A stretch of DNA of 64,000 bases from a virus, in IMG/VR virus record IMGVR_UViG_3300045391_000822, positions 91,599-155,598 of that record. The stretch is one strand, 5' to 3'. Shown here one piece after another: positions 1-64,000 of the stretch. A program made the translations under genes and the position numbers. Below the pieces are notes generated by a model. It did not search any database. It was not told where the DNA came from and saw only the letters and a list, made by a program, of their open reading frames with translations. Positions within the stretch are counted from its first letter, which is position 1. Each line of letters opens with the position of its first letter.

Positions 1-15
1 AGGAACGTTGGTCAA

Positions 16-414
16 ATGAAAATCGAAAACGTCAAGAGCCTCATCGAGCACGCAGAAAAGGGTAAAGATGTTCGGGTCCTGTTGACGGACACCGATCAAA
101 CTAAATTCACCATGTGTATGCTTGCAGCTATGTCAGGGCATTCGCTTGAATCGATATACGAACAGAGCCTTACTCAGCATCAAAAAGATCACACCATGCA
201 ACTCTATGAAAGCTGGTGTGATCGGATCCAGGAGTCAGGTGGGGTTCTTCAGATCATGACCACGCTCCAAATTCCTGATCTGGAGAGTATGTTCCACGAG
301 ATGAAAGAGGCGATGGCAGTGTCAGGTGACATGATGGTGTTCGTTGTAGAGCGGTATGAACCTCGACCGAAGTGGTTCGATTTGATTCCTCAACAAGCGT
401 TGATACTGGAGTAG
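16..414 (+). CDS. hypothetical phage protein
   Basis: 132-aa ORF with upstream AGGA; first of a tightly packed + strand run. Confidence 0.7.
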   Translation: MKIENVKSLIEHAEKGKDVRVLLTDTDQTKFTMCMLAAMSGHSLESIYEQSLTQHQKDHTMQLYESWCDRIQESGGVLQIMTTLQIPDLESMFHEMKEAMAVSGDMMVFVVERYEPRPKWFDLIPQQALILE

Positions 415-417
415 GTC

Positions 418-819
418 ATGACTGTACTCATTAACGTCGCTGATATGAAACCGGAAGGTTCAGATAAAACGTATCGTCAGTTGAATATGGAGAAGACATG
501 GAACATTCCGTTGAATTCCTTAGTCAAGGAACTGAAATATAATCTGAGTACTGGTGAATACGTAGATCATCCACACGGTATGGTTTTACGGGTAGTCCGT
601 CAGGGAAGAGATTGCGATGGGACTCCCTTGTATTACCTAGGGTCGATGACCGCAGAGCGTTATGAGGAACAGATGGCCCTGATGAGAAGGGCCGTGGTAA
701 AAGTAGAAGGAGAACCTGCTATCAGTGGTCGGTATTTTGGACCACTAGTTGAAGGTGGTTACGCAGAAGAATCTTTGAAGGTGATAGCACTTCCTCACGA
801 GATAGAGGAGGACGACTAA
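418..819 (+). CDS. hypothetical phage protein
   Basis: 133-aa ORF, GGAG RBS, stop overlaps next start. Confidence 0.7.
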   Translation: MTVLINVADMKPEGSDKTYRQLNMEKTWNIPLNSLVKELKYNLSTGEYVDHPHGMVLRVVRQGRDCDGTPLYYLGSMTAERYEEQMALMRRAVVKVEGEPAISGRYFGPLVEGGYAEESLKVIALPHEIEEDD

Positions 820-1052
820 TGGATGTGCCTCAATTTAGCTACCAAATTATTCAGGACTACAATCCAGGGCGGTTGGCTATCGCAGTTAGCGAGATGCTAG
901 CCAAAGGGTATATGCTGCACGGACCTCTTATAGTTAGTGAGAAGACTACGGAGCGGACATATATCCAAGCAGTTGTCTTACCGGCGTTGAAGCCACAACC
1001 AAAGCCCAAAGCTAAGAAAGAAAAGAAAGAGGAACCAAATGAATACAGCTGA
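819..1052 (+). CDS. DUF1737-like small protein
   Basis: Pattern YQII..L...VS.ML..GY.LHG....S.....YIQAVV resembles DUF1737; Lys-rich tail. Confidence 0.55.
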   Translation: MDVPQFSYQIIQDYNPGRLAIAVSEMLAKGYMLHGPLIVSEKTTERTYIQAVVLPALKPQPKPKAKKEKKEEPNEYS

Positions 1053-1455
1053 GCTCGAAGGAGCGGTACTCAACTACTGGGTTGCACAAGTAGAACAGCT
1101 TCTGTGTAAGGTACACGTGAATCAATTTGGTGTATCGGTGGCCAGGACTAACAGAGGAGTCTACAATCCTGCAGGTATTCCGTCGGAAGGCCATCCCTTG
1201 ATGGAGCTCTACCTAATTGGAGTAGATACGTGGCAACGAGATATGTTCAGTGACAATATCTGGGCAGCTTCGTTCTCTCACCCGGTACCACACCCAGATA
1301 CAAAACGTAGTCCCAGTCATCATCGTATGCGCGGTCCACGACCGCTTGTAGCGGCGATGCGTACCTTGGTGTCTTCAAAGTATGGCGACCAGGTACCAGA
1401 AATTCCAAAAGAAGATCTTGTTATTGAAGAGCTGGATATTTTTAGGAGTAGATAA
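1039..1455 (+). CDS. DUF2591/NinX-like phage protein
   Basis: N-terminal ELEGAVLNYWVA and C-terminal GPRPLVAAMRTLVSSKYGDQV match the family pattern. Confidence 0.65.
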   Translation: MNTAELEGAVLNYWVAQVEQLLCKVHVNQFGVSVARTNRGVYNPAGIPSEGHPLMELYLIGVDTWQRDMFSDNIWAASFSHPVPHPDTKRSPSHHRMRGPRPLVAAMRTLVSSKYGDQVPEIPKEDLVIEELDIFRSR

Positions 1456-2300
1456 TGCTAGGTTGGATGAGTAAGTTTCAACAACGTGTTCAGCGATGGA
1501 TGTTCAGGGTCTTTGATGAAGAAATTGTCCTAAGTGCTGAAGAGCGTAATGAACGCTTTCTGGAAGAAGCCGTAGAGCTTGTCCAGGCGTTGAACATGAC
1601 GGAAGAACAGGCCATTCAAGTTGTGAAGTATGTATTCGGTCGTCCGAAAGGTGAGGTTCGCCAAGAAGTGGGCGGTGTCATGGTTACGCTTGCTACGCTA
1701 TGTTCCGTTCAGGGTATAAATCCCTTTACGTGCGCAGATGTAGAGATGACTCGAGTTGAAGACCCAGCGATCATGGCCAAGGTTAAGGCGAAACAAGCAC
1801 TGAAGCCGAAGTTTCGCGCAGACCGACCTGATCTTAGCTTCGAGATGACACGTGAAGAATTCATCCATCGCTTTCCGTGGGTTGACCCGACCGTTGGTAA
1901 GGAAGGTGCTGATCCGATGCGTCGCAATAGCGATCTCGATTTGAAGCCATGCGTGGTGGAGAAGCAGGGTCACGTCGCGGTCTGCACAGGATCGGTTCAT
2001 AAGGGGTTAGGTTACATTCGTCCTAGTCCTTCTGCTCACCTTGATCGTGTTGCCAATCTAGATTGGGAGCTGTTCTCGGTTTCGTCGATAGGGGTTATCG
2101 ATGGCCAGACATATCTATGGGGTATGTATGTTGAGGGCATTGGTGCGTTCAACGTTATGGTTCCCAAGGAGTTCACCCGAGAGCTTCTACCGCATGAACG
2201 CGAAGCTTGGTCCAAACAACGTATGGGAATGTATGGATCCCATTCCGATAAATTCAGCTATACAACAGGATCTGGTGTAGCACCTGTGGAAGAAGCATGA
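1455..2300 (+). CDS. MazG-like NTP pyrophosphohydrolase domain fused to an unknown C-terminal domain
   Basis: FQQRVQRW...ERNERFLEEAVELVQA...QEVGGVMVTL: all-alpha NTP-PPase EExxE/ExxG pattern; about 150-aa extension. Confidence 0.55.
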   Translation: MLGWMSKFQQRVQRWMFRVFDEEIVLSAEERNERFLEEAVELVQALNMTEEQAIQVVKYVFGRPKGEVRQEVGGVMVTLATLCSVQGINPFTCADVEMTRVEDPAIMAKVKAKQALKPKFRADRPDLSFEMTREEFIHRFPWVDPTVGKEGADPMRRNSDLDLKPCVVEKQGHVAVCTGSVHKGLGYIRPSPSAHLDRVANLDWELFSVSSIGVIDGQTYLWGMYVEGIGAFNVMVPKEFTRELLPHEREAWSKQRMGMYGSHSDKFSYTTGSGVAPVEEA

Positions 2301-2458
2301 AGTACTATCTGTTCTCTCTAGTCCTGATAGGTATAGGATATGCCCTGCAACGACGTGAGCACATAAGCCTAGGTGGCGTGTGTATTGCAATCGGATCAGG
2401 TATCCTCTTAGGTGCAGTAGCAGGTGACGTTATCATCTATTTCGTAACTTCAGTTTAG
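2297..2458 (+). CDS. small two-TM membrane protein (not in ORF track)
   Basis: Translated by hand: MKYYLFSLVLIGIGYALQRREHISLGGVCIAIGSGILLGAVAGDVIIYFVTSV*; ATGA overlap with upstream stop; fills the gap exactly. Confidence 0.65.
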   Translation: MKYYLFSLVLIGIGYALQRREHISLGGVCIAIGSGILLGAVAGDVIIYFVTSV

Positions 2459-2467
2459 GAACTGACC

Positions 2468-2695
2468 ATGATCTTCAGTGTAGGTTTGATACTACTCCTC
2501 GCAGGATTCATTCTGGTGTACACAGAAGTTAATTCCCCAACTCCGAAAAGACAGAGGGTGCTGGTACCTCCTATAAAGTATCTTACCGAAGAGCCGGAAC
2601 CGGTTCCGGCTGTAGTAGGCGTGGTAGCATTTGCGCTAGGTATCCTGCTGATGTCCATATCATTGATAATAGTGGCACTGCACTATCTTCCATAG
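2468..2695 (+). CDS. small two-TM membrane protein
   Basis: Two hydrophobic stretches; AGGA RBS. Confidence 0.65.
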   Translation: MIFSVGLILLLAGFILVYTEVNSPTPKRQRVLVPPIKYLTEEPEPVPAVVGVVAFALGILLMSISLIIVALHYLP

Positions 2696-2704
2696 GAGAA
2701 CACG

Positions 2705-2995
2705 ATGTACGTTATGTCAGATAAGGAGTTCGCAGCGCGTATCAAAGAGGTAGCGTCTGACCTCGAGCTAGGTACGTTAACTCGAAACGAGTTCTGCATT
2801 CTCCTACGAGACACCTTAGTAAAATCCTACGAAACTGTTGATAGTGGTGCTGAAGTCCTTCTTAAGGACATCGAGAACATGAGCCAGGTTGAAGCAGTGA
2901 AATTCATACGAGGAAAGACGAGTTTGAGTCTTCGGGAATCACTTGATTACTTCAATCGGCTGACCAATAGCCAGAAATGGAACGTTGTTCGATAA
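2705..2995 (+). CDS. hypothetical protein with ribosomal bL12 (L7/L12) C-terminal-like motif
   Basis: VEAVKFIRGKTSLSLRESLDYF resembles the bL12 IxxIKxVRxxTGLGLKEAKxxV motif; AGGAG RBS. Confidence 0.45.
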   Translation: MYVMSDKEFAARIKEVASDLELGTLTRNEFCILLRDTLVKSYETVDSGAEVLLKDIENMSQVEAVKFIRGKTSLSLRESLDYFNRLTNSQKWNVVR

Positions 2996-3521
2996 GGGGT
3001 TACTTGTGGTAGATCAAGTTGCTGAAACTGTTGTACTTGTTGAAGTACGGTCGTTGATGTGGAAAGATCAAGTTATAGTTCCTGCCGGATATCGATTCGT
3101 GAATTGCCGATTCGATGGTTGTACCTTTGTAGGTAAAGGTGGTGAGTTCATCAACTGCGAGATTAATACTCACCTACTGCCTGAGTTCAATGGACAGCTC
3201 TACAGAGCCATGCTTTCCTGGCGAGAAATTGATCTCGGTGATGTTGACTACGCGTCTGCGGTAGCTGAAGTTCGACAGATGCAAGGAATATACGAAGCGA
3301 TAAGGCGAGTCTTCGTCAGCAAGGTAAAGCAAGCACAGGTTCTTTCGTTTCATGAGCAGATTACGTTGAAGATGAAACGTGCTGAATTCGAAGCCTGGTT
3401 CTTTCCTCCGATGGTCACCGAGCAGATGATTGCGTTTGAAGATGGCCATTACCTGAACCCAGTGACTGAAGGTGCCTGGCGAGAATGGCTAAACAACAAC
3501 GCCTACAAGGCGATACATTGA
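2985..3521 (+). CDS. hypothetical protein (short pentapeptide-like FxNC repeats)
   Basis: RFVNCRFDGCTF..EFINC; start uncertain. Confidence 0.6.
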   Translation: MFDKGLLVVDQVAETVVLVEVRSLMWKDQVIVPAGYRFVNCRFDGCTFVGKGGEFINCEINTHLLPEFNGQLYRAMLSWREIDLGDVDYASAVAEVRQMQGIYEAIRRVFVSKVKQAQVLSFHEQITLKMKRAEFEAWFFPPMVTEQMIAFEDGHYLNPVTEGAWREWLNNNAYKAIH

Positions 3522-3535
3522 TCAACGGTGGTTAA

Positions 3536-4036
3536 ATGGGGCTCGGAAAGCTTATGGGGACATTCGACTACGTGAATTTTGGTAAGGTCATGCCTGATGG
3601 ATTCACTATCCGTGATGCGCAAACTAAGGACCTAGATTGTGATTTTCGTACCTATAGGTTGGTACCTCGCACAGACATAATAGATCACCCGTACCTACAG
3701 TTGGTAGTAGACACTCTTGATTTTGGGAAAGAAGGTCTTCCTAAGACAACGAAAGACCAGGACTATACGGGAAGTCTTTACTTCTACGGTGATGGCTTCA
3801 AGGAGAACGAGAAAGAATTTCTTTCTTGCTATGCTCTGTTCCATCGAGGCCACCTGCTGAAAATCTTTGTGCATCGCTTCGGAACAGCACCAGAATATCT
3901 GCTGATGGGTGAGCTTTCCGAATTCAATTCGTTGGAAGCCTCGTTAGAGGATGGTAGTATGCTCTTGGCAACCAAAATGGAACTCGAGAAAAAGAGCTAC
4001 GAATTTTATAGTCCAGGTCTTATACCAGGACCGTAG
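3536..4036 (+). CDS. hypothetical phage protein
   Basis: 166-aa ORF in co-oriented run. Confidence 0.65.
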   Translation: MGLGKLMGTFDYVNFGKVMPDGFTIRDAQTKDLDCDFRTYRLVPRTDIIDHPYLQLVVDTLDFGKEGLPKTTKDQDYTGSLYFYGDGFKENEKEFLSCYALFHRGHLLKIFVHRFGTAPEYLLMGELSEFNSLEASLEDGSMLLATKMELEKKSYEFYSPGLIPGP

Positions 4037-4046
4037 TTCGTAGGAT

Positions 4047-4265
4047 TTGGTTATGACGCAGCGCCTTACCCTGATACTCATGTCAGTAGTTGTACTCTGC
4101 GGAGTATTTCTTAAACCCCAATCGATAGATACGGCTCTCTTCTTCTGGGTAGTCACTCTATTGATGTTCAAACATAGCGATAGACTCGACAAGGAATCAA
4201 CTCCTTTGGACAAGGTGCTATTGGTTGCGCTCATCATGGCAACCCTTAAGAGTCTGTTGGCCTAG
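4047..4265 (+). CDS. small membrane protein
   Basis: Three short hydrophobic segments. Confidence 0.55.
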   Translation: MVMTQRLTLILMSVVVLCGVFLKPQSIDTALFFWVVTLLMFKHSDRLDKESTPLDKVLLVALIMATLKSLLA

Positions 4266-4277
4266 GCAAGGATACCA

Positions 4278-4775
4278 GTGTACGTAATTCGGAAAGCTTC
4301 ATCGAAGCCCAAGGTTAAAACCTTTGCAAAGATGTATGGTACAGGTAATCCGTACCAGCAGGAACAGATAAAGAAACCTGAGCCACCTAAAGTGGACTTC
4401 GCACCAAGGACTATCATTCGTATCGAGCATCCAGTATCAGGCAAAGGTCCGTTTACTCATGACGGCGGAAGATTGGGGTTTCCGTCTGATGCGATGAACG
4501 TGATGAAAGAACCGCAGGAGTTCGGAGTGTCTGCTCTGCAACATGGTGCTGGTTGGCATTATGCGTTTACCGATAGCATGGCCATGATGAGGGCGGTACG
4601 CTCTCTGGTGTCACTACGACAGTATGGATTCCATATCCAAGCATTGGAATCCAAGGAACATATAGTTCTTCCTGATGGACAGGTGGCGTTCATCAAGGAT
4701 AAGTCAACTGTATCGGTATCCCTTCCGATACACGAATTCCCGTTTGAAGATTACTGTGGAGACGTAGATGAGTGA
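4278..4775 (+). CDS. hypothetical phage protein
   Basis: 165 aa, GTG start with AAGGA RBS; RIEH..GKGPF motif. Confidence 0.65.
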   Translation: MYVIRKASSKPKVKTFAKMYGTGNPYQQEQIKKPEPPKVDFAPRTIIRIEHPVSGKGPFTHDGGRLGFPSDAMNVMKEPQEFGVSALQHGAGWHYAFTDSMAMMRAVRSLVSLRQYGFHIQALESKEHIVLPDGQVAFIKDKSTVSVSLPIHEFPFEDYCGDVDE

Positions 4776-5187
4776 CGAGAAATCTATATCATATAAGGCG
4801 CCGGCGTATGCACTGATCTTTCCGCGCATTGCTGAGATTGTGCGTCCTATGGGATACGCGGCGGCCATTCATGGAAGCATGGCTAACGATATGGATGTGG
4901 TGCTTGTCCCGTGGGTCGAGGCTGCAGAGCAGCCAGAGATCGTCATCAAGGTCGTCTACGAGATGATTGAAACGTGTTTTGCAGAACGACGTCTTCCCCT
5001 TCATGGACCGGAACGTAAACCACATGGGCGTATTGCTTGGACCATTCCTCTGCTTGCCGGGTGCGCGATAGATCTTAGTATCGTTACTCCGCTTCGCTTG
5101 GAAGTTCCGGCCCTGATAAACCGACATCGAGTCGAAGCGTATGCAGAAGGCTATGCAGAAGGACGTAAGCTGTATGGTGGATCATGA
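4768..5187 (+). CDS. minimal nucleotidyltransferase-like protein
   Basis: YAAAIHGSMANDMDVVLVPW fits the hGS..DxD Pol-beta-type NTase motif; third acidic residue in AIDLS. Confidence 0.5.
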   Translation: MSDEKSISYKAPAYALIFPRIAEIVRPMGYAAAIHGSMANDMDVVLVPWVEAAEQPEIVIKVVYEMIETCFAERRLPLHGPERKPHGRIAWTIPLLAGCAIDLSIVTPLRLEVPALINRHRVEAYAEGYAEGRKLYGGS

Positions 5188-5232
5188 ACTTAAGGATAAC
5201 CAATAGGTAGTAAGCCCCTTAGCAAGTCCAAG

Positions 5233-5270
5233 AAGAAGGCCCTGTAGATCAACGTCTACAGGGCCTTCTT
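5233..5270. terminator. bidirectional intrinsic terminator
   Basis: Perfect 16-bp inverted repeat AAGAAGGCCCTGTAGA-N6-TCTACAGGGCCTTCTT between convergent gene blocks. Confidence 0.8.
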
Positions 5271-5300
5271 GCGTTTCCGCCTGATTTTTACCGACTAGGT

Positions 5301-5564
5301 TTAGCCAAGCATTCCCAGGAATTTCAAGGCCAGCACGACGGCCACAGCACCAGCGATAGCACTGTAGGCAACAACGGCCCACGGCTTGCGCTTGGCAGCG
5401 GCTTCAATCGCGTCCTTCTTGGCTTGATATTCAGCTTCGAGTTTAGCCTTAGCTTGGTCGACAGCGGCTTGTCCAGCTGCGTCTAGGATGGTGTTGGACA
5501 CAGTCGAAGTACCTGTGGTGGCAGGAGTTGCAGCGGGGGTAGGGGCAGAAGTTTGATCAGCCAT
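5301..5564 (-). CDS. tail-anchored membrane protein (ElaB/YqjD/DUF883-like architecture)
   Basis: Ala-rich helix then RKPWAVVAYSAIAGAVAVVLALK C-terminal TM; start moved to ATG 5564 (GGAG RBS). Confidence 0.55.
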   Translation of the reverse strand: MADQTSAPTPAATPATTGTSTVSNTILDAAGQAAVDQAKAKLEAEYQAKKDAIEAAAKRKPWAVVAYSAIAGAVAVVLALKFLGMLG

Positions 5565-5600
5565 GATTTTCTCCAAGAGGCACGCAGATTAGCGGCTCCA

Positions 5601-5608
5601 TAAAATTG
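5601..5608 (-). promoter_or_regulatory. putative late promoter motif CAATTTTA
   Basis: Same octamer recurs, correctly oriented, in intergenic gaps upstream of structural gene blocks. Confidence 0.5.
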
Positions 5609-5629
5609 CTTACATCGTAGAGTAGGTAA

Positions 5630-5659
5630 CGGGAGTGTCTTAACCTACCGACACTCCCG
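5630..5659 (-). terminator. stem-loop downstream of fibre operon
   Basis: 10-bp inverted repeat CGGGAGTGTC-N10-GACACTCCCG just after the stop at 5673; weak U-tract. Confidence 0.5.
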
Positions 5660-5672
5660 CCCCTTTAATCAC

Positions 5673-6095
5673 CTACACATCATAGTTGTTTGAACCATAA
5701 CACTGAAGGCGTAGTACACTATAAGAAGTTGATGTGAGGGTACCGTTGATCGATACGCCTGAGCCTGCGGCAATCGTCAACGTGGTTAACACACCAGGTA
5801 GGTAACGTATCAGGAGATATTCACCAGGGTTCATAAGACCTGGCGGCACCGTAACCGTCATTGAGTTTGAGGCACAACGAAGGTAACCGAAGATATGGGC
5901 AGCAGTAAGAGTGAAGCTAGAAGTGAACGTCGTAAACGTCCTCATCTGGCGTACCTCGAATACAGTACCGTCAACCTTCTTAATGTAGGCGCCACCATCA
6001 GCACACTGCTGAGCCCATTGTCCTTGAGTCATTGCCGAAGGGGTTGGGCGAATACCACTGGTTGAAGTATTCCAATGGATGAGCTTTGCTGGCAT
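5673..6095 (-). CDS. putative fibre-associated virion protein
   Basis: N-terminus AKLIHWNTST..P parallels the adjacent 6107-7063 protein; beta-rich C-terminus. Confidence 0.55.
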   Translation of the reverse strand: MPAKLIHWNTSTSGIRPTPSAMTQGQWAQQCADGGAYIKKVDGTVFEVRQMRTFTTFTSSFTLTAAHIFGYLRCASNSMTVTVPPGLMNPGEYLLIRYLPGVLTTLTIAAGSGVSINGTLTSTSYSVLRLQCYGSNNYDV

Positions 6096-6106
6096 GGTAG
6101 CTCTCC

Positions 6107-7063
6107 TTAGAACGTACCCTCATTCAGCGTGAGGTTGTTGACATCAACGGCGATAGTGCCAGACGTTACGGTAAGGCCGGAACCAATCTGCACGATACCT
6201 TGAGCAGAAGTGGTAGCGACAGGAAGGTTTGCAGCAGGCAATGCAGATACCCAGGTAGGGGTTCCAGAGGAATTGGTAGTCAACACAAGGCTGTTACCAC
6301 TCGATGCACCTAGACGGGCTGCCACAAAGGTGCCGCTGGCAATATCAGTGGCACCTAGAACGATAGCACCAGTACGACCAGCGACAGAAGTCACTGCATC
6401 TTGCGCATCAACACGTGACCACGCCGTCCCATCAGAAAGCAGCCAGTCACCTACCTCGAGAGGAACAGGAGAGCCAGTACCTGGAGTGTAGGTACCTGCA
6501 ACCGAAGTCACGTAGTACCAACCTTTGTTGCCTGAAGCAGCGGCCGGAACAGCAGGGGTGTTGGTAGAGGCGTTGTAGACGCTCTGAAAGTTCACACCAC
6601 CCAGGATGGAGTCAGGTAGGTATGAGGTTGGGAGCTTGGAGTCAGAGCCAAGCGGAGCAACACCGTTGGCGGCACCTATCTGCGTGGTTGCCACCGCCGA
6701 GATAGCGGTACGAACAGCTGCAGCGTCAGCAGCACCAAAGATAGTTGCACCAATAGTGGATGCACCAAGAGTTGTCTGCGCAGCACCTGCGGAGGCCGCA
6801 GTGAACAGGGCACTTCCGACAGTGGTTGCGCCCAGGTTGGCAGGGGTAAGAGTTACCGCACCAGCACCATTAGGTGATTGTGCGTTAACAGATTTCACCG
6901 TACCGTAGTTAGCATCACCTACGACAACGACGTTGCCTGATGAGCTATCGATAATGAACAGCTTGCGGTCGGCATGGTTAATAGCAATCTGTCCTACTAC
7001 CAGGTTGGCTGGCAGTGGTACAGCACTAGCAGTGGTTGAGTTGTAATGAATAAGCTTGGCCAT
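6107..7063 (-). CDS. fibre/whisker protein with Mtd_N-like N-terminal domain
   Basis: PANLVVGQIAINHADRKLFI; VxSVxG(R/Q)TG repeats; domain shared with 60046-61302 and 61311-64000; ends EGTF. Confidence 0.7.
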   Translation of the reverse strand: MAKLIHYNSTTASAVPLPANLVVGQIAINHADRKLFIIDSSSGNVVVVGDANYGTVKSVNAQSPNGAGAVTLTPANLGATTVGSALFTAASAGAAQTTLGASTIGATIFGAADAAAVRTAISAVATTQIGAANGVAPLGSDSKLPTSYLPDSILGGVNFQSVYNASTNTPAVPAAASGNKGWYYVTSVAGTYTPGTGSPVPLEVGDWLLSDGTAWSRVDAQDAVTSVAGRTGAIVLGATDIASGTFVAARLGASSGNSLVLTTNSSGTPTWVSALPAANLPVATTSAQGIVQIGSGLTVTSGTIAVDVNNLTLNEGTF

Positions 7064-7065
7064 GA

Positions 7066-7602
7066 TTAACTCCCATAAGTACCTTCGGTAAGTGTCTGTA
7101 GATTAAGATCGGACCAGTTAAGGCTCTTTCTCACATACGCTAGACCGTCGTTGGGAGCATCGGCGATGCCGCCACCCCCTCCAGTCTTCAGCGATATCAC
7201 GCAGAACGTGTCGTTGGTTTGAGAAGGGGTAGTCAGGACAATGCTTGATCCTGATTGGGTGTACGCAGTAATTTGTGCCGCATTTCGGTACACCCGCGGC
7301 GTTTGAAGACCTGCGGTTGGGAGCACCGTGGTTCCTGCATTTGGTGCCCAGCAGTAAACAATGGCTGCATCAAAAATAAGATCGGATAGTGTAAGGTAAG
7401 GCAGAACTCGACGCCAGGTTCCCATAGTGCCTACCATGAACAAGCCATTGACATAGGTCCCTACGTCTTTGACAAGTGCCACAGCAGGATAAACACCAGT
7501 TGAACCTGGAGTCAGATCGTCTACTACCGGAGCAGACTGCAATACCTGAGCACCACTACCCTGCGCCATCGTTATCGGATAGTACAAGACTTTTTCTATC
7601 AT
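7066..7602 (-). CDS. virion protein with fibritin foldon-like trimerisation motif
   Basis: GIADAPNDGLAYVRKSLNW matches T4 foldon [20 protein letters not shown]. Confidence 0.65.
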   Translation of the reverse strand: MIEKVLYYPITMAQGSGAQVLQSAPVVDDLTPGSTGVYPAVALVKDVGTYVNGLFMVGTMGTWRRVLPYLTLSDLIFDAAIVYCWAPNAGTTVLPTAGLQTPRVYRNAAQITAYTQSGSSIVLTTPSQTNDTFCVISLKTGGGGGIADAPNDGLAYVRKSLNWSDLNLQTLTEGTYGS

Positions 7603-7685
7603 AGCTTCTCCTTGGTGTCAGGAGGGAAGGGCTATGATTCACTGCTGACCAATCGATGATGGTCAATCTTTGCCCCTGGAGACTT

Positions 7686-8360
7686 CTAGTCCACAGTAGA
7701 CATATTCCGTTGGAAGAACCGTGTCTTCATTGCGCTTTCAAAAGGTAGAATCGATGCTGAACGCCATACATCTTTGATTGCAGAAGACCTACCTATGAGG
7801 ATCAACAGGTTATGGGATTCACGTATATCCTCGTACTGAGATACGACCTCGGCAGGCACTTCATAGATATCCTTGCCTTGGACGTAGATGAATCGCGTTT
7901 CGTATTTCTGCGATAAGGATTGCCACAGCCTGTTAGCGGCAGGAGTTTGGAGTCCACTAGACAGGAAACAAACGTCACTGTCCAACGCCCATTGGTATAG
8001 GCTCTTAGCAATGCCGCGCCCTTGGTACTCTAGAGATACTGCCATATGTGGTGTCCATACCTTTCCTCGGAGTAGGGCAGTGCCAGGTTCTAACTCTAGT
8101 ATGGTGACCACGTTGGTTGTACCGGGTTCAGCAAGATAGACGAATTTCGATTTACGGGAATCTCCGTCTAGCTTCCGATCGAACGCGTAAAGGTCTAGTC
8201 CTTGGATTTCAGTAGTAGGTGCAGGCTTAGGATTCAATCTTGCCAGGGCAGAAGACGCCTTTCTCAGGTCTTTCAACACCGACCAATTCGATTTCCAGGG
8301 ACCGATTTCGATAGCATCGATTTCAGTTACGGCTAGAACGCGTTCAGCTATTGCGCTCAT
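7686..8360 (-). CDS. GNAT-family acetyltransferase-like protein with shared N-terminal tag
   Basis: AVSLEYQGRGIAKSLY = GNAT motif A (QxxGxA); QTPAANRLW; begins MSAIAERVLA. Confidence 0.65.
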   Translation of the reverse strand: MSAIAERVLAVTEIDAIEIGPWKSNWSVLKDLRKASSALARLNPKPAPTTEIQGLDLYAFDRKLDGDSRKSKFVYLAEPGTTNVVTILELEPGTALLRGKVWTPHMAVSLEYQGRGIAKSLYQWALDSDVCFLSSGLQTPAANRLWQSLSQKYETRFIYVQGKDIYEVPAEVVSQYEDIRESHNLLILIGRSSAIKDVWRSASILPFESAMKTRFFQRNMSTVD

Positions 8361-8410
8361 TGGTGTTCCTTTTTCTTCTTAGTTAAGTCACCGACATGCG
8401 ATGTACTACT

Positions 8411-8725
8411 CTAATGATGCTCACGCCCTCGTAGGTGCGCGTGTCTCGCATCGTGGTGGCCTCGACATAGGCACATCAGATTCGATAATGCGTTCCGACC
8501 ACCACGACTTAATGGTACTATGTGGTGCACCTCTACCGCAGGTGATGTACAGCCTCGGTGCTCACATCTGTTACCAGCCCTCTTCATAGCCTGCGCACGT
8601 AAGTCCCACCATGCACCTGCTTTAGTTTGGCCACCAACGGTGTTGTACGCGGAGAAGTTCATCCTACGGTAGGTACCACTATGTGCGGTTCGAGCACTCT
8701 TAGCTCTAGGTGCACCACGTGCCAT
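8411..8725 (-). CDS. small HNH endonuclease
   Basis: CEHRGC...EVHHIVPLSRGGRNALSNLMCLCRGHHDARH. Confidence 0.9.
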   Translation of the reverse strand: MARGAPRAKSARTAHSGTYRRMNFSAYNTVGGQTKAGAWWDLRAQAMKRAGNRCEHRGCTSPAVEVHHIVPLSRGGRNALSNLMCLCRGHHDARHAHLRGREHH

Positions 8726-10068
8726 TACTGTTCCTTCGTATCTTGTTTCTCTGCGAGGTGCTTAACTATCAGTTCGATCTGTTCGTCACTAAGTTGAGCA
8801 GTCTTCAGGTGCTCCGCCCAGGCGCTTATCAGCTTCTCCAACATCTTTGTATCACCGTCTTCTACGGAAGCATTCAGCTCCGCAGATGAGAAGATGGACT
8901 TAGCAGCACCACTCAGAAACTTCAGGAAGTCCGATGCCATTACCAATCCAATAAGAGGCAGGACTGGACCTGAAGCACCAACCAACGCAAGAGCACAGGC
9001 AATGGCTAAGCCTTTACCGAAGGACTTCACAGCCTTAGCTGTACCCTTGGTAAGTTTCTTACCAGCCTTCAGGTTCTTCATCGCTCCCTTAGTTTCCCGC
9101 CAGTTGTCATCATCCCAATCATCGTCGTCCATAAGATCTTTAGCGATCTTTTTCTTATTCGACTTGAGCTTATCTGACCCGGCTGTTCGTGCCTTACTAC
9201 CAGCATCGGCACCACCGTTCTTGAAGAATGATTTCTCTGTACCGCTGAGCTTCTGAAAGAAACGTTGAAGCTTCTTAGCTAAACGATCAGTGAACGTCCG
9301 TTTGAAGAAGTGTCGACCTGGAGCTATCGAATCACCATACTTATCGAGGAGTTCGTTCTCTTCCCCAATCAGTTTTTCCTTGGTAGCAGGATCAGCCTTC
9401 TTCTGCTTCTTACGAAGTTCTGCTATTCGTTCACGTGCCTCTAGTTCATCTGAAGACAGGTCTTCATCATCTAAGGTGTGCTCTTCGTATTCAGTGTCGT
9501 CAGGTACCCAGCCTTCGTCAGTACTGAATCCTTCACGGTCTTTCAAATGGTCAGGATCATCACGAGGACCTGAATCCTTAGGTCCGTCCTTGGTTAGAGT
9601 ACGTACCGCCTTAGGATGTTTCTCCATCAAGTCCCGGTACTTCAATTCAGCTTCGTCTGCTGCGTCTTCCCATTTGCGTTTCTTCTTCGGATCCTTTTCC
9701 TTATCAGCACGAGCCTGGAACTCATTCTGTAGGTCAAGGAGATCGTCCATATCGGATCGAGCTTCCTTCTCTTCGTCAGAGAGGTTCTTCTTATCCTGGG
9801 GCAATGCTTCATGGTCCCCTGGCTTGGTCAGAGGCTCATCGGCATCTTGCTCTTCTTGAGAGTCTTCTTGGGATTCATCGAAGTCCTCACCTGACTCGTC
9901 AAGATCCTTAGAGGGTTCTTCGGGATTCTCAGCTTCATCGTCTTCCGGATGGTCTGTCGCAGACTTACCATACTTGGAGCCTGGGTGCTCCTTCAGGTAT
10001 TTCTCCTGATGCCTCGAACTCAGTTCGTCCCACCAGTTGGTGGCTAACACACGGTTTGCAAAATCCAT
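8725..10068 (-). CDS. putative internal head/ejected protein with C-terminal hydrophobic hairpin
   Basis: MDFANRVLA tag, WW..Q..YL..HP.SKY motif, acidic linker, hydrophobic GLAIACALALVGASGPVLPLIGLVMA. Confidence 0.6.
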   Translation of the reverse strand: MDFANRVLATNWWDELSSRHQEKYLKEHPGSKYGKSATDHPEDDEAENPEEPSKDLDESGEDFDESQEDSQEEQDADEPLTKPGDHEALPQDKKNLSDEEKEARSDMDDLLDLQNEFQARADKEKDPKKKRKWEDAADEAELKYRDLMEKHPKAVRTLTKDGPKDSGPRDDPDHLKDREGFSTDEGWVPDDTEYEEHTLDDEDLSSDELEARERIAELRKKQKKADPATKEKLIGEENELLDKYGDSIAPGRHFFKRTFTDRLAKKLQRFFQKLSGTEKSFFKNGGADAGSKARTAGSDKLKSNKKKIAKDLMDDDDWDDDNWRETKGAMKNLKAGKKLTKGTAKAVKSFGKGLAIACALALVGASGPVLPLIGLVMASDFLKFLSGAAKSIFSSAELNASVEDGDTKMLEKLISAWAEHLKTAQLSDEQIELIVKHLAEKQDTKEQ

Positions 10069-10101
10069 TGTTCTACCTTTAGATTCTTATTCTAAACTGG
10101 G

Positions 10102-10773
10102 CTACCAACCAGCATGCTCTGGATCTAGAGCAGGAATAGCTTTCCGCTTGAACGGGTTAACCGACATCACTATAGTCGTTCGCCATTCTGGACCCCACGG
10201 CTTGTTATTCCTATACCAGGTCTGGATATCCTTATCCCAGTAGTTCCAGATCTTCCAGCCCAGGTTGTAGCTACCCCACTTACCGTCAAGCGAGATGTTC
10301 CAATATCCCTTGCTAGAAGTGGCGATAAACAAACCATAGCCAGTACCTGTATCACCTGGTACCCACTTGAATTTATTGATCGCCCATTCCGATTTATCAA
10401 CCGGTATACCTAGAACGTAGTAGGAGAACGAGTATCCTGAGTTCCGATTAAGCCATCGCCATTGGTAGTATTTGCGTTTCCAGTAGCTAGGTAGATTAGT
10501 TGGACTGTAGGTGTCCCTATCCACGAAGTATGGACTAGTCCAACCTGTATCCAATGAAGCATCAAACGTCTCGAACCATTTGAACGCCGTAGGTAGGTCT
10601 TCAACTATGCCACGCCATTTTGCATCTAGCTTATCGTAGAGCCAAGTGCCTTGGGGAACTGGTCGAGCAAGAAAGATGATCCACCAATTAACCAGGAGTA
10701 CGCACACCAGGTTGAACACGAAGTCCAGGGGCCACAGGAGCATCCACTTCAACGTCTGTAGAAAGTATTTCAT
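10102..10773 (-). CDS. Trp-rich phage membrane protein
   Basis: N-terminal TM; WFETFDASLD and WRWLNRNSGYSF motifs typical of a phage hypothetical family. Confidence 0.6.
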   Translation of the reverse strand: MKYFLQTLKWMLLWPLDFVFNLVCVLLVNWWIIFLARPVPQGTWLYDKLDAKWRGIVEDLPTAFKWFETFDASLDTGWTSPYFVDRDTYSPTNLPSYWKRKYYQWRWLNRNSGYSFSYYVLGIPVDKSEWAINKFKWVPGDTGTGYGLFIATSSKGYWNISLDGKWGSYNLGWKIWNYWDKDIQTWYRNNKPWGPEWRTTIVMSVNPFKRKAIPALDPEHAGW

Positions 10774-10974
10774 TTAGTCCTCTTCTCGACAGTCCATCAC
10801 ATCATCATCTTCAAGTGGTGCTCCACAAGGCTTCTGTCCTGAGTTCTGCCTTGAGTTCTTAGTTCTTTGGCAGAGCCTATTCCACTCGATGACTATTTCA
10901 TCTATTAACTTCTGGTGTTCATCAGATACTTCGGGAGTAGGAACCTGCAGGTTGGTCATCAACACCTCGAACAT
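10774..10974 (-). CDS. hypothetical protein
   Basis: 66-aa ORF abutting the downstream gene. Confidence 0.4.
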   Translation of the reverse strand: MFEVLMTNLQVPTPEVSDEHQKLIDEIVIEWNRLCQRTKNSRQNSGQKPCGAPLEDDDVMDCREED

Positions 10975-11003
10975 CTAAGAATACATCGAACTAGCACCGT
11001 CAG

Positions 11004-11066
11004 CCTACCTAGAGATCCTACAGAATAGGGCTAAGAGGCTAGGGGTTGAAATTGGTTAGGAGCTCA
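11004..11066. repeat. intergenic repeated element, copy 1
   Basis: CCTACCTAGA-N8-AGAATAGGGCTAAGAGG identical, with the same spacing, to 21555-21589; similarity continues about 25 bp. Confidence 0.75.
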
Positions 11067-11108
11067 TTTCCTGTACTGTCAGAAGGATCTATAGACTTAC
11101 AAGAGGTC

Positions 11109-11843
11109 CTAACTCTTCCGTAGAATACGGTTTGCAGTAGCCTTAGCTACGTTAGTCCCAGATAGCGTCTTTTGGGACGCCGCTTGTTTAGGTTCAATAG
11201 GTTGCACTGGTTCCACAGGTTCGATTGGATCTACAGGCGCCTGCGGTTGCTCACCTTTAGGCAACTCTGGTAGACCGTTACCAGAAGTAGCACCAGTCTT
11301 AATCCTACGGACTACACGACTCTTGAGGAACTCAGCTTCAATTTCCTTGAATAGCTCAGGAGCCCATTCAGTGGCATCTTGCATTTCCGTAGGTGAAGAG
11401 CCTTGGCCCATCGCATCCGGAGAAACAGAACTGTAGATAGTGTCGTCACCGTGTACCACTTCTTCTACAGGATCAGGACGGTCAATAACGCCAGGCGTAT
11501 TCTCCTCATCCTGTGTATCGTATGTGTCAGGAGCACCACCTTCGCCAGGGTCCAGGTCTGGTGCATCATCACCTTGACTGGTATTCAAGTCAGAGGCACC
11601 GATTCTTGAGGCCCGGATATCACGTAATGCAAAGTAGGCAGCAACACGAGTTACTGCTGCCGTTACCAACGGATTCTTGTCTGCTGATGACGTCATCTTC
11701 TGGTAGATGTAGTTGGTGAGCGCCCAATTCTGTTCGCCTTTATCTTTACCAGCTGCATCCTTGGCACGGTCCCATTTCTTTTCCAATTGCTTGGTACTAC
11801 CTTTGCCCTCTCGAGCATCCTTCTTAATCATCTGGTTAGGCAT
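11109..11843 (-). CDS. putative internal head protein (helical N-terminus, acidic low-complexity body)
   Basis: 244 aa; AGGAG RBS; C-terminal ATANRILRKS resembles the tag. Confidence 0.6.
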   Translation of the reverse strand: MPNQMIKKDAREGKGSTKQLEKKWDRAKDAAGKDKGEQNWALTNYIYQKMTSSADKNPLVTAAVTRVAAYFALRDIRASRIGASDLNTSQGDDAPDLDPGEGGAPDTYDTQDEENTPGVIDRPDPVEEVVHGDDTIYSSVSPDAMGQGSSPTEMQDATEWAPELFKEIEAEFLKSRVVRRIKTGATSGNGLPELPKGEQPQAPVDPIEPVEPVQPIEPKQAASQKTLSGTNVAKATANRILRKS

Positions 11844-11954
11844 GAGCCTCTCCTATGAATTGCCTACACAGAAACCCCACCCGAAGTTAATCGAATGGGG
11901 TTCCTTTACTTCATTGGATTCAACGGTAGTACAGGTTGTTAAAGAGCGAACCTC

Positions 11955-11983
11955 GAGATCTTCTAAGAATACTAGAAGATCTC
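11955..11983 (-). terminator. stem-loop after Ig-like gene
   Basis: 11-bp inverted repeat GAGATCTTCTA-N7-TAGAAGATCTC; a second imperfect hairpin at about 11873-11902. Confidence 0.5.
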
Positions 11984-11990
11984 CGGGGTC

Positions 11991-12986
11991 TTAGCTAACA
12001 GTCACTGTGTAGCCGCTGGAGGTCTTGCCGCCGAACGCAGCAGTGATGCTGGTCGTACCAGCAGCAACACCAGTAACCAAACCAGTGGCAGAGCCGACAG
12101 TAGCGTTAGCCGGAGTACCAGACACCCAGGTAGCTTGGGTGGTCACATCGGCCGTCAACGGAGCGATGTTGTAGTTCGCAGTTGCCGTCAGCTGAGTCGT
12201 GTTACCAACAGTGGTAGTGTTAGTACCGGTGATGGTAATGGTCTGGACAGCGCGGGCTGCGGTAACGGTGAACGCCGTTGGAGCGGAGGTCACGCTGTTC
12301 AACGAAGCAGTGATGTTGGCGGAACCAACAGCAACACCGGTTACGACACCAGTGGCAGCACCCACGGTAGCGGTGCCAGTAGCCGATGAAGCCCAGGCAG
12401 CAGTAGTCGTGATGTTCTGCGTAGTACCGTTACTGTAGTGGCCGGTGGCAGTCAGCGAAGACGTGGCGCCAACAGCAGCGGTTGCAGTACCCGTAATGGT
12501 GATCGAGGTCAACACAGCAGCAGTAACTGTGACGTTATGTGCTGAGGAGGTAACGCTACCCACGGCAGCGGTAATCGAGCTAGAGCCGGTAGCAACACCA
12601 GTCACAACACCCGCAGCAACCGTAGCCGATGCAGTGGTTCCACTCACCCAGGTAGCACTCGACGTGATATCGGCAGTGCTATTGTCATCGTAGGTGCCGG
12701 TAGCGACAAGCGTAACCGTTTGACCAGCAGCAACCGTAGTAGCACCAGTCACTGCGATAGACACAAGCACTTTCTCATCTGTGGGTGATCCCGGGAAACC
12801 ATCAGGCAGAATATCTGCGTAGGCTTGGCCCATCGTGATAGTGCTGAGTTTCAAGGGGTAGTTCAGGCGTGCATATTGCACGTAGTACCATTGATCTTGG
12901 GCAGTCCAATTCGAACCGTTAGCAGACATGGTGTAACCAGCGGCACGCAGGTCGGCGCGAAGTTGGTCGTAATTGATTTGAGTCAT
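11991..12986 (-). CDS. virion protein with three bacterial Ig-like (Big_2) domains
   Basis: Three ~85-aa repeats L.SI.ITG....VG.T..LTATG.Y...DIT..ATW.S...ATV...G.VTGVA.G...ITA. Confidence 0.85.
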   Translation of the reverse strand: MTQINYDQLRADLRAAGYTMSANGSNWTAQDQWYYVQYARLNYPLKLSTITMGQAYADILPDGFPGSPTDEKVLVSIAVTGATTVAAGQTVTLVATGTYDDNSTADITSSATWVSGTTASATVAAGVVTGVATGSSSITAAVGSVTSSAHNVTVTAAVLTSITITGTATAAVGATSSLTATGHYSNGTTQNITTTAAWASSATGTATVGAATGVVTGVAVGSANITASLNSVTSAPTAFTVTAARAVQTITITGTNTTTVGNTTQLTATANYNIAPLTADVTTQATWVSGTPANATVGSATGLVTGVAAGTTSITAAFGGKTSSGYTVTVS

Positions 12987-13065
12987 CTTGATCTCCGGAA
13001 GTAAAGGACTGGAGCACCCACCTTCTGTTGAGTAGAGTGGTATAACGGTGGGGCACTGCAGACAA

Positions 13066-13073
13066 TAAAATTG
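13066..13073 (-). promoter_or_regulatory. putative late promoter motif CAATTTTA
   Basis: Intergenic, 80 nt upstream of Ig-like gene start. Confidence 0.5.
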
Positions 13074-13109
13074 AGTTCTCTGGATACCTTGAGGTGTTCT
13101 AAGAGGAGT

Positions 13110-13610
13110 CTAGCAATGGTCTTTAAACGCTGGATCCTCTCGAAGACCCCTCATTATGTTCTCCGCACTAGGACCCTCTTGTTCTACAGTTTGCTGAACC
13201 CGCTTGTAGAGTTCTGCATCTATGATGTCCTCTAAGGATTCTAGGTCTAGGTGAACAACTTCGTGTTCGATCTGGATCTTTGCGTATCGGATCCACCATA
13301 GGTAGTGCTGGCGTATATCGAATTCCAGAAGAGTCAGAGGTGTTCCAAATAGGTCGAATACGATCTCTCGGAACACCTGGAAGTGACTACGTACCTGCTG
13401 TTCACCACAAGCCTGGTGGTCCAACATGAACACAGTGAGGGCCCTGCGAATAAGAAAGGTGTCTACTATATGGAAACGGGGTCCACTAGACATGAGTGTA
13501 TCTAGAAGTGCCTTGTATATCTTAATCCTCAGACGGAGCCCCTTGGATACCGCATCTGTGTAGAGCCCTAGGACAGTCTCGGTTGCCAAAGCAGTTCCTA
13601 CGATAGACAT
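13110..13610 (-). CDS. hypothetical protein
   Basis: 166 aa, AAGGAG RBS. Confidence 0.7.
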   Translation of the reverse strand: MSIVGTALATETVLGLYTDAVSKGLRLRIKIYKALLDTLMSSGPRFHIVDTFLIRRALTVFMLDHQACGEQQVRSHFQVFREIVFDLFGTPLTLLEFDIRQHYLWWIRYAKIQIEHEVVHLDLESLEDIIDAELYKRVQQTVEQEGPSAENIMRGLREDPAFKDHC

Positions 13611-13661
13611 GGCTACTCCTTTTCCCAGGACCTAACTACTCGAAGAGACTATTCGAAGAAG

Positions 13662-14261
13662 CTATTCAATAGCCTGACTAGATTTGAAGTCAAATGGTGC
13701 AGCATATGGCTCCCATTGCGTACCGAGGCCTTTGTGGAACCGAACCATCTGTGGATGGTCTCTACGGTTAGGAGCGAACACCTGTTGGTATCGTACCGCA
13801 AGAGCCTGACGTTCCGGCTGATCGGTATCCCGTATCTCCTTGTAGATCTGTCCGCGTAATGCTGCAACCTTCTCAGATAAGGCATAACCAGCAGACGATC
13901 GTCCTACGTCGAATGCTTGCTCCGCTTGGAATTCCAAGGCCCGAAGTTCCTGAACTAGTTGGTCTAGCTGAGTGGTATCGGTTACCTTGAGGTTCTTCAG
14001 CGAATAGGACCAACCGCTATTCGTAGCACGATCCCACACTGCGAGTTCCTGGTCACCTACGGTACACCGGATACCTTTAGAACACGTATCGTCTACAGGC
14101 ATCACCTGGTACTTCTTCTGGAACTGCACTTCCTGATCTCGAACAAACTGCTCCCATTCGGATTGGTCTCGAAACGTCACCTTAGGGAACCCACCTAGAT
14201 CGGGTATTCCTGTAGGTTCAGATAGAGCTAGAACAGCGTGTAGACGTTGAGCAAAATTCAT
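13662..14261 (-). CDS. hypothetical protein with variant N-terminal tag
   Basis: Begins MNFAQRLHAVLA. Confidence 0.65.
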   Translation of the reverse strand: MNFAQRLHAVLALSEPTGIPDLGGFPKVTFRDQSEWEQFVRDQEVQFQKKYQVMPVDDTCSKGIRCTVGDQELAVWDRATNSGWSYSLKNLKVTDTTQLDQLVQELRALEFQAEQAFDVGRSSAGYALSEKVAALRGQIYKEIRDTDQPERQALAVRYQQVFAPNRRDHPQMVRFHKGLGTQWEPYAAPFDFKSSQAIE

Positions 14262-14301
14262 ATAGTTCTCGATGTTCTTGATGGACTCAGTAGGTGTGAC
14301 A

Positions 14302-14333
14302 GGTGGTGTAGACGTGTCCTCGTCTACACCACC
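14302..14333 (-). terminator. stem-loop downstream of A1-like gene
   Basis: 13-bp perfect inverted repeat GGTGGTGTAGACG-N6-CGTCTACACCACC. Confidence 0.55.
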
Positions 14334-14366
14334 GGATTCCCCTAGTCTAGGCTATTAAGCTCTTTC

Positions 14367-16067
14367 TTAGGCTCTCCACTTACCATCCCACATGGTGACG
14401 ATAGCACGACTACCATTAGGATAGGTTACGATGTGGCTATGACTCCAGGACGAAGGACCCACGTTGTACCCCATATCTAGAGAGCCGCTAACGCCCGCGA
14501 CGTAAACACCATCGATAATACAGGCGCTATGCGAGTGTCCGATGTTGGCACGACGACCCATCTTAGATAGTGCAAGCGGTGTACCTTTCACACCGTTAGG
14601 GCCTAGGTGTCCGTGCATACCGCATTCGATACCCTCATCCTGTGATCGGCATATCACGAAGGACTCATCCTGACGTAGGAACTGTGCATCACATTGGGGA
14701 TCAGATTGCTGTACCGCCCATTCCACTACGTGATGAGATTCTGCTGCTTCTATCTGTCCGATTACATAGAGCTGAGCACTTAAGTAGAACTTGGCATTCA
14801 CGGGGTCGGTACGCCAATCCGTATCCTTCAACCAACGGAGTAGAGCGTTGTCATGGTTGGAATCAACCACCACAGTCTTACACCAGGATCTCGAACTCTC
14901 CTGCAGAAACTGTGCCACGCGTTCCACTTCTTGGGCAACCTTATCCTCACCATACATAGCGAGTTGGAATTGCTTATGAGGATCACGTCGATCATGGTGA
15001 TTGCGGGAGCGGAAATCCAGTAGGTCGTGCATGAACTGGTATTTCGGTTTAAGCACGTCTAGCATGCCGCCGGTAGCCCAGGCCATATCACGAACACGAG
15101 GATCTAACTGTGCGACGTGTACGTCACCCCAGGTAATGGCTTCGATCGGTGTACCTACGATAACCTCACCGTCTTTAACCATCACGTTCAGATCGTAGAT
15201 AGTACCAACCTGATCCGACACCAGCTGACGTACAAACCAGCGGCCAGCACTATCTACCTCTACGAGAAGGCCACCGTAGGAATGGTGATGTTCTGCACGC
15301 AACCCCGCTTTCTTCTGGATGTAGTTGATCTGGGTGATGGTGCCGGTAGTGTAGTTGAACTTGGTAGCCTCTGCCTTACCTGATGCAACGCTTTCCATAC
15401 TCAGCTTGGCATGGGGGAAGATACCACTCTTACGTCCGGTGTAGGTTTCGAAGCCAGACAGAGGACGAACAGCAGTAGGTATGGTGTTCATCCGACCACA
15501 CCAAATCAGACCTGGAGCGAGCTCCATATTCTGATCCGATTTCTCCAGAAGCGGTAGCACTAGAGGATCATACCACAGCTTCTGCTCGATACCCTTGAAG
15601 GTCTTGTTCTTAACCGCCATCGGACCGTAGGCGTTGGTGTTGTAGGAGTAGGACGCACACAGGATCTCCGCCTTGTAGTATTTGGCTAGAGCTGTGAGTG
15701 CTGCCCACACCTTCTTGTTAACCTTGGTGTTATTCTGCGCTGATGTGAGGATCCACCGACGTACAGCCTTACCGCGTGGTAAATCAATCTGCTCTATCTT
15801 GGTAGGACTTAGTTGTCCCTCTGCAATGGGTTTGTGGCCTTCTAAGCCTGCGCGTTTAACGTGACTACGAACAGTAGATCTAGAAAGACCTAGTGCGTCA
15901 GCGGTTGCTTGTGCGTTACCACCAAGGTTTAGGTACGCCTGTACCACCTCGGAATTGCGGTAGCCATGTTCGTGCTGATTTAGCTTTCGGTCCCGTGCTT
16001 CAGGAACAAATAGTTCGTGGCTATCTGCCTTTGAAGTCTTCGGTTGGAGGCTACGTTTCTTTCCCAT
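14367..16067 (-). CDS. T5 A1-like protein (N-terminal HTH plus metallophosphoesterase-type nuclease)
   Basis: Motifs ILTSAQNNT, NYIQKKAG, WFVRQL, GDVH, LKPKYQFMHD, SNHD, MHGH, GHSHS, GSLDMGYNVGPSSW match T5 A1 as I recall it; HTH TADALGLSRSTVRSH. Confidence 0.75.
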   Translation of the reverse strand: MGKKRSLQPKTSKADSHELFVPEARDRKLNQHEHGYRNSEVVQAYLNLGGNAQATADALGLSRSTVRSHVKRAGLEGHKPIAEGQLSPTKIEQIDLPRGKAVRRWILTSAQNNTKVNKKVWAALTALAKYYKAEILCASYSYNTNAYGPMAVKNKTFKGIEQKLWYDPLVLPLLEKSDQNMELAPGLIWCGRMNTIPTAVRPLSGFETYTGRKSGIFPHAKLSMESVASGKAEATKFNYTTGTITQINYIQKKAGLRAEHHHSYGGLLVEVDSAGRWFVRQLVSDQVGTIYDLNVMVKDGEVIVGTPIEAITWGDVHVAQLDPRVRDMAWATGGMLDVLKPKYQFMHDLLDFRSRNHHDRRDPHKQFQLAMYGEDKVAQEVERVAQFLQESSRSWCKTVVVDSNHDNALLRWLKDTDWRTDPVNAKFYLSAQLYVIGQIEAAESHHVVEWAVQQSDPQCDAQFLRQDESFVICRSQDEGIECGMHGHLGPNGVKGTPLALSKMGRRANIGHSHSACIIDGVYVAGVSGSLDMGYNVGPSSWSHSHIVTYPNGSRAIVTMWDGKWRA

Positions 16068-16153
16068 GGGATCATCCTATCGCACCTATGGAGGTGCTTA
16101 CCTCTATGCTCTGCCGATGAAAGGGTATCACCGGGACTATCTGGTGCTTCAGA

Positions 16154-16573
16154 CTATTCAATCACTAGTGTGAACGGTTGATCTCCTAGCAGTTGCATGA
16201 ACTTGGTAAGTGCATTGCGGCTTGAAAGGATAGCAGGTTGGCCTTCTAGAACACCAGTAGATAGACCTAGGAGTATGCAGCCCTCGATATCGGAGTGGAA
16301 CCCCTTAGACGTATCACCGCCGAAGTTACCGCTGTGGATCAGAATGTTGGCACGGCCCGGAACGTCTTGCACTCCATAGATGTGGCCGAACTTGGGACTC
16401 TGTACGATCTGAACTTGGTAGGTGCCTGGAGGAATACAGCTAACCTGGGAGTGGTTATCACGCCACGGGCATTCTAAGGTATGGCACGTCCAATCTAAAG
16501 ACGGTATGGTTAAGGTACCGAACGTACCGGTGTCACCTGATGGGGTGCGATGAATGTGAACTTCAATAGACAT
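16154..16573 (-). CDS. DUF5675-family protein (L,D-peptidase-like; candidate lysin)
   Basis: GTFG..CHTLECPW.DN..SCIPPGTY..SPKFG..DVPGR..ILIHSGN..DIEGCILLG. Confidence 0.75.
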   Translation of the reverse strand: MSIEVHIHRTPSGDTGTFGTLTIPSLDWTCHTLECPWRDNHSQVSCIPPGTYQVQIVQSPKFGHIYGVQDVPGRANILIHSGNFGGDTSKGFHSDIEGCILLGLSTGVLEGQPAILSSRNALTKFMQLLGDQPFTLVIE

Positions 16574-16582
16574 AGCTACCTC

Positions 16583-16879
16583 TTACTTCTTGGGTTGTTT
16601 CTTAGGAAAGTAACGCTCTTCGTTAAGGCGGTGTTGAAGTTCAGGATCTGCTTCTTTCTCAAGACGTCGATACTCCTCGACCCACCGTTCTGGAGATAGG
16701 TCGTCTACTCGATAGGTGTGTACCGAGTTGTCAGGCCAGGTAGTGGCATCACCTACGAAGTAGTAATAGTCCTTACCTTTGACAAGCTTATCCTTGATGC
16801 CTGCCTGTCGAAGGGCCTTGTTGACGGTAGCAAGTGATGAGGTTACCAAGGAGGAAAGAACTCGTTCTGCGTAGGACAT
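16583..16879 (-). CDS. hypothetical protein with N-terminal tag
   Basis: Begins MSYAERVLSS. Confidence 0.7.
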   Translation of the reverse strand: MSYAERVLSSLVTSSLATVNKALRQAGIKDKLVKGKDYYYFVGDATTWPDNSVHTYRVDDLSPERWVEEYRRLEKEADPELQHRLNEERYFPKKQPKK

Positions 16880-16881
16880 GG

Positions 16882-17850
16882 TTACCCCTGATATTCAACA
16901 TTAACGATACGAGGCTTACCACGCCTAGCTGGCGTTATGGACACTACCCTATAAGAGCCGCCTCGATTGAGCAATATCTCTTCTTCCGACCTCACGGCAT
17001 GGCCGCCCTTCTTGAACTGGGAAAGTGAATCTACAGAAATAGCCTTGGATCCCTTCGGCACCTTGATGTTCAACATAGTGGGGCTATCACCGCGTACAAA
17101 ATTATCTGCGGTGTCCTCATCGGTAGACGTAGATAAGAAGGCATCGTCTTTGTAGGAATCACCGGGCTTTAGGTTAGCGAACCTATCCATATCGGTAGGG
17201 CCGACTCCCCGGAATACCTGGATGTCCTGAGTTGTGCTAGCCCTGCTAAAGGCGTCGTCCATCAACTTTACTGCCTTACGGTCTTCCTTAGACATGGAAG
17301 AACCAGTACGTAGTGCCTTGTTGACCCCCAGATACAGAGAACCAGTGTACTCATTTAGGGCTTGGCGTTCAGCATCGGATACATGGACTTCTGCGGCTTT
17401 ATGTGCCTCTGCACTCTTTGATACCCTTGAGATCTTACCTTTCTTCGGTTTAGCAGGAGCTGGTGACGGAGCCGTTTTCTTAGGTGGTGGAGAGTCCCGG
17501 GTTGGAGCAACTCTAGGACGCTCCTGAATAGGTTTCTCTTGAGATGGCGCTTTCTGCTGAGTGCTCATGTGCTTACGTATCTGATCCATAAGATCATCTG
17601 CACGCTTCTGATTCTCAAGAGTAAACGGAGCGTTGACCGTGTCCGTCCATTGCTTCTTCAGATCCTCTACACTAGGCTCTCCAGACTCCTTGGACTTCTT
17701 AGACGGTATATCACTATCCTTGCCACCTGTCCTGCCTGCATATTTAGAGTTGGGGTGCTTATCAAGGTAGTTCTTCTGTTGGATCTTAGATTTGTTGTTC
17801 CACCAATCAGCTAGAATACGCTCTGCGAATCCTCGAACTTCGTAGGACAT
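16882..17850 (-). CDS. VIP2/C3-like (R-S-E) ADP-ribosyltransferase with N-terminal tag
   Basis: YTGSLYLGVNKALR, VFRG, FLSTS, SEEEILL catalytic motifs; N-terminus GFAERILA then WW..HPNSKY. Confidence 0.85.
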   Translation of the reverse strand: MSYEVRGFAERILADWWNNKSKIQQKNYLDKHPNSKYAGRTGGKDSDIPSKKSKESGEPSVEDLKKQWTDTVNAPFTLENQKRADDLMDQIRKHMSTQQKAPSQEKPIQERPRVAPTRDSPPPKKTAPSPAPAKPKKGKISRVSKSAEAHKAAEVHVSDAERQALNEYTGSLYLGVNKALRTGSSMSKEDRKAVKLMDDAFSRASTTQDIQVFRGVGPTDMDRFANLKPGDSYKDDAFLSTSTDEDTADNFVRGDSPTMLNIKVPKGSKAISVDSLSQFKKGGHAVRSEEEILLNRGGSYRVVSITPARRGKPRIVNVEYQG

Positions 17851-17859
17851 GGCGGTTCC

Positions 17860-18258
17860 TTACTTCAGACCAGAGAAGGTAGCGATACTAAGATAGAGTA
17901 CTGTTCGCGCGCTCTCGGGTATGATGAACAACTTGGTGGCCCAACCGTCTGCATGGGAAGACATCTTAGGGTCCCAGGAGAGTAGGCGTTTCGTTCCTGC
18001 AGTGCCAGCAATAGGTGGATCTTGTCGACTCGGTGTAGCAGCCTTAAACTTCAGGGCACGCTGCAACTTCGATGCCACCTTCTTGGCCTCTTCTGGAGTC
18101 ATGCTGGCAATGAAGGCATGGGCGTCACGACCTACACCGTATTGAGGTTGCCATTTGACACCACTTACTTTGGTGACTTCGTCGATGACGCGGTGAATGG
18201 CATCTGCGCTAGCACCAGCTTCAACGATGTTGGCAAGAACGCGTTGTGCGAATGACAT
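17860..18258 (-). CDS. hypothetical protein with N-terminal tag
   Basis: Start moved to ATG 18258 (AAGGA RBS, removes overlap with 18261-18476); begins MSFAQRVLANIVEAG. Confidence 0.7.
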   Translation of the reverse strand: MSFAQRVLANIVEAGASADAIHRVIDEVTKVSGVKWQPQYGVGRDAHAFIASMTPEEAKKVASKLQRALKFKAATPSRQDPPIAGTAGTKRLLSWDPKMSSHADGWATKLFIIPESARTVLYLSIATFSGLK

Positions 18259-18260
18259 GG

Positions 18261-18476
18261 TTATTCCTTGGTATCTCTGGATGACGGACCGAACAGAAGA
18301 CCTACCACAATGCAGAGTACGATCGTCCACATGAAGTAAGAAGCTGCTGCAGGATTGGGATTCAGGTAATCCAAGCCGTATAGGTAACCGTAGACGAGGC
18401 GAATCAAGAATGTCACTATCATCGCCCGCCAGGTACCTACTCGGTAGTCCAGTATATGGTTGAGTAGATTTCTCAT
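18261..18476 (-). CDS. small two-TM protein (possible holin)
   Basis: 71 aa, two TM segments, charged C-terminal tail SSRDTKE. Confidence 0.45.
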   Translation of the reverse strand: MRNLLNHILDYRVGTWRAMIVTFLIRLVYGYLYGLDYLNPNPAAASYFMWTIVLCIVVGLLFGPSSRDTKE

Positions 18477-18489
18477 CTTATGCTTCTAT

Positions 18490-20025
18490 CTAGATGATCT
18501 TGGCGTAGACGCCACCTAGGATTGTGCCTTGGTAACGGTTGTAGACTGTGGCAGGAGAGATCGCAATACCAACCGAACCCATAGCACCGAACTGCAGAGC
18601 ACGGGGATCGCCACTACCATCACCAGTATCGTTACCCTTGATGATCAGGTTACGCTTGATGTTCGGGAGTTCGTTATCGAGGCGGGACTGGATCTTCGAT
18701 GCCATGTTGTCCAGGTAGGAAGTCTTCTCTACCGTTAATGAAATTGCCTGCCCACTGAACTCGAAAGCCTTCTCACCTTCTGCCAGGTACTGGGATTCAA
18801 TAGCGTAGAGCTCTGCTATGAGTAGCCAATACTCTCGCATCGGCCCGGTAGGGTTAGTGAACGTGATGTTCGAGAATTGCCCACCCCACATATTGAACGC
18901 ATCAGCAGCACGACGTAGCCAGGTGAGGATCGTCGCTTCAGGGAACAGAAGATCAGTAGCACCGTAAAGGGTGGTGCGGGCCTTGTTGATCTTCGCCTTC
19001 ACATCTGCGATAGCCAACGACATGCTAGGCAGGATCACCCAGAAGTCCGCACGCTCCGAGTACACCATTGAGGGCAGGTTCTGGTTCCAATACTTCCAAA
19101 CCATAGTCCACGGTTTGATGTAAGGCATAGTCATCGTAGACGTGTCTATCACGGCCGCGTAATACCAACCAGCGGCTACCCTATCAGGGCCTTGCGTTGC
19201 CGACATACCAGGAGTCATTACCTGAGTTGATCCGACCAGGGTATCATCCCAGTAGATCTCCAGAGTCACGTTATCGTAGAGCTTCTCCGTAACCAGGTAC
19301 ACGTTCGCAGATGTACCTTTCAGCTCTACCGATGGTGCTGCACCTACCGGCACCGTAGCCAAACCAGTAACCCGGAGGCCCTCGAAGTTGTAGAACTTCT
19401 GGAGGTTCGGGAGCGTCAAGGTCCACCGTATCTGGTAGGATTGGCCTTCCAACGTGGGTGGTACATTCGACGGTACGTTGATCAACGCCCTACCTAGAGC
19501 AGTGTTCGAGAACCCCGTACTCTGTACCTTATATTCATAGCAGGTACCGCTGGCGTATATCGTACCATCCGTGGTAATCAGTTCCCAGGTCATCGAGCCA
19601 CCTGCGGGGTCAACACCTGGTTCGAAAGCAAACACGCCGGTGCCTACTGCTGAACCTCCGGCGTCTAGAGAACCTACCAAGTCCTGGAACGCATCGGGGT
19701 TCTGTATGGTAAATGGTACTGCCTGTTGCGTCGCCTCTAACACCTGGGATACCAGGATTGCCGAGTAGGCCCTCGCGTTGGTATTGATTGTCAGGGGTAC
19801 CGCATAAGTGATACCGGCAGTTCCACCAGCTATGCCTACGTCTTGTACGCCTTGGGTGATAGCACCAGGCGTAACCGATATTGGTGGGGTAGTGGTAGGG
19901 GCTACCGTTCCGTAGGTGACTCCTGTTATGGTCTCACCTGAGGTGATCACCGAGTTCAGGTTTATCTGTACGGTAGTTGAGGCCCCTGCGTCTTTCGTAA
20001 AGATGAATGTCTTCGCCATCTTCAT
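18490..20025 (-). CDS. virion structural protein, possible neck/head-tail adaptor
   Basis: Beta-sandwich N-terminal domains, helical C-terminus with FEFSGQAISLTVEK..YL pattern like adaptor proteins; probable start ATG 20019. Confidence 0.5.
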   Translation of the reverse strand: MKMAKTFIFTKDAGASTTVQINLNSVITSGETITGVTYGTVAPTTTPPISVTPGAITQGVQDVGIAGGTAGITYAVPLTINTNARAYSAILVSQVLEATQQAVPFTIQNPDAFQDLVGSLDAGGSAVGTGVFAFEPGVDPAGGSMTWELITTDGTIYASGTCYEYKVQSTGFSNTALGRALINVPSNVPPTLEGQSYQIRWTLTLPNLQKFYNFEGLRVTGLATVPVGAAPSVELKGTSANVYLVTEKLYDNVTLEIYWDDTLVGSTQVMTPGMSATQGPDRVAAGWYYAAVIDTSTMTMPYIKPWTMVWKYWNQNLPSMVYSERADFWVILPSMSLAIADVKAKINKARTTLYGATDLLFPEATILTWLRRAADAFNMWGGQFSNITFTNPTGPMREYWLLIAELYAIESQYLAEGEKAFEFSGQAISLTVEKTSYLDNMASKIQSRLDNELPNIKRNLIIKGNDTGDGSGDPRALQFGAMGSVGIAISPATVYNRYQGTILGGVYAKII

Positions 20026-20030
20026 TCCTT

Positions 20031-21461
20031 TTATTTCGAGGCCTTGAAGTGTGCCTTCAACAGGACCACCGCTTCTGCCAGTGCTGCCTTTTCTGCAGGA
20101 TCCAATTGCTCTTCCAGCCTAGCTGCTTCTCGCCTTGCCATAGCCTGTATTACCAGTTGTGCATTGACCGACAACGTCTTACCATTCAGGGACGCAGTCG
20201 TCACTTCCAGGTGTCCGTCTTTCCGAAGTTGCACCGATTGGTCTAGTCCAGTGTGGTCTATCGGCTTCACCCATATCTTGCCTTTCTTACGGAAATGATC
20301 CGTCCTCAACACCCGGTCTAACAACTCCAACCTATCTTTGGGCACCGGAGCTTTCGACACCCGTGTGAAGTAACCAGTCTGCTTGAACTCCAACCGAGTG
20401 ACCTTACTCAGGAAATGAGTAGTCTCATCTACCGTGTTCAGCATCAACTCACCTCGGTCTGCCGCGCCTTCATCATACTCTGTAGGCTTACCGAACTTGC
20501 GTTCCAGGTTCTCTAATGCCATAGGAGAAGCCATCGACGGTGCGTTCACTCCAGACTGGGAAGGGTCTTCGTGTCCTTCCATTTCAGGATCACCAGGAGC
20601 TAGACGATCGCGTGTCACCGCAAAGCCGGGAGCAATATCTGGTGTTATCGACTCCTCGGTCATTCCAGTACCAACACCAGTCATCTCCGCGTCTTCTGGT
20701 TGACCGTTGAAGTCCTTGCCAAGGAAGTCCATCGAGGAAAGGACCCGCATAGCCGCTTCCGACTTTCCAGGAGACTGAGGTGCTTCTATCTCGTGGGACT
20801 CATCCGGCTTCTTCTGTGATGGGGCTTCATGCTTTTCCTGGCCCTCCCCATCATCATTGGTCTTCGGTTTCTTGGGAGGTGGCTCGTGTTTAACCGCCTC
20901 TTTGTCTGGACCTTCTTCTCCGCTCTTCTGGTCTTCAGCCGGCTTCTCATCTGCCGTAGAATCATCAGCAGAGCCACCAGCTCCAGATCCTCCATCCTCT
21001 TGTTCACCCTTGATATACCAGGAGCCATCAAGGCGTATCGCTTCGTAGGATTTACCATTGAAGGAGAAACTAGCGGTGCCTAGTAGACTGTTAATCCCAT
21101 CTAGCTCTTCTGCATCTAGTGCAGGCATACCGGTGATGTCAGATGTCTTCTTTGAGTACTCTTCTACCTGATCCTTATCAGAAGGTATTCCATCTGCAGG
21201 AACCTTAGAGTCATCTTGGAATCCATAGGAATCATGTTCTTCTTCGAATTCCTGTTCATCGGAAACCGGCTCTTCTCCACTAGACGAAGGATCTACCGAT
21301 GCAGGATCCGGTGTGGGGTTCGGCCCTGGAATCACGTCGATAGGATCATCATGTGGAACTGGTACCGCTTCTACCGATAAACCTAAGGTAGATAGGATAC
21401 GGTTACTCAGAGGGTTCGTGTTCTTGAGGTTCTTATTGAGGTTACCAACGGTGTACTTCAT
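20031..21461 (-). CDS. acidic low-complexity putative internal head/core protein
   Basis: D/E/P-rich; internal tag-like LSNRILST and AAMRVLSS; start moved to ATG 21461 (GGAG RBS). Confidence 0.6.
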   Translation of the reverse strand: MKYTVGNLNKNLKNTNPLSNRILSTLGLSVEAVPVPHDDPIDVIPGPNPTPDPASVDPSSSGEEPVSDEQEFEEEHDSYGFQDDSKVPADGIPSDKDQVEEYSKKTSDITGMPALDAEELDGINSLLGTASFSFNGKSYEAIRLDGSWYIKGEQEDGGSGAGGSADDSTADEKPAEDQKSGEEGPDKEAVKHEPPPKKPKTNDDGEGQEKHEAPSQKKPDESHEIEAPQSPGKSEAAMRVLSSMDFLGKDFNGQPEDAEMTGVGTGMTEESITPDIAPGFAVTRDRLAPGDPEMEGHEDPSQSGVNAPSMASPMALENLERKFGKPTEYDEGAADRGELMLNTVDETTHFLSKVTRLEFKQTGYFTRVSKAPVPKDRLELLDRVLRTDHFRKKGKIWVKPIDHTGLDQSVQLRKDGHLEVTTASLNGKTLSVNAQLVIQAMARREAARLEEQLDPAEKAALAEAVVLLKAHFKASK

Positions 21462-21554
21462 GTTCTTCTCCACCTATTGAAGGTGTTCTGTTCAGGAGTT
21501 CGGGAGCGGGTGGTGTATCTCGAAGTGGGGGTGTCCTAGAGATGGTGTGTTCAA

Positions 21555-21617
21555 CCTACCTAGAAAACCTTAAGAATAGGGCTAAGAGGAGTGGGGTGTA
21601 AAAGGGTTGGAATCCAT
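21555..21617. repeat. intergenic repeated element, copy 2
   Basis: Matches 11004-11066; overlaps a 9-bp inverted repeat GGTGTAAAA (21595) / TTTTACACC (21621). Confidence 0.75.
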
Positions 21618-21747
21618 TGGTTTTACACCTATAGAAAGTGATGTTAGGACCTCTGAAGACCCCACAGGATACCAGGAGACCAAATGTCTTCTAAACAGGC
21701 CCTTAAAATTCCACCTAACACGGAGTCCAGGTCTCCGGACCGGCCCC

Positions 21748-23544
21748 CTAAACATCTAGGTTTATCTTGTCTAGGAAACCACGTCGATCTACGTTGAACT
21801 GTAAACGTGCACCAGTATCTAAGATAACCTGGAATACCGAATCAGTGCCTTGACGTACAACCTGAGATGGCTTGTACGGACGCATCTTCAAGTTCGCCAT
21901 ACCTAGTGCAGCAACAAATGCCAAGAAGTTCACATCTGTAGAGAACGTAATAGCACCTTCCTGCTCGTCAATTAATGCACGTCCACGAGTGAACTTAAGA
22001 ACAGTCTTTACCATGATAGACCATGCTTTAGCATTAACTCGTTGGATACGTGATTTACGCTCCTCTTCAGCATCTGGTGTAGATTCTGAGTCCTTCGAAT
22101 CGGTCTTACCTATACCCGTAGAAGTCCTGTCCCTAGACCTATCTTCGCCTAGAACAGGAGATCCTTTATACACCGATCCAGTAGACTTAGCAGAGCTGGA
22201 ATTATAGCCAGAACGAATCTTAGCTTGTACGATCTCAAGGTTTGTCTCCATACCTACAGAAGAGGTTATGCCAGCACCGGGGGCACTAAGAGACTGGAAT
22301 AACTGTCCTTTCTCTTTAGGTGTAAGGCCCTGGATATCGGAGGTCTCACCTATGTCTGAGGTTGAATCTGTATCGTCATCACCCTCACCAGCACCCTCTG
22401 CGGAAACCTCTGAAGTATTATCCTCAGATTCACCTAAATCATAGGTGTATGGATCTTCTTCTAGTTCACCGTCAGAATTGATTTCTGTATGCCATTCGGT
22501 GCTATCTGGATCTAGTAGTTGTTCCCCCTCTTCTGGTGTTTCTAGAGAGGAATCTACTTCATCTGGAAACCCATGTTCTTGGTAGTATTCCAGTTGATCG
22601 CCGCAGGCTTCTACTCCGGTGTCTTTGGATTCCTTAGATTCTTTGTTGAGCTTGTTTGCATATGGATCACGTAGTAAGGACCCATCTACTCCTAATGGCG
22701 TTTGCATACTCTCACCGTTTTGTGGACGCATATCCGGAACTATTTGGTTACCCACTCCCATGCCTCTGCTGATATCATCCAACCCTAGGGCGCGGACTGA
22801 CCGGTTTTTACCACCCTTTTTAACCCCTGGAATAGCCCCATTTTCTGGAGTTAAGGACTGCTCGAAATCTTGTGATTCCTGGCCGGTGTCGGACTCTTCT
22901 GGTATTTGGAGCGCACCTTCTTCCGGATCCTCATCATCCTCGGACCCAAGGAGTAGCAGATCTTCCTCATCTACCGGAGGAACTAAGGGATCACCAGCAT
23001 CTCCAGCACCAGCGCCTTCTGGTCCTAGTTCTGGATATTCTAGATCAGGAGTAGGCTTAAGAGTAGGAGTAGAGGCATGTTCGCTAAGAGATGGCGTACC
23101 GCTGGTGGTTGAACCAGGAGAACCGATGTTGTTATCAGCGCGGGATGCATCATACAACTCGTTTAATTCCTGTTCGTCATCACCTGGATTTTCATCCATT
23201 GGATTGCTCATATTTCCTTCTCCTGGGCCGGTCTTAAGATTAACCCGCTCGGCGGTTGTTGAGACGGAGCTAGCGCCGGCAAAGGGTTCTGTTCCGATTG
23301 CTTGTGTTGGATCATCGGCTGAATCTGACGGCGCATCGTCCAAATCATTAGGGGTAGGTGACGTATCATCTGGAGATCCAGGAAGCCTAGGTAATTCGGT
23401 TATCTTCTGTTGAGGAACTACAGGATCAGGACGCAGGTTATTCTGCTGCGTCTTATCAGGGAATTGATAACCAGGTAGTTGTGGGCACTCGTTATCTGCC
23501 TGATCCTGTCGTGGAATGTCTGCTAGAATCTTTTTCTTAGACAT
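21748..23544 (-). CDS. highly acidic low-complexity putative internal head/scaffold-like protein
   Basis: About 600 aa, mostly D/E/S/P/G with a small folded C-terminal domain. Confidence 0.6.
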   Translation of the reverse strand: MSKKKILADIPRQDQADNECPQLPGYQFPDKTQQNNLRPDPVVPQQKITELPRLPGSPDDTSPTPNDLDDAPSDSADDPTQAIGTEPFAGASSVSTTAERVNLKTGPGEGNMSNPMDENPGDDEQELNELYDASRADNNIGSPGSTTSGTPSLSEHASTPTLKPTPDLEYPELGPEGAGAGDAGDPLVPPVDEEDLLLLGSEDDEDPEEGALQIPEESDTGQESQDFEQSLTPENGAIPGVKKGGKNRSVRALGLDDISRGMGVGNQIVPDMRPQNGESMQTPLGVDGSLLRDPYANKLNKESKESKDTGVEACGDQLEYYQEHGFPDEVDSSLETPEEGEQLLDPDSTEWHTEINSDGELEEDPYTYDLGESEDNTSEVSAEGAGEGDDDTDSTSDIGETSDIQGLTPKEKGQLFQSLSAPGAGITSSVGMETNLEIVQAKIRSGYNSSSAKSTGSVYKGSPVLGEDRSRDRTSTGIGKTDSKDSESTPDAEEERKSRIQRVNAKAWSIMVKTVLKFTRGRALIDEQEGAITFSTDVNFLAFVAALGMANLKMRPYKPSQVVRQGTDSVFQVILDTGARLQFNVDRRGFLDKINLDV

Positions 23545-23549
23545 CTGGA

Positions 23550-24170
23550 TTACCAACCTGAACGGCCTCGGCCTCCACGACGCTGGTCACGCTGACGTGG
23601 AGTCTTGGATCCTTCGTAGGCAGCTTCAAGAGTACCTTGTTCGCCTTGGTCTACCAATTCTGGTGTTTCCGAATCTGTGGCAACAAGAATACGAGATGCT
23701 ATGGTGCTGGCTTTCATTTGTTCACCGTCTTGCTGATGTTGTAGATCGTTCAATTCTTGTTGGAGTTCATCAGCCCAATCACGATCTCCAGTTCGTTTCG
23801 CATCCTGGAGTTGTTGGCGGATATTTTTGATTTGCTCATCTAATTTCGACGCCATAATCTTCTCCACGACGTGGTTGAATTGGCTGAAAAGGGAAGAGGC
23901 CGCTACGGTGTAGACGGCCCCTGTAGGACATGGGAATGAGGAACTATCTCCCAGGGGAGAACAGAAAATGCTATCCACTTCGCGTAGAGGATACACCAGA
24001 TAAGGTTCACCGTCGAGAATGATTGCCACGTCGTACAACACTTTCGATTCGTTGAACCCCACACCGACGATTTGACCGGGTATGGGGTCCACACCAGTAC
24101 CCAGGTTGAGTGTGCAGGCATCACCTATAGCCAATCGTGCAGGGAACACCTCTTTGGAGTGGATCTTCAT
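23550..24170 (-). CDS. hypothetical protein (beta-rich N-terminus, coiled coil, internal tag-like motif)
   Basis: 206 aa; internal MKASTIASRILVA. Confidence 0.6.
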   Translation of the reverse strand: MKIHSKEVFPARLAIGDACTLNLGTGVDPIPGQIVGVGFNESKVLYDVAIILDGEPYLVYPLREVDSIFCSPLGDSSSFPCPTGAVYTVAASSLFSQFNHVVEKIMASKLDEQIKNIRQQLQDAKRTGDRDWADELQQELNDLQHQQDGEQMKASTIASRILVATDSETPELVDQGEQGTLEAAYEGSKTPRQRDQRRGGRGRSGW

Positions 24171-24172
24171 TT

Positions 24173-24574
24173 CTATGCCTCTGGATTAGGAGGATTCTGC
24201 GACATGTAGATTTTCGCTGCACGGGAAAAGGCAGAAGCTAAAGCAGAGGTTACGTATTCCGATCGGGAGCGTATTGCCTTAGACAACAGCTCTGGAAAGG
24301 AGCTAGCCATAACCTTGTAATAGCCTTTCCCTTTGATTGGGAAACTAACGCCTAGGCGAGAGATTGTCATTCCGTAGGATGATATTTCTCGCAGCTGGTA
24401 GGAGTAATAAGATACCTGAAGCCCATCGAATTGCCAATGGGCTTCACGAGTTCCGTCTTTCGATGGCTGTTCACCTAGGACTTTACTCAATAGGTCAACG
24501 GTGTATTTGTGATTGTCTGCGGGGTTTGCTTTGATTTGTAGAGCGCTCAGAATACGTTGAGCAAGGTGCTGCAT
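24173..24574 (-). CDS. hypothetical protein with N-terminal tag
   Basis: Begins MQHLAQRILSALQIKA; GGAGAGG RBS. Confidence 0.7.
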   Translation of the reverse strand: MQHLAQRILSALQIKANPADNHKYTVDLLSKVLGEQPSKDGTREAHWQFDGLQVSYYSYQLREISSYGMTISRLGVSFPIKGKGYYKVMASSFPELLSKAIRSRSEYVTSALASAFSRAAKIYMSQNPPNPEA

Positions 24575-24593
24575 GGTCCTCTCCGGTTATTGC

Positions 24594-25874
24594 TTATTCT
24601 TTCGGTTGGGTAAAGATACGTGCGATCTTCTTGATCTGCGTATCGTTCAGGTCGAAACGCTCACGCAGGAATTCCAGATCGTGCTGCGTCAGATCATTAC
24701 CCTGTCCGACGGTGGTAACAATGAAGTCGATGTAGTATTGGCCACCCTCTTTGCCAGGCTTCATACGGATCTTCGTACCACGGGACTTCTTCACAACCTG
24801 TTTAACTTCAAGTAGGAGAGTGGTGGCCATCTTGGTAACGCTGGACTTATCTACACCAGCAACCTTGCGGAAGGTAAACCGTAGAGTATGAGTAGAAGGA
24901 TCGACCCCGACTTTCTGGATGTAATCCCTGTAGGAGAACATCTCCTTGGTGAGTTCTGTGGGATCCAAATTCATCTGGAAGGACAAGGGGATGACACCAA
25001 GTGACGAACTAAAGTTCTCTACTTCAAGCATGTCAGCCAAAGTTTTTACTGCGTCACCAACAGATTCAACATCATGCCCGTCAGAACGAGCAGCTAACTT
25101 CAAGGGCAGCTCAAACTCATGGTCCAGGTAGATCTTAACAGAAGCTTCTTCACCTGACTTAGCAAAGTTTCCTTGATTCCATTGCACTGCGATGTAGAGA
25201 GCAGGAGCTGCTTCACCATCTTCATTGAGAGCGTTGATCAGCATGATGTAGGAGGTGAAAACTAGAGAGCCCCCTTCGGAAACGTTGACGTACAGGAACG
25301 TCTTGGAGTCCTCGAAATGCACATGCTCTTCGACTTCACGCGCAATCGCATCGATGTAGTCTTGGAACGATTTCGGTACGTGGGCTTCAGCTACTTCGTT
25401 CAGGAAACCAAGAACTTCCGAGAGCTGTGCTTGGATTTCTTGCTTCAGCTTGGTAATACCGCCTTTCGCTCGTTCTAGATCACGAGCATCAGGAAACTGC
25501 ATATCTAGTTGAGCCTCAACAGCTTCCAGGGTCTGGTACTTGCTGTACAGATCTTGTGCAAGCCCGTATTGATTCTTTAGCTTACCGATGGCAGGTACCA
25601 CCACACGATCGAGTTTCTTATCGATCGTTTTCTTCAAGGCTTGTTTCCGCTTGCGTTGATCCGAAGCAGAAGGTGGAGTCACGTTGAACTCTTCAAAGGT
25701 AGCGGCTTGGATCTTCATCGAAGCAGCCACCCAATCTTGAGGACGGGTAAGGAAAGACAGAACCTTCTGTTGTTTGCGAACTAGTTGGCTGAGGTCTCGA
25801 ACCTCTTCAGCCATTTCCGACACGAACTTATCCACGTCAGAGACGTAGCGGAACTTGGGGAGATCTTGCGCCAT
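24594..25874 (-). CDS. putative virion structural protein
   Basis: Start moved to ATG 25874 (GGAG RBS, downstream of promoter motif); coiled-coil N-terminus. Confidence 0.6.
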   Translation of the reverse strand: MAQDLPKFRYVSDVDKFVSEMAEEVRDLSQLVRKQQKVLSFLTRPQDWVAASMKIQAATFEEFNVTPPSASDQRKRKQALKKTIDKKLDRVVVPAIGKLKNQYGLAQDLYSKYQTLEAVEAQLDMQFPDARDLERAKGGITKLKQEIQAQLSEVLGFLNEVAEAHVPKSFQDYIDAIAREVEEHVHFEDSKTFLYVNVSEGGSLVFTSYIMLINALNEDGEAAPALYIAVQWNQGNFAKSGEEASVKIYLDHEFELPLKLAARSDGHDVESVGDAVKTLADMLEVENFSSSLGVIPLSFQMNLDPTELTKEMFSYRDYIQKVGVDPSTHTLRFTFRKVAGVDKSSVTKMATTLLLEVKQVVKKSRGTKIRMKPGKEGGQYYIDFIVTTVGQGNDLTQHDLEFLRERFDLNDTQIKKIARIFTQPKE

Positions 25875-25925
25875 CTTTGCGCTCCATTTGTTTTGGTCTG
25901 AGTGGGGCACTGATGATGCCCTTCG

Positions 25926-25942
25926 ATGTAAAATTGATCGTC
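25926..25942 (-). promoter_or_regulatory. putative late promoter GACGATCAATTTTACAT
   Basis: 17-bp exact duplicate of 27303-27319; contains CAATTTTA. Confidence 0.6.
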
Positions 25943-27272
25943 AAGTCCTACGGGGACCAGTGACGTTATCATGAACAAGGTTAGTTGGTACAGGTTGCGT
26001 TGGTACTCGTCCTCGCCGAGGTAGAAGATTCAGCATCTCTTGTGGTTGGAGAGCCCGTACCTGCACTTCCCATCCTAGCATACGGCTTGCACGAGATTGC
26101 CAAGGATTACTATTCTGAACGATCAGAGCTTTGCCATAAACGGAATCTGTAATCACGTCCATAGGGTTTACCGAAGGTACGATAGGACTTAGGACAATCG
26201 TGAAAGGTTCGGTAAGCTCCAGGAGAGATAGATCAGATCCACTCTGGAGCTTAGGGAACTCGAAATAGGCGCTATCTTGGTTTAGGTTGAATTGAAGTTC
26301 CAGGTGAGTCCAGATAGTACCTTCAGCAACTGTGATGTCCATCAACACAGGTTGGCCAACACAGAATCGAAGTAAGTCATGAGGCCTATTAATAGGTGTC
26401 CCATTGATTTGCATCGTGTAAGGAACTTGTTCGTTTACGTTCCATAGCAGCGAAGCATCAACACCAATAGCACCGCGAGGTAGCGTCACTACCTTGGTAA
26501 ATCCTACGCCTTGAGCAGCCCATGGTAAGTTCTGGAAAAGGATTTCTGAATCAGTTTTGAGCTGTTGTTCAGGAACCGATATCACCAGGCGTTGACCATA
26601 GAGAGGGGCAAATCCTCCAACGAATCCTGTACCAAAGCAAACTGGGCAACCAGTATCTCCAAAGGAAAGAGGGCCCATATCAACTTGACCAATCAATTCG
26701 TCGAAATCGAGGGCACGTACAGGACCGTTATCTCCAAAGTCGTCCCCATCTTCTGGATTGATTACTCGTTCGATAGGAAAATCACCACCACGGGTAGCGA
26801 TATCGAATACACCTTGATGTTTGTTTACTGGGGCTTCTGGAGAAGTGATGTTGTATTCGTCTCCGCCGTCTGGTGCTCCAGGGCCACTGAATTCGCGTGT
26901 CGGTGGAGCGTAGGCATTACTTGATGGGTCATAAGGAGGAACACCTTCGGGAGGAGGATTCGACCAGGCTTGAGTTCCATACCTACTTGTACCGAATTTG
27001 TGTCCTGTAAGAAGTCCGTTGATTACACCAGGACTAGCTTTGCCGTCCTTATCAAGAACGGTGTTGACGTTCTTCCTTTCTGCCTGGCAGGTGCATCGAA
27101 ATCCTGCACTTGCACGAGCGTAATGGATTGCTTGGAATCCTTGTACCCGGAAAGCTGCGTGATATTTCTGTTGTTGGACATCAGTAAGTCCGTTGATAGC
27201 TTGGGTAGCTACATCTGAGTTGCGGACGTTCGGTGGTAAAACACGGTTGTTCGTGCGATCAACTAAGGGCAT
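25941..27272 (-). CDS. putative neck/head-closure protein with split Zn-finger
   Basis: RCTC ... CPVCFGTGFVGG motif; start moved to ATG 27272 (GGAGGA RBS). Confidence 0.5.
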   Translation of the reverse strand: MPLVDRTNNRVLPPNVRNSDVATQAINGLTDVQQQKYHAAFRVQGFQAIHYARASAGFRCTCQAERKNVNTVLDKDGKASPGVINGLLTGHKFGTSRYGTQAWSNPPPEGVPPYDPSSNAYAPPTREFSGPGAPDGGDEYNITSPEAPVNKHQGVFDIATRGGDFPIERVINPEDGDDFGDNGPVRALDFDELIGQVDMGPLSFGDTGCPVCFGTGFVGGFAPLYGQRLVISVPEQQLKTDSEILFQNLPWAAQGVGFTKVVTLPRGAIGVDASLLWNVNEQVPYTMQINGTPINRPHDLLRFCVGQPVLMDITVAEGTIWTHLELQFNLNQDSAYFEFPKLQSGSDLSLLELTEPFTIVLSPIVPSVNPMDVITDSVYGKALIVQNSNPWQSRASRMLGWEVQVRALQPQEMLNLLPRRGRVPTQPVPTNLVHDNVTGPRRT

Positions 27273-27302
27273 CTTATCCTCCAATGGAGGTGTGTTGTAG
27301 TC

Positions 27303-27345
27303 ATGTAAAATTGATCGTCTTCGCGGTGTTGGTCGCAATTTTATA
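27303..27345. promoter_or_regulatory. back-to-back putative late promoters at the strand switch
   Basis: CAATTTTA on - strand (27306-27313) and on + strand (27336-27343), each pointing at its divergent operon. Confidence 0.6.
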
Positions 27346-27373
27346 GGACTCCGTCGGAAACAAAGGAAAGGTC

Positions 27374-27991
27374 ATGTACGAACGTGACATGCCGAAGTTC
27401 CGCGCAAAGCCACATCAAAAAGTGCTACTCACATTCGATCCAGGTTCAGTGAACATGGGTATTGCTGCGACAATGCTTGACCTCGAAAAAAGAAAAGCAA
27501 GAGTGTTGGCTAACGCGGTTATGGAAAATCCAATCAAAGGATTGGTACATGATATTCAAGGCACACGCCAAAGATTCGTCAAAGAAGTTGATGCTTGGGT
27601 TGAACGATTCAAACCTCATGGCATGGTAATGGAGAGATTCCAGAGTCGTGGTCTTCGTGGTAACACCGCCGAAGAAGTCAGTATCATGATTGGGATTATG
27701 CTAGAGCGTTACGGTTCGCGGCTCCCTTTCAAGATCATCACTGCTGCTACCTGGAAGAATGACTTTCATCGCAAGTGGAATGATGGAAAGACAAGTGGTG
27801 AAGTAGACCTTAAGGAACTTTACAAAGAAGTTTGTGTTCCTCCTCACCAACTGGATGCAACGTTGATTGGCTTGTATGGCCTTAAGATAGGTACGCGAGT
27901 TGATTTCGATTACGACCTAGATAGATTGCTAGGTGCTGTAGAACACGCCTCTCTGTGCAGGCTTATCAACAGAGTAAGAAGGAGAAAATAA
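27374..27991 (+). CDS. RuvC-like Holliday junction resolvase
   Basis: LLTFDPGSVNMG, MVMERFQ, AATWK, HQLDATLIG: D-E-H-D RNase H-fold active site. Confidence 0.75.
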   Translation: MYERDMPKFRAKPHQKVLLTFDPGSVNMGIAATMLDLEKRKARVLANAVMENPIKGLVHDIQGTRQRFVKEVDAWVERFKPHGMVMERFQSRGLRGNTAEEVSIMIGIMLERYGSRLPFKIITAATWKNDFHRKWNDGKTSGEVDLKELYKEVCVPPHQLDATLIGLYGLKIGTRVDFDYDLDRLLGAVEHASLCRLINRVRRRK

Positions 27992-28266
27992 TGGCTCAGT
28001 ACTTCCCCAAGGCTTGGTTAACCGCTAAGAATGGTGGCCGAATTAATGAAATAGATTTGAAGCAGATTAAGAACACCAGCACGAAAATTGAAGCAGGTGG
28101 TACACCAGTGAAAGCTCGCATCGACATGGGCGAACAGGTCGCCGGTGCTGGCTTGTGTCCTGAATGCCGTCAACCTACTATTGGCCCTGTACATTGCAAT
28201 GGACACGTTGTCCGTTGGTGTGCTACCGATCGTATTGCTCTGCCCTACAAGGACGGAGAGGAGTAA
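27991..28266 (+). CDS. small Zn-ribbon protein
   Basis: Start at ATG 27991 (AAGGAG RBS, TAATG overlap); CPEC...WCATDR. Confidence 0.65.
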   Translation: MAQYFPKAWLTAKNGGRINEIDLKQIKNTSTKIEAGGTPVKARIDMGEQVAGAGLCPECRQPTIGPVHCNGHVVRWCATDRIALPYKDGEE

Positions 28267-28269
28267 TCC

Positions 28270-29370
28270 ATGCGAGTACCAAAAAGTGCTTCGACGAAGG
28301 CACGAGAACATCCCTTCCTAAAGAAATCGTTGAAGCCGAATGACTTCATGCGTGAACGTAAGGCTAAGGCTTTTGAGATTGTTTCTAGTGCAGATAAGAA
28401 GCTGTTAGAATCTCAAGCCGACGAAGCTATGTCACAACGAGAGCGTCGTATTCGAGAAGCTCTCAAGAAGAAACCAGTTAAGGTAAAGGCTGAGAAGACA
28501 TTCGACGAAATGGATGATATCGATCCGGACGATGCTTTCTTAGACCCTGATGCTGATTACGAGCCAGAACCTGATCCTGCGGTTAAACCAAAGAAGAAAA
28601 AGAAAACAAAGGATCTGGTAAAGCGTAAAGAACTAGAGCATCACGATCTTGAAGATGTTCCGGATTCCGAAGAGGATGTTGAACTTCGTCAGTATGGTCT
28701 TGAAAAAGAAGTGAAGAAGAAAAAGAAGAAACGTGGTCGTAAGAGCGCTGCTGAAATGGAAGAGGCTCGCGATGACTGGGCTCCAACCCCTAAGGTAGAA
28801 CCTAAGAAATCAAAGAAGCTTTCTACGTCTACTGAATTAGTTATCAGTGCTGGCGATGAAGCCACCGCAAAGGGTTTGGCTCTAAGCAAGAATAGCAAAT
28901 CCATTCTCGGCCATGACCTAGATCGTATTCAAGATATGATCGAGCTAGGTGATCACGACACAGCATCTACGATGATCTACAAGCGGATGCTTCAAGCATT
29001 GCTTGAGACTGCAAAGAACGTATTCGAGAATGTTGTTCAAGGGTCTGGTGGAGCTCGTGGTGTTCAGGCCATGAACATGATCACTAGTTCGATCCGTGAT
29101 ATCATGATCGACATCCAGCAGGCGCAGGATCGCGGCAATATGGGTGTGTCACTTGTGGAAAAGGTTATAATGCCTTCCTTCTTGGACATAGGCATGATGC
29201 TCCTCAAGGAGAACGAGAAGCTTAAACAGAAGCTTCGTCGTGATCTATCTCCTGAGTTGATGACACGCTATGAAACCATCTTAGAAGAATACGATTCTAA
29301 GGTTGGTGACTACGTCCAAACACAGTTCAAAGAAGTCCGTGAAGAAACCCGTAAGTTTCTTCAACGTTGA
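28270..29370 (+). CDS. hypothetical protein (charged disordered N-half, helical C-half), upstream of portal
   Basis: 366 aa, GGAG RBS; poly-Lys and acidic tracts. Confidence 0.65.
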   Translation: MRVPKSASTKAREHPFLKKSLKPNDFMRERKAKAFEIVSSADKKLLESQADEAMSQRERRIREALKKKPVKVKAEKTFDEMDDIDPDDAFLDPDADYEPEPDPAVKPKKKKKTKDLVKRKELEHHDLEDVPDSEEDVELRQYGLEKEVKKKKKKRGRKSAAEMEEARDDWAPTPKVEPKKSKKLSTSTELVISAGDEATAKGLALSKNSKSILGHDLDRIQDMIELGDHDTASTMIYKRMLQALLETAKNVFENVVQGSGGARGVQAMNMITSSIRDIMIDIQQAQDRGNMGVSLVEKVIMPSFLDIGMMLLKENEKLKQKLRRDLSPELMTRYETILEEYDSKVGDYVQTQFKEVREETRKFLQR

Positions 29371-29383
29371 TTAGGGGTACAGA

Positions 29384-31312
29384 ATGTACACAAAGAATAG
29401 GATCATAGGTGTTCAAGGAGGACAAGTTCAAGTCTCCCAAGCACCGGCTTCTTCGCCTGCGGTAAGCGCCAGTCGTAAGATGCAAGGTACGCAAGTCAAC
29501 GCCGCAGGGATGGCTATTGGTGGAGCTGGTGTTCCAGTTAACGCTGTAGGCGCGTGGGCTTCTGAATACCAGTACATGATGACGGGTCTGATTCCTGCAG
29601 ACCCGATGATCAACGATAGTTCCAACCTGGCACTGTTCTACCGAGACATCTACCTGCTAGACGCAACTGCTGGATCTGCGGTAGATATTCAATCGTCATT
29701 CCCGTTCTCTGACTTTGAGTTACGAGGTATGGACGAACACGAATTGAAACCTTTCCGTGAGGCAGTTGAACGCCTGAACATTCGTAGGATGATGCCGGAG
29801 ATCAGCGTCTCTTATCTGGTGGATGGTTTCTTCTGTGGATCCTTGGTGTTCGATCCTCGCGAGAAACAGTTCATCGATACGTTGATCCATGATGCACTTC
29901 AATGTAGTGTACATCACACACAGTTCTACAATCTGGATCCTGAAATAACGGTACGTGTTGGTATGACCATGCAGAATTTCTTGCGTGGTAACAACGTGTA
30001 CAATCGTCGATACTTGCAAACGCTTCCCAAGTCATTTGTTGATCTGTTGATGCGTGGTCAGTTCACACTAGATCCAGTAGCAACGCTGTATGTGCCTCGT
30101 AAGTCGTTGACTGACCGCGCTTACGTATCCTATCTGCATCGTATTCTTCCAATGTATCTTATTGAGAAGACGATGTATCGTGGTACCCTGACGGAAGCAC
30201 ATCGTCGTCAGCGTGCTATGACTCATATCACTGCAGGTGATACCGACTGGACTCCAACTGCTGAAGAGCTCAACATGATTGTAGCTCAGTTCCAGCAAGC
30301 AGAGTATGATCCCCTAGGCGGTTGGATCTCAACACGTAATTCGGTTCAAGCTACAGATATTCGTCCTGGTGGTGATTTCTGGAAATGGACCGACATGGTT
30401 GATGTGATGACTCCCTATAAGCTCCGCGCTTTAGGTATCAGTGAGTCATTCCTTTCTGGTGATGCATCCTACGCAGCAGCCGAATCTGCCTACTCGTCTT
30501 TCCTGGAAACACAGGAATCTTATCGAGGATTCCTGACGGACAAGGTCTTCTACAATAAGATCTTCCCGTTGATTGCAGTAGTGAACGGTATGTACCGGGA
30601 TCCTCGTGGTCGTAAGAGTAGCGAGAGTGTTATTGATTTTCTTACCAATACCAGCTCGCGTGCTAATCTTAAGATACCTGAAGTTCATTGGAAGAAGCAA
30701 CTCGAAGCTGACCATGAAGATAGTATGTTCGAGATGCTGGAGAAGCTCGACGAACGTGGCTTCCCTATTCCTATTAAGGCATGGACAGCGGCTGCCGGTC
30801 TCGACTTCAATAGTTTGATTGCTGACCTAGATGAAGACACGGCTATCCGTAAGAAGCTGGAACAGTACACTGGTAAGGATACGTCACACGATCAAGATGA
30901 CGCACTACCAGAAGATTATGATAGTGAAGTAGGGGCGAGCAATTTTACTTCGTTATCGGTAGCTAACGGCGGGCGTCGTCGCACTCCACTCCTTAATCGT
31001 CAGATCGCTGGCGATGGTTTGGTGTATGAAAGCAATCGTAGTGGTAGTGGTCGTAAGCACATCATCAATCAAGTTGGAGCTCGTGCTAAATCCAATGACC
31101 AGATCATTAAGGCATCGCGAGCCTTGCAGGATCCTCACCTACGGGAACAAGCCCGTCGCCGTAATATTGAACAACGTGGTACAGACGTGATTGCAGGTGC
31201 AGGCGAAATTCCATCGCGTGATGCTATGGAGCGCCGTAAGGCTAGCAAGCCTGTTCAAGCAAGTGGTGACGAACAATACGTCCGTCGCTTCAAGCGTACA
31301 AAATTCTTCTAA
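29384..31312 (+). CDS. portal protein
   Basis: 642 aa; FYRDIY..D...GSAVD....FPFSDF and LRALGISESFLSGDASYAAA patterns typical of large-phage portals. Confidence 0.7.
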   Translation: MYTKNRIIGVQGGQVQVSQAPASSPAVSASRKMQGTQVNAAGMAIGGAGVPVNAVGAWASEYQYMMTGLIPADPMINDSSNLALFYRDIYLLDATAGSAVDIQSSFPFSDFELRGMDEHELKPFREAVERLNIRRMMPEISVSYLVDGFFCGSLVFDPREKQFIDTLIHDALQCSVHHTQFYNLDPEITVRVGMTMQNFLRGNNVYNRRYLQTLPKSFVDLLMRGQFTLDPVATLYVPRKSLTDRAYVSYLHRILPMYLIEKTMYRGTLTEAHRRQRAMTHITAGDTDWTPTAEELNMIVAQFQQAEYDPLGGWISTRNSVQATDIRPGGDFWKWTDMVDVMTPYKLRALGISESFLSGDASYAAAESAYSSFLETQESYRGFLTDKVFYNKIFPLIAVVNGMYRDPRGRKSSESVIDFLTNTSSRANLKIPEVHWKKQLEADHEDSMFEMLEKLDERGFPIPIKAWTAAAGLDFNSLIADLDEDTAIRKKLEQYTGKDTSHDQDDALPEDYDSEVGASNFTSLSVANGGRRRTPLLNRQIAGDGLVYESNRSGSGRKHIINQVGARAKSNDQIIKASRALQDPHLREQARRRNIEQRGTDVIAGAGEIPSRDAMERRKASKPVQASGDEQYVRRFKRTKFF

Positions 31313-31322
31313 GGGACAACTC

Positions 31323-31589
31323 ATGTACAGCTTCTTAGTTCCAGTGCGTGGTGCTGTTAAACCAGCAGAAAACTACTCCTGGTTCGTGTTCCACGGTAAG
31401 CAACCCATTGAGTTGTCTTTCCGAGGACAACCGGTAGTAATTAAGAAAGGGACGCGCTTTGGTGTGCGTCCTAGTGTCAACAAGAAAGACATCCGATTAG
31501 TTCTACCGGGACAAGAGTCTAAGGTCATTACACTGACATTGGATCAAGCGGAAGCATTGTCCAAAGGTGTACGCTCAGGAGGTGTGTGA
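31323..31589 (+). CDS. hypothetical protein
   Basis: Start moved to ATG 31323 (AAGGGA RBS, after portal stop). Confidence 0.6.
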   Translation: MYSFLVPVRGAVKPAENYSWFVFHGKQPIELSFRGQPVVIKKGTRFGVRPSVNKKDIRLVLPGQESKVITLTLDQAEALSKGVRSGGV

Positions 31590-32077
31590 TGCAAGTACCA
31601 TCACGAACCACATCGATCTACGTGGTAGGCATGATATGGGATACCTACACGCCATCTGTTGAAGCTCAGGCTCTTAAGGATCTTCTGGCTCTACAGGCAG
31701 AGGCTACTAAATGGCCAGGTACCGAGCTTCAAGTTGCGTGTAGGTCGGATCGTATGGATCGGCTGTTAGCTGCTATACAGATCATTCGATCGTCTGATTT
31801 GTCAGACGTCAACATATGGCGTACCTATCAGGTTGGAGCAGACCGAGTGCAACTACCTGAGGACGTTACTGCGTCCTATGATGATATCAGCGAATGTGTG
31901 CTGTACGTACCGCCGAAGCCCAATCGTAATCAATTGCAGGTCATCAAAGATGACCCTGGGTATGCGTTGAAGCAAGGTGGTCGTGACTATGGATACAACC
32001 CATTCGAGAAGCCACCGCCATCATCTGATCAGATGTATTCACGTGATCCTCTTGTTAATTTTGTTTGGACCTCCTAA
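31586..32077 (+). CDS. hypothetical protein
   Basis: 163 aa, AGGAGG RBS. Confidence 0.65.
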   Translation: MMQVPSRTTSIYVVGMIWDTYTPSVEAQALKDLLALQAEATKWPGTELQVACRSDRMDRLLAAIQIIRSSDLSDVNIWRTYQVGADRVQLPEDVTASYDDISECVLYVPPKPNRNQLQVIKDDPGYALKQGGRDYGYNPFEKPPPSSDQMYSRDPLVNFVWTS

Positions 32078-32086
32078 GGAAATACC

Positions 32087-32506
32087 ATGTCGTTTGCTGA
32101 ACGAATTATAGCCCAGAATAAAACCCAAGTTAAAGCTACCAATGCTAAAGAAGCAGGCAAACTGGTACAATACTTTACCAGCATCTTAGGTAAGCCAAAG
32201 AAGTTTGATCAAGATAAATTCGATAAAGGTACAGCTTCAGGCGAAGCTATCTGGGGTGCTTCTAAGGTTGGTGGTTGGAAAGTAATTAATGCTAATCTTA
32301 GGTTAGACGAGCATGATGGTTTTTATTTTACCCTTGATTTTGAAGATACTGCTTTGAATGAACACCTATTCGAGGCCAGTGGTGAAACTGCTAGCCAGGT
32401 GATCTCTGATTTTAAGGCCTCGGTGAAAATTTCTCTGCGTGATCAGGAAAAAGACATCGAGGAAGACCAGAAAGTAATTGAGTTCTACAAAGCTCTTCTG
32501 AAATAA
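32087..32506 (+). CDS. hypothetical protein with N-terminal tag
   Basis: Begins MSFAERIIAQNKTQVKA; AAGGA RBS. Confidence 0.7.
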   Translation: MSFAERIIAQNKTQVKATNAKEAGKLVQYFTSILGKPKKFDQDKFDKGTASGEAIWGASKVGGWKVINANLRLDEHDGFYFTLDFEDTALNEHLFEASGETASQVISDFKASVKISLRDQEKDIEEDQKVIEFYKALLK

Positions 32507-32790
32507 TGTCCAAGCTCAGTCCAACCGATCAAGGCAGTTATCTATTTGATTGTCCAGGATGTAAAATGTGTCACGTGGTGTATGTCACTACACCGGACCG
32601 TCCTCGTTGGACTTTCAACGGTGATCTTGATAAACCTACGTTCAATCCATCGCTGTTGGTAACATGGACTCAACATCAGATGCCTCAAGTGTGTCATTCA
32701 TTTGTTCGTGATGGGCAGATACAATTCCTCAGCGATTGTACGCACAAACTTGCAGGCCAAACGGTTGAAATTCCTGAATGGGAAGACTAG
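32506..32790 (+). CDS. DUF6527-family Cys/His metal-binding protein
   Basis: CPGC..CH...WTFNGD..KPTF.PSLL...CHSFVRDG.IQFLSDCTH.LAGQ. Confidence 0.7.
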   Translation: MSKLSPTDQGSYLFDCPGCKMCHVVYVTTPDRPRWTFNGDLDKPTFNPSLLVTWTQHQMPQVCHSFVRDGQIQFLSDCTHKLAGQTVEIPEWED

Positions 32791-32798
32791 GCCGGTCT

Positions 32799-32806
32799 CA
32801 ATTTAA
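32799..32806 (+). promoter_or_regulatory. variant late promoter motif CAATTTAA
   Basis: Intergenic, ahead of the tail/baseplate operon; one mismatch to consensus. Confidence 0.4.
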
Positions 32807-32913
32807 TACAGTGTCAAAAGCAAGGCGTTCAAGGAGTTGTTAGTGACCAGCTCTGCGACGGGAAGGGTACGTCTTGCATTTGTTTCTGGAGGGCTAGGGT
32901 TACACGGCCTGTT

Positions 32914-34092
32914 ATGCCCTCCATCCTTTTACCCGAGCAAGTGGCTTTGCTTGAGGTTCAGATATCAGCCATTCAGAGTAAGAACCTCACGCCACTCGCT
33001 CCAGCAAGGAGCACTACCGTGGCTCTCCTCCAAGATGTATTAAGTCGTGCGCAATCACAAATCAAAGTGAATACGCAGGGCGGTGTAAACGCTATCAAGA
33101 CCGGCGTAAAGAATCAGGTCCAAACAAAGATTAATGATGTAGTCAACGGCGTAAGCAATACAGCTGGTGACGTCATAGGTGCAGGTGTTAAGGGCGTTAC
33201 CAGTGCAGCAGCTGACCTGTTCAAAGGTAACGTAGGTGGTGCGCTTGGTGATCTAGCCGGCATACCGGGTAACATAGCCAATGCTGCTGGGAGGGGGATC
33301 AACAATGCACTAGGAGCATTTGGTATCACCAGCGGGTCAACACTCTCTGGTGGTATTGACTATCTGAGTGTATCTTCTGGACCAGGTGACGTGTCATATG
33401 GTAACGCGCTTGCAGGTATCATGGCACGCGCTGATCCTATGCACGCGTTCAACTGGTTTGCAGATCTGCCGCAGATTAATGCTGGTGGCTTTGCGGCTTC
33501 TCTACCATGGTACTACGTGGAAGAAGCAACGATCCCGTTCCGTCAATTCGAATCTCGTAACGTCTATCGTGAAGGGCGGTTCAAGCACTATCCAGGAAAA
33601 TATTCTGTGGATTCGCTACGCCTATCAGTGTATCTAGATTCGGATAACGTAGCCCTGAATTATTGGCAGACATGGCAGAATGCTATTCTCCAGCCATTCA
33701 ATAAATCTACGATGTATTCCTTAGGTGGTGGGTACACTCCGCCGTCTTCATTCAAGAAAGACATCAATATCTATCTGCTAGATGTACGTCGGGCAGAAGT
33801 AATGAGTATTACCTACATTGAATGTTGGCCTACGTCCTTTGATTCTCTGCATTTGCAGTCCGCGTCAGGTGAGCGTCTCATAGGACAGGTTACACTCAAC
33901 GTAGGGGACGTGTTCGTTAATATGATGAATCTTGGTTCTGGTCTTATTTCTGGTGTGTCGAGTTTATTCTCACGCCCTTCGAACAGTCCTACCAGCGGTT
34001 TCTCGGTTACTTCAACACCTTCATGGGCAACTGATAATCCTAGGTTATCAGATTTGCCTATAGCCATTCAACAGGCTCAAGCAAACGCATAA
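32914..34092 (+). CDS. tail tube-fold protein (T4 gp19/gp54-like tube initiator)
   Basis: YWQTWQN..FKKDINIYLLD..YIECWPTS tube-fold motifs; Gly-rich N-terminal extension. Confidence 0.65.
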   Translation: MPSILLPEQVALLEVQISAIQSKNLTPLAPARSTTVALLQDVLSRAQSQIKVNTQGGVNAIKTGVKNQVQTKINDVVNGVSNTAGDVIGAGVKGVTSAAADLFKGNVGGALGDLAGIPGNIANAAGRGINNALGAFGITSGSTLSGGIDYLSVSSGPGDVSYGNALAGIMARADPMHAFNWFADLPQINAGGFAASLPWYYVEEATIPFRQFESRNVYREGRFKHYPGKYSVDSLRLSVYLDSDNVALNYWQTWQNAILQPFNKSTMYSLGGGYTPPSSFKKDINIYLLDVRRAEVMSITYIECWPTSFDSLHLQSASGERLIGQVTLNVGDVFVNMMNLGSGLISGVSSLFSRPSNSPTSGFSVTSTPSWATDNPRLSDLPIAIQQAQANA

Positions 34093-34124
34093 TAATATCT
34101 CTTACATAATTAGTGGAGTCACTT

Positions 34125-35411
34125 ATGGGTAAGACCATAGTTAGTCAAGAATCAACATTTGTCCCTTTCAAGCGTCCCGGTATGGCCATTCCCCACGGAG
34201 CCGGTGCACCTGTTCAAACCGATAGGCCGACAGCAATGAACAACGTTGTCAACGATCCCCGTCACGGGTCTCTCCCTGAAGGTCGTGTAGCTGCACGCTT
34301 TCAGAAAGCACTGCAGGCTAATGCCAATTCGGCACAAGAAGGTGTAGGGCTTCACGACTTTGTAGAGACCCTCACAGAAGCATCAGGGCCTACCCGAGGC
34401 ACTCCCGATCGTTCTATGAAAGCGGAATATCGTCCTGGGGAGAAACAAGGTGCTCCGTTAGTTCGAACGCCTCCTCCCGTTGGAGCTTCACCTCAGGAAG
34501 TTCGGAATCATTATAAAAGTCAGGCGTCATTACCCGGTAGTGAGCCAATGTACCTGACTACGGAAGATCCGCAGAACACAGGTAACCAAGGGTTTGTTCC
34601 GACAGCCGAAATCAAAGACGCTATACCTGAATACGTGGAATCCACGTTTGCGTCAGAGGAAGAGGGCACCAGCGTCGATCTACCTTCACGCTTTGCGTTC
34701 TACCCCTTCAAAGATCTGTACGTGTACACGTTGCGTGGCAAGCATCTACGTAAACTAGCACGAGCCCACAAAGAGAATTCGTTGCTTCAGACTGCTGAAG
34801 TAGTTAGTTCTGTACTGCGTACTACAGATCCTGCTTACCAGGGACGTCCGTTAGCTTTTGATCTGACGATACCGGATTTCTATTGGGTTCTGTACTATCT
34901 GCGTCAGAACAGCTTTACCAAGAGTAGCTTCACGCATGTGACTAACTGTACCAATCCGGCTCACATTAAGTTGGTTGAAGACGGAAAGGCTAGTGTTAAA
35001 TCACTTCGCATTGAAGAGGTAATTACCAAGTCCACTCTGGTTAACAACATGTTGGAAAAGATGCCGGAGACAGATCTTTCGTCTTTGGCGAGTGAGGGTA
35101 TTCCTATTAGACCTGCCACTATACGTGATCTGGTGCTGATCATGGAACATCCTTCTTTCATCAAAGAGGATCCAGAGTTTACATGGACCTCAGAGATCGC
35201 TTCATATGTAGGAGGTGGGTTACCCATTCAAACTCGCATCGATATTGTCGATGAGATGACTCCTGACCAAATTAGCGCCATTAAAGCTTATGAAGAAGAA
35301 GTAAGCAACTATGGTATCGATGAACTGGTAACTGTACACTGCAAGGAGTGCGGCGCGTCGAGAAGGGACCGTGTCTCTATCGACGCGTCCACGTTTCTTT
35401 CCGTTAGCTGA
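34125..35411 (+). CDS. baseplate hub/tail assembly chaperone (T4 gp26-like)
   Basis: VDLPSRFAFYP, LTIPDFYWVLYYLRQNS, IRPATIRD, C-terminal HCKECG; start ATG 34125. Confidence 0.65.
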   Translation: MGKTIVSQESTFVPFKRPGMAIPHGAGAPVQTDRPTAMNNVVNDPRHGSLPEGRVAARFQKALQANANSAQEGVGLHDFVETLTEASGPTRGTPDRSMKAEYRPGEKQGAPLVRTPPPVGASPQEVRNHYKSQASLPGSEPMYLTTEDPQNTGNQGFVPTAEIKDAIPEYVESTFASEEEGTSVDLPSRFAFYPFKDLYVYTLRGKHLRKLARAHKENSLLQTAEVVSSVLRTTDPAYQGRPLAFDLTIPDFYWVLYYLRQNSFTKSSFTHVTNCTNPAHIKLVEDGKASVKSLRIEEVITKSTLVNNMLEKMPETDLSSLASEGIPIRPATIRDLVLIMEHPSFIKEDPEFTWTSEIASYVGGGLPIQTRIDIVDEMTPDQISAIKAYEEEVSNYGIDELVTVHCKECGASRRDRVSIDASTFLSVS

Positions 35412-35577
35412 TATGGCTGCGGTGATGGAGCGCAAGGCCCTCATAATGTCAGAGTTTCATTGCCTGCTTGATGACAATGCGCCCATATATGAACTCATGT
35501 ATTTTTCCGATAAGGCAGATGCTCGTCGTAAAGAACGGCAGCGAGCTCGACGGGAAGGCATGATATTGAACGACTAG
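35371..35577 (+). CDS. small chaperone-like ORF; possible frameshift extension of the upstream gene
   Basis: Overlaps the upstream ORF end in the +1 frame; ATG 35413 lacks an obvious RBS; lies just before the tape-measure-like gene. Confidence 0.5.
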   Translation: MSLSTRPRFFPLADMAAVMERKALIMSEFHCLLDDNAPIYELMYFSDKADARRKERQRARREGMILND

Positions 35578-35587
35578 GAGATTACGA

Positions 35588-37360
35588 ATGGTCGCTGCAA
35601 AGTTTCGGACCGACTATGAAGCTCAGAAATGGGCTTCATTAGCGAACGCAGACAGGGCGGCTCTTGATAGGTTAGCAGCAGGAACAGCTACACCTCAGGA
35701 CATACGCCGTGTCCAATCCTTGGTAACCAAGTCCTATGGATTGGCGACCACCGTTTTCAACAAAGGCCTTAAAGCCATTGAGGCTGCAGCTAACGATCGA
35801 ATTGCCCATATCAACGATACACGGGTTGCCAAGGGTAAGGAGCCGCTTACCACTGGACAGTTCGAGGCTCTGCTTACTAAGGCCCTCGATAAAGCATGGT
35901 CAGACCAAGGCCCTGAACTAGTTGTAATTATCGAAGACGCGATTGTCAAGGAATCGCATTCTCAGGATAAACGCTTTGGGTCCATTCTTCACGATAAGCT
36001 TCGTCAGTTCCATGAGGAACGTGCCGCTAACGAAGCTTCATTGGACGAACACCAGAAGAGCCAAGATGAAAATCTAGCCTACGCAACCTTGAAGAAGGTT
36101 AACAGTATCCCGAACATCGTTGAAGAACGTGTTGAGCGTGCTGTTAAACGTGCTCTTGAGAATTACAAGGGTCCTCAAGTTGTAGGTAATCCAACTACTG
36201 AAGCAGCAAATTCTTCAACAGCCACTTATTCTCCAGGATCGGTATTAGGCACACAACCTGGTAGTAAGGAAGATGAGCGTAAGTGGCAAACGTTCTCTCG
36301 ATTCAATGAAGACGGCGAACTCATCCAAGTTGCAAAAGAGAATGAAGGCGCAACGGGTGCTGTTCGTCGATCTCTGGAACTTATTGAACAGCAGAACAAC
36401 CAGAATTCGCGTGACAAGGATGACGAACGTCGGTCGAAAACTTGGTGGCGGTCTCTTAAATCCTTCATGGGTGACAAACTCTGGGGTAAGACTAAGAAAG
36501 CCGGAATGTCTATTGGTGCAGGTTTACTTGCGCTTGCGGGTAAGCTATTGATGACTCAGCTGTTTGGTGGGACGCTATGGCGTCACTTGTCCGACTACCT
36601 AAGCGTGGAGAAGATAAAGACTTATGCCTCAGAGTTTCTTGATTGGGCGATGGAAGGTGGGAAGAAAATCGTTGGGTACATCAACGATAAATTAAACCCA
36701 TTCCATGAGTCTAATGAAGAGATTGTTAAGAAAGTTGATAACAACATGCCTGGCCAAGAGGCTGCAATTGGTCATTCAGAGTCAGAGCTTGCTCGTTGGC
36801 AAGCAATGTTGGCTAAAGATCCTAACGATCGTAAGGCACAGATACAGGTAGCGAAATACCAAAAATTGGTAGCCTTACAGAAGAGCGGTAAGCAGAACTT
36901 AGAAGACACAGCAAGTATGGCGCAAGCCAACATTGCTTCAGGTATTAAAACCCCTGCGGATTTTGTGACTGCAAATACAGACAAGTTAAGGGACCAGCAG
37001 AAAGCGGCTAACACTACGCCTACTGCGTCTACGACTGCGCCACTAGGGACAGCGTCTGTACCAACTGCCGTGGGTCCGCTCACAGCAAAGGGTGCTGGTA
37101 AGAGTACGCTAGGTTCAGGCATGTATGATCCAGGATTTGGATCGGCAGGTCGTAGTACCATGTTCCCTAACCTCAGTGGTCCTACGTTAAGCCCTGCGGA
37201 AATAATGCCTTCTACTGCAGGTACTTCGGGATCAAGCGGTTCTAGCCGACCAATAACGCAAGGTACTGGTGCACCTACCAACAGTATGCAGGACTTGAAA
37301 CGTGGTTCATCTACAGATGGCATACTTGGTGCAGTGAACCTAGGTATGCTCACAGGCTAA
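35588..37360 (+). CDS. tape measure / T4 gp29-like hub protein
   Basis: 590 aa helical, central hydrophobic segment, S/T/G-rich C-terminus; follows chaperones. Confidence 0.5.
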   Translation: MVAAKFRTDYEAQKWASLANADRAALDRLAAGTATPQDIRRVQSLVTKSYGLATTVFNKGLKAIEAAANDRIAHINDTRVAKGKEPLTTGQFEALLTKALDKAWSDQGPELVVIIEDAIVKESHSQDKRFGSILHDKLRQFHEERAANEASLDEHQKSQDENLAYATLKKVNSIPNIVEERVERAVKRALENYKGPQVVGNPTTEAANSSTATYSPGSVLGTQPGSKEDERKWQTFSRFNEDGELIQVAKENEGATGAVRRSLELIEQQNNQNSRDKDDERRSKTWWRSLKSFMGDKLWGKTKKAGMSIGAGLLALAGKLLMTQLFGGTLWRHLSDYLSVEKIKTYASEFLDWAMEGGKKIVGYINDKLNPFHESNEEIVKKVDNNMPGQEAAIGHSESELARWQAMLAKDPNDRKAQIQVAKYQKLVALQKSGKQNLEDTASMAQANIASGIKTPADFVTANTDKLRDQQKAANTTPTASTTAPLGTASVPTAVGPLTAKGAGKSTLGSGMYDPGFGSAGRSTMFPNLSGPTLSPAEIMPSTAGTSGSSGSSRPITQGTGAPTNSMQDLKRGSSTDGILGAVNLGMLTG

Positions 37361-37369
37361 GGAGTAGTC

Positions 37370-38866
37370 ATGACACCATCAGCGGTGCTCGGTCGATATG
37401 GTGATCCTGGCGTCTTCGAGGTGGTGACCGATACCTACAAAGATGATGACGGGAAATATAAGCCTATGAATTTGCTTCGTGCGCGTGCAGTCAACGCCAT
37501 GGAGCAAAATGAAGAGGAAGATGACGCACCGCCAAGTTCAGCGTTGGCTCGACTCTTTGTTGCGCGTGCAAAAGCGTCCCAAGAAGAAAACGGCGAGGAA
37601 GACCTATCAGACGGAGGTACCGCCAAGGTAGCTAAATGGACCATATTCAGTATGGTTCGTACTGTTGGTGGTTTTGCGGTACGCACCCTGGCTACCATTG
37701 GTGCATGGACTCTCCGAATGGCGCGGTCCTTAATATGGACTGTCGGTAGATTTGTTCTTCGTTCTATAGTTGTGCCGGTCTTAGAAGGACTTGCCGCAAT
37801 ACTTACCACCCCAGTAGGGCTGGGTGTCACTGCTATTCTCGGTGGTGCAGCAGTTGGTTATTTTCTGTATCGATCATTCTTTAAAGGTGACGACCCCCAT
37901 AGTGTTGATAAGGGTGGAAGCTTAGAAAAGTCCAACACCGATGAGGACACCAGTTTCTGGAGTAACATATTTGGATCCAGCAGGTCAGATAATGCCTACA
38001 ATGAAAGCCTAGGTAGTTCGTCAGCCTACGGTGTAGGAGCTACAGCTGATCGTGTTGCATCAACCTATGTAGAAGGATCTGCTTCTGACGAAGAGATATC
38101 CAAAGGTGCAGACACAGTTAATAGATATAGGTCTTCCTCAGTAGCGGCAGCTATAAAAGAAGCATCACGCGTTACCGGTATGAGTGAGGCTGTCCTTACA
38201 GCTATTGCTTATCGTGAGTCTGCATTTAACCCACGCGCAGGTGCAAGTACATCTTCAGCTAAGGGTCTGTTCCAGTTTATCAAAGGTACCTGGGCCTATA
38301 TGGTAAAGACGTATGGAGCAAGATTTGGTGTCCCTCAAGACGCTGATATATTTGATCCGCTTTCAAACGCCATCATGGGTGCAGTGTTCCTGAAGTATGA
38401 GGTGTATCCTTCAATTAGTGCAGTTAAGCCTAATCCCAACGCTACGGATCTTTACATAGGTCATTTCATGGGAGCGCAAGGCGGAGCACAATGGTTGAAG
38501 ATGCTTAGCAGCGATCCAGGACGCTATGCCTATCTAGACTGGCCGGATGCAGCAGCGGCTAACAGGAGTGTTTACTGGAACAGCAAGACAGGTAAACCTC
38601 GTACCTATGCTGAGATCTACAACATGTTCAACTCAGGATTGCGAGGTATTGAGGGTGCGATGTCGAAAGATACTAGCTCCACTAAAGTTAATCCTGTTCA
38701 GAGCATGCCTGAGTCTAGGCCGGAGTTATTACCATCAACCGAAACTGTTAAACCAGAAGCAGTAGCACTTGGTACAGCAGGTCAACAGCAGTCAGGAGGC
38801 GGAGGCCAGCAGGCTTCTACGCCAAACTATATCAAATACAAGGGCATGGCAGTAGCCGTGCATTAA
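37370..38866 (+). CDS. tail-associated lytic transglycosylase (SLT domain) with hydrophobic N-terminal region
   Basis: AIAYRESAFNPRA...SAKGLFQFIKGTW...DP..NAIMGA..L..YIGHFMG SLT motifs. Confidence 0.85.
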   Translation: MTPSAVLGRYGDPGVFEVVTDTYKDDDGKYKPMNLLRARAVNAMEQNEEEDDAPPSSALARLFVARAKASQEENGEEDLSDGGTAKVAKWTIFSMVRTVGGFAVRTLATIGAWTLRMARSLIWTVGRFVLRSIVVPVLEGLAAILTTPVGLGVTAILGGAAVGYFLYRSFFKGDDPHSVDKGGSLEKSNTDEDTSFWSNIFGSSRSDNAYNESLGSSSAYGVGATADRVASTYVEGSASDEEISKGADTVNRYRSSSVAAAIKEASRVTGMSEAVLTAIAYRESAFNPRAGASTSSAKGLFQFIKGTWAYMVKTYGARFGVPQDADIFDPLSNAIMGAVFLKYEVYPSISAVKPNPNATDLYIGHFMGAQGGAQWLKMLSSDPGRYAYLDWPDAAAANRSVYWNSKTGKPRTYAEIYNMFNSGLRGIEGAMSKDTSSTKVNPVQSMPESRPELLPSTETVKPEAVALGTAGQQQSGGGGQQASTPNYIKYKGMAVAVH

Positions 38867-38874
38867 GGTGTGTC

Positions 38875-39903
38875 ATGTTGAACGCCAATCCAAACTACCT
38901 GGTCACCATTATGAGTGTCTTGGATAGTCCGGGACAGCAACATATTTCAGTCACTGCACCGATGCCTGAGACGTTTATGTACGACGCATCGGTGCAGTAT
39001 GATTCACCCTTCACACAAGCCCTTACAGGCAACGTGATGATTGATACTATTCTGCGTGTAGGCGTAGCTGCTAAGTTGGTGACGCAAGCTATGACTGCGC
39101 AGATATGGCAAGGATCGACAGAAACGGAACTTGGGCTTGAACTGGAGTTTCAAGCCGAAACTAATCCAGCTACCGAGGTAAGAGACCCTATAGTTTCGTT
39201 ACTCAGGCTGGTTACTGCATCTACTGATTTCGAAGGGCTAATCACCAGTCCTGGGCCTAAGATTGATTCAGCCATCATGCAGGATTTCGTGTCGGCCGCT
39301 AAGAAGGTAGGTTCTTCTATAGCCGATTCATTCTCTAGTTTTTCATTGCCTGGTACGAAAGAACTTGGAAGTATCCTTAACACAGGTATCACTTCGATTC
39401 AGCCATCTGGACAAGGGGCAGCAAATGCACAACCCTCTTCTAGCCAGACGCTAGGTACAGTGGACTACTACAAGTCCAAAGTAAGGGATCAGATTTCAAT
39501 TCGTATAGGCAACTATGCGTTTTTTGATTCTGTGGTAATCACTAGTGTACAGAAGACCTACGAATCTCAGTTCGACGCCCTCACAGGATTGCCTTATTAT
39601 GCGAAGGTAGCAATTCGGTTCAAGCCTTTGTTCATGATTACGCAGTCTGATCTGAATAAGATTTTCTTCCCGCCTCCGTCTTCAGGTGCTCCTACCTCTG
39701 GATCTACCTTACCACTTAATGGCACAAACATATCTACTACCGCAGCATTAGGATCGTTGAGTGGACTGTCACCAGCAGCAGGACAAACCGGTGATCCTCG
39801 TAACTTCCTGAGTAACGCGATAGATACGGTAAGCAGTACAGCCAAGAGTATTGCATCTCGAGTAGGGCAAGAAATTTCGGCTGGATTTCCTCTAAAGTTC
39901 TAA
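38875..39903 (+). CDS. baseplate tail-tube cap/initiator (gp48-like)
   Basis: QIWQGS..L.LEL.F, SIRIGNY..FDSVVITSV...Y, PYYAKVAIRF; position in operon. Confidence 0.55.
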   Translation: MLNANPNYLVTIMSVLDSPGQQHISVTAPMPETFMYDASVQYDSPFTQALTGNVMIDTILRVGVAAKLVTQAMTAQIWQGSTETELGLELEFQAETNPATEVRDPIVSLLRLVTASTDFEGLITSPGPKIDSAIMQDFVSAAKKVGSSIADSFSSFSLPGTKELGSILNTGITSIQPSGQGAANAQPSSSQTLGTVDYYKSKVRDQISIRIGNYAFFDSVVITSVQKTYESQFDALTGLPYYAKVAIRFKPLFMITQSDLNKIFFPPPSSGAPTSGSTLPLNGTNISTTAALGSLSGLSPAAGQTGDPRNFLSNAIDTVSSTAKSIASRVGQEISAGFPLKF

Positions 39904-39912
39904 GGAAAGGTC

Positions 39913-40263
39913 ATGGCAGCAATTGACTACAGACAGGACTACACGTATTCGCAATTCACCCCAGTGGACAATACTGGTAAAGCCAGAAACGTGTTCAAGT
40001 CTGCCTATAAGAATCTTCGCTTCGTACTTCAACTTCAAGAGATACGTGCGTTGTCAGAAGATGAAGCCGCTAATCTACCAGGGTTGAGTTTTGGACAATA
40101 CGGTGTTGTTGACTTCTGGAGGGTTCTACTCCAGTACAACGGTCTACAGGATCCTATACAGGACGTGTACGCAGGTATGCAGTTCATGTTCCCTACCAAG
40201 TCCAGCGCCATTTCGTGGATGACCCAGCAGCAAAATAGTCAGACGACCACCCTTACTATCTAG
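39913..40263 (+). CDS. LysM-like baseplate wedge protein (gp53/gpX-like)
   Basis: LPGLSFGQYGVVDFWRVLLQYNGLQDP...AGMQFMFP. Confidence 0.7.
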   Translation: MAAIDYRQDYTYSQFTPVDNTGKARNVFKSAYKNLRFVLQLQEIRALSEDEAANLPGLSFGQYGVVDFWRVLLQYNGLQDPIQDVYAGMQFMFPTKSSAISWMTQQQNSQTTTLTI

Positions 40264-40270
40264 GTGGATC

Positions 40271-41392
40271 ATGAGTAGCTACATCATCCAGAATCGGATT
40301 GAGGTAAGTATCTTCCTCAATGGGGTAAATTACCCTGTACAGGCAATCAACACTATCAACTTCATCCGAATGGACTGCATGATTGGTTCTGTGTTGCCTA
40401 CCTGCCATTTCAGTATCACAGATGCGTCAGACCTGATACTGAACAACAAGTTGATCCAAGATGGTACAACCGTATCGTTTGTTATCAAGGCCTTAGGTGC
40501 ACCGCAGAGTAGAACCTATAATTTCCGGGTGTTCAAATTTAAACCTGAGAGATCCGTCCTTGGAACAAGGTGGGACGTAGATGGTTACTGGGATGCTCCT
40601 CTTTATTGGTTAGGTACCACGAGTGAAGGCATAAGGGGCACGTCAGATTCTGTGCTATCAACTATAGCTGCGCGTTGTGGTCTAGCGTATGAAGGTGACG
40701 TAACTGCCGATCCTCAATTATGGTTACCACAGAATAGGACATACGGTGAGTGGGTTCGGGAAATCGTTAAGCGCGGTTACCTGAATGACCAATCATTGAT
40801 GTTCAGTGGAGTTGATTTCACGGGTACCCTTCGGTATAAGGATTTCAATCCTAAAGCTGCCGAAGTTCAAAGACTTGTGTATGGTATGTTCAAGAGTGGC
40901 GAGACGCCTGTTCAGGATTTCAAGCCATCATCCAACAGCGGGTTCAACAACAAATTAACCGGCTACAGCAATGCGCGGCGAGCTCAATCAACGCTTGGTA
41001 GTGTTGACCAGGTTGCGTACAGTGAACTTAGTTTTACACCAGACTCAAGGGAGCCCCTTTTTAATCTGGACCTGAAGCAGACGCAGCAACGTGGTTACCA
41101 GCAATTTGCTCCAATTGACTTTGGTAATACTCATGAGTCATATGAGCAAGCCCGGTATCAGAATATGCGCTACGCGAACCTCCATAATCTGGTGGTAGAC
41201 TTCATGACCAACAGCTTCACTGGTCTTAATCTATTCGATACCTTCACGTTCTCTACCAGGCAGGAAGGTGGACAGGTAGATACTACCTACAGTGGTAAGT
41301 ATAAGGTATCAGCAGTGAACATCACAATACGTGGGGCCAATTATGTTGAATACATAGAAGGCACTCGTCATGGTACAAATTTGTTGGAGTAA
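40271..41392 (+). CDS. baseplate hub protein (gp27-like)
   Basis: 373 aa between LysM and spike genes; C-terminal YSGKYKVSAV. Confidence 0.6.
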   Translation: MSSYIIQNRIEVSIFLNGVNYPVQAINTINFIRMDCMIGSVLPTCHFSITDASDLILNNKLIQDGTTVSFVIKALGAPQSRTYNFRVFKFKPERSVLGTRWDVDGYWDAPLYWLGTTSEGIRGTSDSVLSTIAARCGLAYEGDVTADPQLWLPQNRTYGEWVREIVKRGYLNDQSLMFSGVDFTGTLRYKDFNPKAAEVQRLVYGMFKSGETPVQDFKPSSNSGFNNKLTGYSNARRAQSTLGSVDQVAYSELSFTPDSREPLFNLDLKQTQQRGYQQFAPIDFGNTHESYEQARYQNMRYANLHNLVVDFMTNSFTGLNLFDTFTFSTRQEGGQVDTTYSGKYKVSAVNITIRGANYVEYIEGTRHGTNLLE

Positions 41393-41395
41393 AGA

Positions 41396-42220
41396 ATGCC
41401 CCTCAACAAGGTAAATGATAATCTAGAGGCGGCTCAGGACTATGAGAAGAAACTGTTCTACGGTAGGGTTACGAATAACGTTGATCCTCTAGGTTTAGGA
41501 CGGTTTCAGGTAACAGTACCCGGTCTGTATGACGAAGGCGAGCTGCCGTGGGTAGGAGTCAAACGTTACAGTCCTTTTGGTGTTGGTCCCGGTTTTGGTG
41601 TATATGGATCTCCAAGTCTTGGGTCTACAGCAGTCCTGAAGTTGCAAGAAGGTGATGCACACTATCCCATATGTTTGGGGTACCTATTAGATCAATCAAA
41701 TGCAGATCCTAGATTTGCAAGCGAGAAGACCTGGGGTTTCGTAGATCCTAGTGGCAACGTGCTCTACGTGAACATGGACACGCAGGAGTGGACGTTCACT
41801 CATAGTTCAGGAACAACCTACACCATCAATGAACAAGGTGACCTAATTTCACACATTGTTGGTGAGCGCAATATCACGATTGACAAAAGCACTACCATAA
41901 CAACCAATGGTGGGAATACCACCATAAACACGACGTCTGGTAACACCAATATCAGTACGTCAGGGGCTACTACTATCCAGAGTGGCTCCTCGGTGACGAT
42001 TAATACACCACAAACTAACGTCCTTGGAGCACTAACTGTCTCAGGGCTTACCCGGCTGCAAGGTGGGATTATCGTTACAGGGGATGCAGGCGGGGCTGCT
42101 GGATTTATTACAGGTAACTTTATTCATACGGATGGTATCCTTTCGTCCAATGGTGTTATCTTGCATACGCACGTTCACCCATACGACGATGGCGACACTG
42201 GTCCTCCGATTGCAGGGTAA
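41396..42220 (+). CDS. baseplate central spike (gp5/gpV-like)
   Basis: N-terminal OB fold GRVTNNVDPLGLGRFQV.VPGL..LPW; beta-helix repeats; C-terminal LHTHVH iron-binding tip. Confidence 0.85.
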   Translation: MPLNKVNDNLEAAQDYEKKLFYGRVTNNVDPLGLGRFQVTVPGLYDEGELPWVGVKRYSPFGVGPGFGVYGSPSLGSTAVLKLQEGDAHYPICLGYLLDQSNADPRFASEKTWGFVDPSGNVLYVNMDTQEWTFTHSSGTTYTINEQGDLISHIVGERNITIDKSTTITTNGGNTTINTTSGNTNISTSGATTIQSGSSVTINTPQTNVLGALTVSGLTRLQGGIIVTGDAGGAAGFITGNFIHTDGILSSNGVILHTHVHPYDDGDTGPPIAG

Positions 42221-42225
42221 ATTTT

Positions 42226-43251
42226 ATGAAGCTTCACGAGATGCGGAAATTTATAAAAGAGAAATGGAACGACAAGTTCTTTGTTCTCGAGAAAAACCGC
42301 GTTGGTCACTTTGTCCTTTACTGTGAAGAGCATGATCGTAAGTGGATGGTAACGAAGGCCAAACTATTGGCCGGCAAAGGCGATTGCGTCATGTGCCGGC
42401 CAAACGGTCCTCCTAAGCCTAAACCTATGTTGCCCCATTCGGTATACGTGGATAGGATCAAAGCACTTCACCCTTCCTTTGAAGTGATTGGTCAATACAA
42501 CGGGGTGATGCGTAACTGTACACACCGTTGTAAGCTCTGCGGATTTGAATGGGAAGCTACACCTAACAATGTTCAAAAGCGTTACTACAAATGCCCGTCT
42601 TGTTTGAATCAAGGATTGAAGCTAACTAAGCAACAGAAGAAGGCAGCTGAAACTGTTGTACTCGACGGGCGTAAAGAGCGTTATGAACAGATAAGAAAAG
42701 AGCGTAAAGAGGATAACGTCGATACGCTCGAAAAGAGTAAGCTCAAGGAGATAGAGTTCCGATTGGATAACGGTATGGAAATTCCGTACTACCTAAAGGA
42801 AATTTATCGGAAGCATTATGGTACACACCTGGAAGATCTAGAACCGGCGGAAGAAGATTTTGATCCTGAGGCACCTCAAGAAGTTGAGCAGCCTGATGCT
42901 CCTGATTGGGATAGCGATGATACGCAGGATTGGACTCCTATGGTACGTGTTAAAGATACTGTATCGCGAGTTGCAGCTCTTGGAGTACAGAAGCTTAACG
43001 TACAGGTTGTGGACATCAACATCGTAGAGGACGACGAGCCTGCTGAGGTAGAGGAACTGGTAAGCATACAACCTGATGAAGTAGCTTCACAGGATGTGGT
43101 TCTACTAGGTGAGGGTGAACTTGAGCTATCCGATGAGGATGATGACCCTGATACCTATCTGGCCCAGCGTGTGAAGCAGTGTAAGGGTTGTTTAGATATG
43201 AAGAGACAACCCTGGCGTGTAGACTGTGAAGTCTGCGGCAAACGGAGATAA
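42226..43251 (+). CDS. multi-Zn-finger protein with acidic C-terminal half, inserted in baseplate operon
   Basis: CEEH, CVMC, CKLC, CPSC, CKGC, CEVC; FEVIGQY..C..CGFEWEATPNN repeat type seen in homing-endonuclease DNA-binding regions. Confidence 0.6.
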   Translation: MKLHEMRKFIKEKWNDKFFVLEKNRVGHFVLYCEEHDRKWMVTKAKLLAGKGDCVMCRPNGPPKPKPMLPHSVYVDRIKALHPSFEVIGQYNGVMRNCTHRCKLCGFEWEATPNNVQKRYYKCPSCLNQGLKLTKQQKKAAETVVLDGRKERYEQIRKERKEDNVDTLEKSKLKEIEFRLDNGMEIPYYLKEIYRKHYGTHLEDLEPAEEDFDPEAPQEVEQPDAPDWDSDDTQDWTPMVRVKDTVSRVAALGVQKLNVQVVDINIVEDDEPAEVEELVSIQPDEVASQDVVLLGEGELELSDEDDDPDTYLAQRVKQCKGCLDMKRQPWRVDCEVCGKRR

Positions 43252-43252
43252 C

Positions 43253-43681
43253 ATGGCAAATCAAGCCCCAACTAGTTACCAGCTTGGATTGTCAGGTGCC
43301 ACGTGGATTGATGTAAACACGTTGTTCACAATCAACGCTTTACCAGATCGCGTACCTGATGAGCAATCAATTATCTATAGTAGCCTGTTCAATTTGCTTA
43401 ACTGTCCTATAGGTGGACGTAGCAGAACTTTCCAGCCTACATATGGATCTATCTTGTATCAGATCCTACAGGAACCTATCGACGATATCACTACCCGATC
43501 GATACAGATTGGATTTATTCAAGCGATCGCAAAATGGGAACCACGGATCACTTTGGATTTCAGTAACACCTACGTGAACGTTGACTACAGCTTACCAGGT
43601 TATCAAGTACGAATTGCGTTCACTGTTAACCTTACACAACAACGAGTGGTACAAGATTTTTCCCTTGTAGCCAATACCTAA
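43253..43681 (+). CDS. baseplate wedge protein (gp25/GPW-like)
   Basis: SLFNLLNCPIGGR..QPTYGS.L...LQEP...IAKWEPRI; start ATG 43253 (GGAG RBS). Confidence 0.85.
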   Translation: MANQAPTSYQLGLSGATWIDVNTLFTINALPDRVPDEQSIIYSSLFNLLNCPIGGRSRTFQPTYGSILYQILQEPIDDITTRSIQIGFIQAIAKWEPRITLDFSNTYVNVDYSLPGYQVRIAFTVNLTQQRVVQDFSLVANT

Positions 43682-43690
43682 GGAACAAGT

Positions 43691-45487
43691 ATGGTTACCA
43701 ACGCTTCACAATTGGTTTTATCTGATCTCACAGCAGAGGTGGATGACTTCGTTGGTCAGTTCAACGCCTACCTGGTTAATCAACCAGTATGGAAAGGTGA
43801 ATTGGTTACGCAGACGTCGCAAACGCTGGTCGAACTTATCTCCTCTGTAGGCGCATTTGACCAAGGTCGGATTTTGCGATCTTATGAAGACTCCTTCCCA
43901 GAGACGGCACAAGCAGACGATGCGGTACGTGCTATCACGACGATGCAAGGTCTTCGTATATCACGATGGTTGCCTTCTGAATTATCGGCAACCATTACGT
44001 CACCTGCTACAGTCACACTGCCCCCTTATACCCAGTTCACTTCTGGGGGAACCTATCTGTTTAATCGAGAACAGGTAGTGCTGAACGCTGGAGTTCCTAC
44101 ACCTATTACGTTGAATCAAGGGTACGTTAAGACGATCCTTATGTACGGTGACGGTAGTGACTTCCAAGCCTACGTCGCCAACGAAGATCCTTTTGTAGTG
44201 GCAGATAGCGACACCAACGTTCGTATTAATGGTGTGCTTATCCAGAAGTCTGGTGGTGTTCTTTGGAACTTCCGAGACCAGCAAGCGTTTGCTGATTTGA
44301 CGATGCCGGATGGTCGTCTTCTGGTTCAGTTTGGTAACTCGCGCTTTGGTGCTGTCCCTGGAAAGACGGATGAGGTCGCGGTTACCTATGTAGTGACCAA
44401 CGGCGAGAATACAAATAATTCTACGCTATCAGGTAAGCGCGTAACTGTAGATGGATTCTCCACAATCTCTGGAACAATTACGTCTAACCCTACAGGCGGC
44501 GCTAGTGAAAAGCCTGTTGTGGTGTATAAGAACGTGGCGTCTGGTGCGTTTGGTACATATGAATCCGGCGTAACCAAACCTCAGTACGTAGCACTAGTTA
44601 ATACCTATCCGGGTATCATTGACGCGGTAACGCAAGCCCAGCGCGAGATCAATCCTATGGATCTCAATTGGATGAACGTTATAAGGGTATCAGCGTTGAC
44701 TACTTCACCATGGACAGTTTCGATGAAGCAGGACTTCATGGATGCCATGCAGAAGATCACGATGTATTCATGCCGGTTCATGTGGCAAGATGCTATCCCT
44801 ATGGACCGTGATGTTGAAGTAGAAGTATACTTCTTCAATACGGCGGTGCTATCCAACGGTCAAGCAAATAGCGAAGCGGCTATTCAAAATCTACTTGCGC
44901 CTAATCCTGGTATTCTTCAGACTGATTTCTTTGAATCAGATATTGATACGGCAATCAAGAAGAACAACAACAGTCAGGTTAGCTATGTAAAGGTCATTCA
45001 GCCGGCAGAGATGATTGTTAACGCCCCTTCTAGCCCGCCTACTACATGGGCTTTAATACCTGGCGGTGCAGCGGCCCCTATGAATCCTGGTATCTATGCG
45101 TATGCGGTTGCCGTGACAAACGCACAAGATGCAGGGCCTCCTAACGGATGGGTGTTTCCTCAGATCGAGGACATACAAGGCACCAATAATGCAATCCAGC
45201 TAACATGGCCTGAAGTTAAAGGAGCTTTGTCGTATCGTGTGTACGGACGACAAGGGGGTAATCCAAGTCAGCCGTTGGGACTGATGGCTACCATTACGCC
45301 TAACCCTGCTAACGCTACAGCGACCTTTGTTGATAATGGAACCATTACTCCGGTAGGTCCGTTACCTAGTACCATGTCGCTGGCACCTATCAGGTACAAC
45401 AGACTCCGTAACCTAACAGTTCGAGTGTACTATGCTGATCGCCAGAAGCGACTCGATGGATCACCTGAGCGCCAAGAACAAGGTTAA
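43691..45487 (+). CDS. baseplate wedge protein (T4 gp6/baseplate J-like)
   Basis: DSFPETAQ, VQFGNSRFGAVP, V.YVVTNG, TGGASE, VTKPQY motifs. Confidence 0.8.
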   Translation: MVTNASQLVLSDLTAEVDDFVGQFNAYLVNQPVWKGELVTQTSQTLVELISSVGAFDQGRILRSYEDSFPETAQADDAVRAITTMQGLRISRWLPSELSATITSPATVTLPPYTQFTSGGTYLFNREQVVLNAGVPTPITLNQGYVKTILMYGDGSDFQAYVANEDPFVVADSDTNVRINGVLIQKSGGVLWNFRDQQAFADLTMPDGRLLVQFGNSRFGAVPGKTDEVAVTYVVTNGENTNNSTLSGKRVTVDGFSTISGTITSNPTGGASEKPVVVYKNVASGAFGTYESGVTKPQYVALVNTYPGIIDAVTQAQREINPMDLNWMNVIRVSALTTSPWTVSMKQDFMDAMQKITMYSCRFMWQDAIPMDRDVEVEVYFFNTAVLSNGQANSEAAIQNLLAPNPGILQTDFFESDIDTAIKKNNNSQVSYVKVIQPAEMIVNAPSSPPTTWALIPGGAAAPMNPGIYAYAVAVTNAQDAGPPNGWVFPQIEDIQGTNNAIQLTWPEVKGALSYRVYGRQGGNPSQPLGLMATITPNPANATATFVDNGTITPVGPLPSTMSLAPIRYNRLRNLTVRVYYADRQKRLDGSPERQEQG

Positions 45488-45490
45488 CAG

Positions 45491-46738
45491 ATGAACGACT
45501 ACATTCAACAGTTTCGACTGGGGTATAGAACACCCCGTTCAGTCTTGCTGCCTCCTTATCTGGCACTCAATGATTACTACGTTGAATTTACCGATGCGAT
45601 CGACAACGTATGGTCGACAATGGTAGATACAAAAATCGATGTGTTGGCTAACCTACGTAACATGTGGGTTACCAATCCGACAGTAGAGCAGAAAATCATT
45701 GATGATGAGATGCTGGATTTTGCTGACTGGTCACACCCAGAACGGCAGATCCTGGTCCAACAGGTTAACCTGTTGGGCATGAAGCTTAAGAGTGCAGGGC
45801 TGCTTACCAATGATAACTACCAAACCATTAGTAGGTTTCTTGGCTTCTACTGGTTTGGTAAGGGGACGCAAGCATTTATTGAGTTCATTAACTTTGCACT
45901 GATTGCTGATCTCGAAGTTCACAACATGTGGTCTACTTTAAATGCAGACCCTTCCAGCACGGTGTCGAATTTTGAGTACAACAATTTAACGCGTGAGAAC
46001 GATGACGGTACGCCGCCAGGTACTCCTATGTGGGAAGGAGGGCCTTGGTTCCCTACTACTCATGTAGAGATCACTGCAAATGGTGGTTTACAAGGCATCG
46101 ATGCAGAAACGTTGGCAGAGTTCTTCTACGAGATAGCTAATTACAATCTGGTGCTTGCATCAATTGAAAGTAGCTATGACCTACCTGTTGTGGACACCAA
46201 CGTCGAAGGTGATACTACAGCAACTGTAGTAGCCGTAGGTTTATATTTCGATCCCAACGTAGTGATTTCAACCATTGGCAGGTATGGAGCTGATGCCCCA
46301 TCATCACAAGCTATCAATGGTATACCTACGACAATGTTCAGGACCGCAGGTACACCATCGCAATCTAACGTGTTACTTACCGAACCACCATCTTGGTTTC
46401 TCGATCCTGATGGCCGTAAGTTTCCAGTTTACGACACAGCTTCAATGGTAGTGCAGACTCAGAATTGGTTACCTACGGATACGATCGGGGTATCAACTAA
46501 TCCAGATCCTGAAGAGCTTAGTGGGTATACCTTGATAGCAGGACCTTTCATGTATGTGACTGTGCCAGGGGCTTCAAGGAGTGACGGGCGTATACCTGCT
46601 TTTGCAGTTGTTCCTACAGCACAAACTAACCCATCAGGCATTATACCTACTACCACTATTGGTGGTCGAACTACACTATTGTCCAATCCTGCAGGATGGA
46701 CACAGTTAGCGGGACTATGGGTCCCCTACTGGAACTAA
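45491..46738 (+). CDS. baseplate wedge protein (gp7/P2 I-like)
   Basis: LLPPYL, FYWFGKGTQAFIEF; follows gp6-like gene. Confidence 0.6.
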   Translation: MNDYIQQFRLGYRTPRSVLLPPYLALNDYYVEFTDAIDNVWSTMVDTKIDVLANLRNMWVTNPTVEQKIIDDEMLDFADWSHPERQILVQQVNLLGMKLKSAGLLTNDNYQTISRFLGFYWFGKGTQAFIEFINFALIADLEVHNMWSTLNADPSSTVSNFEYNNLTRENDDGTPPGTPMWEGGPWFPTTHVEITANGGLQGIDAETLAEFFYEIANYNLVLASIESSYDLPVVDTNVEGDTTATVVAVGLYFDPNVVISTIGRYGADAPSSQAINGIPTTMFRTAGTPSQSNVLLTEPPSWFLDPDGRKFPVYDTASMVVQTQNWLPTDTIGVSTNPDPEELSGYTLIAGPFMYVTVPGASRSDGRIPAFAVVPTAQTNPSGIIPTTTIGGRTTLLSNPAGWTQLAGLWVPYWN

Positions 46739-46747
46739 GGAGTTAAC

Positions 46748-47839
46748 ATGGTTGCTCGTGCACCAATAGTAGATAATAACGGCCATCGTCCTATGGCTGC
46801 GCCTGACGTGGTGGATCCTCAATTCATTTCGTTGAGCACTCAATCAGGTAATCAGGTGAGGGTAATAGGTGGCGGTTTATACGTAGGTAACGTTCCGGCG
46901 CTACCTAATGTTTATGTCGATAGCGTCGCAGGCGTTGATACACCAACAGGCGGTAGTTCAGGTGCACCATTTAAAACCCTAGACTACGCTATAGGCCAGA
47001 TAACGCCTAGCCTGGCGTACACAGGTACGTTGATCCGATTTTTCCTAAAGATTGGCCAGACGTACAATCTGACAGGACGTTATTCCATAGATACTGATGT
47101 GGAATTGGATTTTGGATTCTACGGGGATGTACGTGGAGATTTCACCACGGTCCTTGGAGGTACCGTACCCTTATGGATGTTGTCTAACGTAGCACGACCT
47201 GTTATCCAATCGGTTGCCTTTACGAACACTGCAGGTCTTTGGTCTTGTGGGGGCTTCACTTCCAGTTCAGGACGTGGGGTAATTCGATTCTATGGTGTAC
47301 AAGTCAATGCAGCAATACCGTTGAATCAGACTACGCCTCCGACAATAGATACCTACGGTCAGGCTGATGTAGTGAACACTTCGCGTATGGGCCTCTATGG
47401 TACCATAGGCAACAAGCCTGATATAAGCCCATATGGACTCTTCGGTACATTTGCCCGTACTCAGACTCAGGTAGAGCAATTTGCTACCACGTTCACTGTG
47501 CGTGGTAATGTGATAAACACTCCGCCCAATAGTACGATTACCGCAGCTGACCTGGTAGCTCGGCAACACTTCTTCCATTTCTATCCAGATTTTCCTAGTA
47601 CCTATTTTGCAGCAGGTGCGAATCGTTTAGCACCAAGTGCTTTGACTGGATCGAATGGTAGTGGAGTGATGTCATTGTATTGGTCAGACGTAGCCTCACA
47701 GAGTACGCAGAGCACTACTACGCTGGCTACCTTTCCAGTGCTCTCTGATGTGAACTATGGCTTGACGAATTATTTCTACGGCCTACGTCGAGATCAACAA
47801 AGCCGTCCTCTTAATGTTATTAGTGGCCGACTGTTCTAA
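46748..47839 (+). CDS. baseplate/tail-fibre-associated protein
   Basis: VYVDSVAGVD..GSSGAPFKTLDYAI (DUF1565-like) motif. Confidence 0.55.
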   Translation: MVARAPIVDNNGHRPMAAPDVVDPQFISLSTQSGNQVRVIGGGLYVGNVPALPNVYVDSVAGVDTPTGGSSGAPFKTLDYAIGQITPSLAYTGTLIRFFLKIGQTYNLTGRYSIDTDVELDFGFYGDVRGDFTTVLGGTVPLWMLSNVARPVIQSVAFTNTAGLWSCGGFTSSSGRGVIRFYGVQVNAAIPLNQTTPPTIDTYGQADVVNTSRMGLYGTIGNKPDISPYGLFGTFARTQTQVEQFATTFTVRGNVINTPPNSTITAADLVARQHFFHFYPDFPSTYFAAGANRLAPSALTGSNGSGVMSLYWSDVASQSTQSTTTLATFPVLSDVNYGLTNYFYGLRRDQQSRPLNVISGRLF

Positions 47840-47848
47840 GGAAAAGAA

Positions 47849-49402
47849 ATGGCAACAACCCCTCTCTTGTTGGTCACCAACGCAGGTCTCAATACTGCTA
47901 ACGGTGCCACTCCGCAAGGGCCCTATGTACACATCACTGGATTCCGAATCGGATCAGGTGTTGGGTACGAGCCAACCCGTGATGACACCGGGCTCAACGG
48001 TAATACGTTGTATCGTGGTGTTCCTCTCGCGTACCGAAATATTGGTGACAACACCCTGGATATCATCTGTCAGATTCCGGCTGATGCAGGACCATTCGAG
48101 TTTGGTGAAGTCGGCATCTACAACTCAGCAGATAATGGTGTAACTGAAACATTGTTTGCAAAAGCGGTGTTCGACACCTTACAAACGAAATATAGTTCGT
48201 TAGGTACGAACGTAGCTACGTCGTTCACGTTCCATTGCTTGTTGAAACTCGAGCAATCGGTTGCTATCTTTAAGATAGATACGTTGAATCCGATGGCGAT
48301 CGTTGAAGTAGATAAATGGTCTGACGTACTAATCCCGTCAGTTAGTGCCAATCCTGATGTACCGTTGACGCTAGTTCGTGAACTTGATACCGTAGGATGT
48401 AGCTCTTTGCTACACTACTCGGTACCAGACCAGGAGCGTTGGACCGTAGGAACAAACTATACGTGGTTCAGGAACACTACTGTTTCCAACTCTACGTCGA
48501 ATACGGTGAGTGTTCCATTTGCTAATTTCACAGCTAGTGAAATGTCCGCACAGGACACCAAATACGTGATTGAAATCGCCGGGCGGAATGATCCGTTTCG
48601 AGTGTGCTCATCATTTGTTCAAAGCGGTACGACAGCAGTCTTTACCATACATCCGGATAACTATCAGGATCTGCCACCTGTAGGGTCTGCTGTTCGTGTG
48701 TACGAGAACGTGAACTACAAATCCATAAGCCTACCGTTGGCTACAGCCAGCGTACCAGGTATTGTGCGTGCAGGCAATGGTATTGCAGTGCCCACTCCGG
48801 GCTTATTTGAAGTCTACGGATTGCTTCATGGTGTTCCTGGCTCAGGCCGTATCCTCACCAGCGGTGACAACCTTAACAACGGTGCGTTGACCAGCGGTGA
48901 GTACTCATATGGATCAGGAGGTACTGCGTTCCCTGCGAATACTCCTCCATTGGTTACTACAGGTGGTCGTATCCGTATAAGTAATTTCCAAGGATACATC
49001 GTACAGCAGGTATTCCCTATTCCAGTAACAACGGGTAACGAGGATCCCACAGATCCTAATAACCAAACATGGTGGCGTATCGGCTACAATAGTTTGGTTT
49101 TCACTGCTTGGCGTAGTGCTGTACCTCCAAGCGGTGGTGGCAATCCAGTATTCACGTCACAAGGTACGATCAACAATAGTTCGTTCTCGATGAATACCAC
49201 ACGTATGACCACCATTTCGGTGATGCTGCGTTCAGGCTCTTCGCACGTCTACTGCTATCTGAATGGTACTCAAGTAGCAATAGATGATGGTGAAGGTGGA
49301 GGCAACATCTGCTACACGGCGCCGCCAGGAGTAAATCTTATGGTGCGTCATGACGGCAATTCCTTCAACTGTCCTGTTTACACGCTGGAGTGGAACCCAT
49401 GA
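47849..49402 (+). CDS. tail fibre protein (DUF3751-like baseplate-anchoring N-terminus)
   Basis: LLVTNAGL..F.IGSG..IPADAGPFEFGEVGIY..LFA; ATASVPGIVR repeat. Confidence 0.7.
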   Translation: MATTPLLLVTNAGLNTANGATPQGPYVHITGFRIGSGVGYEPTRDDTGLNGNTLYRGVPLAYRNIGDNTLDIICQIPADAGPFEFGEVGIYNSADNGVTETLFAKAVFDTLQTKYSSLGTNVATSFTFHCLLKLEQSVAIFKIDTLNPMAIVEVDKWSDVLIPSVSANPDVPLTLVRELDTVGCSSLLHYSVPDQERWTVGTNYTWFRNTTVSNSTSNTVSVPFANFTASEMSAQDTKYVIEIAGRNDPFRVCSSFVQSGTTAVFTIHPDNYQDLPPVGSAVRVYENVNYKSISLPLATASVPGIVRAGNGIAVPTPGLFEVYGLLHGVPGSGRILTSGDNLNNGALTSGEYSYGSGGTAFPANTPPLVTTGGRIRISNFQGYIVQQVFPIPVTTGNEDPTDPNNQTWWRIGYNSLVFTAWRSAVPPSGGGNPVFTSQGTINNSSFSMNTTRMTTISVMLRSGSSHVYCYLNGTQVAIDDGEGGGNICYTAPPGVNLMVRHDGNSFNCPVYTLEWNP

Positions 49403-49926
49403 AATACTGGCTCTATGATGATAATCGCTTCTACACTGGAAAGCAGCAGGAAAGCAAGACGCCTGTTAAGAATGGTTCTTGTTTTGAACCTAATCCTGCA
49501 CCGGACGGTCACAACATTGTGTTCGACGGTTATGGATGGATTCATATACCTGATATACAATCGAAGCATTGGACATTGGCAGAGGCTACATCTTTAGCTT
49601 CAGGATTGATCAATGAGCTGAAGTTCAAATCAGGTAGCAGCTATTCTCCTGCAGAACAGGCTACATTCGATTCCCAGTATCAAGAGGCTTTGGCAGTTAA
49701 AGCCGGATCACCTGCGGGCCCATACCTGGTTGCTATTTCTTCGGCCACTGGCGAATCAGTTGATTCCCTAGTAGCTAAGGTCATATCCAAGCGTACCGCA
49801 TTTGCTAAGGCACAGGCAACGTTTGGAGCTCAAGTTCAGGTCCTTCGAAACAAAATCAGTAATGCGAAAACGAGCGCAGATCTACCAACGTATACAGAAA
49901 TCACTCGATTAGCATCCGTGAAATAA
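49399..49926 (+). CDS. tail fibre assembly chaperone
   Basis: YSPAEQATFDSQYQEA..PYL.AI...G.S...LV.KV..K pattern; ATGA overlap with fibre gene. Confidence 0.65.
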   Translation: MKYWLYDDNRFYTGKQQESKTPVKNGSCFEPNPAPDGHNIVFDGYGWIHIPDIQSKHWTLAEATSLASGLINELKFKSGSSYSPAEQATFDSQYQEALAVKAGSPAGPYLVAISSATGESVDSLVAKVISKRTAFAKAQATFGAQVQVLRNKISNAKTSADLPTYTEITRLASVK

Positions 49927-49931
49927 AGGAA

Positions 49932-49964
49932 AAGGCCCTGTAGATTAAATATCTACAGGGCCTT
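49932..49964. terminator. bidirectional intrinsic terminator
   Basis: 14-bp inverted repeat AAGGCCCTGTAGAT-N5-ATCTACAGGGCCTT between convergent blocks; same stem as 5233-5270. Confidence 0.8.
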
Positions 49965-49979
49965 CTTCTTGGACTTACT

Positions 49980-50369
49980 TCACGCCGTAGGTACGGGCGA
50001 AGCGTAGGACAACTGGACACGAATTGTATCGGTAGAAGAATTCGTAATGGTAAAACTAGTAATTGGAAAATCTACAAAGCAAAGTTTCAACACAGTTAGC
50101 GACACTGGACTAGCGGGTGAAGGTTGAACTGCATTGAGCGTGACCTGGCCGCTAGTTTTTATGAAGAGTGCTTCTGCTTGTGGACCAGAAATACTCTCCC
50201 CTGGAAGCAGCTCAGTGTAAGAACTCGACACTGATTTGGCAGAATCGTAATTTGCGCTAAAAAGGCCTATATTTCGGCGTATTTGAGCGGTTGCCGCGCC
50301 TACATCGACACGCATCATCAAGGCATGTCGTGCTGGACTGGCGACTAAAGGATCGCAAGTGGTAGCCAT
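49980..50369 (-). CDS. putative virion protein, paralog of 50612-50962
   Basis: Shared L.PGESI.G....L.I.T...V.L..FTIT pattern. Confidence 0.6.
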   Translation of the reverse strand: MATTCDPLVASPARHALMMRVDVGAATAQIRRNIGLFSANYDSAKSVSSSYTELLPGESISGPQAEALFIKTSGQVTLNAVQPSPASPVSLTVLKLCFVDFPITSFTITNSSTDTIRVQLSYASPVPTA

Positions 50370-50385
50370 TTATATGACCCTCCGG

Positions 50386-50601
50386 TTATCCATTGAGTCG
50401 ACGGATGCGGTTAACATCATCGTATTCGTCGCTACAGGATTTGTTGCAGAACAACTTTGGATGTTCTACGTCTAATCCACAGTTGGGATTATAGCAGGTG
50501 CCAGAATAAGCCACCTTACGGGTAGCTCTGGCTCTTACGGCTTCTACGGCCATATCGTTGAAGCGCTGTTCCAAATCTATGGAGTTATCGATGAAGTCCA
50601 T
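50386..50601 (-). CDS. TraR/DksA-like C4 Zn-finger protein
   Basis: N-terminal MDFIDNS (DxxD-like) helix, CYNPNC...FCNKSC. Confidence 0.6.
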   Translation of the reverse strand: MDFIDNSIDLEQRFNDMAVEAVRARATRKVAYSGTCYNPNCGLDVEHPKLFCNKSCSDEYDDVNRIRRLNG

Positions 50602-50611
50602 TGTAGTTCTC

Positions 50612-50962
50612 TTACGGGTGTAAACCCTGATGAAACAGAGTGATGTTTGCGGCCTCCCCTTTGGAGCCGCTTGTAGACGGACGGGTTATCGTAAACCCGA
50701 GCATTGGTGTATCCAACATAAAGAAAGAAATAACCTCGATAGAAAGTACAGGTAGTGAGGTACGAGTAATTTCTAAGGCTACAGGTGCAGTAGTCCGAAG
50801 AATCAATAGAGGCGTAGCAATACCCTTGATCGATTCTCCAGGACTCAGATTTTCTTCTAGATACGAATACGATTGCATATCATAATCTGTATCAGGCCAA
50901 AGCAATGTAGAGTCTTCGCGTTGGCCTGGATTAGATAAAACGTGCGTCAACACATTGATCAT
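50612..50962 (-). CDS. putative virion protein, paralog of 49980-50369
   Basis: LSPGESIKG..LLILRTTAPVALEI..GFTIT. Confidence 0.6.
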   Translation of the reverse strand: MINVLTHVLSNPGQREDSTLLWPDTDYDMQSYSYLEENLSPGESIKGIATPLLILRTTAPVALEITRTSLPVLSIEVISFFMLDTPMLGFTITRPSTSGSKGEAANITLFHQGLHP

Positions 50963-51315
50963 GTTCGCTCCGCAGGTGGTACTTCACCGTAGGATCGGTA
51001 CACAGCATCTTTGGCTAGATTCAATCGATTACGATCTGCAGAGGAGAGGTTCTTACCAGAGCTGTTCATGTAGAACGAAATGCGAGATATAGCTTGTTTG
51101 CAATCCTCGCATTTCGTTTTCAACGTTTGTGCAATAGAACTAGGGCTTCCTTTGAAAACACCTTCCGGAAGCTCTTCTCCTCCAGCGTATCGATACTTAC
51201 CTTTCCGCTTGTTCTGTTCACGCGCTTGCCAGTGCATGTCCTTGGGTTTAGCAGGTTGGTAAGGTTTACCTATACCTCCCTTTGCTGCCAGGATACGTTC
51301 AGCAATGCTTCTCAT
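50959..51315 (-). CDS. DUF3175-like protein with N-terminal tag
   Basis: LPEGVFKG.PSSIAQTLK..AISRISFYMNSSGKNLS..R.RL..AKD matches DUF3175 pattern; begins MRSIAERILA. Confidence 0.65.
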   Translation of the reverse strand: MRSIAERILAAKGGIGKPYQPAKPKDMHWQAREQNKRKGKYRYAGGEELPEGVFKGSPSSIAQTLKTKCEDCKQAISRISFYMNSSGKNLSSADRNRLNLAKDAVYRSYGEVPPAERT

Positions 51316-52381
51316 TGTTATCTCCTATTGGAGTTTTATCAAGATCTATTAATTCCCGTACCCAGACGCGTTGTGAATCTGAATTGTACTTACGCAAGCC
51401 ACGAATATTGGAATTAAGTTTAGGTAGTACCCGTGCCAGATTCCAAGCCCGTCCTAGTACTTCAACAATATCGCTAACGCTTGTAGGGGTTGCTTGGTAA
51501 CAAGGTGCCGTCCAACGGACTTCTGGACTAACAACCGTTGGTACGCCCAAAGATACCGTGTCAGCCGCAACGATATTAAACGTCTCTGAAAGAGAAACCT
51601 GCATGGCCATATCCATGGTGCCGGCAAGCTTCTTAAATTCATTGTACTCCAACCAACCGTGATTCAACAATTCGTGCTGTGGATATGCAGCAAAAAGTTG
51701 ATTTAAATTCTTAAGAATCGGGTTGCCATTCATCTCCACACGGCCACTGTTGATATGGAAACGGAGACGTTTACCTTTCTCTGTGGCAAACTGCAGAGCC
51801 GCCAAAGCTTGTGTCATATGATTCTTCAGGGGACGAATGGCTCCGAAGCAACCTATGTTCACAAACTCAGACTTGAAATTGATAGTATGTTGGTCGCGAG
51901 TAGGCAACGGATAATAATTAGGCATCAGGAGTACTTTCGACTCAGGTTGGTTTCCCAAACGTGCCATAAGGCGTGTATCAGAGAACATACGAGTTGAGTT
52001 GGTACTGAGCCAGACGTTATCTTTCTTAAGGTATTCCGCGATCCAACCGAATGCCATACCCTCATTTGACAAGAATGGAGTTTCGGAGTGATTACGCACC
52101 ACGAACTTTACCTTAGGTAGAACTTTCTTGAGTTCATCAAACTTACCAGGTACAACCCAGAAGGCTTCTATGATAACAATGTCAGCATTGAACTTAACCG
52201 TTTCACGGTGTATATCATTGTTATCGTTGACGTACACCAGGTCAGTTTCAAAGTCTTTGGATTTCAGCATCTCCATTACGAAACGGGCACTGTTACCTAA
52301 GCCAGAGCTGGTAACAGGTTGTCCGTTGTTGCCGTAGATACCAAGTTTCTTGAGGATGAATAGGATGCGAGGGTATTTCAT
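51299..52381 (-). CDS. GT-B fold glycosyltransferase (GT4-like)
   Basis: IGCFGAIRPLKNH and MQVSLSETFNIVAAD..SLGVPTVVS nucleotide-sugar binding motifs. Confidence 0.8.
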   Translation of the reverse strand: MKYPRILFILKKLGIYGNNGQPVTSSGLGNSARFVMEMLKSKDFETDLVYVNDNNDIHRETVKFNADIVIIEAFWVVPGKFDELKKVLPKVKFVVRNHSETPFLSNEGMAFGWIAEYLKKDNVWLSTNSTRMFSDTRLMARLGNQPESKVLLMPNYYPLPTRDQHTINFKSEFVNIGCFGAIRPLKNHMTQALAALQFATEKGKRLRFHINSGRVEMNGNPILKNLNQLFAAYPQHELLNHGWLEYNEFKKLAGTMDMAMQVSLSETFNIVAADTVSLGVPTVVSPEVRWTAPCYQATPTSVSDIVEVLGRAWNLARVLPKLNSNIRGLRKYNSDSQRVWVRELIDLDKTPIGDNNEKHC

Positions 52382-52504
52382 GATGTGTTCCTAAGTATTC
52401 TCTAGGTGATCTCCCTTATTGTGTCCTGCTCTTATCGGCTAGGTCTTGCACGGGCGTACCGCTTAGGTGCCCCTATGCTGCTATGAGATGTGCAAGTGCT
52501 TGAA

Positions 52505-52741
52505 TTAATCCTTCGCTTTAACTAATTGAAATTCACGAAGTTGTTTGGTTATTGTTCGGGTTTGTCCATAATATATAATTGCAGGGACGCGCAATGGGAT
52601 GGTTGTTACCGTACGGTCTACAATTAATGCCTGCTCCTCAGGAGTAAGATTTAAGCATTGTAGAAGTACGGCATTATCTGTGGTGTCCAGGTAGGCTAAC
52701 AAATCGTTTATGTTGGTACCTATGAAGGTATCGTAGTCCAT
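52505..52741 (-). CDS. hypothetical protein
   Basis: Start ATG 52741 (GAGGA RBS), 78 aa. Confidence 0.55.
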   Translation of the reverse strand: MDYDTFIGTNINDLLAYLDTTDNAVLLQCLNLTPEEQALIVDRTVTTIPLRVPAIIYYGQTRTITKQLREFQLVKAKD

Positions 52742-52743
52742 GA

Positions 52744-53226
52744 CTAATCCTCTACAGTGAACCAAAATGATACCTGCATCGGTGTTGGAGGATCAATAGT
52801 GGATTTCATAACAAGTTCGATTGCATAGGAATCAACTGAAACATTATATGGAATTCCACTAACTAATTCTACTGCGAAGGTGTCCAACACCGCTGGAACG
52901 TATCCGTGTATAACAGCTTCAGTTGAATACGTATCTACTGTCTTTGTTTGAGGAAGTACAGCCAACAACTGTTGGGCTACTGCCTGTATTTCTACCTCCG
53001 GCGGAACAACAAACAAAGCAGATATCACCGCTTCTACGGCCACGTCTTCTACTGTGGTCACAGGCACAAGTAATAATTGTTGAGCCACGGCTAGTGCACT
53101 AGCAACTCGGGGTTTAACAAAAGCCACGTCCTCAACAACTGCTTCAACAGCAACACGACTAACAGCGGTGGCTTGGACAAGCAGTAGTTGTTGGGCTACT
53201 GCCTGGACGCCTGTATCTACTGCCAT
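52744..53226 (-). CDS. repeat-built virion adaptor-like protein (3 repeats)
   Basis: AVAQQLL x3 at ~37-aa spacing; C-terminal PPTPMQVSFWFT; paralog of 56440-57033. Confidence 0.65.
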   Translation of the reverse strand: MAVDTGVQAVAQQLLLVQATAVSRVAVEAVVEDVAFVKPRVASALAVAQQLLLVPVTTVEDVAVEAVISALFVVPPEVEIQAVAQQLLAVLPQTKTVDTYSTEAVIHGYVPAVLDTFAVELVSGIPYNVSVDSYAIELVMKSTIDPPTPMQVSFWFTVED

Positions 53227-53238
53227 AGCGTCCTCCGT

Positions 53239-55251
53239 TTAAACGCGGCTAATGACTATACCGGAATCCGTAGCCGAAGTATTTCCCCAGGGAACAGATC
53301 CAGGAGCTGTGTTGAAGACGGTGATAACCGCAGCCGGAGTCCCTACCGTATTGCTCAGAGTAACATTTGCACCCGTTACAACTGTCCCTCCTACGTCTAC
53401 ACCAACATTAACCTGAGGTGAAGTGCTAAGTAGACGAGCGAAGTGTGCCTCAGTTTGTAGCGCTGCCACACGGCGACCGCTTAATGATCCGTGCAACGTA
53501 CCGGCATAAATGTCCTGCTGTCCTGATGCATCAGATTGCACACTGGTGCCCAGCGTTAAATTTTGGGATAAGGATCCAGCATTGACCGCAGAAGCGTTAG
53601 ACCCGCCTGTTGGATTTCGAACCAATTGTGCCTGAATATCTGAAGATGGTAATTTACCGATAATGCTTACATCACCTAGATCACCTGCATTCGGGGCTGT
53701 GAAATTCGTAACAACAAAATCATCGTGAAAATTGATTCCAGTGTTAGGGAGACCAAAGAATAGATTCTTAGTCCCATCCAGAGTAATAGGACCAGAAAAG
53801 ATTGGTGTATCGTCGACTGTAAGCGTCCAAGTAAACTGGTTGGTCGTGGTCGTAGGAACTAATAGAAACTTTACGTTGAACCAGGTATTCTTTGCGGATA
53901 CAGGTACAGTAGAGTTAGCAGGGCCACTGTTGGTATTGAAATAGTACCAGTTCGTGTTATCCCAGACTAGACCGTAAAACGGATTGCTTGTTGTAGTGAT
54001 CGTTCCGTTAGCCTGTGCCGTACCTACGAATAGCCAATAGGCTCCGTTGTTGTTGCTGCCACTAGAAGCTACAGCGTTTAGCGTATCTACATATCGCATT
54101 ACAACAGACCACGTTACTCCATCGACGCTTGCTTCCATAGTGCCAGTAGATCCTTTTAGAAATACAGCTCCATCATAAGCAATAGAGAATTGGCCTGTTG
54201 CTGTAAGACCAGTACCTCCTACAGTCCATGACAACCCACCATCTGTGGAATAAGCAGTTCGGCCATCGGCAGAATTGCCGATTACGAAACGTGTGGTAGA
54301 TGCACCAATTGAACTCCAGGTTACTCCTGAAATTGGATTGGTACGTAGTGTCCATGTAACTCCTGAATCTGTAGATTGCATGACAATGTTTGCACCGACG
54401 ATCACGATGTTCGTACCGTCGGTGTTCACGTCATACAGGACAGCTGACCCAGCCGGGTTAGTTGGCTGAGTCCAATTGATGCCATCTGTGGAACGCATCA
54501 GGTGTCCTACACCACAGGAAATCCATACGTTAGGCCCGTTGAGCCAACGAACACTGTTGGACGTATTATTAATAGATCCACTAGGTCCACGTGGTGTCCA
54601 ATTTACAGCATCAGTTGAGGTAGCCACGTATTGAGCACTACCTGAAGTAGCTCCGCGGCCTGCAGCTACGTATAGTCCTGAATGGAAATCTACAGATTGG
54701 CAATTGAAGATTCCAAGTGGAGCCGATTGAATAATCGTGTCCGTGCCGTCAAGTCGTATGAAGAGCTGTCCTGAATTGCCATTACCGTCGCAGGCCATGA
54801 ATACGCCTTCGGAATAGTTGAATCGCCATAGGCCAGCAACAGAGCCTGGCGTAGTGGGATTCTCACGAGACACAGCAAACGATGTATCTGTTTGGGCTGT
54901 TACTACAGAGGTACCGAAATAAATTCCACCTCCAGGTTTTGGCGAGAACCCAGTGGCAGGGAATACAGTCTTATATTGTGACCATAAAGACAAGAGGCAG
55001 CCACCTCCTGTCCAAATCTGATTGATAGTACGATTGTCGAATTGAATTACATAAGGGTCGGCTGACGTGGTAGACGACCGTGGTACGGTATTAGCTGCCC
55101 CACAGTCACCTACACGCCCAAGAGCGTGACCTCCATTGCGTCCTTGTGGTTGTGCCAATATCTCAAATGAGGCAAGACGAAGCACACCACGGGCCGAGTA
55201 ATCGTTGCCAGTGAGCGCAGTCTCAAAACCTTCCATGAACTCTACTGTCAT
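53239..55251 (-). CDS. tail appendage protein with BNR/Asp-box beta-propeller
   Basis: MTVEFMEGFET start; repeated STDGxxW; C-terminal domain shared with 57043-60036. Confidence 0.7.
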   Translation of the reverse strand: MTVEFMEGFETALTGNDYSARGVLRLASFEILAQPQGRNGGHALGRVGDCGAANTVPRSSTTSADPYVIQFDNRTINQIWTGGGCLLSLWSQYKTVFPATGFSPKPGGGIYFGTSVVTAQTDTSFAVSRENPTTPGSVAGLWRFNYSEGVFMACDGNGNSGQLFIRLDGTDTIIQSAPLGIFNCQSVDFHSGLYVAAGRGATSGSAQYVATSTDAVNWTPRGPSGSINNTSNSVRWLNGPNVWISCGVGHLMRSTDGINWTQPTNPAGSAVLYDVNTDGTNIVIVGANIVMQSTDSGVTWTLRTNPISGVTWSSIGASTTRFVIGNSADGRTAYSTDGGLSWTVGGTGLTATGQFSIAYDGAVFLKGSTGTMEASVDGVTWSVVMRYVDTLNAVASSGSNNNGAYWLFVGTAQANGTITTTSNPFYGLVWDNTNWYYFNTNSGPANSTVPVSAKNTWFNVKFLLVPTTTTNQFTWTLTVDDTPIFSGPITLDGTKNLFFGLPNTGINFHDDFVVTNFTAPNAGDLGDVSIIGKLPSSDIQAQLVRNPTGGSNASAVNAGSLSQNLTLGTSVQSDASGQQDIYAGTLHGSLSGRRVAALQTEAHFARLLSTSPQVNVGVDVGGTVVTGANVTLSNTVGTPAAVITVFNTAPGSVPWGNTSATDSGIVISRV

Positions 55252-55263
55252 GGTATGCTCCCT

Positions 55264-56430
55264 TTATAAGCTAGTCTGTCCAAACTCTGCGCCTTCAATG
55301 AGTGCAGTCGTCCAGGTTTGATTAGCCTGCGTTTGCTCAAGTACCGTTTGGAAACTACTGACCCCTTTCGATACTAGTCCTGGATTATTGACCAATGAAG
55401 CACCTGAATTATCCTTTGTTGCAGGTTCAACAGATAGGTACTTGTTTGTGTTGGCACTAACAATAATACCCGTGCAGTCACTGACGACAATGCCTGCAGG
55501 TACTTCAAATTTGTACAGGTCAGTCAAACCACTATCAGCAGCTTGAACAAAATGGCCTGAAGTGGTAGCAGCCTCCCAATTCGGAGTCGTACCGTCGTCA
55601 GATGTCCATTGAGTTAAAGAGCCATCAGCTGTTGCAGTAAGTTTAGGAATACGACGAGGTGTCAATGTAGGGAGATCTGTCAGATTAGGATCATTTGGCA
55701 CACCACCGGTGAAACCACTTGGCCAGGTCGGGTCAGATCCGTCTACACATTGAATAACCATGTCGTCAAGCGACCAAGAACACGCAGTCGTTCCGCTCCA
55801 AATACCCAAACGATTCATTATGTTTGTAGATAGAGGATCCGATCCAAAGGTAATAGAAACATTCTCCTGAATAGGAATCGTGTCTATGTAGTAGGAAGCC
55901 TTCATTTGGGCGTTAGGGTAAACCGCAAACTTAACGGTCATCCAATGATATACGGCAGTTGCAATAGCGATTCGATATGGAGACGTGGAGATTCCAGCTA
56001 CAGTGGACGGCATGAGTAAATTCAAACCGTTCGTCGTATCATTCGATATGCCCAATAGCGGCACAGCTAGAGCAGTATTGGTTGATGTGGTAAGGGTTAG
56101 TAGGTTGGAGGCAGCAATAGTGGTTGCTGCACTATCTACTCTAACCCAGCTGTTGAATGCAAATAACGCCTTACCGTTTGTTGCAGTGTTGTTGCGTTGG
56201 AACGTGGCGTTGGAAGGAAACTGATAGGTAAGCCCTTGGGTTAATGCTGTAGCTCCACGGTTCATGGAAAGAGCGTTATTGGGCGTGCCTGTAGGGAACG
56301 CCCCTGTACCTGCCGTGATCTGTGCCGTATTGGCAGTAACACCAGGAAACCATGGGAAGTTTGCGCCCACGATGCCGGTACTGTATTTATCAAAGCCTTC
56401 AGCAGCGGCCATGTGATTAGGGTTAGCCAT
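55264..56430 (-). CDS. tail appendage protein (LamG/ConA-like), propeller-less paralog
   Basis: AAAEGFDKY start, YHWMTVK, LDDMVI, ADGSLTQWT, TDLY motifs shared with neighbours. Confidence 0.6.
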   Translation of the reverse strand: MANPNHMAAAEGFDKYSTGIVGANFPWFPGVTANTAQITAGTGAFPTGTPNNALSMNRGATALTQGLTYQFPSNATFQRNNTATNGKALFAFNSWVRVDSAATTIAASNLLTLTTSTNTALAVPLLGISNDTTNGLNLLMPSTVAGISTSPYRIAIATAVYHWMTVKFAVYPNAQMKASYYIDTIPIQENVSITFGSDPLSTNIMNRLGIWSGTTACSWSLDDMVIQCVDGSDPTWPSGFTGGVPNDPNLTDLPTLTPRRIPKLTATADGSLTQWTSDDGTTPNWEAATTSGHFVQAADSGLTDLYKFEVPAGIVVSDCTGIIVSANTNKYLSVEPATKDNSGASLVNNPGLVSKGVSSFQTVLEQTQANQTWTTALIEGAEFGQTSL

Positions 56431-56439
56431 TGTGTGCCT

Positions 56440-57033
56440 CTATGTGTTAATCGTGAACCAGAAAGTTGTTTGAGTCGGAGTGGGAGGAGCAACATCAGAT
56501 TCAGCAACAACTTCTACGTTGAGGTCATCCAACTGAACTGAATAAGGTAAACCTATGATAGCTTCAATCGCATAGGAGTTTGTTGTTGCTGTCACGTAGC
56601 CGGGAATTAACGCTTCAACGTTGAAGGTATCAACGCTAATGTCATTGGGTGGTGCTAAGAGAGCTTGTTTCGCTAGGCCTCGGCCGCGTGAATCAGCTGG
56701 CGGGACAAAGGAAGGATCTCTACCAACCACTTCTATCGAAAATTCATCGATTTGAGTATACGCAGTAAGCAGGACTTGCTTGGATACACTACGGGCTTGA
56801 AGATCTACAACAGGTGCTGCGTCTGCATCTACAACAACTTCTATCGTAAAGGCACCAACCTGGGTGGTCGCCGTAAGAAGCACCTGTTTGTTTGCGGCCG
56901 TCATCTGCGTATCGCTAGGATGCACAAATGCGGTGTCTTTCGCCACGACTTCAATATCGTATGTGCTAACTTGTATCGTTTGGGCCAGAAGTACCTGCTT
57001 TGCTATGGCGCTGGCACGAAGATCGGTAGCCAT
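56440..57033 (-). CDS. repeat-built virion adaptor-like protein (4 repeats)
   Basis: KQVLL...(I/V)EVV x4; C-terminal PPTPTQTTFWFT. Confidence 0.65.
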   Translation of the reverse strand: MATDLRASAIAKQVLLAQTIQVSTYDIEVVAKDTAFVHPSDTQMTAANKQVLLTATTQVGAFTIEVVVDADAAPVVDLQARSVSKQVLLTAYTQIDEFSIEVVGRDPSFVPPADSRGRGLAKQALLAPPNDISVDTFNVEALIPGYVTATTNSYAIEAIIGLPYSVQLDDLNVEVVAESDVAPPTPTQTTFWFTINT

Positions 57034-57042
57034 AGCAGCTCC

Positions 57043-60036
57043 TTAGGAAACCTTGGTAATCGAAAGCTCCGAACCAGAGATTGCGCTTGCGTTCCAATTG
57101 CTGTTATCTGCCTGTGTGTTGAACACCTGGCTTACGTAGGTATTAGAACCCAAAGGTGTAGCAATTGGTACAACTGGAAGATTATCACTGCCTGCTGCTG
57201 TCGTCAATGATACCTGTACGGTCGGAGTATTCGAGAACAGTCTGCTGAAACTTGCTTCTACTGACATAGCCAACGGACGAAGTCCAGAAGGAGGGACGAA
57301 CGATGAAGTTCCATAAATGTCCTGTTGACCAACAGCGTTCGATTCCACGTAAGATTGAGTGGTAGAAATTGGAATTCCTGTAGCTGCTGCCGCATTCGTA
57401 ACTGCCCCTGACGGCTGTTTAGTCCATTGAGCTTGTACATCAGTATCGGAAGGAACTAGAACAATTCTTGCGTCGCCTTGTGGTCCTGCATTCGGTGAAC
57501 TGAAGTTAGTTACCACAATATCATCGTATGCAGAGAAACTATCGTCACCAGTATCTAAGACTGCGTTTAAGTAAACATCGCCGATCTCAGGATACATGAT
57601 CAGAAGTTGGTTTAGTGTGGTTCCGTAGCCCACAAATGCAGTACCAACAGCAAGAAACGATCCACGATTATTTGCTCCAGTACCGGTCCATGTAACCCCG
57701 TCGGCAGAGTATAGAGGTCCGCCTGATGTGGCCCCCACCAACAGATACTTACCGTTGAATGCTAGTAAGCCACCTTGGGTTGTGCCATAAGTCACGTAAG
57801 CGTTGGTAGGAGCATTCCCTGTACCTGTTACTGGAGTAACTTTTAAAAGGCTTCCGGGACCAGCACCGAACCACATAGCACCAAATGCTGAATTTTGTGC
57901 TAGAGTTAAGGTAGATACAGGGGCTACAGACTGGGAAGTAAATGCTGTCCAAGTTAATCCATCATCTTTACTATAATAGAAGACGGTGGCGCTGGCTACT
58001 GTAATTACCCAAGTATCGCCTGCATGACAGATGCCATTTAGATTAGCACTTCCGGACCAAGGTCCTGATATTTTTGTCCAGGAAGTACCGTTCGTGCTAC
58101 GAATAAGAGTACCTGCGCTTCCAACAAACATGCCAACGCCATTTGAAACCCAACCATTATTGTAGGTGGTGGCAGCAGCACCTGTTGAAACCGTTGTCCA
58201 GTTTTGTAGATCTGTAGATGTGTCCACAAAAGCGGTGGTACCTACGGTACACCAGACATTACCAACCTTTAATGCTGCAGAAGAAGTATTTGGTTTTGTA
58301 ACCGGTATCCAATTTATACCGGTTCCGTCAAAATTAACATCTGCAACAGCTGATCCAATTACCGGGATAATTGACATCTTGGAAACCGGATCATAGTATC
58401 CTGGTTTATCTGTCGGGACATGAGTAAACGGCAAGGAGGCTAATGCAGAAAACAAGGTGTAGCTCTGATTCAACGTAGCTAGACTAGTACCATCAATCGT
58501 GAATTGGGTAGTATAGGTGGAGGGACTCGTAGGTATTATGTTTATACCATAGCTGTTCCACGTATCCCGTTGATAAGGATTGTACGGAGAAGGCGCTGCC
58601 GTTGCAGTCGTCCCCCCGGTACCACCTGCGCGATAATTCAACGTAGGTACGCTACTTACGGAGTTTAATGCGAAACCATAGAAAAAAGTTGCTGATAGCA
58701 ACGGGTTTAAAAAGCCAGATGTGGAATTTACCGTGGTGGTTATCATAAACCCACTCTCAGAAAAATTCCAATTAATTCCGTCTGTGGAGGTTGCAACTAT
58801 CTGGCCTTGATAAAGACCTGTGGTAGACTGTGCACCTGTAGCAGATATAGTGAACACAAACCTATCATGTTCGAAGGATAAGAAATAGGAATATGCACCA
58901 CTTGAGATTGTGTGAGAGAAAGAATACGTTGTCCAAGCAATTCCATCAGGAGAGACAGCAACCGTATTTCCTGATGGAGAAAGTGCTATGAAAACTCCGT
59001 TTCCGTAAGCGACCAATGGAGGGGCATTCGTAGCTGTTAAACCGATGGACGAGGCGGCTATGGTAGTGAAAGTTGAACCGTTATTCGTACTATAGGCTAT
59101 GTGATTGCCGGTACCGCTGGTGATCGTGCCACCTAGAACAATCGTGCTTCCACCAAAGGCAACCGATTGTGCCGTCATACTTGTTGCAGACCCAGTAGCT
59201 GTGAACGTAGGAGCAGTCCAGGTGGCACCATCAGTAGATGAGACTAGAGTATTAGCAGTGGCTATCACTGGCGTGCCAAGAAATCTAGCACCAGTCCAGA
59301 TCAGGCTACCAATAGCTGCAACCGTATTACTTACAAGAGTAAATCCTCCGGTAGGTCCACGAACATATGCACGAGATACCGCAGATTGACCAGGATCATA
59401 ACAAACAGTAGTGCTAATTTCCGGTGCATAAAGGAGACTCAACAGATTTGTTGCATTTATGCCTGTTACAGTGCCAGTATTAGTCCATGTGGTAGAATCT
59501 ATGTTAGTCGAAGTTAAGAACGATGCCCCTAGTCCACCAGATGTTCCACCTTGGGAAACAACCGCTATGTATTCGGAACGATTTGCATCAAATGTAATAT
59601 CAGTTGTTCCAATAAGACCGGAATTCCCAAAAATAACTTGAGGTGTTCCCCCCACTGCTAGGATATCATTGTTGACCGCACGATAGATACCGTTTGCATT
59701 TGTACCACCTGCAAAATTATTCTGGCCTTGTGGTGATACCCAATTACCGTTTACATATCGATTGCGTCGTCGAGTAGTAGGTCCGCTATTGTTACTAGTC
59801 AGTCGAGCACGAAACGTCATTGATATACCAGTGCCTATCTGCCCTGCAGCATCAGAGAATAAGGTAACAGGAGCAGCAGGAAGATGAGTAACACGAGCTA
59901 ATGCTTTGCCGCCAGAATACGAAGCTGCTACGGTGCCTATCATACCTGTGTCGGTTGTGGCACCGGCCTGACCTCGTTCAATTAAATCTGCGTTCTGCCG
60001 GATGGTCTCAAATCCTTCCATGAGAAGTACGGTCAT
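57043..60036 (-). CDS. large tail appendage protein with two BNR/Asp-box beta-propeller regions
   Basis: MTVLLMEGFET start; STDGATW, SPDGIAW, STDGINW, SKDDGLTW, SADGVTW. Confidence 0.7.
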   Translation of the reverse strand: MTVLLMEGFETIRQNADLIERGQAGATTDTGMIGTVAASYSGGKALARVTHLPAAPVTLFSDAAGQIGTGISMTFRARLTSNNSGPTTRRRNRYVNGNWVSPQGQNNFAGGTNANGIYRAVNNDILAVGGTPQVIFGNSGLIGTTDITFDANRSEYIAVVSQGGTSGGLGASFLTSTNIDSTTWTNTGTVTGINATNLLSLLYAPEISTTVCYDPGQSAVSRAYVRGPTGGFTLVSNTVAAIGSLIWTGARFLGTPVIATANTLVSSTDGATWTAPTFTATGSATSMTAQSVAFGGSTIVLGGTITSGTGNHIAYSTNNGSTFTTIAASSIGLTATNAPPLVAYGNGVFIALSPSGNTVAVSPDGIAWTTYSFSHTISSGAYSYFLSFEHDRFVFTISATGAQSTTGLYQGQIVATSTDGINWNFSESGFMITTTVNSTSGFLNPLLSATFFYGFALNSVSSVPTLNYRAGGTGGTTATAAPSPYNPYQRDTWNSYGINIIPTSPSTYTTQFTIDGTSLATLNQSYTLFSALASLPFTHVPTDKPGYYDPVSKMSIIPVIGSAVADVNFDGTGINWIPVTKPNTSSAALKVGNVWCTVGTTAFVDTSTDLQNWTTVSTGAAATTYNNGWVSNGVGMFVGSAGTLIRSTNGTSWTKISGPWSGSANLNGICHAGDTWVITVASATVFYYSKDDGLTWTAFTSQSVAPVSTLTLAQNSAFGAMWFGAGPGSLLKVTPVTGTGNAPTNAYVTYGTTQGGLLAFNGKYLLVGATSGGPLYSADGVTWTGTGANNRGSFLAVGTAFVGYGTTLNQLLIMYPEIGDVYLNAVLDTGDDSFSAYDDIVVTNFSSPNAGPQGDARIVLVPSDTDVQAQWTKQPSGAVTNAAAATGIPISTTQSYVESNAVGQQDIYGTSSFVPPSGLRPLAMSVEASFSRLFSNTPTVQVSLTTAAGSDNLPVVPIATPLGSNTYVSQVFNTQADNSNWNASAISGSELSITKVS

Positions 60037-60045
60037 GGCGTTTCC

Positions 60046-61302
60046 TTATGTGCGGTGTCCGGTTAACGTGATAGATATGGATGCGATACCAGAACTAATC
60101 CATTCGTAACGTAACACATCGCCGATTGCAAAATCAACAACAGTTGGATTGATGGTACTGAAGGTTGCGGTATGAGTCGTAACGTTATACGAAAGCGTCC
60201 CGACTTGGGTAAACGTAGCAGGGGCAGCTGCCAGAGCCTGCATTATGCGGGCCTGGGCAACAGTTCCGGTCACCATAGATGCAACTACCTGTGAGCCTGC
60301 AAAATTCTGTGGGAATTCACAAGCACGGGTGAAGATAAAAGCTACAGGTTGGATGATAGGGTTACCAGTAACGTTTACTCCAACATCTATGATAGAAGGA
60401 TCTGGAGGTAAGTCAGTCAGGTCGTTGTACGAACCACCGGTAGCGACAGGAGCAAGAACTGGAGTGCCACTTAGGTCTGTGTAAGCTCCTGAGGTAGCTA
60501 CTGTAGCTAGTGATGGCTTACCCAACAAATCCGTGTATTGACCGGTCTTACCAACGTCAGAAAGTCCGGGCAGATTAGAAGCATTGATAACTACCGTACC
60601 GGTCTGGCCATTAATAGAAAGAACATCCGAAGATGCTGCAGGAACTTTTTGCCATTGAGTACCATCTGACAATAGCCAATCGCCAGGTAACAGAGAAATT
60701 GGGCTACCCGTTGTAGGCGTAAAAGTCCCGGCCACAGATGTCACATATAACCATCCCAAGTTTTCTGTAGCGGCATCAGGTATGGTGGGAGTGTTCGTAG
60801 AAGCATTATAGGTTCCTTTATAAACCATAGCTCCTGTAATGGAATCAGGTAGGTACTCAGGTAGAATCTTATTGTTGGAATCGAGTATGTCCAAACCAAG
60901 ATCAGCACGGGTGAGTACAACGTTACCTGTCTGGGTAACGCCGAATTCTCCCTTGATATTGATAATGGCTGCACTCAATACGCCAGCATTGATAGATACA
61001 GAACCATCGGTAGCAACCTTAATACCACCCAACACTGTGGTAGTTGCAGCAGGTAGTGTATACGGATCAGGTATAGTAGGTTTCCCAGTTAAGTCCGCAT
61101 ACGCCCCTGTGAACGCCACTGTAGATAAATCGGACGATACAATACCCAGAACTACAATCTGATTGCTCTCGTCTTTGGTGAATAGTTTGCGATCTACCAG
61201 GTTAATCGCAAGCTGTCCAGCCTCGATATCGCCAGTAGTAGGCGCACGGCCTGCAACACTCGTGCGCTTCTGCTGCATTGGTAATTGAAGCGTGGTAGCC
61301 AT
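60046..61302 (-). CDS. fibre protein with Mtd_N-like N-terminal domain
   Basis: GQLAINLVDRKLFTKD; VA..G.Y.DL..KP repeats; domain shared with 6107-7063. Confidence 0.7.
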   Translation of the reverse strand: MATTLQLPMQQKRTSVAGRAPTTGDIEAGQLAINLVDRKLFTKDESNQIVVLGIVSSDLSTVAFTGAYADLTGKPTIPDPYTLPAATTTVLGGIKVATDGSVSINAGVLSAAIINIKGEFGVTQTGNVVLTRADLGLDILDSNNKILPEYLPDSITGAMVYKGTYNASTNTPTIPDAATENLGWLYVTSVAGTFTPTTGSPISLLPGDWLLSDGTQWQKVPAASSDVLSINGQTGTVVINASNLPGLSDVGKTGQYTDLLGKPSLATVATSGAYTDLSGTPVLAPVATGGSYNDLTDLPPDPSIIDVGVNVTGNPIIQPVAFIFTRACEFPQNFAGSQVVASMVTGTVAQARIMQALAAAPATFTQVGTLSYNVTTHTATFSTINPTVVDFAIGDVLRYEWISSGIASISITLTGHRT

Positions 61303-61310
61303 GTGTTCAC

Positions 61311-64000
61311 CTAAAAAGTTCCAGAATCAATTGTAATATCGCCGCTGTTTAAGAAACTCATGGTCAGCGGGTCCTGTGGATCTACGGCGTTAGGTAGATT
61401 CTTAATAGCATTGTTGTTCATGTCCAAAGGACCTTCTAACGTATCCCCTGTACGGGCCACGGCCCCAACATCAGCGGCTTCTAGATGCACGTCACCAGTA
61501 GCAGGATCAGTTGGGGTTATACCGTTTACGCTCTTGACCGTGCCGCCACCAGCAATCAGATCAATCTTTAACGAATCGGCTGCTGGTGTTAATACAACGT
61601 TTGAACCAGCAACCAATTGTTTAATCAACGCTATACCACCAGTCCCTTGATCCGCTACAAGTACGGCTGCACTCGGGTCCGATACGGAAGTGTTCTGTAT
61701 CGAGGTTAAGGCCGTGGTATCGATAGTAATTGAACCAGAAGCACCGTCAGGCGTGATGGTGATAGCCGCAGATCCTGGAACGAGATTGACTGCGTTGATT
61801 AGGCTATTAAGTGAAGTAACGGAAGATCCGCCACCTCCACTACCAACGTAGGTAACGGTAATGGTTTGACCATCGTTGGTGACCTGGATGTTATCTCCGT
61901 CACCCATGACAGTAATATCGCCTTGCAGCGTATTGACAGAAGTGACTCCAGATACTGGTGCTTCTCCAATATAGGAAATCGTCAGTGTTTCACCAGTAGT
62001 ATCTACATGGATAGTTGTTTCATCACCTGCAACCGTTAAGACACCACTCGCACCGTTGACGGAAGCAACACCGCTAGTACCAGTGGCAGCTATGGTAATC
62101 TGGTTACCTACAGGAGTCAAGGTAATGCCAGATCCCTGCACCAATGCAACTGCGCCAGTCAGTCCGTTGAAGGACGTAACCCCGCCGGTTGCAGATGAAT
62201 TAACTGTCAGTATACCGGCGGTCAGGCTGAACGTAATACCAGTGCCTTCCTTTAGTGCAACAAGTTGCCCGGTGGAGGTATTAACCAGTGATGTCGTACC
62301 TGTACCCGTTACTGATGTAATCTGCTGGACGCCGGTTGCCGAGACAGTTATGTCTGTACCGCTCGGCGTCAGCGTTACTCCGGTACCTTGCGTCAGACCC
62401 TTGAGTATACCTCCGGGACCATTTGAAATCAGAGTAGTGCCACCAGCACTGGTAAGCGCATCAACTTTACCGTCAACATCGGTCTGGAGTTGATCTATCT
62501 CGTCCTGTAATGTTGTCTGGACATTGGTAATACTGGTACCTAGTGTACCCAGTTTAGCATCAATGCCAGCTAAATGGGTTGTTAGTGTAGCCGCGATGCC
62601 ACCTGTATAGTTGACACCTGCACGGCTTACCAACAGGTCAAGGTCGTAATCAATTTTCTGACCAGTATCGGTTCCAGTCCATACGTCATTGGCGAGATTA
62701 CGCGTCACGTCATCGACTATATAAGGACACGTACCAGTCTTGTTGATGTACGACTGTGTCGTTGGATTTACCCAGGTAGACACGTTCTTTAGGAACAGAA
62801 TGTCTCCGGCGCCAGATGCACTTGAATCGATGGCCGACACGTTGGTAGCGGTACCGACACTACGTGCGTTTGACACAAATAGTTGACCACCGATATGATT
62901 AATACGAGCTAGGTGCCAAACATCATATATTTCTACAGTACCGGCTGTGATTTCCATAATAGATGCCGAGTCTTGTGGCATGTTACGGAAAATCGTGTAG
63001 CCCCCGTTAACAGAAATCTTTCCGTCATTGGTGTACAGGTTGTCGATGATTAACGAACCCGCCCAGGTGCCCCCAGTAGCGTCTACCTGTACCGCTTCTG
63101 CAGCCGATGAGGACTGGATAATGATATTGGATAAACGAGCACCTTGGGTATTACCAACCTGTGTTACGCGCAATGCAGCGCCAGTTCCAGTATAGTTAAC
63201 ACCAAGGTTGACCACTGAGACAGGTTGTGCACCACTGATACTTAGAAAACCAGTAATCCAAACATCTGCGGCATTGCCGGCGATAGTAGGAGCTACAATC
63301 GTTAGTTGCTTGTCGCCAAGCTCCAGCGTGTCTGGATACGTACCCGGACTTTCTATAGAGATGAGCGCACCAGCAGACGCCGCTTCAACAGCAGCTGCAA
63401 TGGTAGAGAACGGATTGTTCCGGGTACCGTTACCGTTAGTTGGGTCACCATTTGTAGCTACGTATACCACGTTCTGAGGATTGAACGTAATACCAGCAAG
63501 GATGTCAGGACTGATAGATAGGGCGCCAAAATTCAGTACCAAGCCACCTTCTACAGGAACTGATACGGTACCTTGAGTCACGGTAGTAGCTGCAGGCAAT
63601 ATGACGTTGCCTGTTCCATCAGGAGCTACTGCGTTGACTGTCTTAACAGTACCTTTGGAATCGAGTGCGGCCTGTAGCCCTGAGATGTCCGATATGCCAA
63701 TAACAACAACACCAATCTTCCCATTAACACTGGATACAGTGTTCTGGTTATCCACCTGATCGTAACCAGTGCCGTTGCTGACGATCCAGTCTCCAACGTC
63801 TAGTTGGAAGCCTTGTTGCGTCCCTGCTACCGTTGTTACCCAGTAGAAGCCAAGATTGCTCGGTCCTGGCACAGGTAACGTTGGTGTATTGGTAGCAGCG
63901 TTGTAGCCACCTTGATACTTCAAAGCGCCTAATACCGAAGCAGGTAGTTGAGCAACTGGGACCTTGCCGTTCACGTCAAGTGAAGCAGCTCCGTTTGCTA
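61311..64000 (-). CDS. long fibre/tailspike-like protein, 5'-truncated at window edge
   Basis: Frame open past 63974 (ANGAASLDV); VYVATNG..GTRNNPFSTI then beta-helix-like region; V.S.NG..G repeats; ends IDSGTF. Confidence 0.75.
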   Translation of the reverse strand, partial: ANGAASLDVNGKVPVAQLPASVLGALKYQGGYNAATNTPTLPVPGPSNLGFYWVTTVAGTQQGFQLDVGDWIVSNGTGYDQVDNQNTVSSVNGKIGVVVIGISDISGLQAALDSKGTVKTVNAVAPDGTGNVILPAATTVTQGTVSVPVEGGLVLNFGALSISPDILAGITFNPQNVVYVATNGDPTNGNGTRNNPFSTIAAAVEAASAGALISIESPGTYPDTLELGDKQLTIVAPTIAGNAADVWITGFLSISGAQPVSVVNLGVNYTGTGAALRVTQVGNTQGARLSNIIIQSSSAAEAVQVDATGGTWAGSLIIDNLYTNDGKISVNGGYTIFRNMPQDSASIMEITAGTVEIYDVWHLARINHIGGQLFVSNARSVGTATNVSAIDSSASGAGDILFLKNVSTWVNPTTQSYINKTGTCPYIVDDVTRNLANDVWTGTDTGQKIDYDLDLLVSRAGVNYTGGIAATLTTHLAGIDAKLGTLGTSITNVQTTLQDEIDQLQTDVDGKVDALTSAGGTTLISNGPGGILKGLTQGTGVTLTPSGTDITVSATGVQQITSVTGTGTTSLVNTSTGQLVALKEGTGITFSLTAGILTVNSSATGGVTSFNGLTGAVALVQGSGITLTPVGNQITIAATGTSGVASVNGASGVLTVAGDETTIHVDTTGETLTISYIGEAPVSGVTSVNTLQGDITVMGDGDNIQVTNDGQTITVTYVGSGGGGSSVTSLNSLINAVNLVPGSAAITITPDGASGSITIDTTALTSIQNTSVSDPSAAVLVADQGTGGIALIKQLVAGSNVVLTPAADSLKIDLIAGGGTVKSVNGITPTDPATGDVHLEAADVGAVARTGDTLEGPLDMNNNAIKNLPNAVDPQDPLTMSFLNSGDITIDSGTF

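Follow-up and report, generated by a model that had tools for sequence, protein, structure and literature searches.

The internal proteins IPI, IPII and IPIII and the Alt protein of phage T4 carry a capsid targeting sequence that is removed by the prohead protease gp21, the cleavage site of this protease being [LI]-x-E. Both IPII and IPIII (NC_000866) have the N-terminus MKTYQEFIAE, and the targeting sequence is borne by diverse internal proteins (PMC3012670). For the DarB protein of phage P1, an N-terminal signal is sufficient for head packaging and host delivery, also of a foreign reporter (PMC9024508), while head and ejection proteins of phiKZ and SPN3US have N-terminal propeptides that are cut by gp175 and gp245, respectively (PMC10052503).

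The phage examined here (genome of 155,598 bp) resembles T4 in having a common start on otherwise different proteins. Within the window (i.e., the entire 64,000-nucleotide stretch that was analysed), nine proteins have the N-terminus M-x-[FYIL]-A-[EQN]-R-[VIL]-[LIH]-[AS] (referred to as the tag), and a tenth is encoded elsewhere in the genome (Table 1). All nine N-termini listed by the first-pass annotation were found at their reported starts, each of them preceded by a Shine-Dalgarno-like purine run. The range 7686–24574 given there for the feature was too narrow, tagged genes being present at 32087 and 51315 as well. The start of tagged cargo 6 is nested in a longer GTG ORF and has its own RBS.

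Table 1. Tagged genes and neighbouring head genes (window positions, except for the tenth tagged gene)
Feature	Position	Strand	Tag, motif or match
Tagged cargo 1, 224 aa, weak GNAT-like	7686..8360	-	MSAIAERVLA at 8331-8360
Tagged cargo 2, 447 aa, acidic (pI 4.9)	8725..10068	-	MDFANRVLA at 10042-10068
Tagged cargo 3, 199 aa	13662..14261	-	variant tag MNFAQRLHAVLA at 14226-14261
Tagged cargo 4, 98 aa	16583..16879	-	MSYAERVLS at 16853-16879
Tagged cargo 5, 322 aa, ADP-ribosyltransferase	16882..17850	-	extended tag MSYEVRGFAERILA at 17809-17850
Tagged cargo 6, 132 aa	17860..18258	-	MSFAQRVLA at 18232-18258
Tagged cargo 7, 133 aa	24173..24574	-	MQHLAQRILS at 24545-24574
Tagged cargo 8, 139 aa	32087..32506	+	MSFAERIIA at 32087-32113
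Tagged cargo 9, 118 aa, DUF3175 body	50959..51315	-	MRSIAERILA at 51286-51315
Tenth tagged protein, outside the window	genome 61079-61402	-	N-terminus MNFAERILSS
'Head-tail connector', 511 aa	18490..20025	-	phrog_17327, E 1.8e-66
Acidic head-module protein, 480 aa	20031..21473	-	LSNRILS at 21390-21410; AAMRVLS at 20736-20756
Acidic protein, 206 aa	23550..24170	-	internal IASRILV at 23682-23702
Portal	29384..31312	+	N-terminal similarity to Motura gp147

A core regex for the tag, [FYIL]A[EQN]R[VIL][LIH][AS], gave 10 matches among 245 ORFs, every one starting at residues 3–8, and none elsewhere in 311,192 six-frame residues. With 0.03 matches expected from composition and a mean of 0.005 over 200 shuffles, the motif was clearly enriched over shuffled as well as internal positions. 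Since the regex had been fitted to the data, 556 candidate N-termini were also clustered without any motif, which recovered the tag group as the sole cluster containing four or more separate genes. Between pairs of tag cores, codon identity was 0.62 at position 1, 0.91 at position 2 and 0.41 at position 3, and 0.35 upstream. Identity being high at position 2 and low at position 3 and upstream, the tag is therefore conserved at the level of the peptide, in agreement with the earlier claim. A DNA-repeat or RNA-level origin of the tag is ruled out by these codon-position identities. That the conserved start might be a translation-initiation or other RNA-level feature raising expression would suit a second codon that is often Lys or Ser and is followed by Ala-rich codons. 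However, identity at synonymous positions is close to background, comparison of the DNA upstream of the tagged genes revealed no conservation except the RBS, and the invariant Arg-Leu-x-Ala would be left without explanation, which makes such a feature hardly credible.

The tagged bodies were examined individually. The ADP-ribosyltransferase assignment of cargo 5 was confirmed (Pfam ADPrib_exo_Tox PF03496, E 2.4e-28), with similarity to the Alt-like phrog_802 (E 5e-9) and with the motifs of C3 or Alt-like arginine ADP-ribosyltransferases, i.e., FRG (213), STS (240) and EEE (289). The DUF3175 body proposed for cargo 9 was likewise recovered; the GNAT call for cargo 1 is weak only, the Pfam match (E 0.0013) being under the cut-off. 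A WW..YL..HP module comes after the tag in both cargo 2 and cargo 5, and cargo 2 has a membrane-like hydrophobic segment close to its C-terminus. Family searches and the ESM Atlas yielded no match for cargo 3. The tag is modular: the alignment of cargo 4 with phrog_9154 begins at residue 15, past the tag, and at least 19 of 149 DUF3175 homologues are tagged while others begin right at the body, homology starting past the tag.

The tag is also present in Motura, in phiRSL1 and in a 243-kb IMG/VR relative whose capsid protein is 68% identical to that of this phage. Among the tagged genes are about 15 of Motura and ORF109, 111, 120, 123, 124, 127 and 133 of phiRSL1. With the connector gene as a marker, 48 related IMG/VR loci were retrieved. 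These contain 214 tagged ORFs, of which 173 are non-redundant, in 98 mutually unrelated body families, and as many as 15 tagged genes occur within 21 kb. Their tags follow the consensus M-K-[IL]-[NQE]-A-A-x-R-L-x-A of the phiRSL1/Motura-like phages, and the tag of this phage is a shortened local form of the one common to that large clade. When Met information was removed from the core-motif matches in the related loci (n = 282), a Met was found 5–9 residues upstream in 56%, against a background of 6%. Domains among the tagged bodies are enzyme-rich and comprise NUDIX, exonuclease, GNAT, zeta-toxin kinase and SprT-like ones. In the vicinity of the connector gene, six of the more distant related loci lacked any tag and several further loci had only one or two. 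Megablast searching of phage records with 10 kb revealed no close DNA relatives, and a search of IMG/VR with the exact-tag DNA pattern gave six matches, two of which led to the 243-kb relative and the others of which are chance-like. A full-text literature search found no description of this tag.

At the variable tag positions of non-homologous cargo, identity was 0.333 within a locus vs. 0.203 between loci, a difference equalled in none of 300 permutations. Such within-genome homogenisation could also arise by recombination at gene 5′ ends. Together with the paralogue families to which some of the cargo belong, it is what would be expected if the shared gene starts had no function and were left by duplication or cassette recombination at these ends. 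Nevertheless, a functionless origin is very unlikely, since the second codon positions are 91% identical with neither third positions nor upstream DNA conserved, since one consensus persists across tag-bearing lineages with connector proteins that are merely 36–52% identical, and since distinct known folds are represented among the 98 body families. These families and folds also rule out that the tagged proteins are all paralogues.

With regard to genomic position, all 10 tagged genes of this phage lie inside structural/late blocks (81 of the 245 ORFs in blocks delimited by the analyst; hypergeometric P about 1e-5), and the connector gene forms the mid-point of the tagged cluster. A single gene separates cargo 8 from the portal gene upstream of it, and the portal protein itself has an N-terminus, MYTKNRIIG, that is similar to the tag core. 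Among the relatives, 205 of the 214 tagged ORFs share their orientation with the connector (head) gene. This late and head-linked arrangement argues against the tag being an address or interaction label for a destination other than the capsid, such as a chaperone or other phage or host partner, a site in the membrane, a compartment made by the phage or machinery for timed degradation. The hydrophobicity of the tag is moreover too low for a Sec or Tat signal, and no gene for an alternative receptor or compartment was seen, short of a systematic search. A non-capsid label is thus unlikely, even though a short amphipathic N-terminal peptide that is homogenised per genome would be compatible with any shared receptor, and some tagged genes of the relatives sit amid metabolic genes (e.g., phiRSL1 ORF109, NUDIX).

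The head protease of this phage matches phrog_18299 (E 1.4e-75). Single-sequence and profile searches of the protease against the PDB returned no real match (only designed Kelch repeats). Its AF2 model (pLDDT 84.9) had T4 gp21 as the top match (5jbl_B, Z 9.9, rmsd 2.8 Å over 137 residues) and scored a Z of about 5.5 against herpesvirus proteases, so that a T4 gp21-like (assemblin) fold is predicted. The tag ends in [IVL]-x-[AS], with no Glu-type site closing it, and a comparable hydrophobic-x-Ala is located close to the N-termini of the major capsid protein, the putative scaffold (KVVA) and the protease. In the N-terminal region of the capsid protein, K-x-P-V-V-A is kept in three of four aligned lineages (V-Q-A-A in Motura), without the Arg of the tag or the residues upstream of it. 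Among 67 protease homologues, 22 have hydrophobic-x-Ala near the N-terminus, vs. 10.2 ± 2.8 in shuffles. We infer from this low-information motif a candidate cleavage rule at hydrophobic-x-Ala. Because a mass loss of about 20% upon maturation is reported for the capsid protein of PaBG, a second, more internal cleavage site in the capsid protein is possible; the PaBG proteome lists 14 abundant proteins only.

The shared hydrophobic-x-Ala and the modelled gp21 fold would equally fit a tag that is nothing but a protease-removable propeptide, keeping the enzymes inactive until trimmed, with head entry depending on another feature. Yet 7–11 positions of the tag are conserved vs. three at the capsid protein site, and folds as unlike as ART, NUDIX and exonuclease would hardly all be inhibited by a tail of nine residues, so that we rate this possibility as quite improbable. 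Moreover, because the protease acts inside proheads, cleavage of the tag would imply a location in the head anyway.

The first-pass annotation had further noted internal tag-like copies in acidic proteins. LSNRILS (close to the N-terminus of the 480-aa protein), AAMRVLS (internal in the same protein) and IASRILV (in the 206-aa protein) do exist and are possible protease sites, but taken in isolation they are not significant, because the relaxed tag pattern also matches non-structural proteins. The relaxed motif R-[IVL]-[LI]-x is too frequent for statistical testing, and the gene structures of the orthologues of the 206-aa protein are too divergent for comparing their internal copies. A fourth copy, TANRILR, is located close to the C-terminal end of the protein encoded at 11109–11843.

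Unrelated proteins of a large clade hence carry a strictly N-terminal, modular tag, conserved at the peptide level and present in lineage-specific versions. On the basis of this analysis, we consider it fairly probable that the tag is a T4-type capsid-targeting propeptide that is removed after Ala, with a cargo set far larger than that of T4. This capsid-targeting reading fits all the computed evidence and agrees with the packaging role suggested earlier; the tag is clade-wide, however, and not particular to this phage. As the predicted protease is of the gp21 type and the tag layouts are alike, a shared origin with the T4 system is possible, and the accompanying claim that the system is independent of T4 is without support. 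Mechanistically, the tag would dock its protein onto the scaffold core or the inner shell of the prohead during head assembly, after which the head protease would cut past the terminal Ala or Ser (i.e., after R-[IVL]-x-A). Once trimmed, the enzymes would be retained in the head alongside the packaged DNA and would reach the host together with it. Those delivered by this phage would include the Alt-like ADP-ribosyltransferase, the GNAT-like protein and the DUF3175 protein, and those delivered by its relatives NUDIX hydrolases, exonucleases, a zeta-toxin kinase and SprT-like proteases.

Chances appear even that a large clade of phiRSL1/Motura-like myophages uses one 9–12 residue N-terminal address (M-K-[IL]-x-A-A-x-R-L-x-A, or M-S-F-A-E-R-I-L-A in this phage) with which each genome loads dozens of different enzymes into the capsid for co-injection with the DNA. 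The cargo would then range over NUDIX proteins, exonucleases, acetyl- and ADP-ribosyl-transferases, zeta-toxin kinase, proteases, ribosome modulation factor and polyamine enzymes. Such a clade-wide address would define the largest tag-defined injected proteome known, in a clade consisting mostly of uncultivated myophages, and would be a second portable packaging tag beside that of T4. Should the tag indeed serve as a capsid address, the injected proteins of each phage could be listed by sequence search alone. The proteins so listed would enter ahead of gene expression, and anti-defence and host-takeover functions would be concentrated among them; the majority of the 98 cargo families are without known function. 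Targeting combined with trimming, as known from T4, would moreover be seen to operate in a distant clade, where the cut seemingly follows Ala. This would yield a testable cleavage rule, together with a short tag by which foreign proteins could be packaged into phages infecting soil and plant-associated bacteria.

Compared to known systems, the likeness to T4 consists of about 10 N-terminal residues common to otherwise unrelated proteins (an ADP-ribosyltransferase included), the predicted gp21 fold of the protease and a putative protease site closing the tag. The layout of MKTYQEFIAE loosely resembles that of the extended tag forms MSYEVRGFAERILA and MAYEFVDRILAS, although comparison by eye revealed nothing alignable. 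In contrast to T4, the presumed cut is after Ala or Ser instead of Glu, and the tag is found on 10 genes here and on 98 body families in the relatives, vs. a handful of proteins in T4. Encapsulin cargo-loading peptides are also short and modular and bring diverse enzymes into an HK97-fold shell, but they are usually C-terminal and uncleaved, and the shell is without DNA; we know of no sequence relation between them and the tag. With P1 DarB, the tag shares its N-terminal position as a candidate head-loading address, but no consensus is reported for the Dar N-termini (PMC9024508), whereas one consensus occurs on many proteins in this phage. Finally, phiKZ and SPN3US are likewise large myophages whose heads contain many internal proteins and whose protease is related to gp21, and the SPN3US propeptides include two short ones of 20 and 24 residues; the propeptides of these phages are, however, mostly 111–254 residues long and have only an A-x-E cleavage motif in common rather than a leader, and about 80% of the SPN3US head proteins are uncut (PMC10052503).

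The nine N-termini reported in the first-pass annotation to share the tag (i.e., a peptide of the type M-S-F-A-E-R-I-L-A on otherwise unrelated proteins) were all found as described, and a tenth tagged protein (start MNFAERILSS) was identified. The N-terminal placement was likewise borne out: the core heptad (i.e., [FYIL]A[EQN]R[VIL][LIH][AS]) occurred 10 times vs. 0.03 expected, in each case among the first 8 residues of a protein, and no further copy was present in any of the six frames. Since this pattern had been fitted to the data, a motif-free clustering was added, in which 556 RBS-preceded ATG starts were grouped by N-terminal similarity with no motif supplied; the tag group was the sole cluster with more than three distinct genes. 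A 79-aa ORF from the non-structural region, with a borderline tag-like start (MRSFAYRQISS), was also a member of this cluster. Between genes, codon identity in the tag core was 91% at position 2 but only 41% at position 3, and the DNA upstream of tagged genes was 35% identical, indicating selection on the tag peptide and confirming the earlier claim of peptide-level conservation. All 10 tagged genes were situated in structural/late blocks (P about 1e-5, with block limits drawn by the analyst).

The window is the final 64 kb of one 155,598-bp phage contig, and the best named relatives of its 511-aa head-tail connector are in Achromobacter phage Motura (49% identity), three phages of Burkholderia (BcepSaruman, BcepSauron, BCSR5) and phiRSL1 of Ralstonia (43%). 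Synteny with Motura was used to place several genes outside the window.

Positions of features on the window, the whole record (genome) or sequences with their own coordinates (L handles)
Feature	Position	Basis or remark
79-aa ORF	genome 38111-38350	
Tenth tagged protein	genome 61079-61402	
Major capsid protein	genome 66812-67894	Motura synteny
Putative scaffold	genome 68704-70284	Motura synteny
Head maturation protease	genome 70353-71132	Motura synteny
Acb1-like anti-CBASS gene	genome 71547-72062 (L003:11547-12062)	Pfam PF23474, E 3.8e-17
Helicase-like protein, 1551 aa	genome 72137-76792	Motura synteny; beside head genes
Acidic low-complexity proteins	window 8725-10068, 20031-21473, 21748-23556	pI 4.2-4.9
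Conserved 244-aa protein	window 11109-11843	
Connector	window 18490-20025 (-)	
Portal N-terminus	window 29384-29413	
Second module	window 8725-10068, 16882-17850; L020:15844-16958; L001:24856-28789	
Unexpected capsid-cargo candidates in relatives	L034:1265-2599	one example
MEIVVSLSA starts, Erwinia phage Yoloswag	L022: 2637, 3077, 8499, 13057	

While the tag itself proved real, its reach had been understated, as it extends across the clade. In Motura, about 15 genes surrounding that of the connector have the form M-[EQI]-I-Q-A-A-x-R-L-x-A, and in phiRSL1 the form M-x-Y-x-I-x-A-A-x-x-R-L-x-[AG]-[ST] is present on the NUDIX gene ORF109 and on ORFs 111, 120, 123, 124, 127 and 133. A 243-kb IMG/VR phage with a 68% identical capsid protein has the tags MNFATRVLAS, MNFASRLLGE, MNFTDRIMAN and MKTNFSTRILSN, and its DUF3175 orthologue starts with MRFAERILAE. 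The literature search revealed no paper describing such a tag for phages of the phiRSL1, Motura or Saruman group. Searching 48 related IMG/VR loci, fetched by connector alignment, with a position matrix from 52 hand-checked tags at a strict threshold yielded 214 tagged ORFs, with a maximum of 15 in a 21-kb locus. Of these ORFs, 205 were co-oriented with the connector gene; after removal of redundancy, 173 proteins remained, which BLAST grouped into 98 families. With the matrix stripped of Met information, a Met was present 5–9 residues upstream of 56% of core matches vs. 6% in the background. Compared with the resulting clade consensus (i.e., M-K-[IL]-[NQE]-A-A-x-R-L-x-A-[TSA]), the tag of the studied phage reads as a shortened variant, and the extended tag on its ADP-ribosyltransferase (MSYEVRGFAERILA) bridges this short form to the phiRSL1 type. 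Near the connector, six more distant loci of the set revealed no tag and several others one or two only; since motif-free clustering of those distant loci also yielded no cluster, the method does not report tags everywhere.

The sister Yoloswag/PaBG group displays a different common start, MEIVVSLSA, on four proteins of 86–717 aa. In PaBG (handle L069), gp86 and gp89 were considered alongside these, and gp86 (MKVSFSLKGRLAS) is apparently intermediate between this start and the phiRSL1-type tag. The start of the PaBG virion protein gp83 (MLIKINLLEAVAA), only loosely tag-like, is a weak lead.

Among tag pairs with non-homologous bodies, identity at variable tag positions was 0.333 within vs. 0.203 between loci, a difference reached in 0 of 300 label permutations. 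This likeness fits a shared, co-evolving receptor, and recombination at the 5′ ends could be another source of it.

With the DUF3175 cargo (i.e., tagged) protein as query, an exhaustive HMMER search retrieved 200 homologues, and most alignments did not include the first 18 query residues. A tag, in several lineage styles, was present on at least 19 of 149 examined homologues; others had the conserved body as their very start, a few residues past the tag-end point. For a 98-aa cargo protein, the PHROG alignment covered residue 15 onward only. Immediately after the tag, several cargo proteins have in common a second module of ~25 residues (WW..LS...Q..YL..HP.SKY in the studied phage, DQFRKWD...YL..HP in the 243-kb relative, TWAFYSKLG in Motura), which had no match in Pfam and may serve as an additional element for docking or ejection.

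As for cargo identity, the ADP-ribosyltransferase has intact R / STS / ExE motifs and matches Alt-like PHROGs, and the DUF3175 assignment held; the protein annotated as GNAT is weakly GNAT-like. An acidic 447-aa cargo protein has a C-terminal hydrophobic segment, and six cargo proteins of the studied phage gave no informative family match. A Pfam survey of 150 tagged proteins from relatives revealed NUDIX (8), RNase_T exonuclease (4), GNAT (4–5), saccharopine / homospermidine synthase-like (2), DUF3175 (2), SprT-like (2), ATLF-like (2), zeta toxin (1) and ribosome modulation factor (1) members, the remainder having no Pfam match. The saccharopine dehydrogenase / homospermidine synthase-like proteins, ribosome modulation factor and zeta-toxin kinase are unexpected capsid-cargo candidates.

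The head protease model (pLDDT 84.9; 67-sequence alignment) had T4 gp21 as its best solved structure (5jbl_B; Z 9.9, rmsd 2.8 Å, 137/164 residues), far above herpesvirus proteases (Z about 5.5). The tag end, R-[IVL]-x-A, follows the same hydrophobic-x-Ala pattern as the region near the capsid protein N-terminus (K-x-P-V-V-A then A or S in three of four aligned lineages; V-Q-A-A at this position in Motura), the putative scaffold (KVVA then A) and the N-terminal region of 22 of 67 protease homologues (vs. 10.2 ± 2.8 in shuffles). Because of this common pattern, and because the protease of the studied phage starts with MSYKITA, similar to the extended tag in its first half, the sequences suggest candidate cleavage after the Ala of hydrophobic-x-Ala, a motif of little information.

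The portal N-terminus (MYTKNRIIG; MLKNRVLG in Motura) is similar to the tag core R-[IV]-[IL], with Gly as its last residue, and may be a further protease site. ANRILRK is located seven residues before the C-terminus of the conserved 244-aa protein (MPNQMIKKDAREGKGS...), homologues of which are encoded by phiRSL1 (ORF112) and by IMG/VR loci. The Acb1-like gene lies two genes from the head protease, and its product starts with MKITAK, similar to both the protease start and the clade tag in its first half. Three large, very acidic, low-complexity proteins among the head genes are candidate internal head proteins or scaffold-like proteins.

We consider it the most likely mechanism, and moderately probable, that the tag is a T4-style capsid-targeting propeptide, which would target cargo to the capsid as in T4 and would be trimmed after Ala by the gp21-fold protease. 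T4 internal proteins are diverse and have only a capsid targeting sequence in common, which directs proteins to the scaffolding core and is able to carry foreign proteins (PMC3012670); its sequence, MKTYQEFIAE, was confirmed on both IPII and IPIII. In SPN3US, head protein propeptides are mostly long and cut at A-x-E (PMC10052503). Head proteins of PaBG are processed as well, and since its gp202, counterpart of the 1551-aa helicase-like protein, is a listed virion protein (PMC7412058), the latter may by analogy be packaged. Finally, DarB of phage P1 has a 30-residue N-terminal stretch with an action similar to that of the T4 capsid targeting sequence, yet P1 Dar proteins have no shared consensus (PMC9024508), whereas the studied clade has one tag consensus.
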